Origin: Oculina patagonica
Taxonomy: Eukaryota
Reading direction: 5' to 3'
Assembly: GCF_052425735.1 (NCBI RefSeq)
Contig: NC_135767.1
Span: forward strand, 14,322,001-14,386,000
DNA length: 64,000 nucleotides
Position 1 is the stretch's first letter, and every line of letters starts with the position of its first letter. Made by a program: the position numbers and the translations under genes. The notes beneath the pieces are model-generated. The model did not search any database. It was not told the DNA's origin and worked only from the letters and a program-made list of their open reading frames with translations. This document shows positions 1 through 64,000 of the stretch, piece by piece.

Positions 1-3000
1 AGTTTGACGTTTGAATATCATTTAAAATCGGCAGATTTGAATGAAATGCGACGTCTACCGCATCTTCGACTTGGCTAGTAGAATATTCGACAAAAGTTCG
101 ACAGTTGCTTTATACGTCGAACTTCACATGTGCCAAATTGATGTATTTGCCTTCGACGAAAGAGATCGTATACTGATCGTTCTTTTTTTTTTCGAAATCG
201 AAATAAAATAGAAAGGAATTAAAACAATAATTAGGCGCGCAGGTCTTCTTAGAACGCAATGTCCAAAATTCAACTTTTCAGTGTATAGCCGCTTTTTACT
301 TTCGTATGCCATTAAGGACGGTGCCTACTAATAACAAAGTATTTTTTCCCGGCCAATGACTATACAAGAAATGTAGATGTTACCAAGGGCTACTAAAATT
401 CAAAAAAAATTGGGGGTAGCCACGCAAATTTTCGAGATAATTAGGTTTGAAATCTGGAAAAAAGTGCTGACGTGGCATTTTAAAATAAAGTAAACTTAAA
501 TAGAATTTCCTTGCAAATTCCATTTGAAATTGGTTTTTCATGAACAAAATCAACATTAAATATAACAACATTTACAATAACTAACAAATAATTTCTTCGG
601 AACTGCGTGATCCACGTTTTTATTAACAAAATAATTGCGTTTGAGCCATTTTTGACTCTAGCAGCTCTCACTGCACTTGCACGGCCAGAAAATCGGCCTA
701 AATTTTTTTTCACTTAATGAAAAATTAAACATGTGCTCTATAGACTTACCACTTATATTTTATAAATAAAAACTAGGGGTCACCACGCGTTTTTAAAAGT
801 TATACCAGTTGTTTTCAGGGTCTATGAAATCGCTTTTGGGGTCTGTTACATTTTTTTTATCCCCTCCCTAGCGAGTTGAATATTTGCATCTCGCGCGTGC
901 ACTACGCCATTTGTCACGGTTAGCAGTTTGCGGGTAACGTTTTAGCGCTTAGCGATTTGTTTTTAAGAGTGTGTCCATAAGAGGACCAGGCAACAGGTGA
1001 TACAGCTCATATCACCGATTTCGCCCAAACTTACCATAAATGCTGGGTATGGTGAGCTATTTACTGTGACAAAACATCAGCTTAAACTATTTTATTCCCT
1101 TCAAGTTATGGCACCTTTTGCAAAAATGGCCATTTTTCACTAATTTATGCATATTTAATTAGCTGACTTTGATTGACCAGTTCCACAAGAAAAAAAGACT
1201 TCTGAAAATAAAATTCACTGCATTATATTCTGTGGTTATTAGGCTTTAAGTACAATAATTCACTTCAACCGTCTGATTTGATTTCTTCTCTTCAAACGGT
1301 CTTTTGGAAGGTACACATTTCGTACTGTTGGAAATAGCCTTTAGCTAGTGCCCAATATCTCCCATGAGCAACAACTTATATACATTATTCTTACATGGGT
1401 AATGAAATCCATCTCTAAACTTCACAAAAATGCCACAAAATGTCTGGGGACTTCAATATTTTATTAGTATTGAGGAACTAAACACACGTAACTTAACGAT
1501 TTCTTGCTATTTCATCAAAATTCACCGAAACACAGAAGCCATTTATTTTCCTCAATTTGGCATAAAATCGGTACGAAATAGCTAATCAAGCATAAATCTA
1601 TAGATAACAATCAAAATATTGGCGAAGAAAAGGCAGTTAGGACATTTTTCGGAGCGTTTTCAGAGCCGATATAATTCGGCAATGTTGTGATAGCAAATGT
1701 AAAAATAGCAGCGAAAGATTTTCTTCAAAAGCTCGCTCAATTCAACATTTAGGCACATCAAAGTTAAGAAACAAGAAAGTAATACTACATACATGCCACT
1801 TATCGACACACAGATGCTTTCTTTTGAAGGATTTGTTCTTCCTCGCTGCACTTCGATCCTTCGATCGATCTCAATTGACATGTACTGTTGCTTTGAGGCG
1901 CGATGAACTTAGCCAATACATCGTGGTTCATTCTTCGTGAAAGGTGTAAACAGGTTGTAAATAAAGTCATTCAAAGAGCTGTTCAAAGTTCACGGAAGGA
2001 CACTTCTCTCAGCCAGTTTGAATGAAATAAATTTAACTGGAAAATAAACAGCCGCCATGTTGTATTTCTACCTTTGAGCCTGCCGTTTCAGTCAGCGGTA
2101 CGGCCGTTCACTGGGGCAAGTACGTAGTGTAGTCATCATATAGTTGTTTGACTAAATCCTATATAGGGATATTCATAGAGGGGATACATAGCCTAGCCCT
2201 ATACAGCTATACACACCTATAGATAGCTTAACACAGCTATACACAGCTATACACACGCGTGTTCATTTGCTTTTCCTCCGCAAATGTTTGTTTTCGTTGG
2301 AATAAGTAGCGGATGGCGTTATCTACCCTCTGAACAACCGGGGCTTGATCTTAGCCTTATAAGTAGTGTGCGTTTCTTGTAAAAGTGAGAATTTTTTTCA
2401 ACTTCTCCATTGAATTTTTTTGATAAATAGTTGATGAGAAATACACTGGATGCAGTGTAATGTATGCGATGCAATTGGTTTTGATGCTCTGAAATTGAGC
2501 TCTGAAATGTCGTAAACCATTAAATAATCAGAGCAAGTTTTTTCCATCTTATATCAGGTTAAAACTAGTATGTTTATTGTTTTTTTGTTGTTACTGTCTT
2601 TTTGGGAGGTGGGGGAGGGGGTGAATATGGACATTCGAAGAAATGGCGGTCAGGTTGTCAGCCTGGCCTGTGTACATCTATTCCTTCTGTTCAAATCGTC
2701 TATATTACATTACACTTTGGCAGCTAGGAGACTGAATTTGTACCCACTCTCTTTTTCGGGATCCCACAAAGTTCTCCATCTGTCCATTTACCGATAAACG
2801 TCATTACTGCAGTTTTGTTTTAGAAAAAGGCTTTTATGGGGACAAATTTTTCCTCCTGAATGTCCACATTGCAAGTGACGAATTGCGGCTTCAAATGATA
2901 ATTTTCTTCATCACCGACTCAATTTAAGTGGCTATGCGAGTTACAAAGACGCGAATGCAGACTTTTGTAAAGAGCTTAAACCCCGCATTAACACTAAACA

Positions 3001-3605
3001 AATTCATTGCAAGACTAGGACTACGCAAGACGGCAAAACTTATTAGCTAATGTTTCAACCAGCACAGGTAGTCTTCTGTCTTCTTCGAGGTCAACGCGAG
3101 GGAAACCCGTTTTATTTGTTGTTGTTTTCTCTCTCTACATTCACACCTTTATAGATATATGTATATATTTGCTGCGCCATATAGACTGCGTCGCTAAAGG
3201 CATTTCGTACGTGAATACTTTGTTCAGTTCAGCACAGACGCTCCCCCAACTAAAGCACTTGCGCAAGAAAGACCACCTGCTACGATTACAAAACCTGCCT
3301 CGCTATCCACCGGATAGTGATTTATCCCGTGGTAAACGTTATTCTCCAATTTTGCTGAGTTATTCATTTTTTCCCATTTATGCCCCGGGGGTAGGGGAAT
3401 TTGGTCAAAAAATGTAATCGTTATGCGCGGTATTAATCACTATTTCCGCCAGGGGAGGGGAATTTGAGCAAGCAATAAAAAAATAAAAATGTCTGGAAAG
3501 TAACTGGGAGACGTTGACATTTTGATTTGTTTAACTGTGTAGCGTCTTTTATGCTAAAAATAATTGTTTATGTTCCAAAATGACGCTAAATGGCGGTATA
3601 AAACT

Positions 3606-3643
3606 GCTCCGACGTTTCGGCAATACTGCCTTCTTCAGGGTGC
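3606..3643 (-). ncRNA. Minimal hammerhead ribozyme motif (Penelope type)
   Basis: Minus strand reads GCACC-CUGAAGA-A-GGC(AGUAUU)GCC-GAAAC-GUC-GGAGC: CUGANGA and GAAA core boxes, stem II, a very short stem III and a GUC cleavage triplet. Confidence 0.55.
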
Positions 3644-3685
3644 CACCCCAAAAAAGGCAGTATTGCCGAGACGTCGGAGCAGTTT

Positions 3686-4435
3686 CAGGGGCGGATCCAG
3701 GGGGGGTGGATTGGGTGGCTAGCCACCCCCCTTGATCCACCAAAAAAATTAAAATAAAGAATAAGGACAATGTTTTCCAAAATAGGAGATTTTCGACAGC
3801 CTGTTTTACGAACTTCTGGCTTAATGTAACAAAACATGTGTGTAAAAAAAATAGATTCCTTTTAGCTTTCAAGAGTTGTTTTAGCCTTGCTGGTCAGGAA
3901 TGATTTTCTTCTCCATTTACTCCTTTTTGAGTTTTCTTACTTTGCCAAGGGCTAAAAATTTCCACGCACGTGAAAGGCATATCTGTTCTTTCCTGTTCGT
4001 TTCCTGTCAACTTTAAATTTCAATCACTGTTCATTTCATAAGAACAAGACTTTTTCTCCGAAATATAACTCAAGGTATATAAGTTGAGGAAAGAATATTT
4101 TGCCAAATTATCAAGGAAAAACAGTGGTTTAATAACTTAATTGACAGCTGTATAACGCTGCTCAGAATTACCGAAATCACGTCTAAGAGGCTTCAACTTT
4201 TCAAACTTTTCTGAGGGGGCATGCCCCCAGACCGCCCTAGGGGGATGGAGCCTATGGTTATGAAATATGGGCCTGAGACCTAAAATAATTTGCACTCCCA
4301 CTTTCAAAAAACTGCCTAAAAGCCTGAACCCCCCCCCCCCCCCCAAAAAAAAAAAAAACGGGGCTTAAACAATATAGTAAACAAGAATATTGGAAAACAG
4401 CCACCCCCCTTTGAAAAATCCTGGATCCGCCCCTG
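3686..4435. mobile_element. MITE with CAGGGGCGGATCCAG TIRs and 5-bp TSD
   Basis: Perfect 15-bp TIR; AGTTT duplicated at 3681-3685 and 4436-4440. The intact mirror arm of the host palindrome confirms a single original copy. Confidence 0.88.
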
Positions 4436-6742
4436 AGTTTTATACCGCCATTTAGCGTCATTTTGGAACATTAACAATTATTTTGATTTGGTTGCCGTGC
4501 ATGCCGACCGTTGAACATAAAAATCAAGAACTCTGTTTCGGTGAAAGTCAAATGGAACAGCATTTTTTCTGGAAAATCTCTTCGGAAATTGACGGAACGT
4601 CAGAAATTTTCTTACCATTTGTAAGGTTTCCCAGTTCTAGTCTCCCATCCTTCGGAAAGAAATAACAGGAAACTGAGCTACAAATGGTAAGCGACATCTA
4701 TTTCGGTTAGTTTGCTAATTTTGGAAAGAAGCCTTTCAATTCCAACCGGTTCTCTCCAACAAATGGTAAGCACCCTAGAGTTTGTTCAGCATCACATTGC
4801 GGTAAACACGTCAAGCTGTAGCGGAGGAAATAGTTTTCCCTGCGACAATTTGAAAATATTCTCATTTTCATCACAAACGCATCCAACGAACACTCGCAGA
4901 GGAAAAGCAAATGATCGCGCGTGTGGTCACGCGTGATGGACGCGTGATGCCCAGTGAACGACCGTACCGCTGACTGAAACCGCAGGCTCAAAGGTAGAAA
5001 TTCAACATGGCGGCTGTTTATTTTCCAGTTAAATTTATTTCATGCAAACTGGCTGAGAAAAGTGTCCTTCCGTGAACTTTGAACAGCTCTTTGAATGACT
5101 TTATTGACAACCTGTTTACACCTTTCACGAAGAATGAACCACGATGTATTGGCTAAGTTCATCGCGCCTCAAAGCAACAGTACATGTCAATTGAGATCGA
5201 TCGAAGGATCGAAGTGCAGCGAGGAAGAACAAATTCTTCAAAAGAAAGCATCTGTGTGTCGGTAAGTGGCATATATATGTAGTATTACTTTCTTGTTTCT
5301 TAACTTTGATGTGCCTAAATGTTGAATTGAGCGAGCTTTTGAAGAAAATCTTTCGCTGCTATTTTTACATTTGCTATCACAACATTGCTGAATTAAGTTT
5401 ATATCGGCTCTGAAAACGCTCCGAAAAATGCCCTAACTGCCTTTTCTTCGCCAATATTTTGATTGTCATCTATAGATTTATGCTTGATTAGCTATTTCGT
5501 ACCGATTTTATGCCAAATTAAGGCAAATAAATGGCTTCTGTGTTTCGGTGAATTTTGATGAAATAGCAAGAAATCGTTAAGTTACGTGTGTTTAGTTCCT
5601 CAATACTAATAAAATATTGAAGTCCCCAGACATTTTGTGGCATTTTTGTGAAGTTTAGAGATGGATTTCATTACCCATGTAAGAATAATGTATATAAGTT
5701 GTTGCTCATGGGAGATATTGGGCACTAGCTAAAGGCTATTTCCAACAGTACGAAATGTGTACCTTCCAAAAGACCGTTTGAAGAGAAGAAATCAAATCAG
5801 ACGGTTGAAGTGAATTATTGTACTTAAAGCCTAATAACCACAGAATATAATGCAGTGAATTTTATTTTCAGAAGTCTTTTTTTCTTGTGGAACTGGTCAA
5901 TCAAAGTCAGCTAATTAAGAGAATGTCTCCTTTAGATCCACAAACTTAATTTGGCTCAGTAAATAGAATTCGCTCAAAATCCCTCCAGTAATTTCTTATT
6001 ATAAGTAAGTAACAAATATGGAATTAGACTGGAGAAAAATTGTTTTCTTTATGAAATCTGGATGAAAACCTTTTACACCTTCTGGTGGCCTCGATGGCCA
6101 TTGGCCGGATCGTGAAATTTGGTAAAGTCCAACCATTCGCTCTAATACAAATATTGCGGCTACATCGCTTAAATACCGATATTTGTAAACAACAAGCCTT
6201 GGCCTTTTAAACTGGATGAACCGCATTGAAAAACTTTGATTATCAAGAAAGAGACGAGGATCTAAAGTTTGGCTATTTTGGATGTTAAAGGCCAGCTCAA
6301 ATTTTCCTTAGCTTTATGTAGTAAAATATCAAAAGTGGCTCGTACTCACAAGTTAAACTGCATATCAGCGGCAAGCTCCATCCTTCCGCTCTGAGAATAT
6401 GTAAAAATATTTGGCCGTTCTCTACTCCTTCGGTTGTTGACAAGGGGCGAAACAAGTGCTACTCGGCGGATTTCGCCATGTTGTCATCATAACAATTCGA
6501 ACCAACTTCAGTACCAAAAAGAGGAGAATTTTGTTTGATCACTAGTACATTTATCTCGCAGCGAAGGAAGAAATCACCTTGCAATCCGCTTTTATCTGAA
6601 CGGAAATTATCACGTCAAGATAGTCCATTTTACAGCAACTTTTACAGCAACATATCGATCTTCTACTGTCAGCCATCTTGGTTTTAAAACATCCGCTGAC
6701 CAGTTTAGTCGGTCAGTATAAAACACCACGGACTTTGCCACA

Positions 6743-6812
6743 GACTGCGGACTGCGGACTGCGGACTGCGGACTGCGGACTGCGGACTGCGGACTGCGGA
6801 CTGCGGACTACG
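6743..6812 (+). repeat. (GACTGCG)n heptamer tandem array at the inner end of the TIR
   Basis: About nine GCGGACT units; the opposite arm has (GTCCGTA)n at ~10945-10970. Confidence 0.9.
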
Positions 6813-7048
6813 GGCTGGGTATAAACACAAATGCGGACTCAAACTGCGGACTGGGTATAGAATACGGACTACGGTATAAAATGCGGACTGAGCATATAAA
6901 ATACGTTTAAATGCAAACCACGACTAGAAACAACGACTTTTTTTTATCGACGGTTGTTGAAGGCGGCACGAAGAAAAGCACACAAACTGCTCGTCAAGAT
7001 TCACAGCGAAATCAAAATTTATTTTTTCTTTCACGATAAATACAATTC

Positions 7049-7670
7049 CAGTGCCGTAGCAAGGGGAGGGGCCGGGGGGGGGGGGTCGTGCCCCCCAGTT
7101 TTTTTCCCAAAAAGTAAAAACAGACCCGTATGAAATGTTGAAAATAAAATTTTATCTCCCAAAAGGTTTGAAACAATAACATTTGTACTTCTTTTCATTT
7201 TTTAACGTACGTAGGGTGAGGCACAACAATATTAAATAGCTAAAAAATAAACTAAACGAACTAAACTTTGGGAAGTTTTCAAAAAACGACCTGCCGATGA
7301 AGTCTACGTTTGTCTCTAAGGCAACTCAGACAGTTTGATAACTACGAACTCACTATGATGACTCTGAAAAGTGAAACATTTGCTGGTTTCAAGATACAGA
7401 GACAGTCGGTTTTCTATTTTGTAATTGACGTTGCAAGTGTTATACTCTCTTCAATGTGCATTGGTTTGCTGAGACAGTGTAGGAAGAAAATAATTTTGCG
7501 ATTTGCGTAAATCACAAATAGCTCTTGGAGAACGCTGGAAATAGCATTTCCAAGCCTCTAGATTTCAAAATTTTCTGGGGGGGGGGGGTGCATTCCCCCA
7601 CACCCCCTAGCGGCTCGCGTCTCCGGCGCTCGCGTGCCCCCCCAGTTATTTTACCCTTGCTACGGCACTG
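7049..7670. mobile_element. MITE with CAGTGCCGTAGCAAGGG TIRs
   Basis: Perfect 17-bp TIR; flanks AATTC / CATTC (probable 5-bp TSD with 1 mismatch). Confidence 0.85.
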
Positions 7671-8074
7671 CATTCTCTCAAAAATGCTCTGCTCGGTATC
7701 TGTGAAAGAAGAGGCTTACCTTCATTAACGCTCTCATCGTTCTTGAAATTTGACTGGTTCGCCTTCAAAACATTCGTCCGTTCCACTGGATGTTTTATGA
7801 GAAATATACGGTGAGATTCCGAGAATTTACTTGCGAGCTTTCCGCCGCCATATTGGATTTGCGACATATACAAGTGCTTGGTTTTCAAAAGAAGACGCAA
7901 TGCTCAATCTGCACTCTTTCAACTTGAATTTTTTCTCTGCGTCTAGACAAATAACTACTTCGGATATCTATAGCGTCAATACGTGAGATAACTAAAAAAA
8001 ATAATAAATAAAAGAGAAGAAACATTGAGGGAAATCACCAACGTGAAAAGCTACCTTTTACTGTCGAAAACGTA

Positions 8075-9920
8075 TAGTCAGGTCGCTTAGCACAAATGTT
8101 TGGAGAAATCGTTACATGGTTGATAAAAGCACCAAACTTTGCAGAATGATTCTTTAATGACTATTCAATAATTTTATCCGTGGCTCCACCTGAATTTTAG
8201 TCTTGCAATTTGCAAAATTTGCTAAACGTTTTTTACCACGAACAAACTCTCAAGCACCGCTACCAAGCCATTTTGAATTGATGCAATGACAGTTGGACAG
8301 AAGCAAATATTCGTCTACTCCGTAAGTAATTTGCAGTTCTATGCTTAAATGTTGTAAAAATATATATAAATTGAAGACATTGTTGAAGGTTTCGCTAAAA
8401 TTTCAATTTTTAGATGCAGTAATCTAAAATGTTTATTATGGTAATTATGCGCTTGTAGTTTGTGGCCGCCCAGGGAAGCGGAACATGCTTAAAGAAGCCT
8501 TGAAGAAACGAGATTACACAGAGGTCGCATAAGGTTTTGGTCAAGCTACGGCAGCTTCAATAATAAGAAAATACATTTTCAGCAACGAGGCATATAAATT
8601 TATGGATCGTTTCCAGAGAATAGTCAAAAAGCGTCGTTACCATCTAGCCTCAAAACCTTAATGTTCTTAATTTTCAATGGAGACGGTTTGAAAAAGAAAG
8701 ATAAGCACGAGTCCAAAGCATGCCTTACCGTTGATCAGCCTATTGTCTACAACACATAGAAAAAAATCAAAGGAATCCGATACAGAAACAAGGCACTTTA
8801 GGGAGCGTGAACCGCCTCTGCCTGTCTACATTGACCTGAACATGCATAGATTGACGAGATGCAAGCGGATCATCCAGCATTTACACCAGCTGGAAATTTC
8901 TATTTCCTATGTCAGGGTCAAACAACTTGAAGAGTGCGAGCACTCTGACGAGGATGGAGTTGTATCCCTTGCCTGCGAAAGGTCTGTTCACTGTTGGTGC
9001 CTTAGACAGCCTTCAAAAAGCGGCTCTTTTCTTGTTACCGGCATCAGTCTCCTCCAGTTTCCAACTGAGAACCAACCAGGTATAAGTACACAACCAGTTA
9101 CGATTTCTCCATCTGTACCTAGAAAGCTCTCTGCCTTGTTCCACGCTTTGTCTGGTTGTAACATCACATCCAGATTTAGGGGAAAGGGCAGACTTGACAG
9201 GCATTTAAAGAGGAAACAGAAACACTTCCCTCTTTAGCCTCCCATGCGATTGAGTCCTTTGATGCCGACTGTGAGCACTTCCGAAAAACTGAACGGCTGG
9301 TTATTATCGTTTATGACAAAGAGAGTTCGTCCTTGTTCCTTAACCAAACTAAGCTTGAACTTTTCTGTCTTAAGAACGTTCATTGAGAAGATGCCACCGA
9401 CGGACAATGCTTTGCTTTAACTCACAATAGACGGGCGTTCAACCTAGGACACTTGTACTGATACTGAGCAAAATATCCCTTTACCTTATAAACACCTTAT
9501 CGAGTTTCACTCTCTTTATATTTTTCATGTTTTTCTGTTAATTTTTGGATCAAGGGGGTGGCTAGCCACCCAATCTAACGCCACTAGATCCACCCATGTC
9601 TAGGATATTATAATTAATTTTTTCAAGCCTTAAACCGCCGCATTTTTTCTTTTGTCAGTAAAAAAGGACTGCGTGGGATGCTAGTTTTAGGGAACCTGGA
9701 AATCGCGTGACTTTTTCTTCAATTTGCCTTATGGGTAATACATATTTGATAAAGGCCTGCACAAAATAGCGACGGACAGCCCCTGAAAAATCTAGTTGAC
9801 CGCTTACGAAAGAGAACATTGCAGAACAACTTTTATCAATTTATGCAAATGAGCTCAAAACGTTTAGTTTTAAATTTCAAGGAAAATAAAAAAAAATCGG
9901 GTGGAGCCACGGATAAACTT
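8075..9920 (+). mobile_element. Degenerate Academ-type (XPG-domain) DNA transposon remnant
   Basis: TAG start; subterminal TTTATCCGTGGCTCCACC is inverted at ~9900-9917. Broken coding fragments RHFREREPPLPVYI..ISISY.RV, LFHALSGCNITSRFRGKG and EKMPPTDNALL* resemble Academ transposase/XPG segments (recognised from memory). Confidence 0.6.
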
Positions 9921-9954
9921 GAAACAAGAATCGAAAAGAGGCTGCATGCAATAC

Positions 9955-10128
9955 TCTCACAGTGCCTCTCTTCACCCAGGTGTATAAATGGGTACCGGCG
10001 AATTTACTGCTGGGGGGTAACCCTGCGGTGGACTAGTATCCCATCCAGGGGGAGTAGCAACACTCCTAGTCGCTTAATGCTACGGAAACCGGGATAAGCT
10101 CCGGCTGTATGGGCCACTTGGCTCGGAC
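9955..10128 (+). mobile_element. SINE fragment (Deu/Nin-domain-like, common in anthozoans)
   Basis: CACAGTGCCTCTCTTCACCCAGGTGTATAAATGGGTACCGGCGAA...CGGGATAAGCTCCGGC body; 5' tRNA head missing. Confidence 0.6.
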
Positions 10129-12954
10129 ACAGACTGAAAACGGCAGCTCGATTTTGCGATTCAAAACTCCGGTTCCAAACTCGAATGTTGAGAGGATTAT
10201 CGTCTGGCTTCACGTGGCAGACACGTACGAATTTTGCCGAATTTTGCTTGTTTTCGCTACACTAACACACGGTTTGTTTTAACGTTTCGCCATTCGCTTA
10301 TTCAACACCCCTCGGACTTCTGTAATACCAAAAAAGAGGTACGAAATTTCAAGTACTGAAGAAGTTAAAAAATTCTACTGGCAACCCGGTTTTCATTGTC
10401 ATGCAAATTAGGGTTGTTTGTCAAACTCCCACGTGCCTGCCGCTTGAGGCTGGCCAGATATGCAGTTGAATAACGATAACTAACTAAGGAGATCGAAAAA
10501 CGTTTGAGATATCGGGAGTTCGAGTTAGCAAGGGTACTAAATTATTAGGGGAAAAACACCTGGAGGATCGGAGAAAGTTCGAGTTTAGCAGGAGGTTCGA
10601 GTTATCTGTAAGGAAATCGACAACATTATATTAAGTTTTGAGTCGAGTCTCCACTGCAACTCCGATCCAAGAATCAAAGACTAAAGCGAATGAAACAAAC
10701 ACAAATTTTAAGTTCCTCACAATTGGAGGGATTTTAATGTGTTTTGACAGTACTTTGCTGTAATCTACGAGCAGGCTTTCTGTAGGAAAAAGGCTAACTT
10801 TATCGAGCTAGGCGAGAAGGTGAGACAACTTTGATGCTCAGTTTATTCAGCCTTGCTTCTAGTTATTTTTAACATCAGGTCACGTTTGGTAGCATTTTGC
10901 ATGCTTAGTCTGCATTTTATACCGTAGTCCGTGTTTTATACCCAGTCCGTAGTCCGTAGTCCGTAGTCCGTGTTTTATACTGACCGACTAAACTGGTCAG
11001 CGGATGTTAAAACCAAGATGGCTGACAGTAGAAGATCGATATGTTGCTGTAAAAGTTGCTGTAAAATGGACTATCTCGACGTGATAATTTCCGTTCAGAT
11101 AAAAGCGGATTGCAAGGTAATTTCTTCGTTCACTGCGAGATAAATGTACTAGTGATTTAACAAAATTCTCGTCTTTTTGGTACTGAAGTTGGTTCGAATT
11201 GTTAAGATGACAACATGACGAAATCCGCCGAGTAGCAATTGTTTCGCCCCTTGTCAACAACCGAAGGAGTAGAGAACGGCCAAATATTTTTACATATTCT
11301 CAGAGCGGAAGGATGGAGCTTGCCGCTGATATGCAGTTTAACTTGTGAGTACGAGCCACTTTTGATATTTTACTACATAAAGCTAAGGGAAATTTGAGCT
11401 GGCCTTTAACATCCAAAATAGCCAAACTTTAGATCCTCGTCTCTTCCTTGATAAGCAAAGTTGTTCAATGCGGTTCATCCAGTTTAAAAGGCCAAGGCTT
11501 GATGTTCACAAGTATGGGTATTTAAGCGATGTAGCTGCAATATTTGTATTAGAGCGAATGGTTGGACTTTACCAAATTTCACGATCCGGCCAATGGCCAT
11601 CGAGGCCACCAGAAGGTGTAAAAGGTTTTCATCCAGATTTCATAAAGAAAACAATTTTTCTCCAGTCTAATTCCATATTTGTTACTTACTTATAATAAGA
11701 AATTACTGGAGGGATTTTGAGCGAATTCTATTTACTGAGCCAAATTAAGTTTGTGGATCTAAAGGAGACATTCTCTTAAATATGCATAAATTAGTGAAAA
11801 ATGGCCATTTTTGCAAAAGGTGCCATAACTTGAAGGGAATAAAATAGTTTAAGCTGATGTTTTGTCACAGTAAATAGCTCACCATACCCAGCATTTATGG
11901 TAAGTTTGGGCGAAATCGGTGATATGAGCTGTATCACCTGTTACCTGGTTCTGCCCTGTTCTCTCACGGGCACACTCTTAACTGTTAATGTGAGCCATAT
12001 TCAGTGGTTAGCGGTCAATGGTTACTGATATGTTGCTTTTCGGCGGTTCCAGGCTTAGGATATGTCCATAAACTGGATTTCGTCGCAGAGAAAACTTTCT
12101 TGATTTTTAGTCGCGCGCTTGGTCGCGTAGTTGAATTCGTCATTTTGAGCGAGCAAATTAATTAAAAGCGCGCGCGCCCAGTGTGATCGATGCGTTGCGT
12201 GATGCGCAGAACAAGTGCGCAGTAGCAATAGGAGACACCGTCCTTTTTAAAGAGCGGCATTCTGAATGAACAGTTGCGCAAACTCAAATAGAAATTATCT
12301 GAAAAAGAGCCTGCCGCTGATAAAAACTCACGGCGTGGGACAACAGTAAACTTTGCGTTTGCGGGCCCGGCGATACACAAACGCCTGTTAAGTTTATGCG
12401 CAGTGTAGTTTTGAGGACAACATTTCAGCTTGATTTTAGCGGCTCTATCCTTTGTATTTCTCTAAAATAAAATATCCACCGCGCTCGCTCGCAGACTGAG
12501 AATTAACGCATACGGTTATCTGGGTTATCAGCCAGTTTTCTATACAAGAAGTTTTTTTTACAAAAGAGCTTGGGTATGTTCTGTAACTCGCAATAAGGAT
12601 CATATTTAATTTCTCCGTACTATACTTGATACCTTATCGAGAAGACGAGAGATGAGAATTAAATAAATCGTCAACAACCACGCGACATAAATTCTTAAAA
12701 GTGCCACAAGGTAAATATAAGCTATTCAGCAAAACAACAGTTCAAACAAGCCAAAAGGCCGATAATTGATCGCAAGAGCATTGTGAAAGGAGCGGTTACC
12801 GCTTAGTTATGTAGCCGCTATTGAGCGGTGAAAAAATTTGTTAATTGCTGAAGTTCTTTAGTTATCGGCCGATAGTTAGTTTCTTTAGTTATCGGCCGAA
12901 AAACCATTGTTTTTGTCGGAGCGCTTTGTTGTTTGTTGATTGACGGCTGTCAAT

Positions 12955-12996
12955 GTATAAATAAGGTTTGGGGTTGTATGGATTCTTCATTCAGTT
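12955..12996 (+). promoter_or_regulatory. TATA box + initiator of homeobox copy 1 (equivalents at ~17180, ~21677, ~29995, ~40315)
   Basis: GTATAAATA followed ~30 nt later by TTCATTCAGTTT, then ATG ~40-45 nt further; conserved in all five copies. Confidence 0.75.
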
Positions 12997-13037
12997 TGTG
13001 CAGCAGTTACTGTAACAAGTTTATCAGCTCAGTTGTA

Positions 13038-15079
13038 ATGGAGAGTCATTACTTTAACTCAGTTGTTTCTCTCGTGGATTCTGCAGTTTCACCCAGTCCT
13101 CCTGTCCGTGCTTCGTCCTTGCCACCAGTCTTCCGTCCATCGCTGACTGACTTCTCCATCAGAAGGATCCTGGGTCTGGAGAATGACGTAACACATCAAG
13201 AGTCAACATGCTCCGGTGAGTCAAATTTAAGCAATTCTGTAATAGTACGGTCAGTTTGTAATAATTGGATGATTTAGAAACCAAACTGATTGACGTGATA
13301 GAAATATATATATTTCTGTAATAGAGCTGAGGTCACTGATAATTACAAATTAAGCTTCTAGTGGTATAATATCAAGCTACCGGTTGTCTTCAAAATCACC
13401 CTCTCAATCAGTTGAAGACAAGAAATGAAAGGATATAATTTTAGTAGCGAGAATCAGATCTGAAACTTTTGAAGCGCGTATTTGAAGAAACTTGCGTACT
13501 CTCTGCGTACAGTTAGTTGTCTGCCGTACAATGTTTTTTCTTAGTAATAGATGCAATTGCAAATTGATTTCAAAAGTTAATTTTGCGGAAAAGGATACAA
13601 TTTACGTGTCTCATCGAGCAAAAGTCAGAGAAAACGAGAAATGCTATGAGAACACAAGCCGATGTTGCAGCTTTTTCGAGTTTTTTTTTTCTATTTTTTT
13701 TTCTATTTCCTTTCTATAACAAACAAAAGACTGGTCAAATTCACCTCCATGCACATGCTAAAACTACCTGTCAGTTAAAATCCACCTTCATAGAAAAACT
13801 CGAGCGATTTATAAATGTTAATGTTTAATTTTTCGTGAACAGTAGCAGTGGAACTCCGTCACTCCATTCAGACTCCAAGTCCTCAACACAGCTACAGTGA
13901 TACCAGCCCACGATCATCTCCTTATTCCGACAACACAAGTTCCACCAGCGATTGTGACAGCGATCCCGATCAAGTATCGACACATTCCGAGCAGCCACCG
14001 AGAAAGAAGCGACAGCGAACGACTTTCTCGCCGATTGAAGTGTGGGAGCTGGAACGAGCATACAAGCGGCGGCCATATCTAATGTGTGAAGATGAGGAGG
14101 AACTGGTGCAGAGACTTGGTATCCCAGCTAGAAGTTTGAAGGTGAGTTGGATTTAATTATGTTGTGAAAGTTTTGTGCTACTAAAACTTTGACCCCTGAA
14201 TAATTTTTCTTTCATGGTCAATCAAATTATTTATGTGCTGCATTTTGAACGTTTTGAAACTAAAAACAATGAATTTTTCCCCATATTTTTTAAGTCTTTA
14301 AATTGTGGGTTAATTCTAGACAATAATTCATTTAGTTGATTTTTTTTTTATCTTGCCGTCTATCTGTGTGACATTTTATGGATTTTGTTACAAACATACG
14401 CAGAGAAAAGTAAACTCTAGTTATCAAATCAAGTTTTCGAACAATATGAAAAAAAATTCCTGTCTTGGTCTTAGCATGACCAATTTAACATGTTTAGTAA
14501 TGTTATCGTACTTTGATTAATTTTCATTTAAAAAAGCATAGAAAAGGTTTATCGTCGTATACAGTTTTTTTTATTCATTTCAATAAGCGTAATTTTACTC
14601 GAAAATTATTGTAAAACTTTCAAGTCCTTGTTGATCAGGTTGATTTTTTGCTGAATGTATTTAACGATTGATTTGTGGTTTATTTTCAGTATTGGTTTCA
14701 GAACCGCCTAGCCAAATCAAGAAAAGAAGAAAGAAAGGTGACATCCGTCCATCAGACCAGCCCGTCAAACCAGTTTGGGCGTCCTACCACTAGAGTCATG
14801 CCTTGTGAGAGAACCCAGTTTCTGATCCAGTCCCCTTCAGATCACTGGAAGCAAGCTGAACGTATGTCCAACCCAGTGCTGCAAAACCAGTTAGAAGATA
14901 AGCCGCGCAGCCGACCAATTACAGCAGACTACCAGTACTCGTCATTCAAGTCAAACCAGTTTAAAAGCCGTTCATCGTTCCTGTTACCCATGTTCCACCC
15001 GGACCAGTTCAAGAGAAGACCAGCTGAGCCCGCAAGACTATCGTACAGCTGTAACTTACGTAGATACCAGCCGTACTAA
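13038..15079 (+). CDS. Divergent PRD-class (Q50) homeobox protein, copy 1; exons 13038-13215, 13843-14141, 14690-15079; ~288 aa; R53L variant
   Basis: eh1 motif TDFSIRRILGL; homeodomain KKRQRTTFSPIEVWELERAY...SLK|YWFQNRLAK with a phase-0 intron between codons 46 and 47; GT-AG sites keep frame; ends RYQPY*. Confidence 0.88.
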
Positions 15080-15689
15080 ATGTAAGTTTTTGAAAAAGAA
15101 ATGGTCTAAAATACGAAGCAATTTTCATTTTTAACCTATGAATAAAATAGCTTAGACATTTCTCTTTGTAGTGAAGAAAGGAACCGTTTATGTAAACAGA
15201 CGCAATTAGAATAAAACTATTTAGAGTCATTAGAAATGTGTGTTTACTGTAAAAATAAATTAGTGTAATAATCAGATGGTACTAATATAAATAAACACAT
15301 TTTATAGTTAAAAAAGCGTCGTTTTCTTTTGTACTAAGTGTATAATATTTACAGTGCGGCACGCCTTACCGTGGCCACCCAACAAACTTTTTTACAATTG
15401 TGTTTTCGTAATATTATTATTTGTTTGACGAACATGCCTCCTTGCAAAGTTGAATACGATCAAATAGATACTTGTTACATCGTATTTATCAACAAAACGC
15501 AGTGAAAACGTCAAATATTACAATATGACACTTGTAAAAAAAGTTTGTTGGGTGGCCACGGTCACGATAATTTCAGTGCGAAAACCGAATTCAATCATTG
15601 TTTTATCTTTCGAAAAAAGCTGCCGTTTTTCTTAGAATTGGACAATACTTCACTTGAGCAGAATTTTATTTGCAGCAAAATCAGGGGGC

Positions 15690-15890
15690 TTACGTTACCT
15701 TGTTAACGTAGTATATAAGTGTCAATTTCATTCCAGTTCCAGTTGGTTGGTAGCAAATAATAGCAAATAGTGATTGTGAAATAAGTCCAACGCAAAGATC
15801 AGTGACCGCCAGGCATCACAACAACAGTTTTGTTGGTGGACAAAGAGAAGACTCTTTATGAAGGGCAACAAGAATCAGAATCGCCCAGTG
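15690..15890 (-). pseudogene. Class A GPCR fragment (TM1-TM2)
   Basis: Degenerate [32 protein letters not shown], similar to the intact GPCR at 55540-56463; duplicated at 20036-20240. Confidence 0.7.
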
Positions 15891-16479
15891 ATGCGGTGAT
15901 CGATAGAAAAATATTTAAGGCTGAAAGAAAAGCAACAACTATAGACATGTCTGTTGGCCTTAGCATTTCTCTTGTTTTTTTTTTTTCAGCTCGCTTGTGT
16001 AGTTTCCGAAAGCAGTCATTGCATAAAAGTTCTTCATAGTTGTTCACTAGTGCATGCAGTTAAGCGTGTTTGATGGCCAATGAGCTTTCCGCTGTGAAGG
16101 GGGAGATCAGTGTTTTAAAACACTTTCGAACTGAACAATATTAAGTTATTAGCCAAAACAAATAGTCGACGTCGGAAGAAAACTCCCGAAAGGATATAAA
16201 AGCTTCACCAAACAACTATCAATAAAGCTTTCATGGATTAATTCGGATATATTAAAAATGCAGATTACAAGTTTTGCTGATGATAACAGTGAAACGTGAA
16301 AATTCTTCAGTACTGAAAAGCCTCGCCTTACGACAACTCCAAGTACAACAGTAAAGTATCCGGGAAATGAATCATTAAAACTTCGGGTTTTACTCATTGT
16401 ACTAATAAGCGCTAAAAACATCATCGATTATTGAGCGACTGACCAACTTTCAGCAAAACACATCTTAAAGAAATATTGA

Positions 16480-16905
16480 CCTCCATGCTAGATTAATATG
16501 TCTTACTTGGGTGGTGAGATCTGAGGGTAGCATATTGGTTTCGCTAGATAATTATGTCTAACTTGAGTGATTAGTTCCTTATTGAACTCATGTTATCTGT
16601 GGGAGCATATTAACCTCGTGCTACATTATTCTTGGTTGGTGAGTTCGTTATGGAACTCATACTATCTGAGGGCAGCATTCTATCCTTGTGCAAGATTATT
16701 GTCTTACTTGGTTGGTGAGTTCCTTATGGAACTCATATAATCCGAGGGCAGCGTTCTAAACTCGTGCAAGATTATTATGTCTATTTGGTTGCTGAGTTCC
16801 TTATGGAACTCATATTATCCGAGGGCAGCATTCTAACCTCGTGCAATAATATTATTATGTCTTACTTGGTTGGTGATTTCCTTATGGAACTCTTATTATA
16901 TGACT
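16480..16905. repeat. ~78-bp minisatellite, 5-6 copies, at the junction of the copy-1/copy-2 duplication
   Basis: Recurring TTGGTTGGTGAGTTCCTTATGGAACTCATATTATCCGAGGGCAGCATTCTAACCTCGTGC; each unit has the hairpin GAGTTCC-TTAT-GGAACTC. Confidence 0.85.
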
Positions 16906-17262
16906 AGCTCCGTAAATTCTTAAAAGTGCCACAAGGAAAATATAAGCTATTCAGCAAAACAACAGTTCAAACAAGCCAAAAGGCCGATAATTGATCGCCA
17001 GAGCATTGTGAAAGGAGCGGCTACCGCTTAGTTATGTAGCCGTTATTGAGCGGTGAAAAAATTTGTTAATTGTTGAAGTTCTTTAGTTATCGGCCGATAG
17101 TTAGTTTCTTTAGTTATCGGCCGAAAAACCATTGTTTTTGTCGGAGCGCTTTGTTGTTTGTTGATTGGCGGCTGTCAATGTATAAATAGGGTTTGGGGTT
17201 GTATGGATTCTTCATTCAGTTTGTGCAGCAGTTACTGTAACAAGTTTATCAGCTCAGTTGTA

Positions 17263-19307
17263 ATGGACAGTCATCACTTTAACTCAGTTGTTTCTCTCGT
17301 GGATTCTGCAGTTTCACCCAGTTCTCCTGTCCATGCTTCGTCCTTGCCACCAGTCTTCCGTCCATCGCTGACTGACTTCTCCATCAGAAGGATCCTGGGT
17401 CTGGAGAATGACGTAACACATCAAGAGTCAACATGCTCCGGTGAGTCAAACTTAAGCAATTCTGTAATAGTACGGTCAGTTTGTAATAATATGATGATTT
17501 AGAAACCAAACTGATTGACGTGATAGAAATATATATATTTCTGTAATAGAGCTGAGGTCACTGATAATTACAAATTAAGCTTCTAGTGGTATAATATCAA
17601 GCTACCGGTTGTCTTCAAAATCACCCTCTCAATCAGTTGAAGACAAGAAATGAAAGGATATAATTTTAGTAGCGAGAATCAGATCTAAAACTTTTAAAGC
17701 GCGTATTTGAAGAAACTTGCGTACTCTCTGCTTACAGTTAGTCGTCTGCCGTACAATGTTTTTTCTTAGTAATAGATGTAATTGCAAATTGGTTTCAAAA
17801 GTTAATATTGCGGAAAAGGATACAATTTACGTGTCTCATCGGGTAAAAGTCAGAGAAAACGAGAAATGCTATGAGAACACAAGCCGATGTAGCAGCTTTT
17901 TCGAGTTTTTTTTCCTATTTTTTTCCTATTTCCTTTCTATGCCCTATAACAAACAAAAGACTGGTCAAATTCACCTCCGTGCACATGCTAAAACTACCTG
18001 TCAGTTAAAATCCACCTTCATAGAAAAACTCGAGCGATTTATAAATGTTAATGTTTAATTTTTCGTGAACAGTAGCAGTGGAACACCGTCACTCCATTCA
18101 GACTCCAAGTCTTCAACACAGCTACAGTGATACCAGCCCACGATCATCTCCTTATTCCGACAACACAAGTTCCACCAGCGATTGTGACAGCGATCCCGAT
18201 CAAGTATCGACACATTCCGAGCAGCCACCGAGAAAGAAGCGACAGCGAACGACTTTCTCGCCGATTGAAGTGTGGGAGCTGGAACGAGCGTACAAGCGGC
18301 GGCCATATCTAATGTGTGAAGATGAGGAGGAACTGGTGCAGAGACTTGGTATTCCAGCTAGAAGTTTGAAGGTGAGTTGGATTTAATTATGTTGTGAAAG
18401 TTTTGTGCTACTAAAATTCTGACCCCTGAATAATTTTGCTTTCATGGTCAATCAAATTATTTATGTGCTGCATTTTGAACGTTTTGAAACTAAAAACAAT
18501 GAATTTTTCCCCATATTTTTTAAGTCTTTAAATTGAGGGTTAATTCTAGACAATAATTCATTTAGTTGATTTTTTTTATCTTGCCATCTATCTGTTTGAC
18601 ATTTTATGGATTTTGTTACAAACATACGCAGAGAAAAGTAAACTCTAGTTATCAAATCAAGTTTTCGAACAATATGAAAAAAAATTCCTGTCTTGGTCTT
18701 AGCATGACCAATTTAACATGTTAAGTAATGTTATCGTACTTTGATTAATTTTCATTTAAAAAAGCATAGAAAAGGTTTATCGTCGTATACAATTTTTTTT
18801 ATTCATTCCAATAAACGTAATTTTACTCGAAAATTATTGTAAAACTTTCAAGTCCTTGTTGATCAGGTTGATTTTTTGCTGAATGTATTTAACGATTGAT
18901 TTGTGGTTTATTTTCAGTATTGGTTTCAGAACCGCCGAGCCAAATCAAGAAAAGAAGAAAGAAAGATGACATCCGTCCATCAGACCAGCCCGTCAAACCA
19001 GTTTGGGCGTCCTACCACTAGAGTCATGCCTTGTGAGAGAACCCAGTTTCTGATCCAGTCCCCTTCAGATCACTGGAAGCAAGCTGAACGTATGTCCAAC
19101 CCAGTGCTGCAAAACCAGTTAGAAGATAAGCCGCGCAGCCGACCAATTACAGCAGACTACCAGTACTCGTCATTCAAGTCAAACCAGTTTAGAAGCCGTT
19201 TATCGTTCCTGTTACCCATGTTCCACCCGGACCAGTTCAAGAGAAGACCAGCTGAGCCCGCAAGACTATCGTACAGCTGTAACTTACGTAGATACCAGCC
19301 GTACTGA
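17263..19307 (+). CDS. Divergent PRD-class homeobox protein, copy 2; exons 17263-17440, 18073-18371, 18918-19307; intact
   Basis: Near-identical to copy 1 including introns, but with canonical WFQNRRAK. Confidence 0.92.
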
Positions 19308-19761
19308 ATGTAGGTTTTTGAAAAAGAAATGGTCTAAAATACGAAGCAATTTTCATTTTTAACCTATGAATAAAATAGCTTAGGCATTTCGCTTTGTAGT
19401 AAAGAAAGAAAACGTTTATGTAAACAGACGCAATTAGAATAAAACTATTTAGAATCATTAGAAATGTGTATTTACTGTAAAAATAAATAAGTGTAATAAT
19501 CAGATGGTACTAATATAAATAAACACATTTTATAGTTAAAAAGCGTCGTTTTCTTCTGTTTTAAGTGTATAATATTTACAGTACGACGCGCCTTACCGTG
19601 GCCACCCAACAAACTTTTTTACAATTGTGTTTTCATACTATTATTATTTGTTTGACGAACATGCCTCCTTGCAAAGTTGAATACGATCAAATAGATACTT
19701 GTTACATCGTATTTATCAACAAAACGCAGTGAAAACGTAAAATATTACAATATGACACTTG

Positions 19762-19872
19762 ATGTAATGTATATGAAGCCCTGTAATGTATATGAAGCCC
19801 TGAATTTTTTTCAGGCTTCTTTATTCCAATTGCTTAAATTGGAAATTCACTGCGACGATCATTTATCACTCT
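19762..19872. mobile_element. Short retroposed fragment with 13-bp TSD
   Basis: AATATGACACTTG duplicated (19749-19761, 19873-19885); insert absent from the copy-1 flank at ~15522. Confidence 0.8.
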
Positions 19873-20035
19873 AATATGACACTTGTAAAAAAGTTTGTTG
19901 GGTTGCCACGGTCACGATAATTTGCGAAAACCGAATTCAATAATTGTTTTATCTTTCGAAAAAAGCTGCCGTTTTTCTTAGAATTGGACACCACTTCACT
20001 TGAGCAGAATTTTATTTGCAGCAAAATCAGGGGGC

Positions 20036-20240
20036 TTACATTACCTTGTTAACGTAGTATGTAAGTGTCAATTTCATTCCAGTTCCAGTTGGTTGGTAGC
20101 AAATAATAGCAAATAGTGATTGTGAAATAAGTCCAACGCAAAGATCAGTGACCGCCAGGCATAACAACAACAGTTTTGTTGGTGGACAAAGAGAAGACTC
20201 TTTATGAAGAGCAACAAGAATCAGAATCGCCCAGTGATGC
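20036..20240 (-). pseudogene. Class A GPCR fragment, duplicate of 15690-15890
   Basis: ORF 20036-20317 contains [33 protein letters not shown] and then truncates. Confidence 0.75.
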
Positions 20241-21759
20241 GGTGATGGATTGATGGCCAATGAGCTTCCTGTTGTGTAGGGGCAGAATTTATTGCACGCC
20301 AGAGTAGTCATGATCATTTATACGACAATTTTTATTAAAACACTTACGAACTTAACAACATTATGTTATTAGGCAAAACAAAGAAAGAATAAAAGCTTCC
20401 TGAAACAACTGCCTTAAATTTGATGATTTCCATCGACGATCTTTTCAGCCAAAAAGTTTTCACATGGATTAATTCGTAACATTATTTAAAATAGGCTTAC
20501 GCAGATTTGTAGAGGACAGCTGAAGTTTTAAGCCACAAATCTGGCTTTATATCAAGGTGCACACAGTGGAAAAACAAATGGTACAAAAGCACTTGTTAGT
20601 TCTTTCCACATTTTCTAATTGGGGTTTATATTTAACTTGAGTGATTGCTTTCTTCCCGTTTACTTAGAGAACAATGAAGTACACAATTAGCTGTTTCTTA
20701 AGAAATATTACTTATGAGTAATATCCAACCTTTTTTTGTAGGTGGGGAGCAAATATGTCATTGTCACGTTGTTAAAAACAAGAGATTGCGCGGGTCACCA
20801 AGTGGGCAATCTTATGCGACCGTCCAAAATTCAACTTTAAAAGATATGGCCGCTTCTTACTTTCCTATGCTATAAAAAGAGCGGTATTCTAAATGAACCG
20901 GCGCACAAACTCAAACAGAAATTGTATGAAAAAGAGCATGCCGCCAATGAAATAAATTCACTGCGCTGGATATGTTTGAGTGCCCGGCTCTACACAAACG
21001 CTTGCTGAATTTATGCGCCATGTAGTTTTCAAGCCAACATTTCTGGTTGATTTAACGGGCTCTTCCTTTGGCATTGCCGTTGTACTTCTCAAGAGATAAA
21101 CTGTGATGTGTACGACTTTTTAATTTTGCACGTCAAGTCAGTGACGAGAAAGATCACTCGCAGACGGAGAAGTCGTTACTGCACATGGTTCTCAGCACAA
21201 TATTTTTGTCCCTATTTACCAATGTTGTATAATGTTTTCTACGAGTAGTTTTTATTTACAACAAAAATGAGATAGGTGATTTAATTGTCTGTACACAGGT
21301 ATGTTCGATTGTAACTTTCAACGGCGATCATTCTTAATTTCTTCCCGCTCACAATATCTGATACTTTATATTGATATACCTCTAAATTATCAAAAGTGAG
21401 TTTAAGATAAAGATAAGCTATTTAGCAATGAGAATAAATATATTGAGGCTGAAACGGGTAACACGCCTCCGTTCGACAAAAACAAGCGGAGACAAAGCAA
21501 TTGCATTTACCGGTCAGGATATCTTAAAACGAGCGGTTACCGCTTAATTCTGTAGCCGCTATACGGAGCGGTGCGAATATTTGACAATTGTTAAATTCTC
21601 TTGTTATCGGCAATGTCGGCCGAAAACCATTGTGTTTGCGGACCGCTTTGTTGTTTGATGATTGACGGCCGTTAGTGTATAAATAAGGTTTGGGGTTGAA
21701 TGGGTTCTTCATTCAGTTTGTGTAGCAGTTACTGTAACAAGTTTATCAGCTCAGTTGTA

Positions 21760-24136
21760 ATGGAGAGTCATTACTTTAACTCAGTTATTTCTCTCGTGGA
21801 TTCTGCGGTTTCACCCAGTCCCCCTGTCCGTGTTCCGTCCTTAGCACCAGTCTTCCGTCCGTCGCAGACCGACTTCTCCATCAGCAGGATCCTGGGTCTG
21901 GAGAATGAAGTAACTAATCGAGAACCGACATACTCCGGTGAGATCAAACTTTCGAAGTATTCTGAAAACACTAAGTAATAAGGTTTTAAAGTCAAATGTT
22001 GATACTGAAATCGAAGTGATCATGACGTATAGAGAGGTTGTCCTGATAGAGCAGAGGCCATTAATAATAACAGTATAGATTGATTTTTGATTGAGTGTCG
22101 GAAAACCTTAAGGACACGTACAATCCAGTGAACCAATCAACCTTGAAACAACTGTCATATAACCGGCAGGAAACGCGGAAAATGTGTGCGATTGTTTTGG
22201 TTTTACATGTAATTGCTCAAGAAAGTTGCGCAAATTTTTTTAGCTATGAGCAATCACAAAGCGTAGACAAAAAAATCCATAGCAAACGCTTAATACTTTT
22301 GATACTCATGTGAAAATCAATCTTGTTTTCAAAGTTTATTTCTAGCGGAAATATAATTCTGTTTGATGACCCGATCAAGTTAACTGAATAGACCACCAAT
22401 TTACCAACAAAGGTCTAACAAGTACGGATCTAGTGTGTAAAGGAAACACGCTAACGTACACTGTGCAATAAGTTATTCGTATGCATTCTGCTTAGAAGTC
22501 TAGGAACTATTTGATGAAAAATAAATTACCTCGGTACATTTAAATTTTAACGAAGTTCAACTGTTTTTCCCGGATATAAGCCGTCCATAAATTTCCTGCA
22601 TTTTGCTATGTATCCATTAAACAAGTTAAATTGGTATAGAAATTACACATCGTAGAAAACTTCTTTATCAGATGTTAACGATCTTTTTTTTTCAACAGCG
22701 CTGGTGGAATGCCGTCACTCCATTCAGACTCAAAGTCCTCAACACAGCTACAGTGATACCAGCCCACGATCATCTCCTTATTCCGACAACACAAGTTCCA
22801 CCAGCGATTGTGACAGCGAACCCGATAAAGTTTCGACACATTCCGAGCAACCATCGAGGAAGAAGCGGCAGCGAACGACCTTCTCGCCGATTGAAGTGTG
22901 GGAGCTGGAACGAGCGTACAAGCGGTGGCCATATTTGATGAGTGAAGATGAGGAGGAACTGGTGAAGAGACTTGGTATCCCGGTTAGAAGTTTGAAGGTT
23001 AGTTCCTTTGATTTTGTTTAGGAAAAATAGTGACGTTGTTTGACCGTTAACCTAATCAAGAACCAATAGCTGATAAAGCTAAATTGTCGCATCATAAACC
23101 TTAAAAAATATTTGCAAAGGAATGTTAATAAGGTTTTTTTTAATAGTATTAGATACGGTCGTAGATAGTCTTAGTTACACGGCCCCATAACCTATTTTAG
23201 TTTTAAGTTTTTTCACCGTGTAAAATTAAAAGTTGTTGTTGTTGTCATAATTTTAGCAACATTTGTTGTTTAGGTTTTGAGAGAATGCAGAAAGTGAATT
23301 TTTTTGTTATTCTGGCATAACAAGGAGACGTCGTTACGCTTTTTATCGTAATTTTTACCTGTTAGACAAATTTAAACGTAGGCAAATCCAGTGTTACATA
23401 TTTTTACCACAATATAACTTGGTGACAAGTCAAGAAATTTATCTAAAGAGGTCGACTGGATTCCAAAAAATTCCAAAAACGTTAGTGCAAGTTCTCAAGC
23501 TAAAATCTGGGATAGGAAAGTTAAAAGACGAGGAAGTTATTTTTCAGGAGGTTAACACTATTTAAACTTACTTATCTTTGCTAGTGCATCACAAAATGGC
23601 GTCCAAACACCCCGTCGAAATTTGTTGACGTCTTGACACGTTGGAGGTCGAGTCTAATACAATCAGTTCAGCTTAGTTTCAGCCACGTTCAAAGTGGACT
23701 ATTTGAAAAACACGGATAACAGGAAGGTTAAGTCTGACAACTCGGTTAACGGAAAGTTCTTCTTTTTTTATTCTTTCAGTACTGGTTTCAGAATCGTCGT
23801 GCAAAGTCAAGGAAAGACGAAAGAGAGTCAGCATCCATCCGTAAGACCGACCGGTCAGACCAGTTTGGGCCTTCCACCAGCAGACTCCATCTCGAAAGTT
23901 GGCAACCACGGCGACAACAGTTACCTGTCAATCACGGCTGGCAGATTCACCGTGAGTTCCTTACAGTGCAGGCACACCGGTCAAACCAGTTGTCACACAC
24001 GCCTCAAGTGACAGTTAAGCATCCCTCGTCACTCCAGTTACCCATGTTCCACCCAGACGAGTTCAAGAGCCGACCAGTTACCGAGCCCGCAATGCTACCG
24101 TTCAGCCGCAGATTACATAGATACCAACCGTATTGA
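21760..24136 (+). CDS. Divergent PRD-class homeobox protein, copy 3; exons 21760-21937, 22699-22997, 23780-24136
   Basis: TDFSISRILGL; homeodomain ...SLK|YWFQNRRAKSRKDE. Exon 3 (not in the ORF track) is open for 119 codons, ending PMFHPDEFK...RLHRYQPY*. Confidence 0.9.
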
Positions 24137-24734
24137 ATGTTTATTAATTAATCAATAATAACAATAATAGCCGCATCGATGTGAAGCTTTCATCAGTTAA
24201 CTGTTTGTTTCTATTTATTAAGGGGTCTATTAAATAATTATATTACCGCATGATTATCTGTAAATAAGGACTTGTATTAAATAAGATATATTTGCTTATA
24301 GCAATAAAGAGTTAGCACAAATATTGTACCATAGATAAGTTTTGAGTGTAAATAAAATATCATTTGTAACTGCAATCCGACTGAGTGTTGTGTTTCGGGA
24401 AAATTATCCTGTTTTCTAATTTCATTCCTACCTTCGATTAAGGAAAATACACTGAAACGGAAAATATACTGTGTTCCAGTTATCCCCAAAGCGGTTTTAT
24501 ATTCCCTTGTTCTCTAACATATCGTGTCTTTGTTCCCTTGTTCCCCAGTTGAAACAAGCCATGTTCCCTTATTCCCCCAAATCACCTCAATATGGTGGTC
24601 ATAATATCAAACACGCAGTGTAGTATATTCCACCATCAAAATTATTTCAGGTCTGAAAATTTAAATATAACATAAAAAAACTTAGTAGATAATAAAGATG
24701 GTAAATTTTAATCGTCTATTATCTACTAAACACT

Positions 24735-24947
24735 TAATGATTTCGACATTGCTGATCCTAGCAGTATGCAGGACGTGTGTCACATATCAACCTAGTAAAT
24801 GGCCAAGCTCACCACGAGTCTCTCGTAGCTCAGTTGGTTAGAGCGCCCAACCGGTATCTGGGAGGCCATGGGTTCGATTCCCGTCGGGGACTCAGAATTT
24901 TTCTTTGTCCCATGCTTGTGTCATTGTTGAGAAATTTCATCTTCATT
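24735..24947 (+). mobile_element. tRNA-related SINE-like repeat
   Basis: A box TAGCTCAGTTGG and B box GGTTCGATTCC embedded in a repeat also present at 61100-61283. Confidence 0.7.
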
Positions 24948-25290
24948 AAAAAAAAAAGAAACTTGTTTGTGCGACAATCTTAAAAACACGTTCATCCGGG
25001 ACATCATATAGAGCAACACTGAACCGATACCAAAATTTGCCTACCTAATGAGATTTGATAAGGCTCAGTACTGTAAATAGTGCTAGTTAATTACTTGCTA
25101 TCATATCCGCCCGTCAAAAAACTGGTTTGACGAGTTAGCGATCGTGCAAGAGCATGAAACCGAGGCATTTCCCTCATTAGCTGTTGTTTTTTTTCGCTCG
25201 CCATCCGGCTGGTCCTTTGTAAGTACGTTTCGCCACGTGGCTACTGGAAGCTGAAATAAACAACTCTTCCAACCTCAGGGGAAATTCACA

Positions 25291-28200
25291 ATGGCATTCG
25301 TTCGTTTTTGGACCTTTGATATACCACGGTTAACACCTTTAAGGAGACTTATGGTTTTAGCGACGTGTATCACGTGTCTTGTATTTATGGTGTATTTTAG
25401 TTATGAGTTTAAGTACCTTTGGAAAATACAGCGCCACCCTACGATTTCAAAAGAGTAAGTTATTCTATTTTATTTTATTTTCAAAGTTTTCTGTTAATGG
25501 CTTCAATATAGGTGGATTTCAAGTTGACTGTCCAAATCTTTGCATACGTTTCTCGGTTCTACGTTATTTTTTTTTATCTATCAGCTCTACCCATCCGGAA
25601 CCCACCTTTTACGGTAAAGGCTATAATTACTCACACGTCGGTTACAGGTGTAAAAATATTGCTGCTCTCTCCTTAATTAAGAAGCCCAGAGATAGGATAG
25701 GTTTTCTCGCTTTCATACGTTTTATTTAAAACAGCGGTTAATTACAAATTCACAAATGTTACAGCAAGTGATACCAAAGCAAATAACATTCATTTCTTTG
25801 GTTTTGTGAGATCGCTCCAGCTGTTGACTGTGAGCCCATGAAATAAAGATTTATTGCTGAATACAATTTCAGTTCTCTTTGAGCTATTTATTTTGTCTGT
25901 CAACAAAACACGAAACCCTAAATATGAAATACCAAAGAGAATCCAGTTTAGAGTTTTCACGAGCTATCACGGCGTCTTTTTTACGGATGCAAATTAGGTG
26001 GTCCGATATTCCGAAGAAACTATCGTTGTTCTCTTGTCGACACAAAAGAGACCGTTGTTATATATAAACCAACAGAACAAACAACAGCTTATAAATCGGA
26101 GTTGTCTACTGTACTTAAGCTTATAAATTTCAGGTTTAGCTCTCCCTAAAATTTTGGATAATTTTCTCTCATTTGCTGTAAAATTATCTCAACGACACAA
26201 TTTATTGAAAATTTAACTAAACCACTGAAATAGATACTAGACAATTTAAATTGTATTTAAAAATACTATCAGATACTATCTAGAGGTATTGTTCCTTTGT
26301 TGTTACTGGGGTAACAGAGATAAAACACCCGTTATTATTATCTGAATAAAATCACTGCTGCGCTCCGAGATGCAGTTAAGACAACCTTAGCCGCAGACAA
26401 TGTTTTTTCAACATCATTCATTCGATGGAGAAAAATTTCTCACTTGAGTGTCGAAAGTAAACTGCGTTTGCTTTGGTTTTGCATTACTACGTTTAGTGAT
26501 TGGTTTAAAAATCCGCGCCACTTTCTCAGCAAATCAGAAGTACAACCCAAACCAATCGTGACTCGCACGCACACGTTTTCCCGCGCCTCGTGCCGGCTAC
26601 AGGTATTTGCTTCGAGTTTTGATTGGTTCACTAGATTGTCTGCGTCCTTTGTGATTGGCCAGAGTAATTACTTTGGTTTTGGTTTCACGACACTTAATTG
26701 AAAATTGCTTTAAAGGCCTAGAAAAGAAAGTGCCTTCTTTTATGAACTACCACGGGAATAAATTAACGACGCCTTTTGGCGCTCGTACGATATCGGTGTT
26801 AATAAAGAGGTCAATTTTTAAAATGAATTTAACTATTTGTGACTTTTATAGAAACACTAAAGGCTTTCAAACTGTAAAACGAATTTATATTTTAAGAAAA
26901 AACGTATGCCTACTCACGCCTGACACAGTTAACTGCTCATATTGGAACGTGTCCTTATCATAGGGTTATTTTACAAGAAGATGTATATCGATTCTACCGG
27001 AACATACTGACGTTTCTGTAATCACCGAAGAGTCCGTACGAAGTAATTCGATTTCTCTATTTTTTCGCGTAGAATATCAAAAGTTACAAATTTAATCATT
27101 TTTTTATATTTGTCTTAACAGGCAACTTGAAACAGCAGCAAACACTATCAAAAGTGCAATCAGTACAAACCAAGAGGCAACAGTTCGTAAATGCTCTCCA
27201 ACACAGCAAGTCCTTTTTCTCAAGACGCACAAAACAGGCTCCACCACAATCGCCAATATATTTTTCCGTTATGGCGACTCACGAGATCTTTCATTTGTAC
27301 TTGGTCAAGACACGTTAATTGGTTGGCCTCGCCGCTTTCAGGTCTCCTTTGCGTTACCTTTTGATGGACCCCAGCCGAACTTTCTATGCAGTCACACGAG
27401 GTACAATCAGAAACCGATGAATTACCTCTTCCCTAAAACGAACTCAAAATACGTGACCATTCTACGAAACCCCGTTGACCAGTTCGAGTCGATTTTTAAC
27501 TATATGGGTTTGGGCGATATTTATGGTTTCGGCCGAGACCCGAGAAGGTCGTTACAGGAATTTCTCGCCACGGGTATCGAATTTGAAGACGTTTTCGAAA
27601 AAGAAGCTACACGCTTGGTCAGAAATCCCATGTTGTTCGACTTAGGATTGGGCTTCAAATTTCACCAGAACGCTACGGCTGTTAAAGAATACATCGCGTT
27701 TCTGGACAAGGAGTTTGATTTAATCATGATTACAGACTACTTCGACGAATCTGTGGTGTTGCTAAAGCGCTTGCTTTGCTGGGAATTGGACGATGTTCTT
27801 TATTTTAAATCTAACGAGAGACAAGACAAAGAAAGAGCTGTGGATTTGAGCGAGGAAGTTAAAGAGAATATTAAACGATGGAATGCAGCCGACCAGTTAC
27901 TGTTCGATTTCTTTAACCAAACGTTTTGGTACAAAATAAAAATGGAGGGAGAAGGATTTTATGACGACCTGGCTGCTTTTCGTCAGAAGAAAGAGCAAAT
28001 AAGACGCTTGTGTTTGTCAAACGGAACAAGCCTTCAGTTACAGTACGGCCACAAGTATGTCAAGGGAGTTTCCTTGAAGCAAAACTTGAACGCTAAAACA
28101 AGAGAGCACTGCGAAAAAATGACAAGAAGTGAGAATTCGTATCTGACGTATTTACGCAGGAAAAGGTCAATGAGATTAGCAGCTCTTAGTGCAGCAGCGG

Positions 28201-28385
28201 CAAATGAGAGGAACGAGGAAATGACTAGCTGGGATGTAGCGAGCGACCTTAAATATACTCCAATATTACAAAGTGATGTGAAAGTAGACCTTAAAAGAAA
28301 GATGCGGGCAAAACGGGCACGATATCAGAGATATAACCATGGCAAGGTCTGGCCGAGGAGTGGGACAAGGAGAAACAGAAAATAG
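25291..28385 (+). CDS. Galactose-3-O-sulfotransferase family protein, copy A; exons 25291-25454 and 27122-28385 (possible small middle exon ~26964-27030)
   Basis: Exon 1 encodes a type II membrane anchor (RRLMVLATCITCLVFMVYF). The main exon has FLKTHKTGSTT (5'-PSB), TILRNP.DQFES (3'-PB), FDLIMITDYFDES and WN.AD..LF..FN; compatible phase-2 splice sites. Confidence 0.9.
26436..26704. mobile_element. ~265-bp interspersed MITE-like repeat (other copies ~22088-22310 and 61436-61680, opposite strand)
   Basis: TTGAGTGTCG...CGACACTTAATTGAAA inverted ends; three copies in the window. Confidence 0.7.
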
Positions 28386-30072
28386 AGAAATAGGCCTCAT
28401 ATCATTAAAGGGAAGGGAAATAACTCCAAAAACACTGCATTAAAGGATACTTACAGTAGCTTACATGTAAGAACGATACGAATTGGTCGCCTTAATTTTA
28501 ATGTTTGAGTCTTGAAACAAAATGGACCTCTTAAAGAATTATGTAACGATATATGAAGTCTTTTATTGCGGTTCTTAAATGTAATGAAACCTCAAAATCA
28601 AAGCGGTCCCAGCTAGCTATATTTACTTAAACACCAACTATGTAAAGTCAGAAATAACACTTTACTCAAATTCTGAGTTGAGAGAATTTGCTGTCCCATT
28701 AGCCCTCAAAGCCACGTAAACGACATGGTGAATATTAAAATTGGGGCTACATGTACAATATAAATAACCATGCATCAATTAACGTCCAGACGATGAGAAT
28801 AAACGATCACTTGAACTAATCATGCAATATATAGCTTTGATGCGTCAATTAAATTGTACTAGTTTGTATAAAAAAGGTTAAAACGACACTTCAAGATTGG
28901 GAGAAATCGAGGTGACCTCATTGCGGATACCTCTTTTGAATGAAAGGAAAATCAGTTCTTATAGTATGTCAAAAGGGCCAGTCTCGAGCCGCCAAACATT
29001 CTGTGAAATGCACAGCCTGTATTAAATGTGAGCATAGTTTGACCAGAAGAAACAATTAAAACTCTGGCTGGACAACCAGTTTATGGCGGCAAACTGGACT
29101 CGGCGAGGACTAGCAAAGTAATAAAATAGAGCGGCAATACATCGCTGTAGAGTTTTGAGCTGTCGCACGCCTTTGACGTTTGTCCGGCCATAGAGCGCAA
29201 ATGCTTAGAAAGTACTTTAGTTAAACCTTGCCGAAATATGCTTTTTCTTTCAGGGACAGGGGGCTTTGGGGGCGAGGCGGGCCGGCTGTCTTTTTTTTTT
29301 TCCAGCCGAGTATAATCTGCTCCTTAGTATTTTAAAATCTCTTTTTGTCCCGCGAGTATTCCGCTTCTGCCGAAATCTGGCATAGACACCGTCGTATGTA
29401 ATTCATTCAGTTACATGTAACTTTCTGATTAGTAATGATTTAACCCGAATTAATGATTGATCGAGAACGTTAAACCTTTTACCATTCAGACAAGGAGAAG
29501 AAATTAATTGAACAACACTGAGAAATGAACCTGTTTTCACAGGTTTTTTTTCATTCAACTGACGCTCACGAAATTCAGTAAACTGAAAACACGGCCCGCG
29601 GGAAGAAATTTCGAAGGAGCGCTTTCCGTCTTTGTCAAAAGCTGTCGGTTTTTAATAAAAAGCGGACACCCAAAACAAGATCAATCAGGAAAGAACAGTA
29701 AGCTTTCGTTTTGGTCCGCCTTTTAGGGTGCGCAAAAAAATCAAAAGCGCGCAAAACAGGGTTTCATAAAAGCCGCCCACTAAATGACTTTTTGATCAAT
29801 GACTTTTCGATCAGAAATGCCCGCCCTTTGTGTTACATTGCCGCGTGCGGATCATTAGTAATGGTTATAGTCGTTTATCACAGCGCGCTTTCTATACAAT
29901 ACTTCTATTATGTCCTTGTTATCGGCAAAATTAACAAGAAAACGATTTTTCTGTCGGACCGTTTTTGTGATGTAAAGTGTTGCCAGTTCCCGAGGTATAA
30001 ATACGCGTTTCGATGACCTTGCCTTCATTCAGTTTAAGAGACAGTAACACAGCGGAACACAGTACTTATATA

Positions 30073-32510
30073 ATGGAGAATAATAGATTTCGTTCAGTTA
30101 TTTCTATTCTGGATCCTCCGGCCGGTAGACACGCACATGTACTGCCTCCAACCTCGAGTCCAACGCCCTTGAAACCAGTCTCCAGTAAGACACTATCCTT
30201 CTCCATCAGCGCGATCTTGGGTCTAAAAGATGAGGAAAAACGCCAAGATTCACCAAGCATCGGTTAGTAACTCTTCAGATTTCTTTAATCGTGCTATAAT
30301 CTGATCCACAGTGTGAATCACATATTTCATAGCTATAAACTTTGGAGTCTGAACGTAAATTCAGAGACACCCAACAGACCGTTTCGGTGAATATCTGTTC
30401 GGAAGATCTATAATTGCCTACGATTTTCAGATTAAAGTGTGATGAAAAACTGGAGTTTTCTGTTTACCTCAACATTTTGAGACATGGGAAAAGTAACGAC
30501 TGCTTTTTGTGGAGAGAGAAAAATATCGTTTTGGGTATGAAAAAAGGCCAACTACGTTTTTCAAGAAGGCAATAGTGGCTCGTAAACTCGGGTAATAAAG
30601 TTTCGTTCCCTAAAATTTTCTAAAGTTTGAAAGTTCAGCTAGCGTTTGCGAAAAGATACACTTTTCTTAGCATTTAAAAATAAGGCTTTAAATCGCACAA
30701 AATGGACACTTATAACATGTAAACGATGTTCTGACACCTATAGTAAAATTTTCTCGTTGGGTGTCCCTGTAAATTAGCCGCGATTTCATACGTAAACTGA
30801 TCGTAACACTTCGAGCGTTAGTACTACGTAGGAGGGAACCGTAAGGCATCAAAGTTAGTTTAATACTATAACTTGAACGAGATTTAAGAGATTTGAGCGC
30901 TCGGCCAAAACCGGCCAAAGGATATAAATTGAGCACAAGGCTCGACTTTTTCTAACATGCCTACCATTATTAGATTTGTCACAACATTTTTTTTGTCATG
31001 AACATCCTGCTAAAAGTTAGCTTTTTTAATGTTTGATACAACATAAATCCATTTGCGTCGGATTAGTGTTAAGACCCCATCTACTTGAATGTATAAATTA
31101 GGAACAAAACTTGTTAGTTGTGCAACTACAATAAGAAATGCTTCAAACATAGTGGAACTTAACATAAATTAAGAATAAGTTGCGTTGTCATGTTAATTTC
31201 TTTGGAGAATGGAATTTTTAGCCGTTATATGACTAAGGTTTTAAACTACTTTGTTTTAATTTGTTTGCTATTATTTTCAGCGAGAAACACGCTACAGTCT
31301 GAACTGTGTGTCCGCATTCCAAGTCCTCAACACAGCTACAGTGATACCAGCCCACGATCATCGCCTTATTCCGACAACACAAATTCCACCAGCGAATGTG
31401 ACAGCGAACCCGATCAAGTATCGACACATTCCGAGCAGCCATCGAGAAAGAAACGACAGCGAACGACATTCTCGCCGATCGAGGTGTGGGAGCTGGAGCG
31501 AGCGTACAAGCGGCGGCCATATTTGATAGCTGAAGACGAGGAGGAACTGGTGCAGAGACTTGGTATCCCGGTTAGAAGTTTGAAGGTGAGTTGGATTTAA
31601 TACTCTTACCATGAACGTTTTTGTGACTGAAGGTTAGATTTGTTCAAGTTCAAATGAATACTTGTCATCCGGTGCATTTCGAGACTCAAATCAGCGGTCT
31701 CGACAGCAAAATTATAATTCAGCCTCCATTCTTATTAGTACATTGCTAGTAATTTTAATCATATTAATTTTGAGAATTTTAAATCATTTAGAAAATATCC
31801 TTGATAGTTGATTTTTCAACTATCATGCGCCATTTAATTAGCAAGGAAAAATCAATACACTGAATGACTTTTTTCGATCATCAAATCAGGTTTTTAAACT
31901 TTACGAAAATTCTTTTATGTTTCGTTTCCAGACTGTTCAATTGAATTAGGTATCACTAAATTGTCACTGCTATATTCCATCCAACCATAGATTTAGATAG
32001 AATTGTGTTTTCCTTGTTATAAAAATTTGCATTGTTGACGGCGTCAAATTTTACTTCAAAGGTTTTCGAAGCCATTGTTTACAATCAGGTTGATATGTTG
32101 AATGTAACCAATTTTGTTTGTTTGTTCATTTCAGTATTGGTTCCAGAACCGACGAGCCAAATCAAGAAAAGAAGAAAGAAATGTGACGTCTGTCCATCAG
32201 ATCAAACCAGTTTGGGCGTCCTGCCAGCAGAGTAATGCCCATTGTCAGACCACAGTTTCCGATCCACTCCCCTTCTGATCACTGGAAGCAAGCTGAACGC
32301 GTGTCCTACCCAATCCCGGAAAACTACGCAAAAGGAGACGAGTCGCGCATTCGACCAATCACATCAGACTACCATTACTCGTCATTCAAGTCAAACCAGT
32401 TTAGAAGCCGTTCATCGTTCCTGGTACCCATGTTCCACCCGGACCAGCTCAGGAGAAGACCAGTTGGGCCCGCAAGACTATCGTACAGCCGTAGATTCCA
32501 GCCGTACTGA
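30073..32510 (+). CDS. Divergent PRD-class homeobox gene, copy 4; exons 30073-30262, 31281-31585, 32135-; frameshift gives stop at 32278 (ancestral stop 32510)
   Basis: SFSISAILGL eh1 and an intact homeodomain. 8-bp deletion (CCAGCCCG) at ~32201 relative to paralogs; the original C-terminus persists in ORF 32235-32510. Confidence 0.85.
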
Positions 32511-32808
32511 ATACAGGTTATAGGAAAAGTTTAAGAACGAAATGATCGAAAATATGAACCTGTTAATAAAATTTGTTTAGGCATTCCTCTTTGTGTCAAG
32601 AACGGAAACGTTTATGTAAACAATTGTAATTCGAATCAAACAGCTGGATTAGTTTAAATTATCTATATAGGAAGTAGACATGGATTTTCACTGTAATAAA
32701 AGTCGAAAACCGGCTGTTGGTATTGTAAATAAACATATTTTAAGTTAAAGACAAGGCCGTTTATCTTTTGTAATAAGTATATATAAAAATTTAATTCTCT
32801 CCAACATA

Positions 32809-33145
32809 CCGTAGAATTCCGGTTATAAGCCCTGGGCTTATACAACTTCGTAAGGGGTTTTGGGTGGGCTTATAAGCGAAAGGGGCTTATATCCGGGAGG
32901 GCTTATAAGCGGAATGAAAAAAAAAAAACGTTTCGAAACGAGCCACGGGAGTGTTGATGGAAATACGTTTTTTCAGTTAAAAACGCATAATAAAGCAACA
33001 TTTAGCCCTATTCAGTACTGTCGTCCGGTAGAGGGGGGCTTATAATCGGATGTATTTTTTTTTTTCCAGGATGATCGGCTTATCACCGGAGGGGCTTATA
33101 AGCGGGGGGGGGGGGGGGGGGGGGCTTATAACCGGAATTTTACGG
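32809..33145. mobile_element. Tc1/mariner-type MITE, TA TSD
   Basis: TA-CCGTAGAATTCCGGTTATAAGCCC...GGGCTTATAACCGGAATTTTACGG-TA; empty site in the paralog at ~43128. Confidence 0.88.
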
Positions 33146-33217
33146 TATCATTTAAAGCTGTGAAAATAACACGAGATAAAACTATCACTGTATGATGATA
33201 TTTTCAAGGCCTCAATA

Positions 33218-35661
33218 TGTTTGTCGTAGAAGACCTAAATGTAATAACTGAACCTAAATGTAATCAACTCCTACGTGTGACCACATTTGGGCTTAGATAT
33301 ATAACGTTAAGTTATACTAGCGTCATCAATAAAGTAACCAATACTTCTTTACCCTTAATTGGCCGTACAGGGAGGGGGAGTGGATGCCAACCCCCCACCC
33401 CTCCTGAAGTTTTCCGTAATTTTACTCTATAATGCTGTACCTTCAGTAACTGTTCATTCAACCCTTGCAAAAATTTTGATATGCCAACCATGTGTCCATG
33501 ACGTTTGACGTTGCCATGGCAACATCATAATAACAATCGTTATTTTTTTACATTTTACTTTATCTCTTCCAGTATTTTTAACAAATTAAAATTGCACACA
33601 TTTTGCTTAATTTTATATTCTATAAGCATTATGGCTTCATTTAATTTTGTATCAACTTCCGTTATTTTGCGACCTTCTAAGAAAATGAAGAAATCCAAGA
33701 TGGCGGACTCAAGATGACGGCGCTAATGACATTATATGTCACTCAGCCAACAAAAATTATGTCATCTTGTAGAGTAAGCGCAGGGCTTTTCACTCAGTCC
33801 AAAATAACTTCACTGGACATTTATAGAACGAGGGGGAGGCTTCCATCCACCCCTCCCCCCACGTGGGGTATGAATTTGCTTGTACGTCTGAGGGTTACCA
33901 ACTCACTGGTTATATCACTAGTGGTTTGTTGAGCCATTGGACAAGTTGTTGTATTCATCGTGAGCCAAACGTGATTGATGAAAAACATCAATCAAGTGAC
34001 TTCAAATTGAGTGTTTGGTGGTGGCTTTTACGGTCAACGGTTAAAATTTAGGCTTTTTGAGAATTTTTTTTCAAAAAAATAGCTCTTAGTCGGCGTGATG
34101 GGACAGTCAGCGAAGTTTGTCACACCAAACAGATTTCAGGTACTATCAGAACCAATCAAATTGAAGTTTATAAGGGGGAAGCAATCTGACACAGTGGTAG
34201 TGAGCGATTTCGTTCGAAGATTTTAGATTTGTAGGAGACGGAATTGGTGATTTGTGAATTAACCCTGGATTAAAAACGTGTTTTTCGTAGCGCTCACCTG
34301 TTAGCAACGCACACGCCGTCAGCAAAAGGCCCAACACAAACTTGTTATTGTCTTATTCGAGCATTCGTTTTGAATAGGCTAGCTTTCCTGACCGTGGTAA
34401 AAATAACATAAAGCATTTGCACACAGCAGACTTAAATATTAATGTTGTCATTATGATGTTAATACTGTAGGTATATTAACAAAGAGTCGAAGAAATGGAA
34501 GGGAATCTTCTTTAGATTCCTAAATATTTCTGGAGACTCCGTGGCGTTAAATAACTGCAAACCACAATTAATTTAATAAGTCTCTTGAGCGTCTTGCTCA
34601 ATTCACCAATTCAGAAGTGGCGTTTGTGTTTATACCTTTAAAACACCTCGTTCAAACATTTTATGAACTGGTGTAAGTATTACCTTTGCTGTCAAAAGCA
34701 ACTACGATCGATAGCAAAAACAGAGTAAGAGCGTGAAATTCCGTGAGAATTTGATAACTCAATTAGTTGTTGTTTGCGTGAATAAAATTTACGTTGTGGA
34801 TGAACCAAAATCTTTGTTGAACAGTTCTGACAGGAAACAAATACGCCAGGTGTACTGCGCTTTAAAGATATAAAGATTTTAAATATTTCACGGCTAATGG
34901 TTAAATTTCCAAATTTTCACGCCTAACGGCTAATTTTTTTGGCAGTTTTACGGCCAACAGTTAACCCTATTGAGATCCTGCCTTGGTTAACTCTATTCAG
35001 ACCGGGCTTTTTTGGATCCGTAACTTCCAGAATATTTAAGCAATCACAATGAAAATTAAAGGATATAAAGTATGTCCGAAAATCTATCTTTTGATATACG
35101 ACACGTGGGATGATGTCGTTACATCACGTGACAATTACATCATGATGTCAAAACAGCCGCAAAATTGGATCCGCCGTCTTGGATTTCAAAATTTTTTGAA
35201 TTTCAAGCCTCTTTGTCAGCCGGCCGGCCACCTTTTGTTGAAACAAGGCAGATAATATAATTGCATTAAAGTTAATTCAAATTAATAGGAACACAAAAAC
35301 TACAAATTTGGGGAAACATGTCTGTCAAATTGCCGTTGCCATGGTAACGCAAGTTCCCGACAAAGCAACCTATCCTACCAAATTATTCCCAGAAAAACTT
35401 TAGATAAACTCGCAAAGTTTAGCAGGGTTTGGTTAAATCTTGAAAAAGTTATAAGCGTTCAAAGTCAGCGTGGGCACTCCCCCCCCGGTCTGGATAGGGT
35501 TAATGGGGTGATGGTTACGTCATTGATGACGTTATTATAACGTTATAAGTCTGAATGTTGTCACAATTAGAATTTTATTACATTTAAGGTCAAATGTTAT
35601 TACATTTAGGAGTTTATTACATTTAGGGTCAGTTATTACATTTAGGTCTTCATTTGTCAAC
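33218..35661. mobile_element. Inverted-repeat element with nested MITEs
   Basis: GAAGACCTAAATGTAATAACTGA (33228-) is mirrored by TCAGTTATTACATTTAGGTCTTC (-35652); ~110-150 bp degenerate arms. Confidence 0.65.
34991..35499. mobile_element. piggyBac-type MITE, TTAA TSD
   Basis: TTAA-CTCTATTCAGACCGGG...CCCGGTCTGGATAGGG-TTAA. Confidence 0.8.
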
Positions 35662-36097
35662 AATATTTAACATTTTGTCCGTTTTCACTAGCGATGACGT
35701 TCTATATTTTTTGTTTACTTTGAGAGTTACTCATGAATCGCTTAACGAATTTTTTTTGCTTTAAAAATATTTTTATTCGAGTCATAATAAATATAAAAAT
35801 GCTTCATCATTGAAACGAAGCACTGGACCGATACCAAAATTTGCATAGCCATTGAGATTTGATGATGCTCAGTACTGTAAATATTCCTAGTTAATTACTT
35901 GCTATCATATCCGCCCGTCATAAAAAAACTGCTTTGACGAGTTAGCGGGTTATCGTGCAAGAGCATGACACCGAGGCATTTCACCGATAAGCTGTTGTTT
36001 TTCGCTCGCCATCCGGCTGGCCCTTCAAGACTACGTTTCACCACGTGGCTACTGGAAGCTGGAATAAATAACCCTTCCTTCCTCGGGGCAAATCACA

Positions 36098-39000
36098 ATG
36101 GCATTCGTTCGTTTTTTGACTTTGCACATGCCGCGGTTAAGAAGTCTTCTGGTTTTAGCGACGTGTTTCACATGTAGTCTACTTATGGTCTATTTTAATT
36201 ATGAGTTTAAGTACTTTTGGAAAATACAGCGCCACCCTACGATTTCAAAAGAGTAAGTAATTTTATTTTACTTTATTTTCTTGTTTGAAAATTTTCTGTT
36301 AATGGCTTCAATATAGGTGTACTTCAAGTTGACTGTCCAAGCGGTTCATTCGGAACCCTCCTTTTACGATGAAGGTTAAAATTAACCTCACATCGGTTAA
36401 AGGAGAAATATTTCTCCTATCTTCTCCTGATCTGTTCGTGATTAAGGAGCCCAGAGATGATAAGTTCATTACAAATTCACAAATGTTACCGCAGCAAGTG
36501 ATAACAAAAGCAAATATAATTTATTTGTTTTTTATGTGCTCGCTCAGCTGTTGACTGTATTAGCCCATGAAATAAAAAAAATGCTGAATATTAATTTTTG
36601 TTCTCTTTAGACCACTTATTTTTGGTCAATAAAAGATGAAATACTAAATATCAGATCGATGCCAAAGAGAATCATTTTTTTATAGTTTTCACGAGCTTTC
36701 AGGAGCATTACGGCACCTTTTTCCAGATGCAAATTAAGTGGTCCGATATTCCAAAGCTAAATACAAAAGTAAATATCTTTGATCTCTTGTCGACGCAAAG
36801 AGACTGTTGTGATATTAAATCAATATAATAAATATCAGCTTGAAAATCGGAGTTAGCCACTATTTCGGTTAAAATTGTCATCAAAACTTTGAGTGATTTT
36901 CTCTCATTTGCTGTTAAATTATCTAAACGACACAGTTCATTGAAATTTTACTAAATCAATGGATATGAAATAGATACTAGACAAATTCATAGTTTAACTG
37001 TATTCAAAACCAATATCAGGTACAATTGCATTGTTTCTTTGTTGTTTTTACTCTTGCAAATCCGTTGCTAGGATAACAAAGAATCCTCAGAATTATAACA
37101 GAGATAACTTTTGATGTTTGTTCAAGGAATAAAATCTCTGTCTACGTCGTTTTTCTCTGATAAAGATAATGGCGCGTCATTTAGCTTCGAGGTAGTGCGG
37201 GGAGAAAACCCCAGTGCAGACTATGGTTTTGCGGTCATTAGATGGATAAAAATGACTTGCTATTAACATATCTAAGTAGAAAAGAAATTGTTCCTTCTTT
37301 TGTGAATTAAAACGGGATAAAAGTGCAAAGGAGTAAGCTACGATGCTATCTTTACGCTCGTATGACATAAGTTTCACAAGTTTCGTTTTGCTGTATTTCA
37401 CTAGCCACCCGGTAGGTATCGTGTTTCGTTTGTGGACTTGTGGTTTTCATTTGCTATAGTTGTAATTTTCGATTCATACTGTAAGTGTTGATAATTATTT
37501 CATAGGTTTCGAATTCATTTACCGATGGTGTGAATAAAATTGAGTTTTGGGATCCCAAACGTTGATTGAGTCTTTGATAACGGTGTGCCGATGACCTACA
37601 ACTGAAGCTTTCGAAACCTAATAGTATATCTTTTTCCATCGGTAAAGAATTCCCCGTTATAAACTAAAGTTATTTCTTGAGCAACACAGTTAACTGACCG
37701 TAATGGAAGGTGTCCTTATTATAGGGTTATTATACAAGAAGATGTAAATCGATTTTTACCGGAACGTACTGACGTTTCTGTGATCACCGAGGAGTCCGTA
37801 CGAAGTCAGATTCGATTTCTCTATTTTTTCGCGTAGGATATCAAAAGTTACAAATTTAACCATTTTTTATATTTGTCTTAACAGGCAACTACAAACAGCA
37901 GCAAACTCTATCAAAAGTGCAATCAGTACAAGCCATGAGTCAAGAGTTCGTAAATGCTCTCCAACACAGCAAGTCCTCTTTCTCAAGACGCACAAAACAG
38001 GCTCCACCACAATCGCCAATATATTTTTCCGTTATGGCGACTCACGGGATCTTTTATTTGTACTTAGTAAAAACACGTTAATTGGTTGGCCTCGTCGCTT
38101 TCAGGTCTCCTTTGCATTACCTTTTGATGGACCCCAACCGAACTTTCTATGCAGTCACACAAGGTACAATCGAAAACCGTTGAATTACCTCTTCCCTAAA
38201 ACGACCTCAAAATACGTGACCATTCTACGAAACCCTGTTGACCAGTACGAGTCGGTTTTTAACTATATGGGTTTGGGCGATATTTATGGTTTCGGCCGAG
38301 ACCCGAGAAAGTCTTTAGAAACATTCCTCAGCACAGGAATAGAATTTGAAGACGTTTTCAAAAAAGAATCTACACGCTTGGTCAGAAATCCCATGTTGTT
38401 TGACTTAGGATTGGCCTACAAATTTCACCAGAATGTTACGGCTATCGAGGAATACATCGCATTTCTGGACAAGGAGTTTGATTTAATCATGATTACAGAC
38501 TACTTCGACGAATCTGTGGTGCTGCTAAAGCGCTTGCTTTGCTGGGAATTGGACGATGTTCTTTATTTTAAATCTAACGAGAGACAAGACAAAGAACGAG
38601 CTGTGGATTTGAGCGAAGACGTTAAAAAGAATATTAAACGATGGAACGCAGCCGACCAGATACTGTTCGATTTCTTTAACCAAACGTTTTGGTACAAAAT
38701 TAAAATGGAGGGCGAAGGATTTTATGACGATTTGGCAGCTTTTCGTCAGAAGAAAGGGCAAATAAGACGCTTGTGTTTGACACATGGAACAAGCCTTCAA
38801 TTACAGTACGGCCACAAGTACGTCAAAGGAGTTAACTTAAAGCATAACTTAAACGCCAAAACAAAAAAGTACTGCGAAAGAATGACACGTAGTGAGAATT
38901 CGTATCTGGAGTATTTACGCAGGAAAAGATCAATGAGATTAGCAGGTCTTAGTGCAGCAGCGGCAAATGAGAGGAATGAGGAAATGACTAGCTGGGATGT

Positions 39001-39145
39001 AGCGAGCGACCTTACATATACTCCAGTATCACAAAACTCTGGAGCAGTAGACCTTGCTAGAAAGATGAAGGGGCGTGGAAGAAATCAGGGATATAACCGT
39101 GTCAGGATCTGGGCGAGGAGTGGGACAAGGAGAAAAAGACAATAG
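36098..39145 (+). CDS. Galactose-3-O-sulfotransferase family protein, copy B; exons 36098-36252 and 37885-39145 (possible middle exon from 37725)
   Basis: Same anchor exon, PAPS-binding motifs and splice phases as copy A; open frame. Confidence 0.9.
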
Positions 39146-40395
39146 TAAATCGGGCCTCATATCATTGAAGGGAAGCCCGGCATTAAAAGATACTTTAAAA
39201 GAATGCAGCTTAAATGAACGGGCGATACGAATTGGTCACCTTGACTTTAAAGTTTGAGTCTTGAAACAAACTTAACCTTAAAAGGAATTATGTAGCGGCA
39301 ATGAAGCCTTTTATTGCGGTTTTTAAATTAAATGGAACCTCAGAATCATAGCTGTGCTAGCTATAGGTATTGAAACACCAACTAGGAGAAGGCAGAAATA
39401 ACTCTTTACTCAAATTCTGAGTTGGGAAAATTCGACGTCCCATTTGCCCTCGGCGAGGACTAGCAAAGTGATAAAATAAAGCGTTAATATATCGCTATGG
39501 AGTGTCGAGCTGTCGCATGCCTTTGACGTTTGTCCGGCCATAGAGCCGGCAAATGGTTAGAAAGTACTTGAAAAATGTTGTTAAACCTTGCCGAAAAAAT
39601 GCTTTTTTCTTTCAGGGAGCATAGCCTTTCGGTGCAAGGAGCCGGCAGTTTATTTTTTCAGCCGAGTATTGTCAGCTCTTTAGTATTTTAAAATATCTTT
39701 TTGTCCCGCGAGGATCCCGCTTCTGAATATGTCAGACAGCGTCGTTCGTAATTCATTCAGTCACATATAACGTTCTGATTAGTAGTAATTAAATCCGGCT
39801 GAGAGATTGATCGTAAACGTTAAAACCTTTTTACTTTTCAGACGAGGAGAAGAACCTGTTTTCACAGTTTTTTTTTATTGAACTGAAGCTCACGAAATTC
39901 AGTTAACTGAAAACACGGCCCGCGGGAAAAAATTTTGAAGGAGCGCTTTCGCATTCAGTCTTTTTCAAAAGCCATCGGTCTTTTATACTGATAGCGCGCA
40001 CCCAGAACAAAGTAAAAAAAAAAGGACAGTAAACTTTCGTTTTGGTCGGCCTTTTAGGCTGCGCAAAAAAATCAATAGCGCCCTTAACCGAGTTTCATAA
40101 AAGCTGCCCTCTAAATGAAATAACCTTTTGATCAGACATGCCCTCCCTTTGTGTTACATTGCCGCGTGCGGATCATTAGTAATAGTTATAGCCGTTTATC
40201 ACAGCGTGCAGTCTTTTTGATATTTCTATTATGTCCCAGTTCTCGGCAAAGTAACAAGAAAACAACTTCTTTGTCGGACCGCTTTTTTGATGTAAATTGT
40301 TGCCAGCTCCCGAGGTATAAATAAGCTTTACGATGATCTTGCGTTCATTCAGTTTTTAAACAGACAGTAAAACACCACAACACAGTACTTGTATA

Positions 40396-42870
40396 ATGGA
40401 AAATAACAGATTTCGTTCAGTTATTTCTACTCTGGATCCTTTGCTCGGTAAACCACATGTAGTGTCACCCACCTCGAGTCCAACGCCCTTGGAACCAGTC
40501 TCTAGAAAGTCACTGTCCTTCTCCATCAGCGCTATCCTGGGTCTGAAAGATGATGAAAGACGCCAAGATTCACCGAGCATCGGTAAGTAACTCTTCAAAG
40601 TGCTTTGTTGATGATCTACATTGTAAATCACTTATTTCAAGCTATAATCTTTGGAGAAATCATCCGCAATTTATCACGTGAAATGATCATAACATTTCGA
40701 GTGTTAGTACTTCGTAGGAGAGAACAGTATGACATCAAAGTTAGTTCAATACAATGTTTTAAGTTTTCTTAAGATACTGGACGAAATTAAACAGAATATT
40801 TGTTGAACAGATGACCAAAAGCGGCTAATGAATATAAATTGAGCCTAATGCTCGCCTTTTTCGTTGTCATGAACATCCTTCTAAAAGTTAAATAAGTTTA
40901 AATATATCCTAGATCTATTTGTGTCTAGGGCTTTCCACAAGTTGCTCGTAAAATTTGCTCGAAATGTCTGAAAAAGGTGCTCGAAAGGTAATCCAAAAAT
41001 ATAAAAATCTAGAAAAAGCTTTTGATTAAACAAGTTGCTCGAAAGTTACCCCAAAAACTCCAAAACGCTGCATTTTATCAAAAAAAATTCCAAATATATG
41101 CTAACCTCCCTTTGAAGGTAATATTTCTAAGCAGATTAATGCAATGTCTTTGCAACAGAAGTATGAAATCTGTTGAATTGCAGGGAATTCTAGCAACTTG
41201 TGGAAGCTCTGTTTTTGTCGGATTAGTGTTTAGACCCCAATCTACTTGAAGGTACAAATTATAAACAACACTTGCTAGTTGTCCAACTCAACTTCAAAAT
41301 CCTTCTCGCAAAGTGAAAACGTTACACAATTAAAGATATTAGTTGCGATGGCATGTTACTAACTTTGGAGACTAGAATTTGGTAGTTGTTACGCGACTAT
41401 ATGTGTAAAAAACTTTTTTTATATTTGTTTAATACTAATTACTTTCAGAGCGAAACACGCTTCTGTCTGAACTGTGTGTTCGCATTCCAAGTCCTCAACA
41501 CAGCTACAGTGATGGCAGCCCACGATCATCTTCTTATTCTGACAACACAAGTTTCATCAGCGATTGTGACAGCGAACCCGATCAAGTATCGACAAATTCC
41601 GAGCAGCCACCGAGAAAGAAGCAACAGAGAACGACCTTCTCGCCGATTGAAGTGTGGGAGCTGGAACGAGCGTACAAGCGTCGGCCATATTTGATAGCTG
41701 AAGATGAGGAAAAACTGGTGCAGAGATTTGGTATCCCGGCTAGAAGTTTGAAGGTGAGTTGGATATCGATTTATCGCACTTACTGCGAAACTTTTTTTAC
41801 TGAAGATTAAGAGTTTTCAGAATAAAACTGCTGGAGCGATCTCTAGTCATAGCTTATAATATAAAAAATGTTTAAAACAGATCTAAAAATATAAAACGAT
41901 ACTCTAAATTTTCGATCGCCTTCTTCGGTCTTCTTCAGAGAATGATGGATTTTTGCAAGGTTCGCAGAATTCTAATAAGCTACATCGACATTATTGTTCG
42001 TTGTCCCCCTGGGGAGCAACTAGCGATGCGTAAACCCTTGGGAAGGGCGCTCTTTCGTTTATAGTGTTTTTGTCGAGGAAGGAATGCAAGGATTCCAGAA
42101 ACAGTCTTTTTGTTCTTGCTGCTTACACCTGTTTCAAGAATTTCGGCGTAACTTGGATGTATGTCGTGGCCGATTTCTGCATGATGTTTAAGAAATCAGG
42201 ATTTCGAACCTTACAAAAATTATTATATTTTTTTCCTGACTGATCAAATTGATTTGTTATTGTAACGTATGCTTTTAATGAAATACGTCCACGACAATAC
42301 TCACTGAATTGTTACTGTAATATTCTGTTCTAACCATAAATTTAAATAAAATTGAGTTTTTCTTGTTATAAAAATTGCATTGTTGATCGGTACGGCGTCA
42401 AAATCTACCTCAAAGGTGTTCGCAGCATTTGTTTACAATCAGGTTTATATGTTACATGTTACCAATGTTTATTTGTTTCTTTATTCCAGTATTGGTTCCA
42501 GAACCGACGGGCGAAATCAAGAAAAGAAGGAAGAAAAGTGGCATCCGTCCATCAGACCAGCCCGTCGAACCAGTTTGGGCGTCCTGCCAGCAGAGTAATG
42601 CCCATTGTCAGACCACAGTTTCCGATCCAGTCCCCTTCTGATCACTGGAAGCAAGCTGAACGTATGTCCTACCCAGTGCTGGAAAACCAGTTAGAAGATA
42701 AGCTGCGCAGTAGACCAATCACTGCCGACTACCATTACTCGTCATTTAAGTCCAACCAGTTAAGAAGCCGTTCATCGTTCCTGGTACCCATGTGCCACCC
42801 GGACCAGTTCAAGAGAAGACCAGCTGAGCCCGCAAGACTATCGTACAGCCGTAGATTCCAGCCGTACTGA
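40396..42870 (+). CDS. Divergent PRD-class homeobox protein, copy 5; exons 40396-40582, 41449-41753, 42490-42870
   Basis: SFSISAILGL; homeodomain KKQQRTTFSPIEVWELERAY...SLK|YWFQNRRAK; ends RRFQPY*; frames verified across both introns. Confidence 0.9.
40926..41211. mobile_element. hAT-type MITE in intron 1 of copy 5
   Basis: TAGGGCTTTCCACAAGTTGCT / AGCAACTTGTGGAAGCTCTG TIRs; 8-bp TSD TTTGTGTC / TTTTTGTC; absent in copy 4 (~31055). Confidence 0.78.
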
Positions 42871-44244
42871 CTAAGTGTTAAAGGAAGAGTTCAAGAAAGA
42901 AATGATAAAGCAATGTTCATTTTGTTGTCATGAAAGGAAACGTTCATGTAAACAATTGTAATTCGAATTTGAGGGGTTTTAGTTTAAAATTATCTATAAA
43001 GGAAGTACAAAAGAATGTTAATCGTAAAAAGAAATATCGGCAGGTAGTATTATAAATAAACATATTTTAAGTTAAAGACAGCACCGTTTATTTTTTTGTA
43101 ATAAGTATAAATTTAATTCTCTCCAAGATATCATTGAAAGCTGTGAAAATAACACGAGAGAAAATTATCATGGGCTTTCACTCTAGCAAATACGGTGTTT
43201 AACAGTAACAACTCTAGCCTCTCCCTTTCAATTAAGCCTTCCCCTCCATCCATTGATTTCATAACTACAACTGCAATAAGTCTAAAAGATAATCATCACA
43301 AAAAAAGTTTAAATAACTATTCCAGGGGTCTGTTGATAAATATTGAATCGAAAACTCGTGGCAATACACCTGACTACCCAATAGTGATCACCGTCGCTGA
43401 ACCGCTTACCTCACAAACGCGATTAGTTCAATTTATTTTCTGCAATGTAATCCCCGAGCAATAATGGACATATTATGTTAAAGTTTCAGAGGAAAACACT
43501 TCCCTATCTGAACGCTATTAATATTTTTTTATTAATATAAATAACAACTTCTCGTTTGTAAGAAAATAAAACGGCCGGAATCTACCAGGAAGTCGAGTAA
43601 TATTTAATTAAGTTGGACAAAAATCGGACAAAAATCGAATAATTTAAATCATATTGCGTTATTTCCTACCCTTAATAAAAGCTAAAGATCTCGTAATTAT
43701 CCGTGATAACACCAACAACAATTTCTTATCAGAGTCTGAGAAAATGAAATGAATTTCAAAGTCGAAAGGCTATAGGCAAAAACTTACGTGTAGCCATGTA
43801 AAATCGTCTTTAAGCGATTCAGTGGAACTTCGAAATCTAGCAAATACGGTTCGATGTTCGGTGTTGTTAAAAAAATATTTCTTCTGATAAGGTATGATTT
43901 AAGCAGTGACACAAAAGCTTGCAATATGAAGGTGTAAATAATTTTGGTACACAATTTTGTCCAATATCTACTCGAAGTTCTGGCTGATTTCATCAGTCTA
44001 AATATCGTTATAAATACATTTAAAGACGTGAATGGCATATCATTTGTACGGCGAGCACAATTGGTTTTTTATAACTAAGTTTCCGCAGCTGCAAAGTCAG
44101 CTGTATACATAAAAGCTTGGGAACGGAAGCATTTCCACACCCGAACAAAAGGCGCAAGATAGACGCTTTTTAAAGATCAATTAATTCCAAAAAAACGGAC
44201 TTTTCACAAAACGTCGTTGTGAGCCCAAGTGGTGTTTCCGTGGG

Positions 44245-45174
44245 ATGGCTGAGAACTTCAGCGTCGTTTTACAAGGTCTCTACCTCGATCCTGACATTCC
44301 GTTCGCCTTGTACATGTTCGACGTTTCAGTTAACGTCGTTTTTTCAATCATAACTATCATTGGTAATTCACTCATCATGGCCGCGCTATGGAAGATCCCT
44401 TTCACACAAGTTCATACAGTTTTGAAGGCGTTTCTTTTCAACCTTGCGCTGGCCGACCTGGGTGTTGGACTTATAGTGCAACCTTTGTACATTTCGTCCG
44501 TGCTGACAGCAACCAGTGGATACCAGAACGCGTCGCGAATTCTAGGGGCGGTATTTTACCTCGGAAACTGGTGCTTGCCAAATGTGTCAATTGTTTTTCT
44601 CACAGCGATTGCAGTAGACCGTTTCCTCGCCTTGTATCTGCGTCTACGGTACCGTACTGTAGTCACATTGAAGAAAGTTGTGACGGTGTTAGCGGCGCTT
44701 TGGGTTTTTACATTCGCTAGTACATTGCTCATTGTTTACAACAGCAAAATATACAACATCGCGGCGAATGTTACCTTAGCTGTGTGCTTGTCATTGACAA
44801 CATTTTGTTACCTCAAAATTTATTTAACGCTGAGGCGACATAATAACTGTGTACGGATTCCACTTCAAACTGCGAACGCTTCATGCCAAAGGGAAATTTC
44901 CTCCCAACAACGTTTTAATATTATGCGCTACAGACGTTCTGTTTGGAACATGTTGTATGTTTATGGTGCATTTCTTTTCTGTTCTCTGCCACTGTTTTGC
45001 ATCCTGATCGTAATTCACGTACGTGGAGTCGACAGAACGATGAAAATATCCCGATTTCTTGCAGCGACCTTGATTTTTATTAACTGCTCCCTTAACCCAA
45101 TACTTTATTGTTGGAAAATTCGTGAAATTAGACGAGTGGTGCTGACAATACTGTCTGGTATATTTTGTAGATAA
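44245..45174 (+). CDS. Intronless orphan class A (rhodopsin-family) GPCR, 309 aa
   Basis: 7 hydrophobic segments; GN, LALAD, DRF, LP and NPILY motifs. Confidence 0.93.
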   Translation: MAENFSVVLQGLYLDPDIPFALYMFDVSVNVVFSIITIIGNSLIMAALWKIPFTQVHTVLKAFLFNLALADLGVGLIVQPLYISSVLTATSGYQNASRILGAVFYLGNWCLPNVSIVFLTAIAVDRFLALYLRLRYRTVVTLKKVVTVLAALWVFTFASTLLIVYNSKIYNIAANVTLAVCLSLTTFCYLKIYLTLRRHNNCVRIPLQTANASCQREISSQQRFNIMRYRRSVWNMLYVYGAFLFCSLPLFCILIVIHVRGVDRTMKISRFLAATLIFINCSLNPILYCWKIREIRRVVLTILSGIFCR

Positions 45175-47950
45175 AACACACGCTATACTTAAAGGAAAAC
45201 TGTAACCAGCTTTACTTCAAAAATTAGAACCTTAAGACGTATGGAAACCTATAAATAATGGTCCAGTTCTGTTATAAGCTATAAACAAGTAATAATAATT
45301 TTATTCCCATGCCATCAAGAACTATAGATCTCAACATGAAAAAGTCAGATTGTTTTTTTCACGTTCTGCCTTTGACGTTGAAATACAGCTAAAAACTAAT
45401 AACGGCTTCCCTCTTCCTTCAACAACAATTTACTTCATATCTTCATCTTGATGTTTAAGGCGCATTTCATGTACGAGCGAGAGTCACCTTCACCTGTCCT
45501 GTAAAAAATTGACTTTGCAGTGCCACTTTCTAGAAATAACAATATACTATTCCTTTAAAACTATGCCAAGACATTATTTATTTATAATATGCTAAAGGTT
45601 TTTTAATTCAGTTTTCCAAGTGTGCCTTATTGAGGGAAATTTACAATTGTCTTAAATTGGCGCAACGTTAACGTGCATAATAGGGTGATTTTCGTGTAGA
45701 TTTATAGGAAAGTAAAGGTCATATTTCCTGAGGAAATTAAATTAACGCTACCTAAAAGATTTTAATTAAGACAAAAACAGAGCCAGATCGCTCAATATGC
45801 AAAGTTGATAAAACAAAGCACAAATGTCGAACATTATGCGAGCTTGTTCGATTGATTGTATCCAGTTGCAGTCAATATTCGTCTTTTCTGATAAACGTTC
45901 TGATGCTAAATGTATATCTTCCATCAACATAGTAATGAATTTTACAAGAACATCAAAAATTTTGTTGCAAGCTATGGTTATTAATGTCGTCTCAGTTTAG
46001 GAGAGAAAAAGAAAATGCTTTATAGTTTATGTTAAACAGCTATTATTTTTTACCTGCTTAGAATGCCGTTCACATAGATGGCAAGACCATCTATAATTCT
46101 AGTATTTTTTTCAAGTTTCAATAGGTATAGTGTTAATAATTACTTAACATTTCTTTATCAGATGTAAGAGTTTCCTTTTTTTTGATTTCGTTTTAAATGG
46201 TGTTCGATTTTTTTTTGCCTACTTAAGATGTGCTCGAATAGCTCAACGAAGTCTTGTTTTTTTTCATCGTCAAGTTATCTAAAGAGGAACGAAGATGTTA
46301 GTAATGTATGTAAATATAAATATAAAACTTTGTAAAAAATTTTTTAACAAGACTTTACTTTACTTTATTCGACGCTTTAGACGAGGTGAAAAGGTAGAGT
46401 TTGCGAAACTTAGATTGTCTTTTTGATCGAAGGGGGATTAAAATTGTTAGTTTATTTAAGTCTCGAAGAATTATTTAATTTATTTATTAAAACTCCAGGG
46501 TATAGTTCGTTAACTTTGTAATTAATATCCTTCAACAAAGTTCACATTGATGGCCTTTTAAAATACTCGTTTCTAAATAGAAAACTTTTAAAAGCAAATC
46601 AATTCTACCTCAAGAAACCTGTGTGGACTCAGCTTTGATCTGTAAGATTATATTTCAATAATACCATGAACCAATTACAAGAACAACCGAAAAGGACAAT
46701 TCGTACTCTGAATTTGAGTTCGAAAATTTTGATCGGATCAGAATCGATAAAAAAAAGTGACAAAAAAACAACAACAACAAAAAAACAGACAAAAATGGAA
46801 ACCAACGTGGTTATAGAGAAAATCTTTTCCGAGGCATCTCTGTGGCTACTTAAATATATTTATTTGTTTTCTACAGAACAATCGTCATAAAAATTTGGTT
46901 ATAACCAATAGTATTTCGGTCACTCAGTTTTGTTTACAAAACTAAGCAAGAAAAGGACATTTTAATAATATTAGAGATTTCAAATGTATAGCTTAATTTA
47001 AGACTTACGTCAGAAAGCAAAACAGAAACTTAAACAGACAACTTTCAAATTCAACTGGGTTTGCAATGTGTATGATATAAATTCTACTTTTGAATCGAAA
47101 GTCTTGCCCCTTCATTTTTTCATCGTGTTATAGTTTAGCCAGAAATATCTTTGTCAGACTTCCAGTAATATCATCCCGGATATTGCCTAATCTGAAAAGA
47201 ATATTGCCTTGCACCACCTATGTTCACTAATATTGCCTAGTCCCATTCGTTAGTGCCTTAGGTCTCAAATAATTTATTGTTTAAAGTTCAAGGATATAAT
47301 TACAATGAAAGAAACTCCGCCATCTAACCAACAGTTAAAGGTGTATTTTGCCTTCATCTGTCAAAACAGGGTTATAAGGTGGTATAAAAGTGTAAAAAGG
47401 CCATTTGATAAAAATTGAACTGACACCAAAGCGAGAAAAGGTTATTTTATCGACAAAAACTGTCAAAGCAACCGCACATTTACACCCTATTTAAAACGCA
47501 GCAGAGTCAAAATCAGAAAACATGTGTCGTTTTCATTCGATTTAACTCCACTAAATAATTTATTGACGTCAAATAACAGCAAATTTTGTCGTTTTTTGAA
47601 GATTAATTTGTTTTATAGGAGATTTTCCTTTTAATGCAAATGTCAATTTTTCCTTTTTAAGCTATTTTAAGAACTCAAAAACGTAATGACTGAATACACA
47701 GACGTGATGTGCATATCATTTGTACACCGTAATGATTTTATAAACGTGCGAAGTTTTGCGAAGGTAGCCGCTGTTCAAACACAAACTTTGGATCGAATTG
47801 AATCCTTTGAAAATATACCCAAACAAATGAGCGAATGTAAGATATAGCTCTTGAAGACTAAGCTAGACCCATTGCGTCTGCCACTTTGAAAAAGACGAAT
47901 CTTCTGAAAAAAACATTTTTCAGGGTTTTATTGCAATTCAGTACAACGCC

Positions 47951-48886
47951 ATGGCTGAGAATTTCACAGTTGTTTCCCAAGGCCTCTATTTGGACCCAGA
48001 AATCCCTCGAGCCTTATACATCTTCGACGTAGCAGTGAACGCCGTCTTTTCAATTATAACGATTATTGGCAACGTGCTTATAATGGTCGCGCTGAGAAAG
48101 ATCCCATTAACACAAGTTCATACAGTGTTCAAGGCGTATCTTTTTAACCTCGCATTGGCAGATTTAGGTGTGGGACTTGTTGTGCAGCCATTGTACATCT
48201 CCGCTGTTTCAACGGCTTTGAGCGGCTACGAAAACGCCTCACGTATTCTCGGGGCGGTGTTTTATCTTGGAAACTGGTTCCTGCCCAATGTGTCTTTCGC
48301 ATTTTTGACAACAATCGCGGTCGATCGTTTCCTAGTATTACATTTTCATCTGAGGTACCGTAATGTGGTTACGTTGAAGAAAGTTGTGATATGGTTGCTG
48401 TTTCTTTGGGCCTTGGCATTCTTAGGAACTTTATTCATCATTTACGATCACACGATATTTAATATCGGAATTCTCTTGGTTTTAGCAGTGTGTTTGCCGT
48501 TAACAACCTTTTGCTACCTGAAGATTTATTTAACACTTCGACGCCACGACAAAACCATAAGAGAACAGTCTCCCCTTGAAAATGTGTATGCGATATACCG
48601 AATAAAACCTCCGAGCGCGAAACGCTTTAACATGATGCGTTACAGGCGCTCCGTAAAGAACATGTTATACGTTTATGCTGCGTTTGTTCTTTGCTATCTA
48701 CCACTGCTCTGCGTTCTGATCGTAATACACGTACAAGGAGTGGACAGAACGGCGAAGATATTTCGATTTTTAGGGGCGACATTGATTTTTATCAACTCTT
48801 CGCTCAACCCGCTTCTTTATTGTTGGAAAATCCGTGAGATACGGCGAGCGGTATTAAGGACACTGTCAGATATTTTTTGCAACTAA
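47951..48886 (+). CDS. Intronless orphan class A GPCR, 311 aa (paralog)
   Basis: GN, LALAD, DRF, CYLP and NPLLY motifs. Confidence 0.93.
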   Translation: MAENFTVVSQGLYLDPEIPRALYIFDVAVNAVFSIITIIGNVLIMVALRKIPLTQVHTVFKAYLFNLALADLGVGLVVQPLYISAVSTALSGYENASRILGAVFYLGNWFLPNVSFAFLTTIAVDRFLVLHFHLRYRNVVTLKKVVIWLLFLWALAFLGTLFIIYDHTIFNIGILLVLAVCLPLTTFCYLKIYLTLRRHDKTIREQSPLENVYAIYRIKPPSAKRFNMMRYRRSVKNMLYVYAAFVLCYLPLLCVLIVIHVQGVDRTAKIFRFLGATLIFINSSLNPLLYCWKIREIRRAVLRTLSDIFCN

Positions 48887-49795
48887 AACACTTTTCTAAT
48901 ACTTGTATGTTATTTTTAAATTCGACTGTAATTTGTTTCAGTTAGTTTCATATAAACTTCAGTGACCAACTTTTAAATGTTGTTGTTATTTTTTTCTTGT
49001 AGTGCCATTAATAAAACACTCATTTTTCCAGTGCAATATACGTCTATTTTTTGTTGTGTTTTATCGCGAGTTTGTAAATTTGTTTCTCTTATCCTTGACC
49101 ATATTTAACAATTATTCACCCCAGCCTCGGTCAATATATGTGACGCACTTTAGAATAATATTTACTTTGTTACACGACTGTGACGGCCGAGAACACCCAA
49201 GTAACAAATATCAGCCAATCAGAATGTTTCATTGCCGCTTCAATATTTGCAAGTATCAATAATTATTATCTAAGTATAATGTTTCTTCAGCTCTCTTTCG
49301 ATTATGACTGTGCAGTTTACATGAATCCTTCTTTAATTTTTTAGATAAACTCGGAGTTTCTGGAACTTCTTGGGCTAATTCGTAAATTTTTGCACGGGTT
49401 TTAATTTCGTTATTTTTGACTATCGTCAAATGATTTCGAAAATTACATACATAGATAGCAAATTAATAAAAATACCACTTGCTGTACTTTAAGTCACAAG
49501 TCTTTCCCTCTGTTATTTGCTTTATTGTGCATTAAAAATAAAACAGCACTTTTTGGAAGCTGAAAGTTTTAGTGATTTTCTTAGCTTCAAAATAAAATCT
49601 AGCCATTCAATTTTGAACGAAATACCTCGCGTCTATTTCAACTTTTGCGGTGGCTAATTTCGGCCACAATTTTCCAGATGTCCCCGTCGAAAGAACATTT
49701 AAATCACTAAAATGTATTTTCTGTCTCTAACCAATGACCTTTAACCTTTCCCATTTTATGACGTTAATGGCGTAGGTTTTTTTGTTTGTTCCTAA

Positions 49796-50544
49796 GGGTG
49801 CGTTTCTTTGGGAAAAATCCAAATCCGGATTCTTGATCCAAAAACGGATTTTGCGTTTCTTTACCTATATCCGAAAATGGATTAATCTTGGATCAATGAT
49901 CTGAAGAATCCACACTTCGAGTGGATACATCAGATCATATCTGAATCCGGATTTTTAGGATTCATGATCCGTGCGTTTCTTTGGGAAAGGATTCGAAAAA
50001 AGTACCTTGGCCCAGCGGTCTTTGCTGTGAAAATACAGGTTCGCTCTTTGTAAACACTGCCATACGGAAAGTTTTAGGCGGTTATTTCGATCAAAATACA
50101 AAAATATTTCATGATAAAAGGAAACGGTAGCTTCAGATAGGTATGTAGTATCATTTTAAACGGGATACAGGTTTTCTAGAACAGCCACTGTGTGCCTACG
50201 GAAGTTGTATCCTTTTGAAATTGTCACGAGTGAATTTTGCACTGATCATTTCGCAATCATTCTTCGCGCTCAGATGCTTTCTCGCCACATTGTGCTTAAC
50301 GCTAAAGAAGATCTACTTCGACGTGTGGTTTTTGTAAAAGATTTTGTATGCTTAAATTATTTTAGCTAGGATACATTCGACGAAAAATAAATTTGTGCTG
50401 ATATTTTATGTTTTGTGCGAAATGTGTTTACGGGGTTGTCATGGCAAAAACCCGTTTTCGGATTCTTCGTTTCTTTGGGAGCAAAGTATCCGTGTGATCT
50501 GAGATCAATGATCCAATTTTGGATTTTCCCAAAGAAACGCACCC
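49796..50544. mobile_element. PIF/Harbinger-type MITE, TAA TSD
   Basis: TAA-GGGTGCGTTTCTTTGGGAAAA...TTTTCCCAAAGAAACGCACCC-TAA; uninterrupted paralogous flank inverted at ~62300-62380. Confidence 0.88.
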
Positions 50545-51723
50545 TAAGTTTCGTATAGTTTAAATCTTAATCTGTGCATTCTGATTAGTTAACCCAACAG
50601 CGTCATCATGATTAATACGCGATAAGAGGAAGCCCTTGATCACAAAATTAAAAAGAGTAAAAAAAATATATATATATATGTTCTTGTCCAAAGAAAACGC
50701 AAAAAATTCTATGGATTTTCCGGCGCTGTAAATTCACTTGGGATGTTGGGAGAATGCTGAAAAGGCTCGTCTTTCTTTCTTTGAAAATCTCGCAAGATTT
50801 TTTGTTGTATTAATATTTCCCCACCAACCTGGAATCTTTTCTTTTCGTTCAGATATCTTTGTCACACTTCCAGTAATATCATCCCGGACTGCCTAATCTG
50901 ATCAAAATATTGCCTAGCACCACCTATGTTCCCTCATATTGCCTAGTCACGGTCACTTATTGCCTTAGTCAGTGATTTCGATTCTTGACTTTGCCTTTTC
51001 AAAAACTGATATTGGGTCTTATATTATATATATATATATTTTTTTTAAGTTCAAGGATATATATATTTTTTAAGTTCAAGGATATAATTACAATGAAAGA
51101 AACTCCGCCATCTAACCGACAGTTGAGGGTGTATTTTGCCTTCATCTGTCAAAACAGGGTTATAATGTGGCGTAAGAGTATAAAAACAGCCACCAGATAA
51201 AAATAAAACTGACACTAAAATGAGAAAAGGTTCATTTGAGGACAAAAATACGTCAAAACAACCGCACATTTACACCCTATTTAAAACGCAGCAGAGTCAA
51301 AATCAGAAACAATGAGTCGTTTTCTTTCGATTTAACTCGACTAAATGATTAATTGGCATCAAATAACAGAAAATTTTGTCGTTTTTAAAGATTAATTTGT
51401 TTTATAGGAGATTTTTCTGTCAATTATTCCTTTTTAAGCTTTTTTAAGAACTTGAAAACGCAATGACTGAATACACAGACGTGATGTGCATATCATTTGT
51501 ACAACATAATGACTTTATGAACGTGCAAAGTTTTGCGAAGGTGGCGGCTGTACAAATATAATCTCTGGATCGAGTTGAATCCTTGGAAAGTATACCCAAA
51601 CAAATGAGCGAATGTAAGATATAGCTCTTGAAGATTAAGGTATATCCATTGCGTCTTCTACTTTGAAAAGGCGAATCTTCTGAAAAACATTGTCGAGGGT
51701 TAGATTGCAATTTGTTCAAAACC

Positions 51724-52662
51724 ATGGCTGAGAATTTCACCGTTATTGTTTCCCAAGGCCTCTATCTGGACCCGGAAATTCCCCGAGCCTTATACATCTT
51801 CGACGTAGCAGTGAACGCTTTATTTTCAATCATAACGATTCTTGGCAACGTGCTTATAATGGTTGCGCTGAGGAAGATCCCGTTAACACAAGTGCATACG
51901 GTTTTGAAGGCGTATCTTTTTAACCTCGCACTGGCAGACTTAGGTGTGGGACTTGTTGTGCAACCATTGTACATCTCGGCTGTTTCAACGGGTTTGAGCG
52001 GCTACCAAAACGCTTCGCGTATTCTCGGGGCAGTGTTTTATCTTGGAAACTGGTTCTTGCCCAATGTGTCTTTTGCATTTCTGACAACAATCGCGGTCGA
52101 TCGTTTCCTAGTATTACATCTTCGTCCGCGGTACCGTAATGTGGTTACGTTTAAGAAGGTTGTGATATGGTTGCTGCTTTTATAGGCCTTTGCATTCTCT
52201 GGAACTTTATTCATCATGTACGATCACACAATATACAATATCGTAATTCTCTTGGTTTTAGTAGTGTATTTGCCGTTAACAACCTTTTGCTACCTGAAGA
52301 TTTATTTAACACTTCGACGCCACGACAAAACCATAAGAGAACAGTCTCCCCTTGAAAATGTGTATGCGATATACCGAATAAAACCTTCGAGCGCGAAACG
52401 CTTTAACATGATGCGTTACAGGCGCTCCGTAAAGAACATGTTATACGTTTATGCCGCGTTTGTTCTTTGCTATCTTCCACTGCTCTGCGTCTTGATCGTA
52501 ATCCACGTACAAGGAGTGGACAGAACGGCGAAGATATTTCGATTTTTAGGGGCGACATTGATTTTTATCAACTCTTCGCTCAACCCGCTTCTTTATTGTT
52601 GGAAAATCAGTGAGATACGGCGAGCGGTGTTAAGGACACTGTCAGATATTTTTTGCAACTAA
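51724..52662 (+). pseudogene. GPCR duplicate with a single in-frame nonsense codon
   Basis: TAG at 52183-52185 replaces the TM4 TGG of the 47951 paralog; ORFs 51712 and 52216 are in the same frame. Confidence 0.88.
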
Positions 52663-53624
52663 AACACTTTTCTAATACTTGTATATTATTTTTAAATTCG
52701 ACTGTAATTTGTTTCAGTAAAATTTCATATAAACTTCAGTGACCAACTTTTAAATGTTGTTGTAATTTTTTTATTCTGGCAGTTCCATTAATAAATACAC
52801 TCGTTTCCCAGTGCAATATACGTCTATTTATTGTTGTTTTCTATTGCGAATCTGTAAATTTGTTTCTCTTATCGTTGACTATATTTAACAATTATTCACC
52901 CCAGCCTCGGTCAATATATGATGACGCACTTTAGAATAATATTTACCTAGTTACATGACTGTGACGGCTGAGAACGCCAGAGTAACAAATATCAGCCAAT
53001 CACAATGTTTCATTGCCGCTTCAATATTTCGCAAGTATCAATATTATCTAAGGATAGTGTTTCTTCCGCTCTTTTTCAATTATGACCACGCAGTTTACAT
53101 GAATCCTTCTTAAACCTCGATTATCGATAAACTTCGAGTTTCTGGAACTTCTTGGACTAATCCGTCAATTTTCGCGCGGGTTTTAATTTCGTTGTTTTTG
53201 CCAATCCTCAAATGATTTCGAAGATAACATGCATAGATAGCAAATCAATAAAGATACCACTTGCCATTATTTCAGAGGCATTTCCTGCTTTCTGTAAATT
53301 GCCTTTTTGCGCATTAAAAATTAAACGGCACTTTTGGGGAGCTGAAAGTTTTGTGATTTTCTTAGTCTAGAAATAAAATCTAGCCAGCCAATTTCGAACG
53401 AAATATCGCGCGTCTATCGTAACTCGTAAAAGCTGTCTTTGTCAGGATTTTCAAAATTTTATTGGCAGCATCAGTTTATACACCTGTGAAAGACTATTTT
53501 TTCACTTTAAAAATGGTAATGTACATACCGAATTATTTCCAAAAAAACTCAAAAGAAAGAAAAATTTGGAACGCATTGTTCAAATAAAAAAGACATCTCA
53601 TGTATGAGACAGTCCGATTTACTT

Positions 53625-54792
53625 TGGCATTTTTCCAAAAAGACCCAAACTGTACATTTCAAGTCTCACACTGGCCAGTTCTGTTGGATCTGGAGTGAAA
53701 ATTAGCTTTAATCAACTTGGTGGTATTACAGCACTAGGGCCCAAAATCGTCATTTTTACTGGCTCATGTAGCACTTTCTTATTGAATTCGTTTGGACCCG
53801 GAGTGAAATTAAGATGAATACACGTGATGGCATTTTTCCCAAGAAGACCAAAACTTTACATTTCAAGTCTCAAACTAGCCGGTTTTGCTGGGTCTGGAGT
53901 GAGAAAAAGCTTTAATCGACATGGTAGTATTTAAACACAAGGGTCCAAAATCGTCATTTTCACTTGGCCACGTAGCACTTTATTATTCGATTCTTTTTAA
54001 CTGGAGAAAAAATTAGGATGAAACCACGTGGTGCCATTTTCCCAAAAAGACCTAAACTGTACATTTCAAACTGGCCTGTTTTGCAGGATCTTGAGTGAAA
54101 ATAAGCTTTAACCTACTTGGTGGTATTTCAATAGAAGGGCCTTAAATCGTCAATTTCACTGGGTCAAAAAGTACTTTCTTATTCGATTCGTTTGGACTGG
54201 GAGTGAAATTAAGATGAATCCACGTGATGGCATTTTTTCCAAAAAGACCCAAACCATACATTTCAAGTCTCAAAGTGGCCAGTTTTGCTGGATCGGGAGT
54301 GAAAGTTAGCTGTAATCTACATGGTGGTATTTCAACACAAAGGCCCAAAATCGTCATTTTCAGTGGGTCATGTAGCCCTTTTTTATTTGATTCTTTTGGA
54401 CAGGGAGTGACAATTATGATGAATGCACGTGATGGCATTAATCCAAAAAGACCCAAACTTTACATTTCAAGTCTCAAACTGGCCAGTCTGGTTGGATTTG
54501 GAGTGAAAATAAGCTTTAATCTTCTTGGTGGTATTTCAACACAAGGGCCCCAGAAACGCCATCACGTGGATTCATCATAATTTTCTGTCCAGGTCCAAAA
54601 ATTAAATAAGAAAGTGCTACATGACCCACTGAAAATGGCGATTTTGAGCCCATGGGTTGAAATACCACCAAGTAGATTAAATCTTATTTTCACTCCAGAT
54701 CCAGCAAAACCGGCCTGTTTGAGACTTTTTGTTTGGGTCTTTTTGGAAAAATGCCATCACGTGGATTTATCCTAATTTTCACTCCCGGTCCT
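53625..54792. repeat. ~202-bp tandem satellite (~4.6 units) followed by ~1.2 inverted units
   Basis: Units recur at ~53627, 53829, 54032, 54229 and 54434; orientation flips at ~54556. Confidence 0.88.
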
Positions 54793-55539
54793 TCAAGATC
54801 GAAAAATGCTTCAGATCAGGGGCGTTGGCTGAACAACAAGAACAATGAGTTCCTAATTTTTCTGTACCGCTAATTACCTTCAAATACTTCACTACATTCT
54901 TCATGCTCTTATAAAATCAAATTCATAAATAGCCATCACACTTGACATTGACACTGAACTTAAAAATACTGTCATGAATACAGCGAAACGTTGTACTCTT
55001 CTTTTATCACTAGTTTTAATTTTAAAATATTGACATAAACGTATGAAAATCGTGCAGCACACAGGGAGCAGAGGAGCAGAGAAGCCAAAATTGACCTTTG
55101 TAAATATTAAAATGTTCTATCTATTTCGTAGCGTTTGTTATACGTTAGATGATCTTTATGTTTACCCGACGGACAAGCCAGCGGGTAACTCTTTCAATAG
55201 TCCGTTGCGTAATCGTGGCGGGTTTCCGAACGTTACCCGAAGGTCAACGAGAGGAAAGCGTTAGTTTTCCGAGCGAGACACGAAGTGCCGAGAGGAAAAA
55301 TGACGTCAAAATATGCCAACATTGCAACGGTAATTACGAAAACTGAAAAATATATAATTTAATCAAAGACGAAGAATTTTGACCTGAAAACTAAATAATT
55401 AATATTATTAACCGCATCTAATACGTGCAAATGTACATGATGTACATTGTTAGTCAACTACTGTAGCTGTTTTGTTGCAGAATGACTGGTTGATTAATAA
55501 ATTGCTCACATTCAGTATGTCATACTGTCTACAAGACAG

Positions 55540-56463
55540 CTAACTCGAGAAACACCGAAACTGTTTGATCGTGTCCTTCACTGCTCGTCTTACTTCCCTC
55601 ATCTTCCAACAGTACAGAAATGGGTTTAAAGATGAGTTTGACAAAAACAGAGTTATAATTACTGCGCCAGTGAATTCAGAAGATTGCGTACGCACAAAGG
55701 ATCCACCAATTAAACTTAAAACTGTCATTATACCAAGTGGAAGATAACAAGCCAGCAATGTCATTTGCACCCACAATGCACTGGATACTGTCTTTCTGTA
55801 TCGTGCTATATTCAGTGAGATTCCTCCTCCATTCGGTTGTCCTTGGTTAACATGGTCCTGTACTTGAGCTCGGTGATGGCGGAGTGTAAGATAGATTTTG
55901 ATGTAGCAAACAGTTGAGGTCAATATGCACAATAGAAGAATTATAAGGGCGATGCTTAATTGTACTCGAGGGATAAATGGAATAGACACGCAAAGAAGCC
56001 AAAAAGTTGCAACAAGACCCCATGCTCTCCTCGAAGTCACCACCTGTCTGTATCTCAGCCCCATTAACAGGGCGAGAAGTCTGTCCACACTAATTGCAGT
56101 CAGCGTCAACAAGGATACTCCACAGAATATCAAACCTAAGGTAATAAAAACTGCAACAGCATAGTAACAACATTTGGAGTGTTGTGGGGACATTAAATAG
56201 GTAACATAGAGAGGCTGTGTGATGAGACCCACACAGAGATCTGTGCTTGCAAGGCATCCAAATAAAAGTTTTGATGGCGGATGAAGAGATAATCGCACCT
56301 TTTTAAGAGCCGCAATGATCAGAACATTCCCCAGAAATGCAGTAATGCATAGAGGAATATTAAATGCTGAAATAAATATCTTCAGATGAACTCCATAAAG
56401 ACCTGTAGGGCAAAATAACTGTTGGACTGTCGTGTGGTTTCCATCTTCAGTTAAATTTTCCAT
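55540..56463 (-). CDS. Intronless orphan class A GPCR, 307 aa (different subfamily)
   Basis: GN, LASTD, DRL, CYLP and NPFLY motifs; 7 TM segments. Confidence 0.93.
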   Translation of the reverse strand: MENLTEDGNHTTVQQLFCPTGLYGVHLKIFISAFNIPLCITAFLGNVLIIAALKKVRLSLHPPSKLLFGCLASTDLCVGLITQPLYVTYLMSPQHSKCCYYAVAVFITLGLIFCGVSLLTLTAISVDRLLALLMGLRYRQVVTSRRAWGLVATFWLLCVSIPFIPRVQLSIALIILLLCILTSTVCYIKIYLTLRHHRAQVQDHVNQGQPNGGGISLNIARYRKTVSSALWVQMTLLACYLPLGIMTVLSLIGGSFVRTQSSEFTGAVIITLFLSNSSLNPFLYCWKMREVRRAVKDTIKQFRCFSS

Positions 56464-58016
56464 TTCCTTCTTAATACTGGTTGTTTGCTAACCAGGTATG
56501 CAAAGAGTTATTATTCCTTGATGTTGCTATCAAAGTCCTGTTTTTAAAGCCCGGGCTCCGTCAGAAATATGTTTCCAACACTCTTCTATGACTTTGTCGC
56601 GCGGATGATAACACTAGGTAGCTCTCACATATTTCCTGGCGATTAGAGAAGGTAAAGTTAGTGTGAAATATCAGGCGTCATAACTGAGATAACTTTGTTT
56701 TCTGTTTGTCATACACTCTAGCAAGTTTGTCAAATAACATCATCACACATTCTTCACTACAATCTCTTGCTTCTGCTTCAGTGCGCGGCAGTTCAAGTTT
56801 CTCTTCATGTAAAATATCAGCAAATACCTTATACTTTTTAGATGATTTTAAGCTACATGGAAATGAGAAAGGGGTACAAATGCGGTTTGGAGTTTTATCT
56901 TGAATTGCCAAGTGCGAGAATAGCGACAACTTCCTAATTTTTTTAGCACCAGGAAATGGAACACTTAATTTTTATGAGCATCCATAAAAAACTTCTCTCT
57001 AGTTGCATTCGCTTCAAAGACGGATGCAGTGGCGGCCGAACGCCCTTGCCAAAAAGATCTTCCCGTTGTCAAACATAAGCAAAAATTCAGGTAAGAATTT
57101 GAAAGTAATCTAAAAAGCAATGTTAATTTCGTTAGATGCAAATTTAAGAGAATGAAAGCAAAAATATCGAAGTACGTTTCCGTCGATTTTATTATGGGAT
57201 CATTATCAAGTTTAAAAAAAAAGCACAAAGTTAATTTCCTTTTTAATCAATGCAGAAGTGGCATTTGTGATTGCAAAAATATCTGAAAGAGAAGGTATTC
57301 GCTAACAAAGACTTGATAAGTGGCATGTTGAAGTGTTTGTGTAATGACTACCTTCTACATTCTTCAATTCGTATTAATCTGTTTTACAAATCAAATCATC
57401 TCTCGCGTTTCTTCCTTTCATGAGTCGGTTGAAACATCTCACTTTCTTTGTTGCCGTACTGAACTTCTCAAAAACCATGAGTTTGGCGTTTTGAATACAT
57501 AATAAAATGCTCTTGGATAAAAAAAAAACAAACTATTTTTTTTAATAGTTCGTTAGATTTCTGAGCCCTGTCATTTTTTTAATATATATATTTCAAACTT
57601 TTCGCCTGTCAAATCCCGTGTACACCTTCCATGACTCTTTTGATTTATCAAGTCGAGTGAACTTTCGCTCGCAAGCTGTTTGCACTTCCATTGATACACT
57701 CTTCAATACCGCAAAATTGTTAAATTTAAAACAGTCTGTCACGGAAACCACATATACATTCCCGATCGTTAAATGTAAATGTAATGTCAACGCATTAGAT
57801 ATTTATGCCACATTTTGAGTGTTCAACCTTGAACAAACGGAATCGGAAAAGACTTTTCTCATCATTAGCTCAAAAATAAAATTTGCCAAACACAGACATA
57901 TACCAGAAACCCATAAGGGTTGAAACGTGTAACTCCCTATGATTTGCATTAAACAAAGTGTTTGCACATTCGTTTATATTAAGTACCACATTTGGAAAAT
58001 CAGGAGAAAAACTTAA

Positions 58017-58410
58017 GGCGGCGAAATACGAGATACAAAAACCCTCAACTTGTCGCGCAACGTAACATTGTTGCATTGCCAGTTGAACGAGTTGTTGCTC
58101 CTATTTCTACCGCGCGCTCAACTTGTCTCGCAACAAATTTCGGTGTTGCAAGTTGAAAAAAATTGTTGCAAAAAGTAGAACTTGATTCTACTTTGTGCAA
58201 CATGTTGCGCGACAAGTTGAGGGTTTTTGTATCTCGTATTTCGCCAGCCTTAAAGTAGAACCAAGTTCTACTTTTTGCAACATTTTTTTTTCAACTTGCA
58301 ACACCGAAATTTGTTGCGAGACAAGTTGAGCGCGCGGTAGAAATACGGGCAACAACTCGTTCAAGTTGTCGTTGCGAGACAAGTTGAGGGTTTTTTTTAT
58401 CTCGTATTTT
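58017..58410. mobile_element. Palindromic MITE (58017-58249, TTAA-flanked) plus an adjacent inverted partial copy
   Basis: GGCGAAATACGAGATACAAAAACCCTCAACTTGTCGCGCAAC mirrored at 58203-58249; 58253-58360 mirrors 58085-58185. Confidence 0.8.
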
Positions 58411-60574
58411 AAATTCACTTCGCGCTACCTCGCGCTCGATGGCGTAATCTTGTTCTTGAACAAGCTTGGTTGAATAAAGTTAAAATTTGTTTAAATCTCC
58501 TGTTTTATCGTCGTTAAGTACACTGGAGAACATTTCTTTAGTTTCTGTAAGAAATTTACGGCGTTTAAGTCAAAATTTAAGTAACTCAACGCAAAACCGA
58601 AAATATTGTTGCATGTGTCAACACGTGTGTAAAGCATTCGCGTGCAAACTCTTTGTGTTTCCAAATATGATACTTGGCAAAACTGAATATTCAAACACTG
58701 TGAACGTGCGTGACATGTTTCAACCCTTAGTTTCTGCATATACTCAAAGGACAGTACCATTAATTCGGCTAAAGCTTGGCTCAGACGTTCTCGAAAGGTA
58801 CCTAAACTGAATCCATTTGTAGACGTATGCTGTTCTTCACACAAAATACCGCTAACAAGACGGTCGACTGAATCGTAGTTAACTCACATGAAACTAGGAA
58901 GGAAACAGGATAAAAAAAGAATGAATTACCTTAACGACGATTAATTAATCCTTTCTTGTCTTTTGTCGAGCAAGTGAAATGTTACTGTTAAAATAACTTA
59001 TCGACGCACGTCTCATGCGCTATCGTTGTTAACAAGTAATGACAAGTTAATAAGTGGTTTTAAAAATATATGGACGTTTTAGGCATAATTTCATTTCACT
59101 TAATGCGCATCATTGTATATTTACTTAGTTCTACTGAATAATTGTCATTCTCGTCTCTTACTAATGAAAGATATTCGATAGCGCGTCATTCTTGGGAACT
59201 TATGGTTTATAAAGTTTTGTGCCTAACGGAATATTTTAAAAGGGAATCGGAATCCCAAATTTAAAATAATAAAATTAGGTTAGCATTGTTAACGCTGCCG
59301 GTCATATTTTTAGACATACCTTACTTGTGAACCAACTGAGGCTTGTGCGGCCAAACTTTAACGGCTAATGGCAATCCCACGGTGATTTATATATTTATAC
59401 GCCTTTACGATAAGATCGTTAAAATAAGCTCATCATTTGTAGTGCAACCAATTAATTAAATAAACACATTTTAGTTAAAATACACAAAATGACATGAAGG
59501 CGCGCAGTTTGTCATACATACAGCCCCATTGACGCAGACCTTTTAGAAAATTATCGCGGACTGACGTATGTAGTGCTAAACAAGTTTCATTGCCGCTCGT
59601 GTCAACAAGAAATCATTTTGCGCAGTAATTCAGATCACTCTTCAAGACCTTTTCACAACTTTTCAACAAAATTAATTAAGCTCTATTATAGTAAAAAAGG
59701 CACACTGTTAGAACGGAGCCGAAAATGTTTCACTCTCGAACTGTATTCATTCAGTCAATAAGCTCATATAAATATTTGCATCCACTTGCGCTTAGTTCTT
59801 CCTGTTTAGATCTGAAGTCTTCCTGTGTTGGGCTCTAAACACCTGCAGCCGTGGTTTGAGTCATTAGCTATTAATAGCCGAGATGATTCAGGCACTCACA
59901 CTGTGACATGCGTAACAATAAGTAAGACGGTCTAGATGGGGTTTAATTGATAGCAGAGAATTGGTAAAAATGTTAAGAGAGAAGGTTTATTTAATATTAT
60001 TTATTATATCTTATTTTTATTGCTTTATTTCAACACGTGGCTCTTTTCATGCAAATCTGATTTATGGATTTACATTCTCGACCCCAGGGCACTTCTCTTT
60101 TGTGCATTAAAGCAATCTCAAGTTAGCACATGACAAATTTGTGCAAGACAAATGATTTTAGGAATTTTCGCTTAACTAGCAGCTGAAAAATGACTAACTA
60201 ACTAAGAGCTAAGAACTACAAATTTACTGTTAGCTAAGAAATGAGCTGAAATTTTAACTGTAAGCTGAAAAATCGCCCTAGATTTAACGGCTAGCTGAGC
60301 ACCCCTATCCAGACTCTCAAGTAAAACAGAAATCGACAGACAAAATGAAACATAAATTCTGATTCTCTTCCGCTCTTTCCATTCAGCCATCGGTTATATT
60401 TACGAATAAGGGGGTCACGTGACAGGATTATGCAGAGTGCCTGTTAGTAAATAATTGTCTCATTTTGCCGGTTTTTCAGATGGGCTGAAGTGTTAGTGCC
60501 AGTGTCTCCCACGTTCACCCTCACTTTCTCTAGCGCCGGGTTCGGTTAAGGGCGGGAGACAACTTATATTTCAG

Positions 60575-61060
60575 GTTATTATATAAACTGCAGTGGTATA
60601 GCGAGTGATAGAAAATCGAGAAAAATGGTATCACACATGTGTGGATAAAAATGTTATCCACACATGTGTGATATCATTTTTGACCAATCAACTCGCAGAG
60701 TTTGCCGTGTTTCAATGCTCACTGAGCCACATTTTATTGATATTAAGTCGAAAAATCTTCGGATCTTCCTCGGCAATCTTCGGCAATCTTCGGACATTTT
60801 CGGAAAAGTTCGGAAAATGTTGGGAATCATTCGTACGACCTTCGGACAACATTTTTAAAATCTTCGGAAATCTTCGAAAAATGGTCGGAAATCTTCGGAA
60901 ATCGTCCAAAACATCGTAATTCATAGGTTTATATAATAAACAGAATAATACATGGTTGCTTGGATATATGAAATTTATCTTCTCGTGTTCAAAACCGATA
61001 TCTATCGATTTGAACACTCGAAGATAAATTTCATATCTCCGCGCAACAATGTATTATCCT
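60575..61060. repeat. Interspersed repeat with internal (AATCTTCGG)-like subrepeats and a terminal hairpin
   Basis: Repeated CTTCGGAAATCTTCGG 60755-60905; inverted repeat GATATATGAAATTTATCTTCTCGTGTTCAAA / TTTGAACACTCGAAGATAAATTTCATATCTC. Confidence 0.65.
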
Positions 61061-61282
61061 AGTAAATAATAAAGTTGGTAAATTTTAAGCTCGGCAATAA
61101 ATAATGAAGATGAAGTGTTCAACATGACTCGAGCATGGGACAAAGAAAAATTCTGAGTCCCCGACGGGAATCGAACTCGTGGCCTCCCAGATACCGGTTG
61201 GGCGCTCCACCGGTATCTGGGAGGCCATGGGTTCGATTATTTTGTCCCATGCTCGAGTCACGTTGAACACTTAATCTTCATT
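61061..61282. mobile_element. Foldback copy of the tRNA-related repeat with 13-bp TSD
   Basis: AATGTATTATCCT duplicated at 61048-61060 and 61283-61295; internal inversion centred ~61205. Confidence 0.8.
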
Positions 61283-62289
61283 AATGTATTATCCTCTATT
61301 TATTTTTTTTTGGAATGCACTTAATTGCATTAGAGCTAGTCTACATTTAAATATTTTGCAGAGGAGGATCTCCCCGCACCCCAGTGTTTAAGCTAACTTT
61401 AGTTACCTTCGTCTACTTTGTATGATAGCGCGATTTTTGATTGAGTGTCGTAAAACAAAAACCAAAGTAATCACTCTGGCCAATCACAAAGGACGCAGAC
61501 AATCCAGTGAAATTCGAAAGAAGTACACGTAGCCGACATTTAGCACGGTGAAACTTGTGTGAGCAGGTTACAATTGGTTTTGGTTTTACCTCTGACTGGT
61601 TGAAAAAGTGACGCGAGTATTTTAAACATTCACTAGGCGTAATGTTGCAAAACTAAAGCAAACGCGAATTTCTTTCGCTCTAACAGTTAAACATTTAGAA
61701 CATTGCACTCCACCTATAATTATAATGACTTATTTTTCACTTAATTAAAACATGTCAAAAATTGTTATAGACATTTTATCTAAGCTAGACTACAGTACAA
61801 AAAATCAATTTCTCTTAATCATTTTTTTTTTGGGGGGGGGGGGGGGCGGTAGGGGGAAAAGGGGAGGGGCAAGTAAACATTTCTGATGTACAGGGTTTAT
61901 ATATTGTTAGAGATGTATATATTGCAGTGGCTATTACTGAAGCCTTAACCTCACCTTTGCTTTGTAAGATCGAAGCGATTAAATAGAAACAGAAAAACCC
62001 ATCAGTTACCCAGAGCAGAGCGGAGCCCCATAGCCATAGAAAATCCAGAGAAATAGAAGAACCAAGAACTTCAGTTTTCATGGACTGGACATCCACGTTG
62101 TGGCCAATAAACAGCTGTCAATACAATGTGTCTGCTGACTAGTATCACGTGACAATATCGCGGGCTCAGTTGAGTTTATTGCGCCGGAAAATCCATAGAA
62201 AGTTTGGTCATTGATTTTGACGAGAAATCGTGGGTTTTTTTTCAGTCTTTAATTTCGTGATCAAGAGGCCTCTTTCAATCACGTATTCA

Positions 62290-63322
62290 TTAGGATGACG
62301 TGATCGAGCTAACCAATCAGAAAGCACAGATTAAGATCCAAACTCTACGGATCTCAGAGACAAACAAAAAACCTACGCCATAAACGTCATAAAAGGGAAA
62401 TGAAAAAGTTCATTGGTTTCAGGCAGGAAATATATTCAGTGATTTAAATGTTCTTTTGACGGGAACAATTGGGAAATCGTGGGCGAAATACGTCACCGCA
62501 AAAGTTCAAATAGCCCCACGGTATTTCGTCCAAAACTTGCTGGCTAGATTTTATTTTTAAGCTAAGAAAATCACAAAACTTTCATCTCCCCAAAAGTGCC
62601 GTTTTATTTTTAATGCGCAATAAGGCAAATAACAACAGGCAGGAAATGCGTCTTAAATAATGGCATGTGGTATCTTTATTTATTTGTCATCTATGTATTA
62701 ATAAATCGAAATCATTTGACGCTCGGCAAAAATAACGAAATTAAAACCCGCGCGAAAATTGACTGATTATCCCAAGAAGTTCCAGAAACTCCCAGTTTCT
62801 ATAGTAAAGTTTCAAAAAAGGATTCGTGTAAATTGCCGTGTCATAATCGAAACAGAGCTGTAGAAACATTATACTTAGATAATATTGATACTTGGAAAAT
62901 ATTCAAGTGACAATTAAAAATTCTGATTGGCCGTTATTTGTTATTCGGGCGTTCTCCGCCGTTACAGTCGTGTAACAAGGTAAATATTTTACTCCAGTGC
63001 GTCATCTATATTGACCGAGGCTGAGGTGAATAATTGTTAAATGTAGTCAACGATAGGCGAGACAAATTTACAGGTTCGCAATAGAATGTCACAACAACAA
63101 ATAGACTTATATTACTCTTGAAAAAAAAAGAGTGTTTTTAATAATGGAAGTGCCAGAAACAGAAACAATAAAAAGTTGGTTACTGAAGTTTTTATGAAAC
63201 CAACGGAAACAAATTACAGTTGAATTAAATAAAATAAAAGTATTAACAAATTGTTTCAGTTACAAAAAAATTCTGACAGTGTCCTTAATACCGCTCGCCG
63301 TAAAGCACGGATTCTCCAGCAA
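62290..63322 (-). pseudogene. Inverted copy of the GPCR 3' end and ~1 kb of downstream flank
   Basis: 63270-63322 reverse strand reads CWRIRALRRAVLRTLSE; the flank mirrors 48890-49790 / 52665-53420. Confidence 0.78.
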
Positions 63323-63651
63323 TTAACGTCATAAAATGGGAAAGGTAAAATGAAAGGTAATTTGTTTCAGGCAGAAAATATATGCAGTGATTTAAATGTT
63401 TTTTTGACGGGGACGTCTGGGAAATCGTGGGCGAGATCCGTCACCGCAAAAGTTCAAATAGCCGCGCGATATTTCGTCCAAAATTGGCTGGCTAGATTTT
63501 ATTTTTCAGCTAAGAAAGTAAAAAAACTTGGATCATTATCAGTAGCTGGGAATAGGTGGCTCTATAAAATAGATCAATAAAAATAAGAAAAAAGGCGCTA
63601 TGTAATTTTGATCACTAAAATAACGATATTACGTGCTATATAACACGCGCG

Positions 63652-63885
63652 TTTTAAGAACCTTTTTAAGGTCTTACAAGACACGCTTTTTAAGGCCTTA
63701 CAAGACACGCTTTTTAAGGCCTTACAAGACACGCTTTTAAGGCCTTACAAGACACGCTTTCAAGGCCTTACAAGACACGCTTTTAAGGCCTTACAAGACA
63801 CGCTTTTTGAGGCGTTACAATGCACGCTTCTTAAGACCTTACAAGACATGGTTTTTAAGACCTTACAAAGCAAGTTTTTAAGACC
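63652..63885. repeat. 24-25 bp minisatellite (TTTTAAGGCCTTACAAGACACGCT)n, ~9 copies
   Basis: Direct reading of tandem units. Confidence 0.92.
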
Positions 63886-64000
63886 ATATTCGGCACAGCG
63901 GGCTAGATTTTATTTTTAAGCTAAGAAAATCAAAAAAAAAAAAAAACTTTCAGCCCCCCAAAGTGTCGTTGAATTTTTAATGCGTAATAAGGCAAATAAC

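Follow-up and report, generated by a model that had tools for sequence, protein, structure and literature searches.

The Foldback and Galileo elements of Drosophila have kilobase-scale inverted ends, and their copies are mostly non-autonomous. Foldback arms are arrays of subrepeats that fill most of the element. Among transposons that duplicate TTAA upon insertion, the combination of this target site with 5'-RR..YY-3' termini is the stated criterion for assigning an element to Kolobok and against piggyBac (PMC9587614). Kolobok ends from Xenopus read AGGACGTGTC (PMC6004289). KolobokP composite-like elements, for which a Kolobok affiliation has been proposed, carry long terminal repeats of several hundred base pairs; these repeats are direct, have short inverted ends of their own, also occur as solo copies, and flank a transposase and a His-Me nuclease (PMC9587614).

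Here, we analyzed a 64,000-nucleotide stretch of the genome of the stony coral Oculina patagonica (contig NC_135767.1, positions 14,322,001 to 14,386,000), referred to as the window, in which all coordinates below are given. The intergenic segment 316–12243 probably arose through four cut-and-paste insertions, stacked one upon another, of non-autonomous DNA transposons for which a Kolobok-type enzyme is the most likely mover.

Results

Architecture of the nest

Element boundaries read off the sequence place A at 316–12243, B at 967–11977, and C at 5919–11775; the TTAA flanks, read in the same way, are 312–315 for A, 963–966 and 11978–11981 for B, and 5915–5918 and 11776–11779 for C. The three-level nest described in an earlier note on this DNA is real, with exact boundaries for each of the nested elements A, B, and C, and an inverted-repeat search returned the arms where that note had placed them (B: 982–2115 versus 4950–5918 plus 11776–11952; C: 5912–6687 versus 11007–11782). 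Three levels of A, B, and C do not, however, exhaust the nest: a fourth element, D (3686–4435, 750 bp), lies in the interior of B and is bounded by a 5-bp duplication, AGTTT, so that D in B in A is also present. The features, with strand and basis, are as follows.

312–315, no strand: TTAA, left target-site duplication of A (a diverged paralogue at 20816–20900 joins both flanks directly)
316–966, plus strand: left part of A, with the TTAA duplicated by B at 963–966; terminus GGACGGTGCC (genome copies)
967–2115, plus strand: left arm of B, L-type terminus GAGTGTGTCCATAAGAG (27 independent copies, all TTAA-flanked)
2116–4949, plus strand: interior of B, non-coding, conserved among copies, with a short palindrome and nested D (arm–interior continuity in most copies; no protein family match)
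3557–3685, no strand: left part of the palindromic stretch in the interior of B, the other part being 4436–4484, about 178 bp in all (two inverted pairs; uninterrupted in copy L004)
3686–4435, no strand: D, miniature transposon of 750 bp, inverted ends of 16 bp (CAGGGGCGGATCCAGG); AGTTT at 3681–3685 and 4436–4440 (empty site with a single AGTTT in copy L004)
4950–5918, minus strand: right arm of B, inner part, ending in the TTAA at 5915–5918 duplicated by C (arm continuous with one TTAA in other B copies and in the left arm of B, 1153–1156)
5919–6902, plus strand: left arm of C, terminus GAGAATGTCTCC, with a 7-bp minisatellite (6743–6817) near its inner edge (inverted-arm match, genome copies)
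6903–10893, plus strand: interior of C, non-coding mosaic of other repeats with the same layout in all full copies (genome copies)
7049–7670, no strand: small element in the interior of C with perfect 17-bp inverted ends CAGTGCCGTAGCAAGGG (present in 4 of 4 complete C copies aligned)
8075–9560, plus strand: piece of another repeat family in C, with the decayed frame 8731–9237 of a large transposon protein (occurs outside C-type ends; matches DUF6589 proteins)
10894–11775, minus strand: right arm of C (inverted-arm match)
11776–11779, no strand: TTAA, right copy of the target-site duplication of C (sequence reading; uninterrupted B arms)
11780–11977, minus strand: right arm of B, outer part, R-type terminus GAGTGTGCCCGTGAGAG (inverted-arm match, genome census of ends)
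11978–12243, plus strand: right part of A, opening with the second TTAA of B (11978–11981); terminus ..GACACCGTCC (intact A copies)
12244–12250, no strand: TTT filler (12244–12246), then TTAA (12247–12250), right target-site duplication of A (sequence reading, paralogue)
20816–20900, plus strand: diverged paralogue of the A insertion site without A, i.e. an empty site (sequence comparison)

Once its insertions are removed, A is a non-autonomous element of approximately 912 bp. Its left part has 208 candidate copies in the genome, and the best 39 matches elsewhere are 94–97% identical, 38 of them beginning at query base 1. In intact A copies, the matches to the left and right parts overlap by exactly 4 bases, which shows that intact A has a single TTAA at the site of B. 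The right TTAA duplication of A is intact as well, although it does not adjoin the end of the element directly, being separated from it by the filler of three Ts.

The earlier note was right about the order of insertion, in which A came first, B second, and C third. In the proposed sequence of events, the ~912-bp A would have inserted at a TTAA; a B element of canonical length (4.4 kb) would then have entered a TTAA within A, and a C element, likewise of canonical length (5.86 kb), a TTAA of the right arm of B. The 750-bp miniature D would have inserted into the interior of B, either before or after C. D sits inside the short palindromic stretch of this interior, and a search against Rfam gave just sub-threshold hairpin matches, located on the palindrome.

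The B and C families

B and C each form a young and homogeneous family with many copies, and the arms of B are unrelated to those of C, as the earlier note had stated. The arms of B (1,149 and 1,167 bp) differ by 19 mismatches over 1,149 aligned bases (98.3% identity) and make up 52% of the element. The exact terminal words of B occur 262 times in the genome, and the reversed control gave 0; with three mismatches allowed, the counts were 283 + 283. Among the ends listed (the first 100 of 262), 24 pairs were formed, which have a median span of 4,397 bp versus 4,395 bp for the window copy once C and D are subtracted; in all 24, an L-type end is paired with one of R type or near-R type. The left arms of 27 independent copies have a mean pairwise identity of 98.5% and deviate from the consensus by 0.82%. 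At other loci, 30 of 30 left ends of B are TTAA-flanked, with unrelated flanks. The interior size given for B in the earlier note needs correction: the window copy reaches 2.8 kb only through the nested 750-bp D, and a canonical B interior spans about 2.1 kb.

For many R-type B ends, such as those on contig 1 at 2,296,681, 25,271,314, and 26,157,764, no L-type partner lies in the vicinity, and these were assigned to a sister family of B, which has at least 190 bp of arm in common with B. On the first chromosome, the surroundings of nine such unpaired ends contained no partner end TTAAGAGTGTG.

The arms of C (approximately 0.89–0.99 kb) differ at 32 of 890 aligned positions (96.4% identity), in addition to a length difference in the 7-bp minisatellite, and account for about 31–34% of the element. 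The 63 exact terminal words of C in the genome form 27 pairs (reversed control, 0), whose median span is 5,853 bp versus 5,857 bp for the window copy, and four complete copies are 99.1–99.3% identical across all 5.85 kb. Ends of C at other loci were TTAA-flanked in 30 of 30 cases, again with unrelated flanks. Larger C-type elements, of 6.7–10.7 kb, are also present in the genome, among them those on contig 8 (24,151,655–24,162,381), contig 4 (62,425,395–62,433,596), and contig 14 (4,337,844–4,344,565). The 1.49-kb piece at 8075–9560 occurs outside C-type ends at 78–87% identity.

Target site, termini, and the type of transposase

TTAA is a genuine target-site duplication, as had been claimed: the check proposed for this point gave empty-site paralogues for A, B, and C, in each of which the uninterrupted site has a single TTAA, and 60 of 60 family ends are TTAA-flanked. 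The termini are of the RR..YY type that the earlier note had described (A, GG..CC; B, GA..TC; C, GA..TC), and none reads CCC..GGG. In addition, the A end GGACGGTGTC is similar to those of Xenopus Kolobok. The label “Kolobok-like” used in the earlier note is an inference from the ends; no Kolobok transposase or KolX gene could be linked to these termini. The genome does contain KolX-like, i.e. Kolobok-associated, genes (49 P2RX7_C matches); of these, 0 of 49 lie within a C-type pair or adjoin a B-type end among the ends listed, and the same holds for intact large transposon reading frames. Comparison of the C-type pairs and the listed B ends with both sets yielded no autonomous partner that carries the ends of either family. 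Because no such partner was found, the assignment was made on the ends only, that is, on TTAA plus purine–purine termini, from which a Kolobok-type transposase would most likely be the mover of B and C.

Movement of B and C by a piggyBac transposase would also fit the proven TTAA duplications, since piggyBac duplicates TTAA too, but we consider it unlikely: all six termini begin with GG or GA and finish with CC or TC, the published criterion puts such ends with Kolobok (PMC9587614), and the elements contain no piggyBac domain. We give little credence to the idea that B, C, and the sister family of B form a distinct TTAA-targeting lineage in which kilobase arms are required or favored and the mover is possibly neither typical Kolobok nor piggyBac. 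If such a lineage exists, the unpaired R-type ends would mark the birth of long arms from a one-armed ancestor.

Fixed units rather than passenger DNA

The interiors hold other repeats, as described in the earlier note, but its suggestion that they are movable or variable passenger DNA did not hold up when variability among copies was inspected, as that note had advised: the interior is fixed. Complete C copies are near-identical over their full length, as described above, and all 27 fetched L arms of B extend into the B interior, mostly unbroken, a few of them being altered by a deletion or by inserted sequence. This whole-length identity of C and the arm–interior continuity of B indicate that each family is one fixed unit. 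The arms of C cluster mostly by side and not by copy, which implies that the unit moves whole, with fixed left and right arms. Judged from these copies, the interior mosaics of B and C were acquired before amplification, probably once, in a master copy.

It could be argued that the long arms are independent ~1-kb elements with inner ends of their own and that in B and C two of them, paired by chance or as a composite, flank bystander DNA, and the many R-type B ends that lack a nearby L-type partner, explained above by a sister family, would fit such a scenario. We regard it as very unlikely. The inner arm edges (2115, 4950, ~6900, and ~10894) show neither a terminal motif nor TTAA, 27 of 27 fetched independent L arms run on into the interior of B, pair spacing is constant, the left and right end types are fixed, and whole C copies are 99% identical. 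Solo arms with inner termini, which had been named as an observation that would overturn the nest, are accordingly rejected.

Coding capacity

Pfam searches of the open frames gave no match in any of the elements, including no piggyBac domain, in agreement with the earlier statement that no transposase lies inside them. As B and C lack a transposase, they must depend for their movement on an enzyme encoded elsewhere in the genome. The sole coding remnant is a decayed, frameshifted fragment (8731–9237, in C) of an unrelated large transposon protein, whose relatives comprise 1,150–1,536 residues and carry only DUF6589; intact genes of this family lie elsewhere. The fragment had no match among solved structures, its AlphaFold model was poor (mean pLDDT of 53.6), and the literature on DUF6589 was uninformative for its identity. 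An exon-like ATG...GTAAGT piece in a B arm (5095–5262) stayed unsupported.

It is highly improbable that B or C is autonomous after all, with its enzyme encoded by an intron-rich or unrecognized gene. Such a gene could be hinted at by a 102-codon frame that stays open in both C arms and by a 1.4-kb contig, from a sequencing run guessed to be RNA, that covers the interior of B. Against this, the open frames match no protein family, the 102-codon frame scores far lower than real proteins in language-model recognition, and the only protein-like piece is the frameshifted fragment, whose family has its intact genes elsewhere.

No positive evidence favors an assembly artefact, be it in the inverted arms or in the nesting. 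It can be practically dismissed, including the inversion misassembly that had been put forward as a possible refutation, since each layer is a canonical-length family member with a precise bounding duplication and the arm–interior–arm arrangement is found again at dozens of loci, with every chromosome represented. Both families also occur at high depth in public sequencing runs of three organisms, in short contigs that do not span the locus; empty-site joints in such reads would be confounded by paralogous copies.

Discussion

The observation is real but unexceptional, an accumulation of non-coding jumping elements, and the known workings of such transposons are unchanged by it. Its main value is in annotation: three or four non-autonomous families of a stony coral, undescribed and recently active, are now defined by their exact ends, canonical lengths, and copy numbers, and TTAA-targeting elements still shape this genome. 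The 96–98% identical inverted arms, a genuine feature of the families, can form hairpins and mislead assemblers and gene predictors. The sister family, which has one B end in common, may show the origin of the kilobase inverted ends.

B and C are like Foldback and Galileo in having kilobase-scale inverted ends and mostly non-autonomous copies, whereas the latter belong to other superfamilies and have longer target duplications. The description “giant foldback” used in the earlier note is loose, as the arms of B and C consist of unique sequence, make up 31–52% of the element, and are not subrepeat arrays; the only tandem repeat is the short 7-bp minisatellite at the inner edge of the C arms. 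Non-autonomous elements derived from piggyBac share the TTAA duplication and the cut-and-paste style of nesting, but their ends are CCC..GGG, in contrast to those of A, B, and C.

KolobokP elements are similar in their proposed affiliation and in the presence of long terminal repeats (PMC9587614). However, the repeats of B and C are inverted rather than direct, have no inner ends of their own, are not found as solo repeats, and flank non-coding DNA. The Xenopus T2-MITEs are miniature, in contrast to B (4.4 kb) and C (5.9 kb) with their ~1-kb inverted arms, for which no sequence link to a Kolobok transposase was found. What the coral elements have in common with T2-MITEs (PMC6004289) and with Repbase-style Kolobok-N elements is a TTAA duplication with two-purine termini and no transposase, a high copy number, high similarity between copies, and recent activity, to which the similarity between the end of A and the Xenopus ends can be added.

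Architecture and limits of the nest

Repeat finding over positions 1–14,000 recovered two unrelated inverted pairs at the places where the earlier note had seen them: 982–2115 pairs with 4950–5918 and resumes at 11776–11952, and 5912–6687 pairs with 11007–11782. These are the ~1-kb inverted terminal repeats (arms) of two nested non-autonomous transposons, B and C. Reading of the junctions gave exact limits for both and for element A, which contains B; a fourth element, D, lies in the interior of B.

Elements of the nest and repeats within them (window positions)
316–12243: element A; left end GGACGGTGCC, right end GACACCGTCC; TTAA at 312–315 and 12247–12250; junctions read
967–11977: element B, within A; left end GAGTGTGTCC, right end GGGCACACTC; TTAA at 963–966 and 11978–11981; junctions read
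5919–11775: element C, within the right arm of B; left end GAGAATGTCTCC, right end GGAGACATTCTC; TTAA at 5915–5918 and 11776–11779; junctions read
3686–4435: element D, 750 bp, 16-bp inverted ends CAGGGGCGGATCCAGG; 5-bp duplication AGTTT at 3681–3685 and 4436–4440
7049–7670: small element in the interior of C, 622 bp, perfect 17-bp inverted ends CAGTGCCGTAGCAAGGG, flanks AATTC and CATTC; shared by the four complete copies of C that were aligned
8075–9560: piece of 1.49 kb in the interior of C; also outside C-type ends, at 78–87% identity and with the same boundaries
9554–9598: fragment resembling the end of D, in the interior of C; from repeat finding

The proposed nest is thus real, each layer carrying a precise duplication, and its insertion order, A, then B, then C, is dictated by the nesting. 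Because D lies in B and B in A, the nest comprises at least four elements, with D, B, and A on one line and C as a second branch within B. D is embedded in a ~178-bp palindromic stretch of the interior of B (3557–3685 plus 4436–4484), and a B copy elsewhere in the genome (L004) lacks D and has a single AGTTT there, versus two in the window copy.

The arms of B (1,149 and 1,167 bp) differ by 19 mismatches (98.3% identity), and those of C (about 0.89–0.99 kb) by 32 mismatches (96.4%) and by the unequal length of a minisatellite with a 7-bp unit that lies at the inner edge of each arm. This minisatellite, GACTGCG, occupies 6743–6817 and 10944–10971, and its copy number differs among C copies as well as between the two arms. 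Comparison of A, B, and C revealed no common sequence past a vague likeness in the first dozen bases.

TTAA as the target-site duplication

TTAA is the target-site duplication of A, B, and C, as the earlier note had held; this was tested through empty sites, that is, paralogous loci without the insertion. For B, the left (316–966) and right (11978–12300) parts of A each match dozens of other loci, where the two matches overlap by exactly four bases (e.g., contig 6, 25,220,447–25,221,096 and 25,221,093–25,221,360), which means that intact A copies have one TTAA at the site of B. For C, the left arm of B has one TTAA (1153–1156) at the equivalent position, and the arm is unbroken across this TTAA in every other B copy. 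For A, a diverged paralogue within the window (20816–20900) has the left and right flanks directly joined, from which it follows that the right TTAA of A is intact at 12247–12250, with three extra T between it and the element; alignments of the A family run through 12243 and the first two of these T. In addition, among ends sampled at other loci, all 30 left ends of B and all 30 ends of C have TTAA before them, and their flanks are unrelated. Tandem units of ~4.2 kb begin just right of the nest (12688–23000); the first two are 98–99% identical, and the empty site of A lies in a further unit that is more diverged.

Families of A, B, and C

The genome searched is 529 Mb in size and consists of 14 large contigs and additional scaffolds. 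The word TTAA plus the first 12 bases of C occurs exactly 63 times (reversed control, 0), and these ends form 27 convergent pairs with a median length of 5,853 bp. The window copy measures 5,857 bp and 13 pairs measure 5.82–5.87 kb, the remainder being shorter (2.2–5.2 kb) or longer (6.1–10.7 kb). Four complete copies (that of the window and three rebuilt from overlapping loci) are 99.1–99.3% identical over all 5.85 kb and differ mainly in minisatellite length. C arms mostly cluster by side (left–left 99.0–99.8%, left–right 97.5–98.2%), which implies that the master copy already had slightly different arms and that C transposes as one unit. One right arm, in a complete contig 4 copy (L033, L063, L043), is 98.6–99.0% identical to left-type and right-type arms alike, as if partial arm-to-arm gene conversion had taken place.

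Both end types of B are covered by one 21-base word, found 262 times in the genome (reversed control, 0). Among the first 100 of these ends, 24 pairs were found (median length 4,397 bp), all joining the left-terminus type (..TCCATAAGAG) with the right-terminus type (..CCCGTGAGAG), in one case as a one-base variant of the latter; the window copy measures 4,395 bp once C and D are subtracted together with their TTAA and AGTTT. In a sample biased toward window-like copies, 27 independent left arms had a mean pairwise identity of 98.5% and lay 0.82% from their consensus. Contigs 1078 and 1622, both unplaced scaffolds, carry B copies whose flanks match those of copies on chromosomes 6 and 2 (L002/L003, L008/L014, L016/L018); these are probably uncollapsed haplotype duplicates, by which copy counts would be slightly inflated.

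About 40 of the same 100 ends are right-type without a left-type partner. They carry a diagnostic variant (..GAACCATGCAACAGG..) and have at least 190 bp of the B arm in common (compare window 11937–11977); at nine of them, on the first chromosome, no TTAAGAGTGTG partner was found nearby. When as many as three mismatches are tolerated, B-type ends number 283 in each orientation. The pattern suggests a sister family of B whose second end differs slightly, and which may be the ancestor from which the second arm of B was copied.

Copies of A are 94–98% identical to the window copy and are older, in agreement with the order of insertion.

These families bear on two alternatives that the earlier note had raised against its own reading. 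That the arms of B and C are free-standing elements is not supported, since the terminal motif is absent at their inner edges and the arms always run on into the family interior; in most B copies, arm and interior align without a break, a few having deletions or private insertions. Misassembly is excluded as the source of the architecture, which recurs as families, and is very unlikely at this locus, where each layer is a unit of canonical length with a precise duplication.

Interiors of B and C

The interiors of B and C are non-coding, and the reported lack of a transposase stands: no open frame of at least 80 codons in them has a Pfam match, and the score of the longest frame that stays open in both arms of C is far lower than that of real proteins. 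The interior of C is a mosaic of other repeats. The sole protein-like sequence, a frame at 8731–9237 within the 1.49-kb piece, is a remnant, disrupted by frameshift, of a family of large transposon proteins; relatives have 1,150–1,536 residues and DUF6589 as their only named domain. Of the many intact DUF6589-type genes in the genome, none is located within a C-type pair or close to the B-type ends listed. The piece is of foreign origin rather than a remnant of the enzyme of C. A first look at the coral genome gave 743 DUF6589-type candidates, single-exon and transposon-like, with intact frames of up to 1,536 residues; relatives were found in a clam and other animals, and a predicted structure of such a protein was too weak a model to use.

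As the same mosaic is present in all copies, the cargo was acquired once, before amplification. Passenger DNA that varies from copy to copy is therefore not supported, and the earlier description of B and C as foldback families able to move passenger DNA was overstated.

Probable relation to Kolobok

Kolobok transposons generate TTAA duplications and differ from piggyBac in having 5′-RR and YY-3′ termini (Kojima and Bao, PMC9587614). A, B, and C all share both features, and the end of A is similar to those of full-length Kolobok elements of Xenopus (PMC6004289). Kolobok-linked genes are present in the coral: the P2RX7_C family (the P2X7 "ballast" domain), a homologue of the Kolobok accessory protein KolX, matched 49 places in the genome, with a concentration on contig 4 from 29 to 43 Mb, and at many of the 49 the frame is intact (170–246 codons). 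The Kolobok-like character claimed earlier stands as regards target and termini, but none of the 49 matches was linked to B-type or C-type ends. Judged by the ends, assignment of the elements to Kolobok is the best reading and is probably correct. The elements are further members of an already known kind.

What the first reader, a model, noticed from the sequence alone, without database searches (positions are those of the whole stretch)
13038..42870. Homeobox paralogs are mosaics, apparently recombined within exon 2
Promoter, exon 1 and the start of exon 2 group copies 1/2 with copy 3 (MESHYFNSV.., VE.RHSIQT). The intron-2 donor context (GTGAGTTGGAT) and exon 3 group copies 1/2 with copies 4/5 (VHQTSPSNQFGRP..SPSDHWKQAER), while copy 3 exon 3 is distinct. 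The homeobox exon is nearly identical in all five although introns between subfamilies are largely dissimilar. Inference: unequal crossover or gene conversion in exon 2 shuffles promoter/N-terminal and C-terminal modules around a homogenised homeodomain.
Basis: partly seen in the sequence, partly recalled or inferred. Interest (0 to 1): 0.7.

Follow-up and report, generated by a model that had tools for sequence, protein, structure and literature searches.

The report
Coral homeobox paralogues swapped halves
Five neighbouring homeobox genes of the stony coral Oculina patagonica really are patchworks: front and back halves of two old gene types were recombined inside the shared homeobox exon. 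This is a clean example of a well-known way for gene families to evolve, not a new mechanism.

Summary
The window (O. patagonica, chromosome-scale contig C10) holds five three-exon PRD-like homeobox genes with an eh1 motif. Exon 1 and the promoter group copies 1/2 with 3. Exon 3 groups 1/2 with 4/5. The 268-bp exon-2 core is 90-95% identical in all five.

Five copies alone do not prove recombination, because the exon-1 and exon-3 trees share one unrooted topology. The rest of the genome settles it. A sixth gene 0.7 Mb away (g13637) has a copy-4/5-type front and a copy-3-type back, so all four combinations exist. Exon trees conflict (AU p <= 3e-5). Synonymous divergence is 0.12-0.30 in shared modules and 0.56-1.6 in unshared ones. 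Introns and flanks follow the modules.

Copies 1/2 carry the ancestral "alpha" combination found in six other coral genera. Copy 3 (alpha front, beta back) and copies 4/5 (beta front, alpha back) are the chimeras, and all breakpoints map to the exon-2 core.

That core is homogenised within Oculina (dS 0.15-0.21 between alpha and beta, against 0.35-0.45 between species). The mechanism is ordinary: unequal crossover plus gene conversion. The scan noted similar mosaics in other gene arrays of this genome.

The parts
13038..15079 (+). c1: intact alpha-type gene (A1 front, C2 back), 288 aa. Exons 13038-13215, 13843-14141, 14690-15079.
   Evidence: Model. It is colinear with other alpha genes across both introns (87% over 1.8 kb to g14296).
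17263..19307 (+). c2: a recent tandem duplicate of c1 (alpha type), 288 aa. Exons 17263-17440, 18073-18371, 18918-19307.
   Evidence: 97.3% identity to c1 over 2854 bp. It equals GenBank model ACROYT_G033734 apart from an upstream start codon.
21760..24136 (+). c3: chimera with an alpha front and a beta back (A1+C1), 277 aa, intact. Exons 21760-21937, 22699-22997, 23780-24136.
   Evidence: Triplet test: 74 alpha-like against 2 beta-like sites in exons 1-2, and 22 against 101 in exon 3; max chi-square 118.9, p<=0.0005. Trees and AU tests agree. A transcript-like contig skips 22998-23779 (GT..AG), joining exon 2 to exon 3.
22730..22997 (+). c3 breakpoint interval, the exon-2 core. The last A1-diagnostic sites lie just upstream and beta-type intron 2 starts just downstream.
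22998..24392 (+). Beta-type 3' module of c3: intron 2, C1 exon 3 and 256 bp of 3' flank. It is homologous only to g13637.
   Evidence: 23753-24392 aligns to the g13637 locus at 80.5%, and 51% of intron 2 aligns to g13637 intron 2 and to no alpha gene.
25048..31317 (+). Beta-type 5' module of c4: about 5 kb of upstream sequence (including a sulfotransferase exon), A2 exon 1, intron 1 and the first 37 nt of exon 2.
   Evidence: Colinear with the region upstream of g13637 (81-90% identity). Intron 1 aligns only to A2-type genes.
30073..32510 (+). c4: chimera with a beta front and an alpha back (A2+C2). The homeodomain is intact, but an 8-bp deletion after 32201 shifts the frame, giving a stop at 32276-32278 and a 212-aa product.
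   Evidence: It equals ACROYT_G033736.
31318..31585 (+). c4 breakpoint interval (exon-2 core).
   Evidence: Sharp switch from beta-like to alpha-like at the start of the core. Intron 2 is alpha-type.
35853..41485 (+). Beta-type 5' module of c5, a duplicate of the c4 unit.
40396..42870 (+). c5: chimera with a beta front and an alpha back (A2+C2), 290 aa, intact. Exons 40396-40582, 41449-41753, 42490-42870.
   Evidence: It equals ACROYT_G033738.
41486..41753 (+). c5 breakpoint interval (exon-2 core).
13874..14141 (+). Exon-2 core of c1. It encodes a Ser-rich linker and homeodomain residues 1-46. This is the tract homogenised among all family members in this genome.
   Evidence: 15 near-full copies at 90-100% identity genome-wide. 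dS is 0.15-0.21 between the alpha and beta types.

Best explanation
The window holds part of a stony-coral-specific family of PRD-like homeobox genes that carry an eh1 motif and are probably Groucho-dependent repressors.

Two old gene types exist in O. patagonica.
- Alpha has an A1 front (upstream region, exon 1, intron 1) and a C2 back (intron 2, exon 3, 3' flank).
- Beta has an A2 front and a C1 back. It is represented by g13637 at C10:13636239-13640111, 0.7 Mb from the window.

The 268-bp core of exon 2 (linker plus homeodomain residues 1-46) is kept nearly identical among all copies by gene conversion. It is therefore the only stretch where alpha and beta genes can pair.

Homologous exchange inside that core produced both hybrid types. 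I favour unequal crossover or a Lepore-type deletion between neighbouring genes, but long-tract conversion is not excluded.
- c3 has an alpha promoter and N-terminus with a beta C-terminus.
- The ancestor of c4, c5 and the pseudogene g13650p had a beta promoter and N-terminus with an alpha C-terminus.

Copies c1 and c2 are ordinary alpha genes, duplicated recently.

Shown here: the modules, their different ages, the breakpoint interval, the fourth combination, and low exon-2 dS. Inferred: crossover versus conversion, the order of events, and the repressor function.
For: 1. Four-gamete evidence. A genome census finds A1 exon 1 in 11 copies, A2 in 4, C2 exon 3 in 12 and C1 in 2. All four combinations occur: A1+C2 (c1, c2 and at least 5 more), A1+C1 (c3), A2+C2 (c4, c5, g13650p) and A2+C1 (g13637).

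2. Tree conflict. In ML trees, exon 1 puts c3 with alpha and puts c4, c5, g13650p and g13637 together (100/99). Exon 3 puts c3 with g13637 (100/100) and c4/c5 with alpha. Each exon rejects the other's grouping (AU p from 3e-5 down to 1e-76).

3. Synonymous sites.
- c3 against alpha: exon 1 dS 0.12-0.30, exon 3 dS 0.82-1.0.
- c5 against alpha: exon 1 dS 0.69-0.83, exon 3 dS 0.21-0.30.
- g13637 against c4/c5: exon 1 dS 0.155. g13637 against c3: exon 3 dS 0.24.
- In the unambiguous 16-codon homeodomain tail, 7-9 of about 9 synonymous sites differ between c3 and the other copies.

4. Non-coding DNA follows the modules. Intron 1 aligns only within the alpha genes (c3 excepted; see evidence against) or within the A2 set. 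Intron 2 aligns within the C2 set (including c4, c5 and g13650p) or between c3 and g13637. More than 5 kb upstream of c4 and c5 is colinear with the region upstream of g13637.

5. Breakpoints. Max chi-square places the switch at the two edges of the exon-2 core (p<=0.0005). The core alignment shows a sharp edge shared by all A2 genes.

6. Polarity. The A1 hallmark (TDFSI) is coupled with the C2 hallmark (PSNQF...DHWK) in Desmophyllum, Orbicella, Pocillopora, Montipora and Acropora, and in shortened form in Porites. LSFSI-type genes elsewhere lack the C2 hallmark. c1 is colinear with other alpha genes through both introns.

7. Homogenisation of the core. Alpha against beta dS is 0.15-0.21 in Oculina. 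It is 0.35-0.45 for alpha orthologues between Oculina and Desmophyllum, and 0.60 for alpha against the LSFSI-type paralogue P0017 (Dp_b) within Desmophyllum. An A2-type gene from another coral (ENA contig L038) is no closer in the core to Oculina A2 genes than to Oculina alpha genes.

8. Splicing. A transcript-like contig joins exon 2 to c3's C1 exon 3 exactly at the predicted splice sites.
Against: - The exon-2 core has too few informative sites for its tree to reject alternatives (AU p 0.24-0.42). Homogenisation therefore rests on dS, not on topology.
- The Desmophyllum gene P0017 groups with A2 and with C1 in the trees, but it sits on long branches (dS >1.4). Its tail is no more similar to C1 (38%) than to C2 (42-44%), and it lacks the sulfotransferase neighbour. 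An ancient A2+C1 beta gene is the most parsimonious reading but is not demonstrated.
- The 5' unit of g13637 is as close to c4 and to c5 as they are to each other. g13637 could itself be a secondary recombinant.
- c3 intron 1 is mostly not alpha-like: 18% matches c1/c2, and it holds a dispersed repeat.
- Crossover and long-tract conversion cannot be told apart.
- The RNA contig does not link A1 exon 1 to C1 exon 3 in one molecule.
Confidence: 0.8

Rival explanations
1. Polarity. Copies 1/2 are the recombinants, made from a copy-3-like parent (A1+C1) and a copy-4/5-like parent (A2+C2). g13637 would be the reciprocal product.
For: Within the genome alone the four-gamete pattern is symmetric. The 5' unit of g13637 is not an outgroup to c4/c5, which fits g13637 being derived.
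Against: The A1+C2 combination is found in six other coral genera and in at least 8 Oculina copies on two chromosomes. c1 is colinear with those copies through both introns. A2+C2 and A1+C1 were seen in no other species.
Confidence: 0.07
2. The same chimeras arose without crossover. Long-tract (1.3-6 kb) or repeated gene conversion overwrote one half of a resident gene.
For: The 3' tracts are only about 1.3-1.7 kb and end about 260 bp after the stop codon. Conversion clearly acts on the exon-2 core. c3's alpha-type similarity is patchy, because intron 1 is largely unmatched.
Against: The beta-type tract of c4/c5 runs at least 5.3 kb upstream and includes a neighbouring gene's exon. Alpha and beta share no homology distal to the tracts to resolve a conversion event.
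Confidence: 0.25
3. There was no exchange. Exon 1 evolved fast on the c4/5 branch and exon 3 evolved fast on the c3 branch, while the homeobox exon is simply conserved by purifying selection.
For: For the five window genes, the exon-1 and exon-3 trees have the same unrooted topology, so only branch lengths differ. Exons 1 and 3 evolve fast at the protein level (dN/dS 0.3-0.9).
Against: The fourth combination exists in g13637. Synonymous divergence, introns and several kb of flank differ in step with the exons. Exon-2 dS is not low between species (0.35-0.45).
Confidence: 0.02
4. Assembly artefact: near-identical exon-2 cores caused paralogues to be mis-joined.
For: The switch points lie in a 268-bp stretch that is 90-95% identical among 15 copies.
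Against: The core is short relative to long reads. c4 and c5 are two diverged copies (81-88%) of the same chimera, and g13650p is a third copy 0.7 Mb away. A spliced contig from independent runs supports the c3 exon 2-exon 3 junction with c3-specific exon 3 (130 of 133 nt).
Confidence: 0.03

Closest known systems
Haemoglobin Lepore / anti-Lepore and red/green opsin hybrid genes (unequal crossover between tandem paralogues; from general knowledge)
   Same: Hybrid genes join the 5' half (with its promoter) of one paralogue to the 3' half of its neighbour. Both reciprocal types exist, and the exchange falls in a stretch of high identity.
   Different: Here the hybrids are fixed, duplicated, old (dS 0.1-0.3) members of a developmental transcription-factor family, not recent disease or polymorphic alleles. 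The parents are far more diverged outside the exchange tract.
Homeobox-centred gene conversion between the PRD-class TPRX1/TPRX2 (ETCHbox) genes of mammals (J Mol Evol 2021, PMC8208926)
   Same: Both are PRD-class, fast-evolving, lineage-specific homeobox paralogues. Conversion is concentrated on the homeobox-containing part. A breakpoint separates partitions with different trees.
   Different: In TPRX the breakpoint lies downstream of the homeobox and only two loci are involved. Here the homogenised tract is a 268-bp exon core bounded on both sides, and whole front and back modules (promoter, introns, flanks) are reassorted into all four combinations.
Other mosaic tandem arrays noted by this scan in the same genome (FReD lectin array s1-291647; BTB-PHR array s1-294033)
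   Same: An invariant middle exon or shared part, with front and back modules having different nearest relatives. Those follow-ups judged them ordinary recombination between neighbours.
   Different: They are different gene families. I did not re-examine those loci.

Membership tests
PRD-class (paired-like) homeobox genes | Homeodomain recognised by the Pfam Homeodomain model, with nearest solved relatives in the PRD class | tested here: met
   PF00046 at E 6.9e-07 on exon 2 alone. The best PDB hit is Paired (1fjl), followed by Aristaless and DUX4. The next-best non-family proteins are Rx/Arx.
PRD-class (paired-like) homeobox genes | Intron between homeodomain residues 46 and 47; Gln at position 50 | tested here: met
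   Exon 2 ends ...SLK and exon 3 starts YWFQNR in all copies.
PRD-class (paired-like) homeobox genes | Orthology to a named bilaterian PRD family (Rx, Arx, Otp and others) | tested here: not met
   All strong hits are stony corals. Rx/Arx appear only at E 1e-9 to 1e-11 and about 35-45% identity over the homeodomain. This is a coral-specific PRD-like family.
eh1 (Engrailed homology-1) Groucho-dependent repressors | FSIxxIL-type eh1 motif N-terminal to the homeodomain | tested here: met
   FSI(R/S)RILGLE in A1 exon 1 and FSISAILGL(K/E) in A2 exon 1, conserved in all coral homologues.
eh1 (Engrailed homology-1) Groucho-dependent repressors | Binding of Groucho/TLE and repression of transcription | not testable with these tools
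Function is inferred from the motif only.
Chimeric paralogues made by non-allelic homologous exchange (Lepore type) | Two segments of one gene have significantly different nearest relatives, including silent sites and non-coding DNA | tested here: met
   AU tests, dS, intron matrix, flank colinearity and max chi-square.
Chimeric paralogues made by non-allelic homologous exchange (Lepore type) | All four combinations of two diverged modules are present (four-gamete criterion) | tested here: met
   A1+C2, A1+C1, A2+C2 and A2+C1.
Chimeric paralogues made by non-allelic homologous exchange (Lepore type) | Crossover (change in copy number or gene order) rather than conversion | tested here: inconclusive
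   The long 5' beta tract (at least 5.3 kb) favours crossover. The short 3' tracts and the lack of outgroup synteny leave conversion open.
Concerted evolution by gene conversion | Paralogues within a species are more alike at silent sites than orthologues between species, in a bounded tract | tested here: met
   Exon-2 core dS is 0.15-0.21 for alpha against beta in Oculina, 0.35-0.45 for Oculina against Desmophyllum alpha, and 0.60 for alpha against the LSFSI-type paralogue Dp_b in Desmophyllum. The 5' edge is sharp. The topology test has no power.

The most novel reading that the evidence does not exclude
The exon-2 core may be more than a passively homogenised stretch. It could act as a maintained recombination hub that lets this coral-specific repressor family reassort promoters and N-termini with C-terminal tails. 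On this reading the intact hybrids (c3, whose exon 2-3 junction is seen in a transcript-like contig, and c5) are retained because the new promoter-by-tail combinations have distinct developmental roles. The head-to-tail adjacency of the two reciprocal hybrid types (c3 directly followed by c4) would then reflect a single event that inserted a beta-array segment into an alpha gene.
Probability: 0.12. Interest if true: 0.55.

Novelty: new member of a known kind. Interest (0 to 1): 0.35.

Why it matters
It gives a well-resolved example in a cnidarian developmental transcription-factor family of how a short homogenised exon lets old, otherwise unalignable paralogues exchange regulatory/N-terminal and C-terminal modules. 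This has practical consequences for coral gene annotation and phylogenetics. Whole-gene trees of this family will be misleading, and orthology must be called module by module. The hybrids place one type's promoter in front of the other type's protein tail, which offers natural "swap" constructs for asking what the tails and promoters do. The mechanism itself is textbook.

Tried and rejected
- Five-gene trees alone. I rejected these as proof because the exon-1 and exon-3 trees share one unrooted topology (reasoning).
- Using Desmophyllum P0017 as a clean beta orthologue. The trees group it with both A2 and C1. I down-weighted this because dS exceeds 1.4, its tail is equally similar to C1 and C2, and it has no sulfotransferase synteny, so long-branch attraction is possible.
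- Searching for C1-type tails in other species. Only the query's own protein (P0105 = g13637) came back. The search is word-based, so the blank is weak.
- Searching for A2-type fronts. This found one 2-kb ENA contig from another coral with exon 1 and exon 2 but no exon 3, so its tail type is unknown.
- Exon-2 core topology tests. They had no power.
- RNA evidence. Only Logan contigs of runs whose RNA status is a guess were available. They cover exons only and give one exon 2-exon 3 junction for c3. Exon-1 contigs could come from alpha paralogues, so a full-length chimeric transcript is not shown.
- Downstream colinearity of c3 with g13637 beyond 256 bp after the stop. None was found.
- Complex prediction, structure prediction and RNA-family tools were not used, because they do not bear on the question.


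Full report
**What is in the window.** The window is C10:14322001-14386000 of the Oculina patagonica assembly. It carries five + strand genes of identical design.
- Exon 1 is 178-190 nt and encodes an N-terminus with an eh1 motif (FSIxxILGL).
- Exon 2 is 299-305 nt and encodes a Ser-rich linker plus homeodomain residues 1-46.
- Exon 3 encodes YWFQNRRAK and a tail of about 110 residues ending in (Y/F)QPY.

Pfam recognises a homeodomain, and the nearest solved structures are PRD class. Strong homologues occur only in stony corals (Desmophyllum, Orbicella, Porites, Pocillopora, Montipora, Acropora), under a scatter of automatic names. Rx/Arx come next, at E around 1e-9. This is a coral-specific PRD-like family of probable repressors.

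**Checking the observation.**
- c1 and c2 are a 97.3%-identical recent duplicate.
- c1 matches c3 over the promoter plus exon 1 (12892-13228, 90.6%) and over exon 2 (93.4%), but hardly at all in exon 3 (39.5% protein identity).
- c1 matches c4/c5 from nucleotide 32 of exon 2 onward (92-93%) and in exon 3 plus the 3' flank (80-89%), but not in exon 1 (34-40% protein identity).
- c4 has an 8-bp deletion after 32201 that truncates the tail.

**Why five genes are not enough.** For five taxa, both the exon-1 and the exon-3 tree are ((c1,c2),c3,(c4,c5)) when unrooted. Only the long branch moves. Protein-rate heterogeneity could in principle mimic that, so I tested silent sites, non-coding DNA and additional copies.

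**Silent sites.** Nei-Gojobori dS for the five genes:
- Exon 1 plus the first 10 codons of exon 2: c1-c3 0.21, c4-c5 0.29, and the c1-c3 group against c4/c5 0.74-0.99.
- Exon-2 core: every pair between different gene types (c1/c2, c3, c4, c5) 0.155-0.215.
- Exon 3: c1-c4 0.20, c1-c5 0.27, and c3 against the rest 0.82-0.99.
- In the 16 codons of homeodomain helix 3 encoded by exon 3, where the alignment is unambiguous, c3 differs from the others at 7-9 of about 9 synonymous sites.

The modules really are of different age.

**The rest of the genome.** The exon-2 sequence hits 17 places, 15 of them near full length at 90-100% identity, on C10, C4 and C7. Separate searches find the A1-type exon 1 eleven times, A2-type four times, C2-type exon 3 twelve times and C1-type only twice. 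I fetched the loci and modelled them. They comprise:
- at least seven intact alpha genes (A1+C2): c1, c2, g14134, g14007, g14296, g14058 and C4_35422;
- degenerate alpha copies;
- c3 (A1+C1);
- c4, c5 and the pseudogene g13650p (A2+C2);
- g13637 (A2+C1, equal to ACROYT_G033654/P0105, intact, 279 aa).

All four combinations of two deeply diverged module pairs exist, and that requires exchange.

**Trees and tests.** ML trees per module use Desmophyllum and Orbicella sequences fetched with their DNA. They give the A2 clade 100/99 support in exon 1 and give c3 plus g13637 100/100 support in exon 3. Exon 2 puts all 14 Oculina copies together, apart from the other species (84/94). AU tests reject forcing the exon-3 groups on exon 1 and the reverse (p from 3e-5 to 1e-76). 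The short exon-2 core cannot reject anything (p 0.24-0.42).

**Non-coding DNA follows the modules.** In an all-against-all local alignment of introns:
- Intron 1 aligns among the alpha genes (23-100% coverage) and, separately, among the A2 genes.
- Intron 2 aligns among C2 genes, including c4 (46% to g14007, 87% to g13650p) and c5. Separately, it aligns between c3 and g13637 (51%).
- c3 intron 1 is the exception. Only 18% matches c1/c2, and it holds a dispersed repeat of about 210 bp.

Upstream of c4 and c5, more than 5 kb is colinear with the region upstream of g13637 (81-90%). This stretch includes the last exon of a galactose-3-O-sulfotransferase gene. c1, by contrast, is colinear with alpha genes such as g14296 across intron 1, exon 2, intron 2, exon 3 and the 3' flank (87% over 1.8 kb).

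**Breakpoints.** I ran a triplet analysis comparing each query with the alpha consensus and with g13637.
- c3 is alpha-like at 74 of 76 informative sites through exon 2, then beta-like at 101 of 123 in exon 3.
- c4 and c5 are beta-like at 63 of 68-70 sites up to nucleotide 37 of exon 2, then alpha-like at 110-119 of 118-125.
- Max chi-square is 119-143, with permutation p<=0.0005.

The core itself carries almost no alpha/beta-diagnostic sites. Each exchange can therefore only be placed somewhere within the 268-bp core (c3 22730-22997, c4 31318-31585, c5 41486-41753). The alignment shows a knife-edge 5' boundary shared by all four A2 genes, and beta-type intron sequence immediately after the c3 donor site. 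c4, c5 and g13650p share a private AGC change (Met-Ser to Ile-Ala) in the core. That points to one origin for the A2+C2 hybrid, followed by duplication.

**Polarity.** The coupling of the A1 hallmark (T(D/N)FSI) with the C2 hallmark (PSNQF...DHW(K/R)) is seen in Desmophyllum, Orbicella, Pocillopora, Montipora and Acropora, and in shortened form in Porites. LSFSI-type genes in Desmophyllum and Acropora lack the C2 hallmark. Alpha is therefore the old arrangement, c1/c2 are ordinary alpha genes, and c3 and c4/c5 are the chimeras.

The claim that an A2+C1 beta gene is equally old is the parsimonious reading, but it is less secure.
- The only candidate outgroup (Desmophyllum P0017) sits on long branches, and its tail is as similar to C2 as to C1.
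- The 5' unit of g13637 is not an outgroup to c4/c5.
- An A2-type exon 1 plus exon 2 exists in another coral (ENA contig L038), so the A2 lineage at least predates O. patagonica.

**Homogenisation of the homeobox exon.** Exon-2 core dS between Oculina beta and alpha genes is 0.15-0.21, the same as among alpha genes. Orthologous alpha genes of Oculina and Desmophyllum differ by 0.35-0.45 in the same core, which is no lower than in exons 1 and 3 (0.22-0.36). Synonymous constraint therefore does not explain the similarity. Desmophyllum alpha and the LSFSI-type paralogue P0017 (Dp_b) differ by 0.60. The L038 core is equally distant from Oculina A2 and alpha cores (79-81%). The core has thus been converted among paralogues within the Oculina lineage.

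**Dating.** Module dS between the hybrids and their parental types (0.12-0.30) is at or below the Oculina-Desmophyllum alpha value. This places the exchanges around or after that split. They are old enough for duplication (c4/c5), dispersal (g13650p, 0.7 Mb away and inverted) and decay (c4, g13650p).

**Expression.** Contigs of three runs from one study cover only the exons of c3. One 175-nt contig skips 22998-23779 (GT..AG), joining exon 2 to c3's own exon 3 (130 of 133 nt match, against about 86% for g13637). This supports the gene model and the use of the C1 exon. It does not link it to A1 exon 1 in one molecule.

**Mechanism and comparison.** The simplest route is non-allelic homologous exchange in the only tract where alpha and beta genes are alike, as in haemoglobin Lepore/anti-Lepore or opsin hybrids. 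The tract would be kept alike by conversion, as reported for the homeobox part of mammalian TPRX1/TPRX2 (PMC8208926). Crossover is favoured for c4/c5 by the multi-kb beta tract, but conversion cannot be excluded.

The scan has already noted the same style of mosaic in lectin and BTB-PHR arrays of this genome. I did not re-test those. The finding is real and tidy, and it matters for annotation and phylogeny of coral homeobox genes, but it is a new instance of a known process.

Noticed in passing
window 27417-28385 and 38180-39145 (+): ORFs of 322 and 321 aa matching the C-terminal two thirds of galactose-3-O-sulfotransferase (PF06990, E 4.7e-48). They are co-duplicated with each A2-type homeobox gene, here and at the g13637 locus, so the repeat unit of about 10 kb is sulfotransferase exon plus homeobox gene.
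   Followed up: partly
window 14708-14710: c1 has Leu (CTA) at homeodomain position 53, where c2 and every other copy and species have Arg. This is a normally invariant DNA-contact residue. c1 and c2 differ by 10 nonsynonymous and only 2 synonymous changes.
   Followed up: no
window 32201/32202 and 32276-32278: An 8-bp deletion in c4 exon 3 causes a frameshift just after the homeodomain and a premature stop. The gene is annotated as a 212-aa protein. Higher dN/dS downstream of the deletion fits decay of the tail.
   Followed up: partly
window 22110-22316 (c3 intron 1): A dispersed repeat of about 210 bp with at least 277 candidate copies on many chromosomes at about 72% identity. It is probably an old MITE/SINE-like insertion.
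   Followed up: partly
window 12978-13037, 17203-17262, 21700-21759: A1-type genes have an in-frame ATG 60 nt upstream of the conserved Met, and GenBank/RefSeq models start there (MDSSFSL...). Other corals and the A2 genes lack it, so the annotated start is doubtful.
   Followed up: no
G000:C10:13649379-13651987 (-) and G000:C4:35441993-35445878 (-): Two decayed family members. g13650p has lost its exon-2 acceptor and has an in-frame stop in exon 3. C4_35443 has no start codon and a broken exon-2 donor. Isolated fragments also occur on C7:19253779 and at C10:14107208 and C10:14128677.
   Followed up: partly
L032 (Orbicella faveolata MZGG01000778.1) 2715-4934 and 10001-12223: Two tandem alpha-type copies 7.3 kb apart with the same tblastn identity to the Oculina exon-1 and exon-3 queries (about 1 point apart in exon 2). 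Recent duplication or conversion therefore also occurs in Orbicella.
   Followed up: no
window 44245-53417, 62360-63529 and 53625-54791: Further repeated blocks (47269-49636 against 51057-53417 at 89%, with inverted copies near 62.4-63.5 kb) and a tandem array of about 200-bp units. They are unrelated to the homeobox genes.
   Followed up: no
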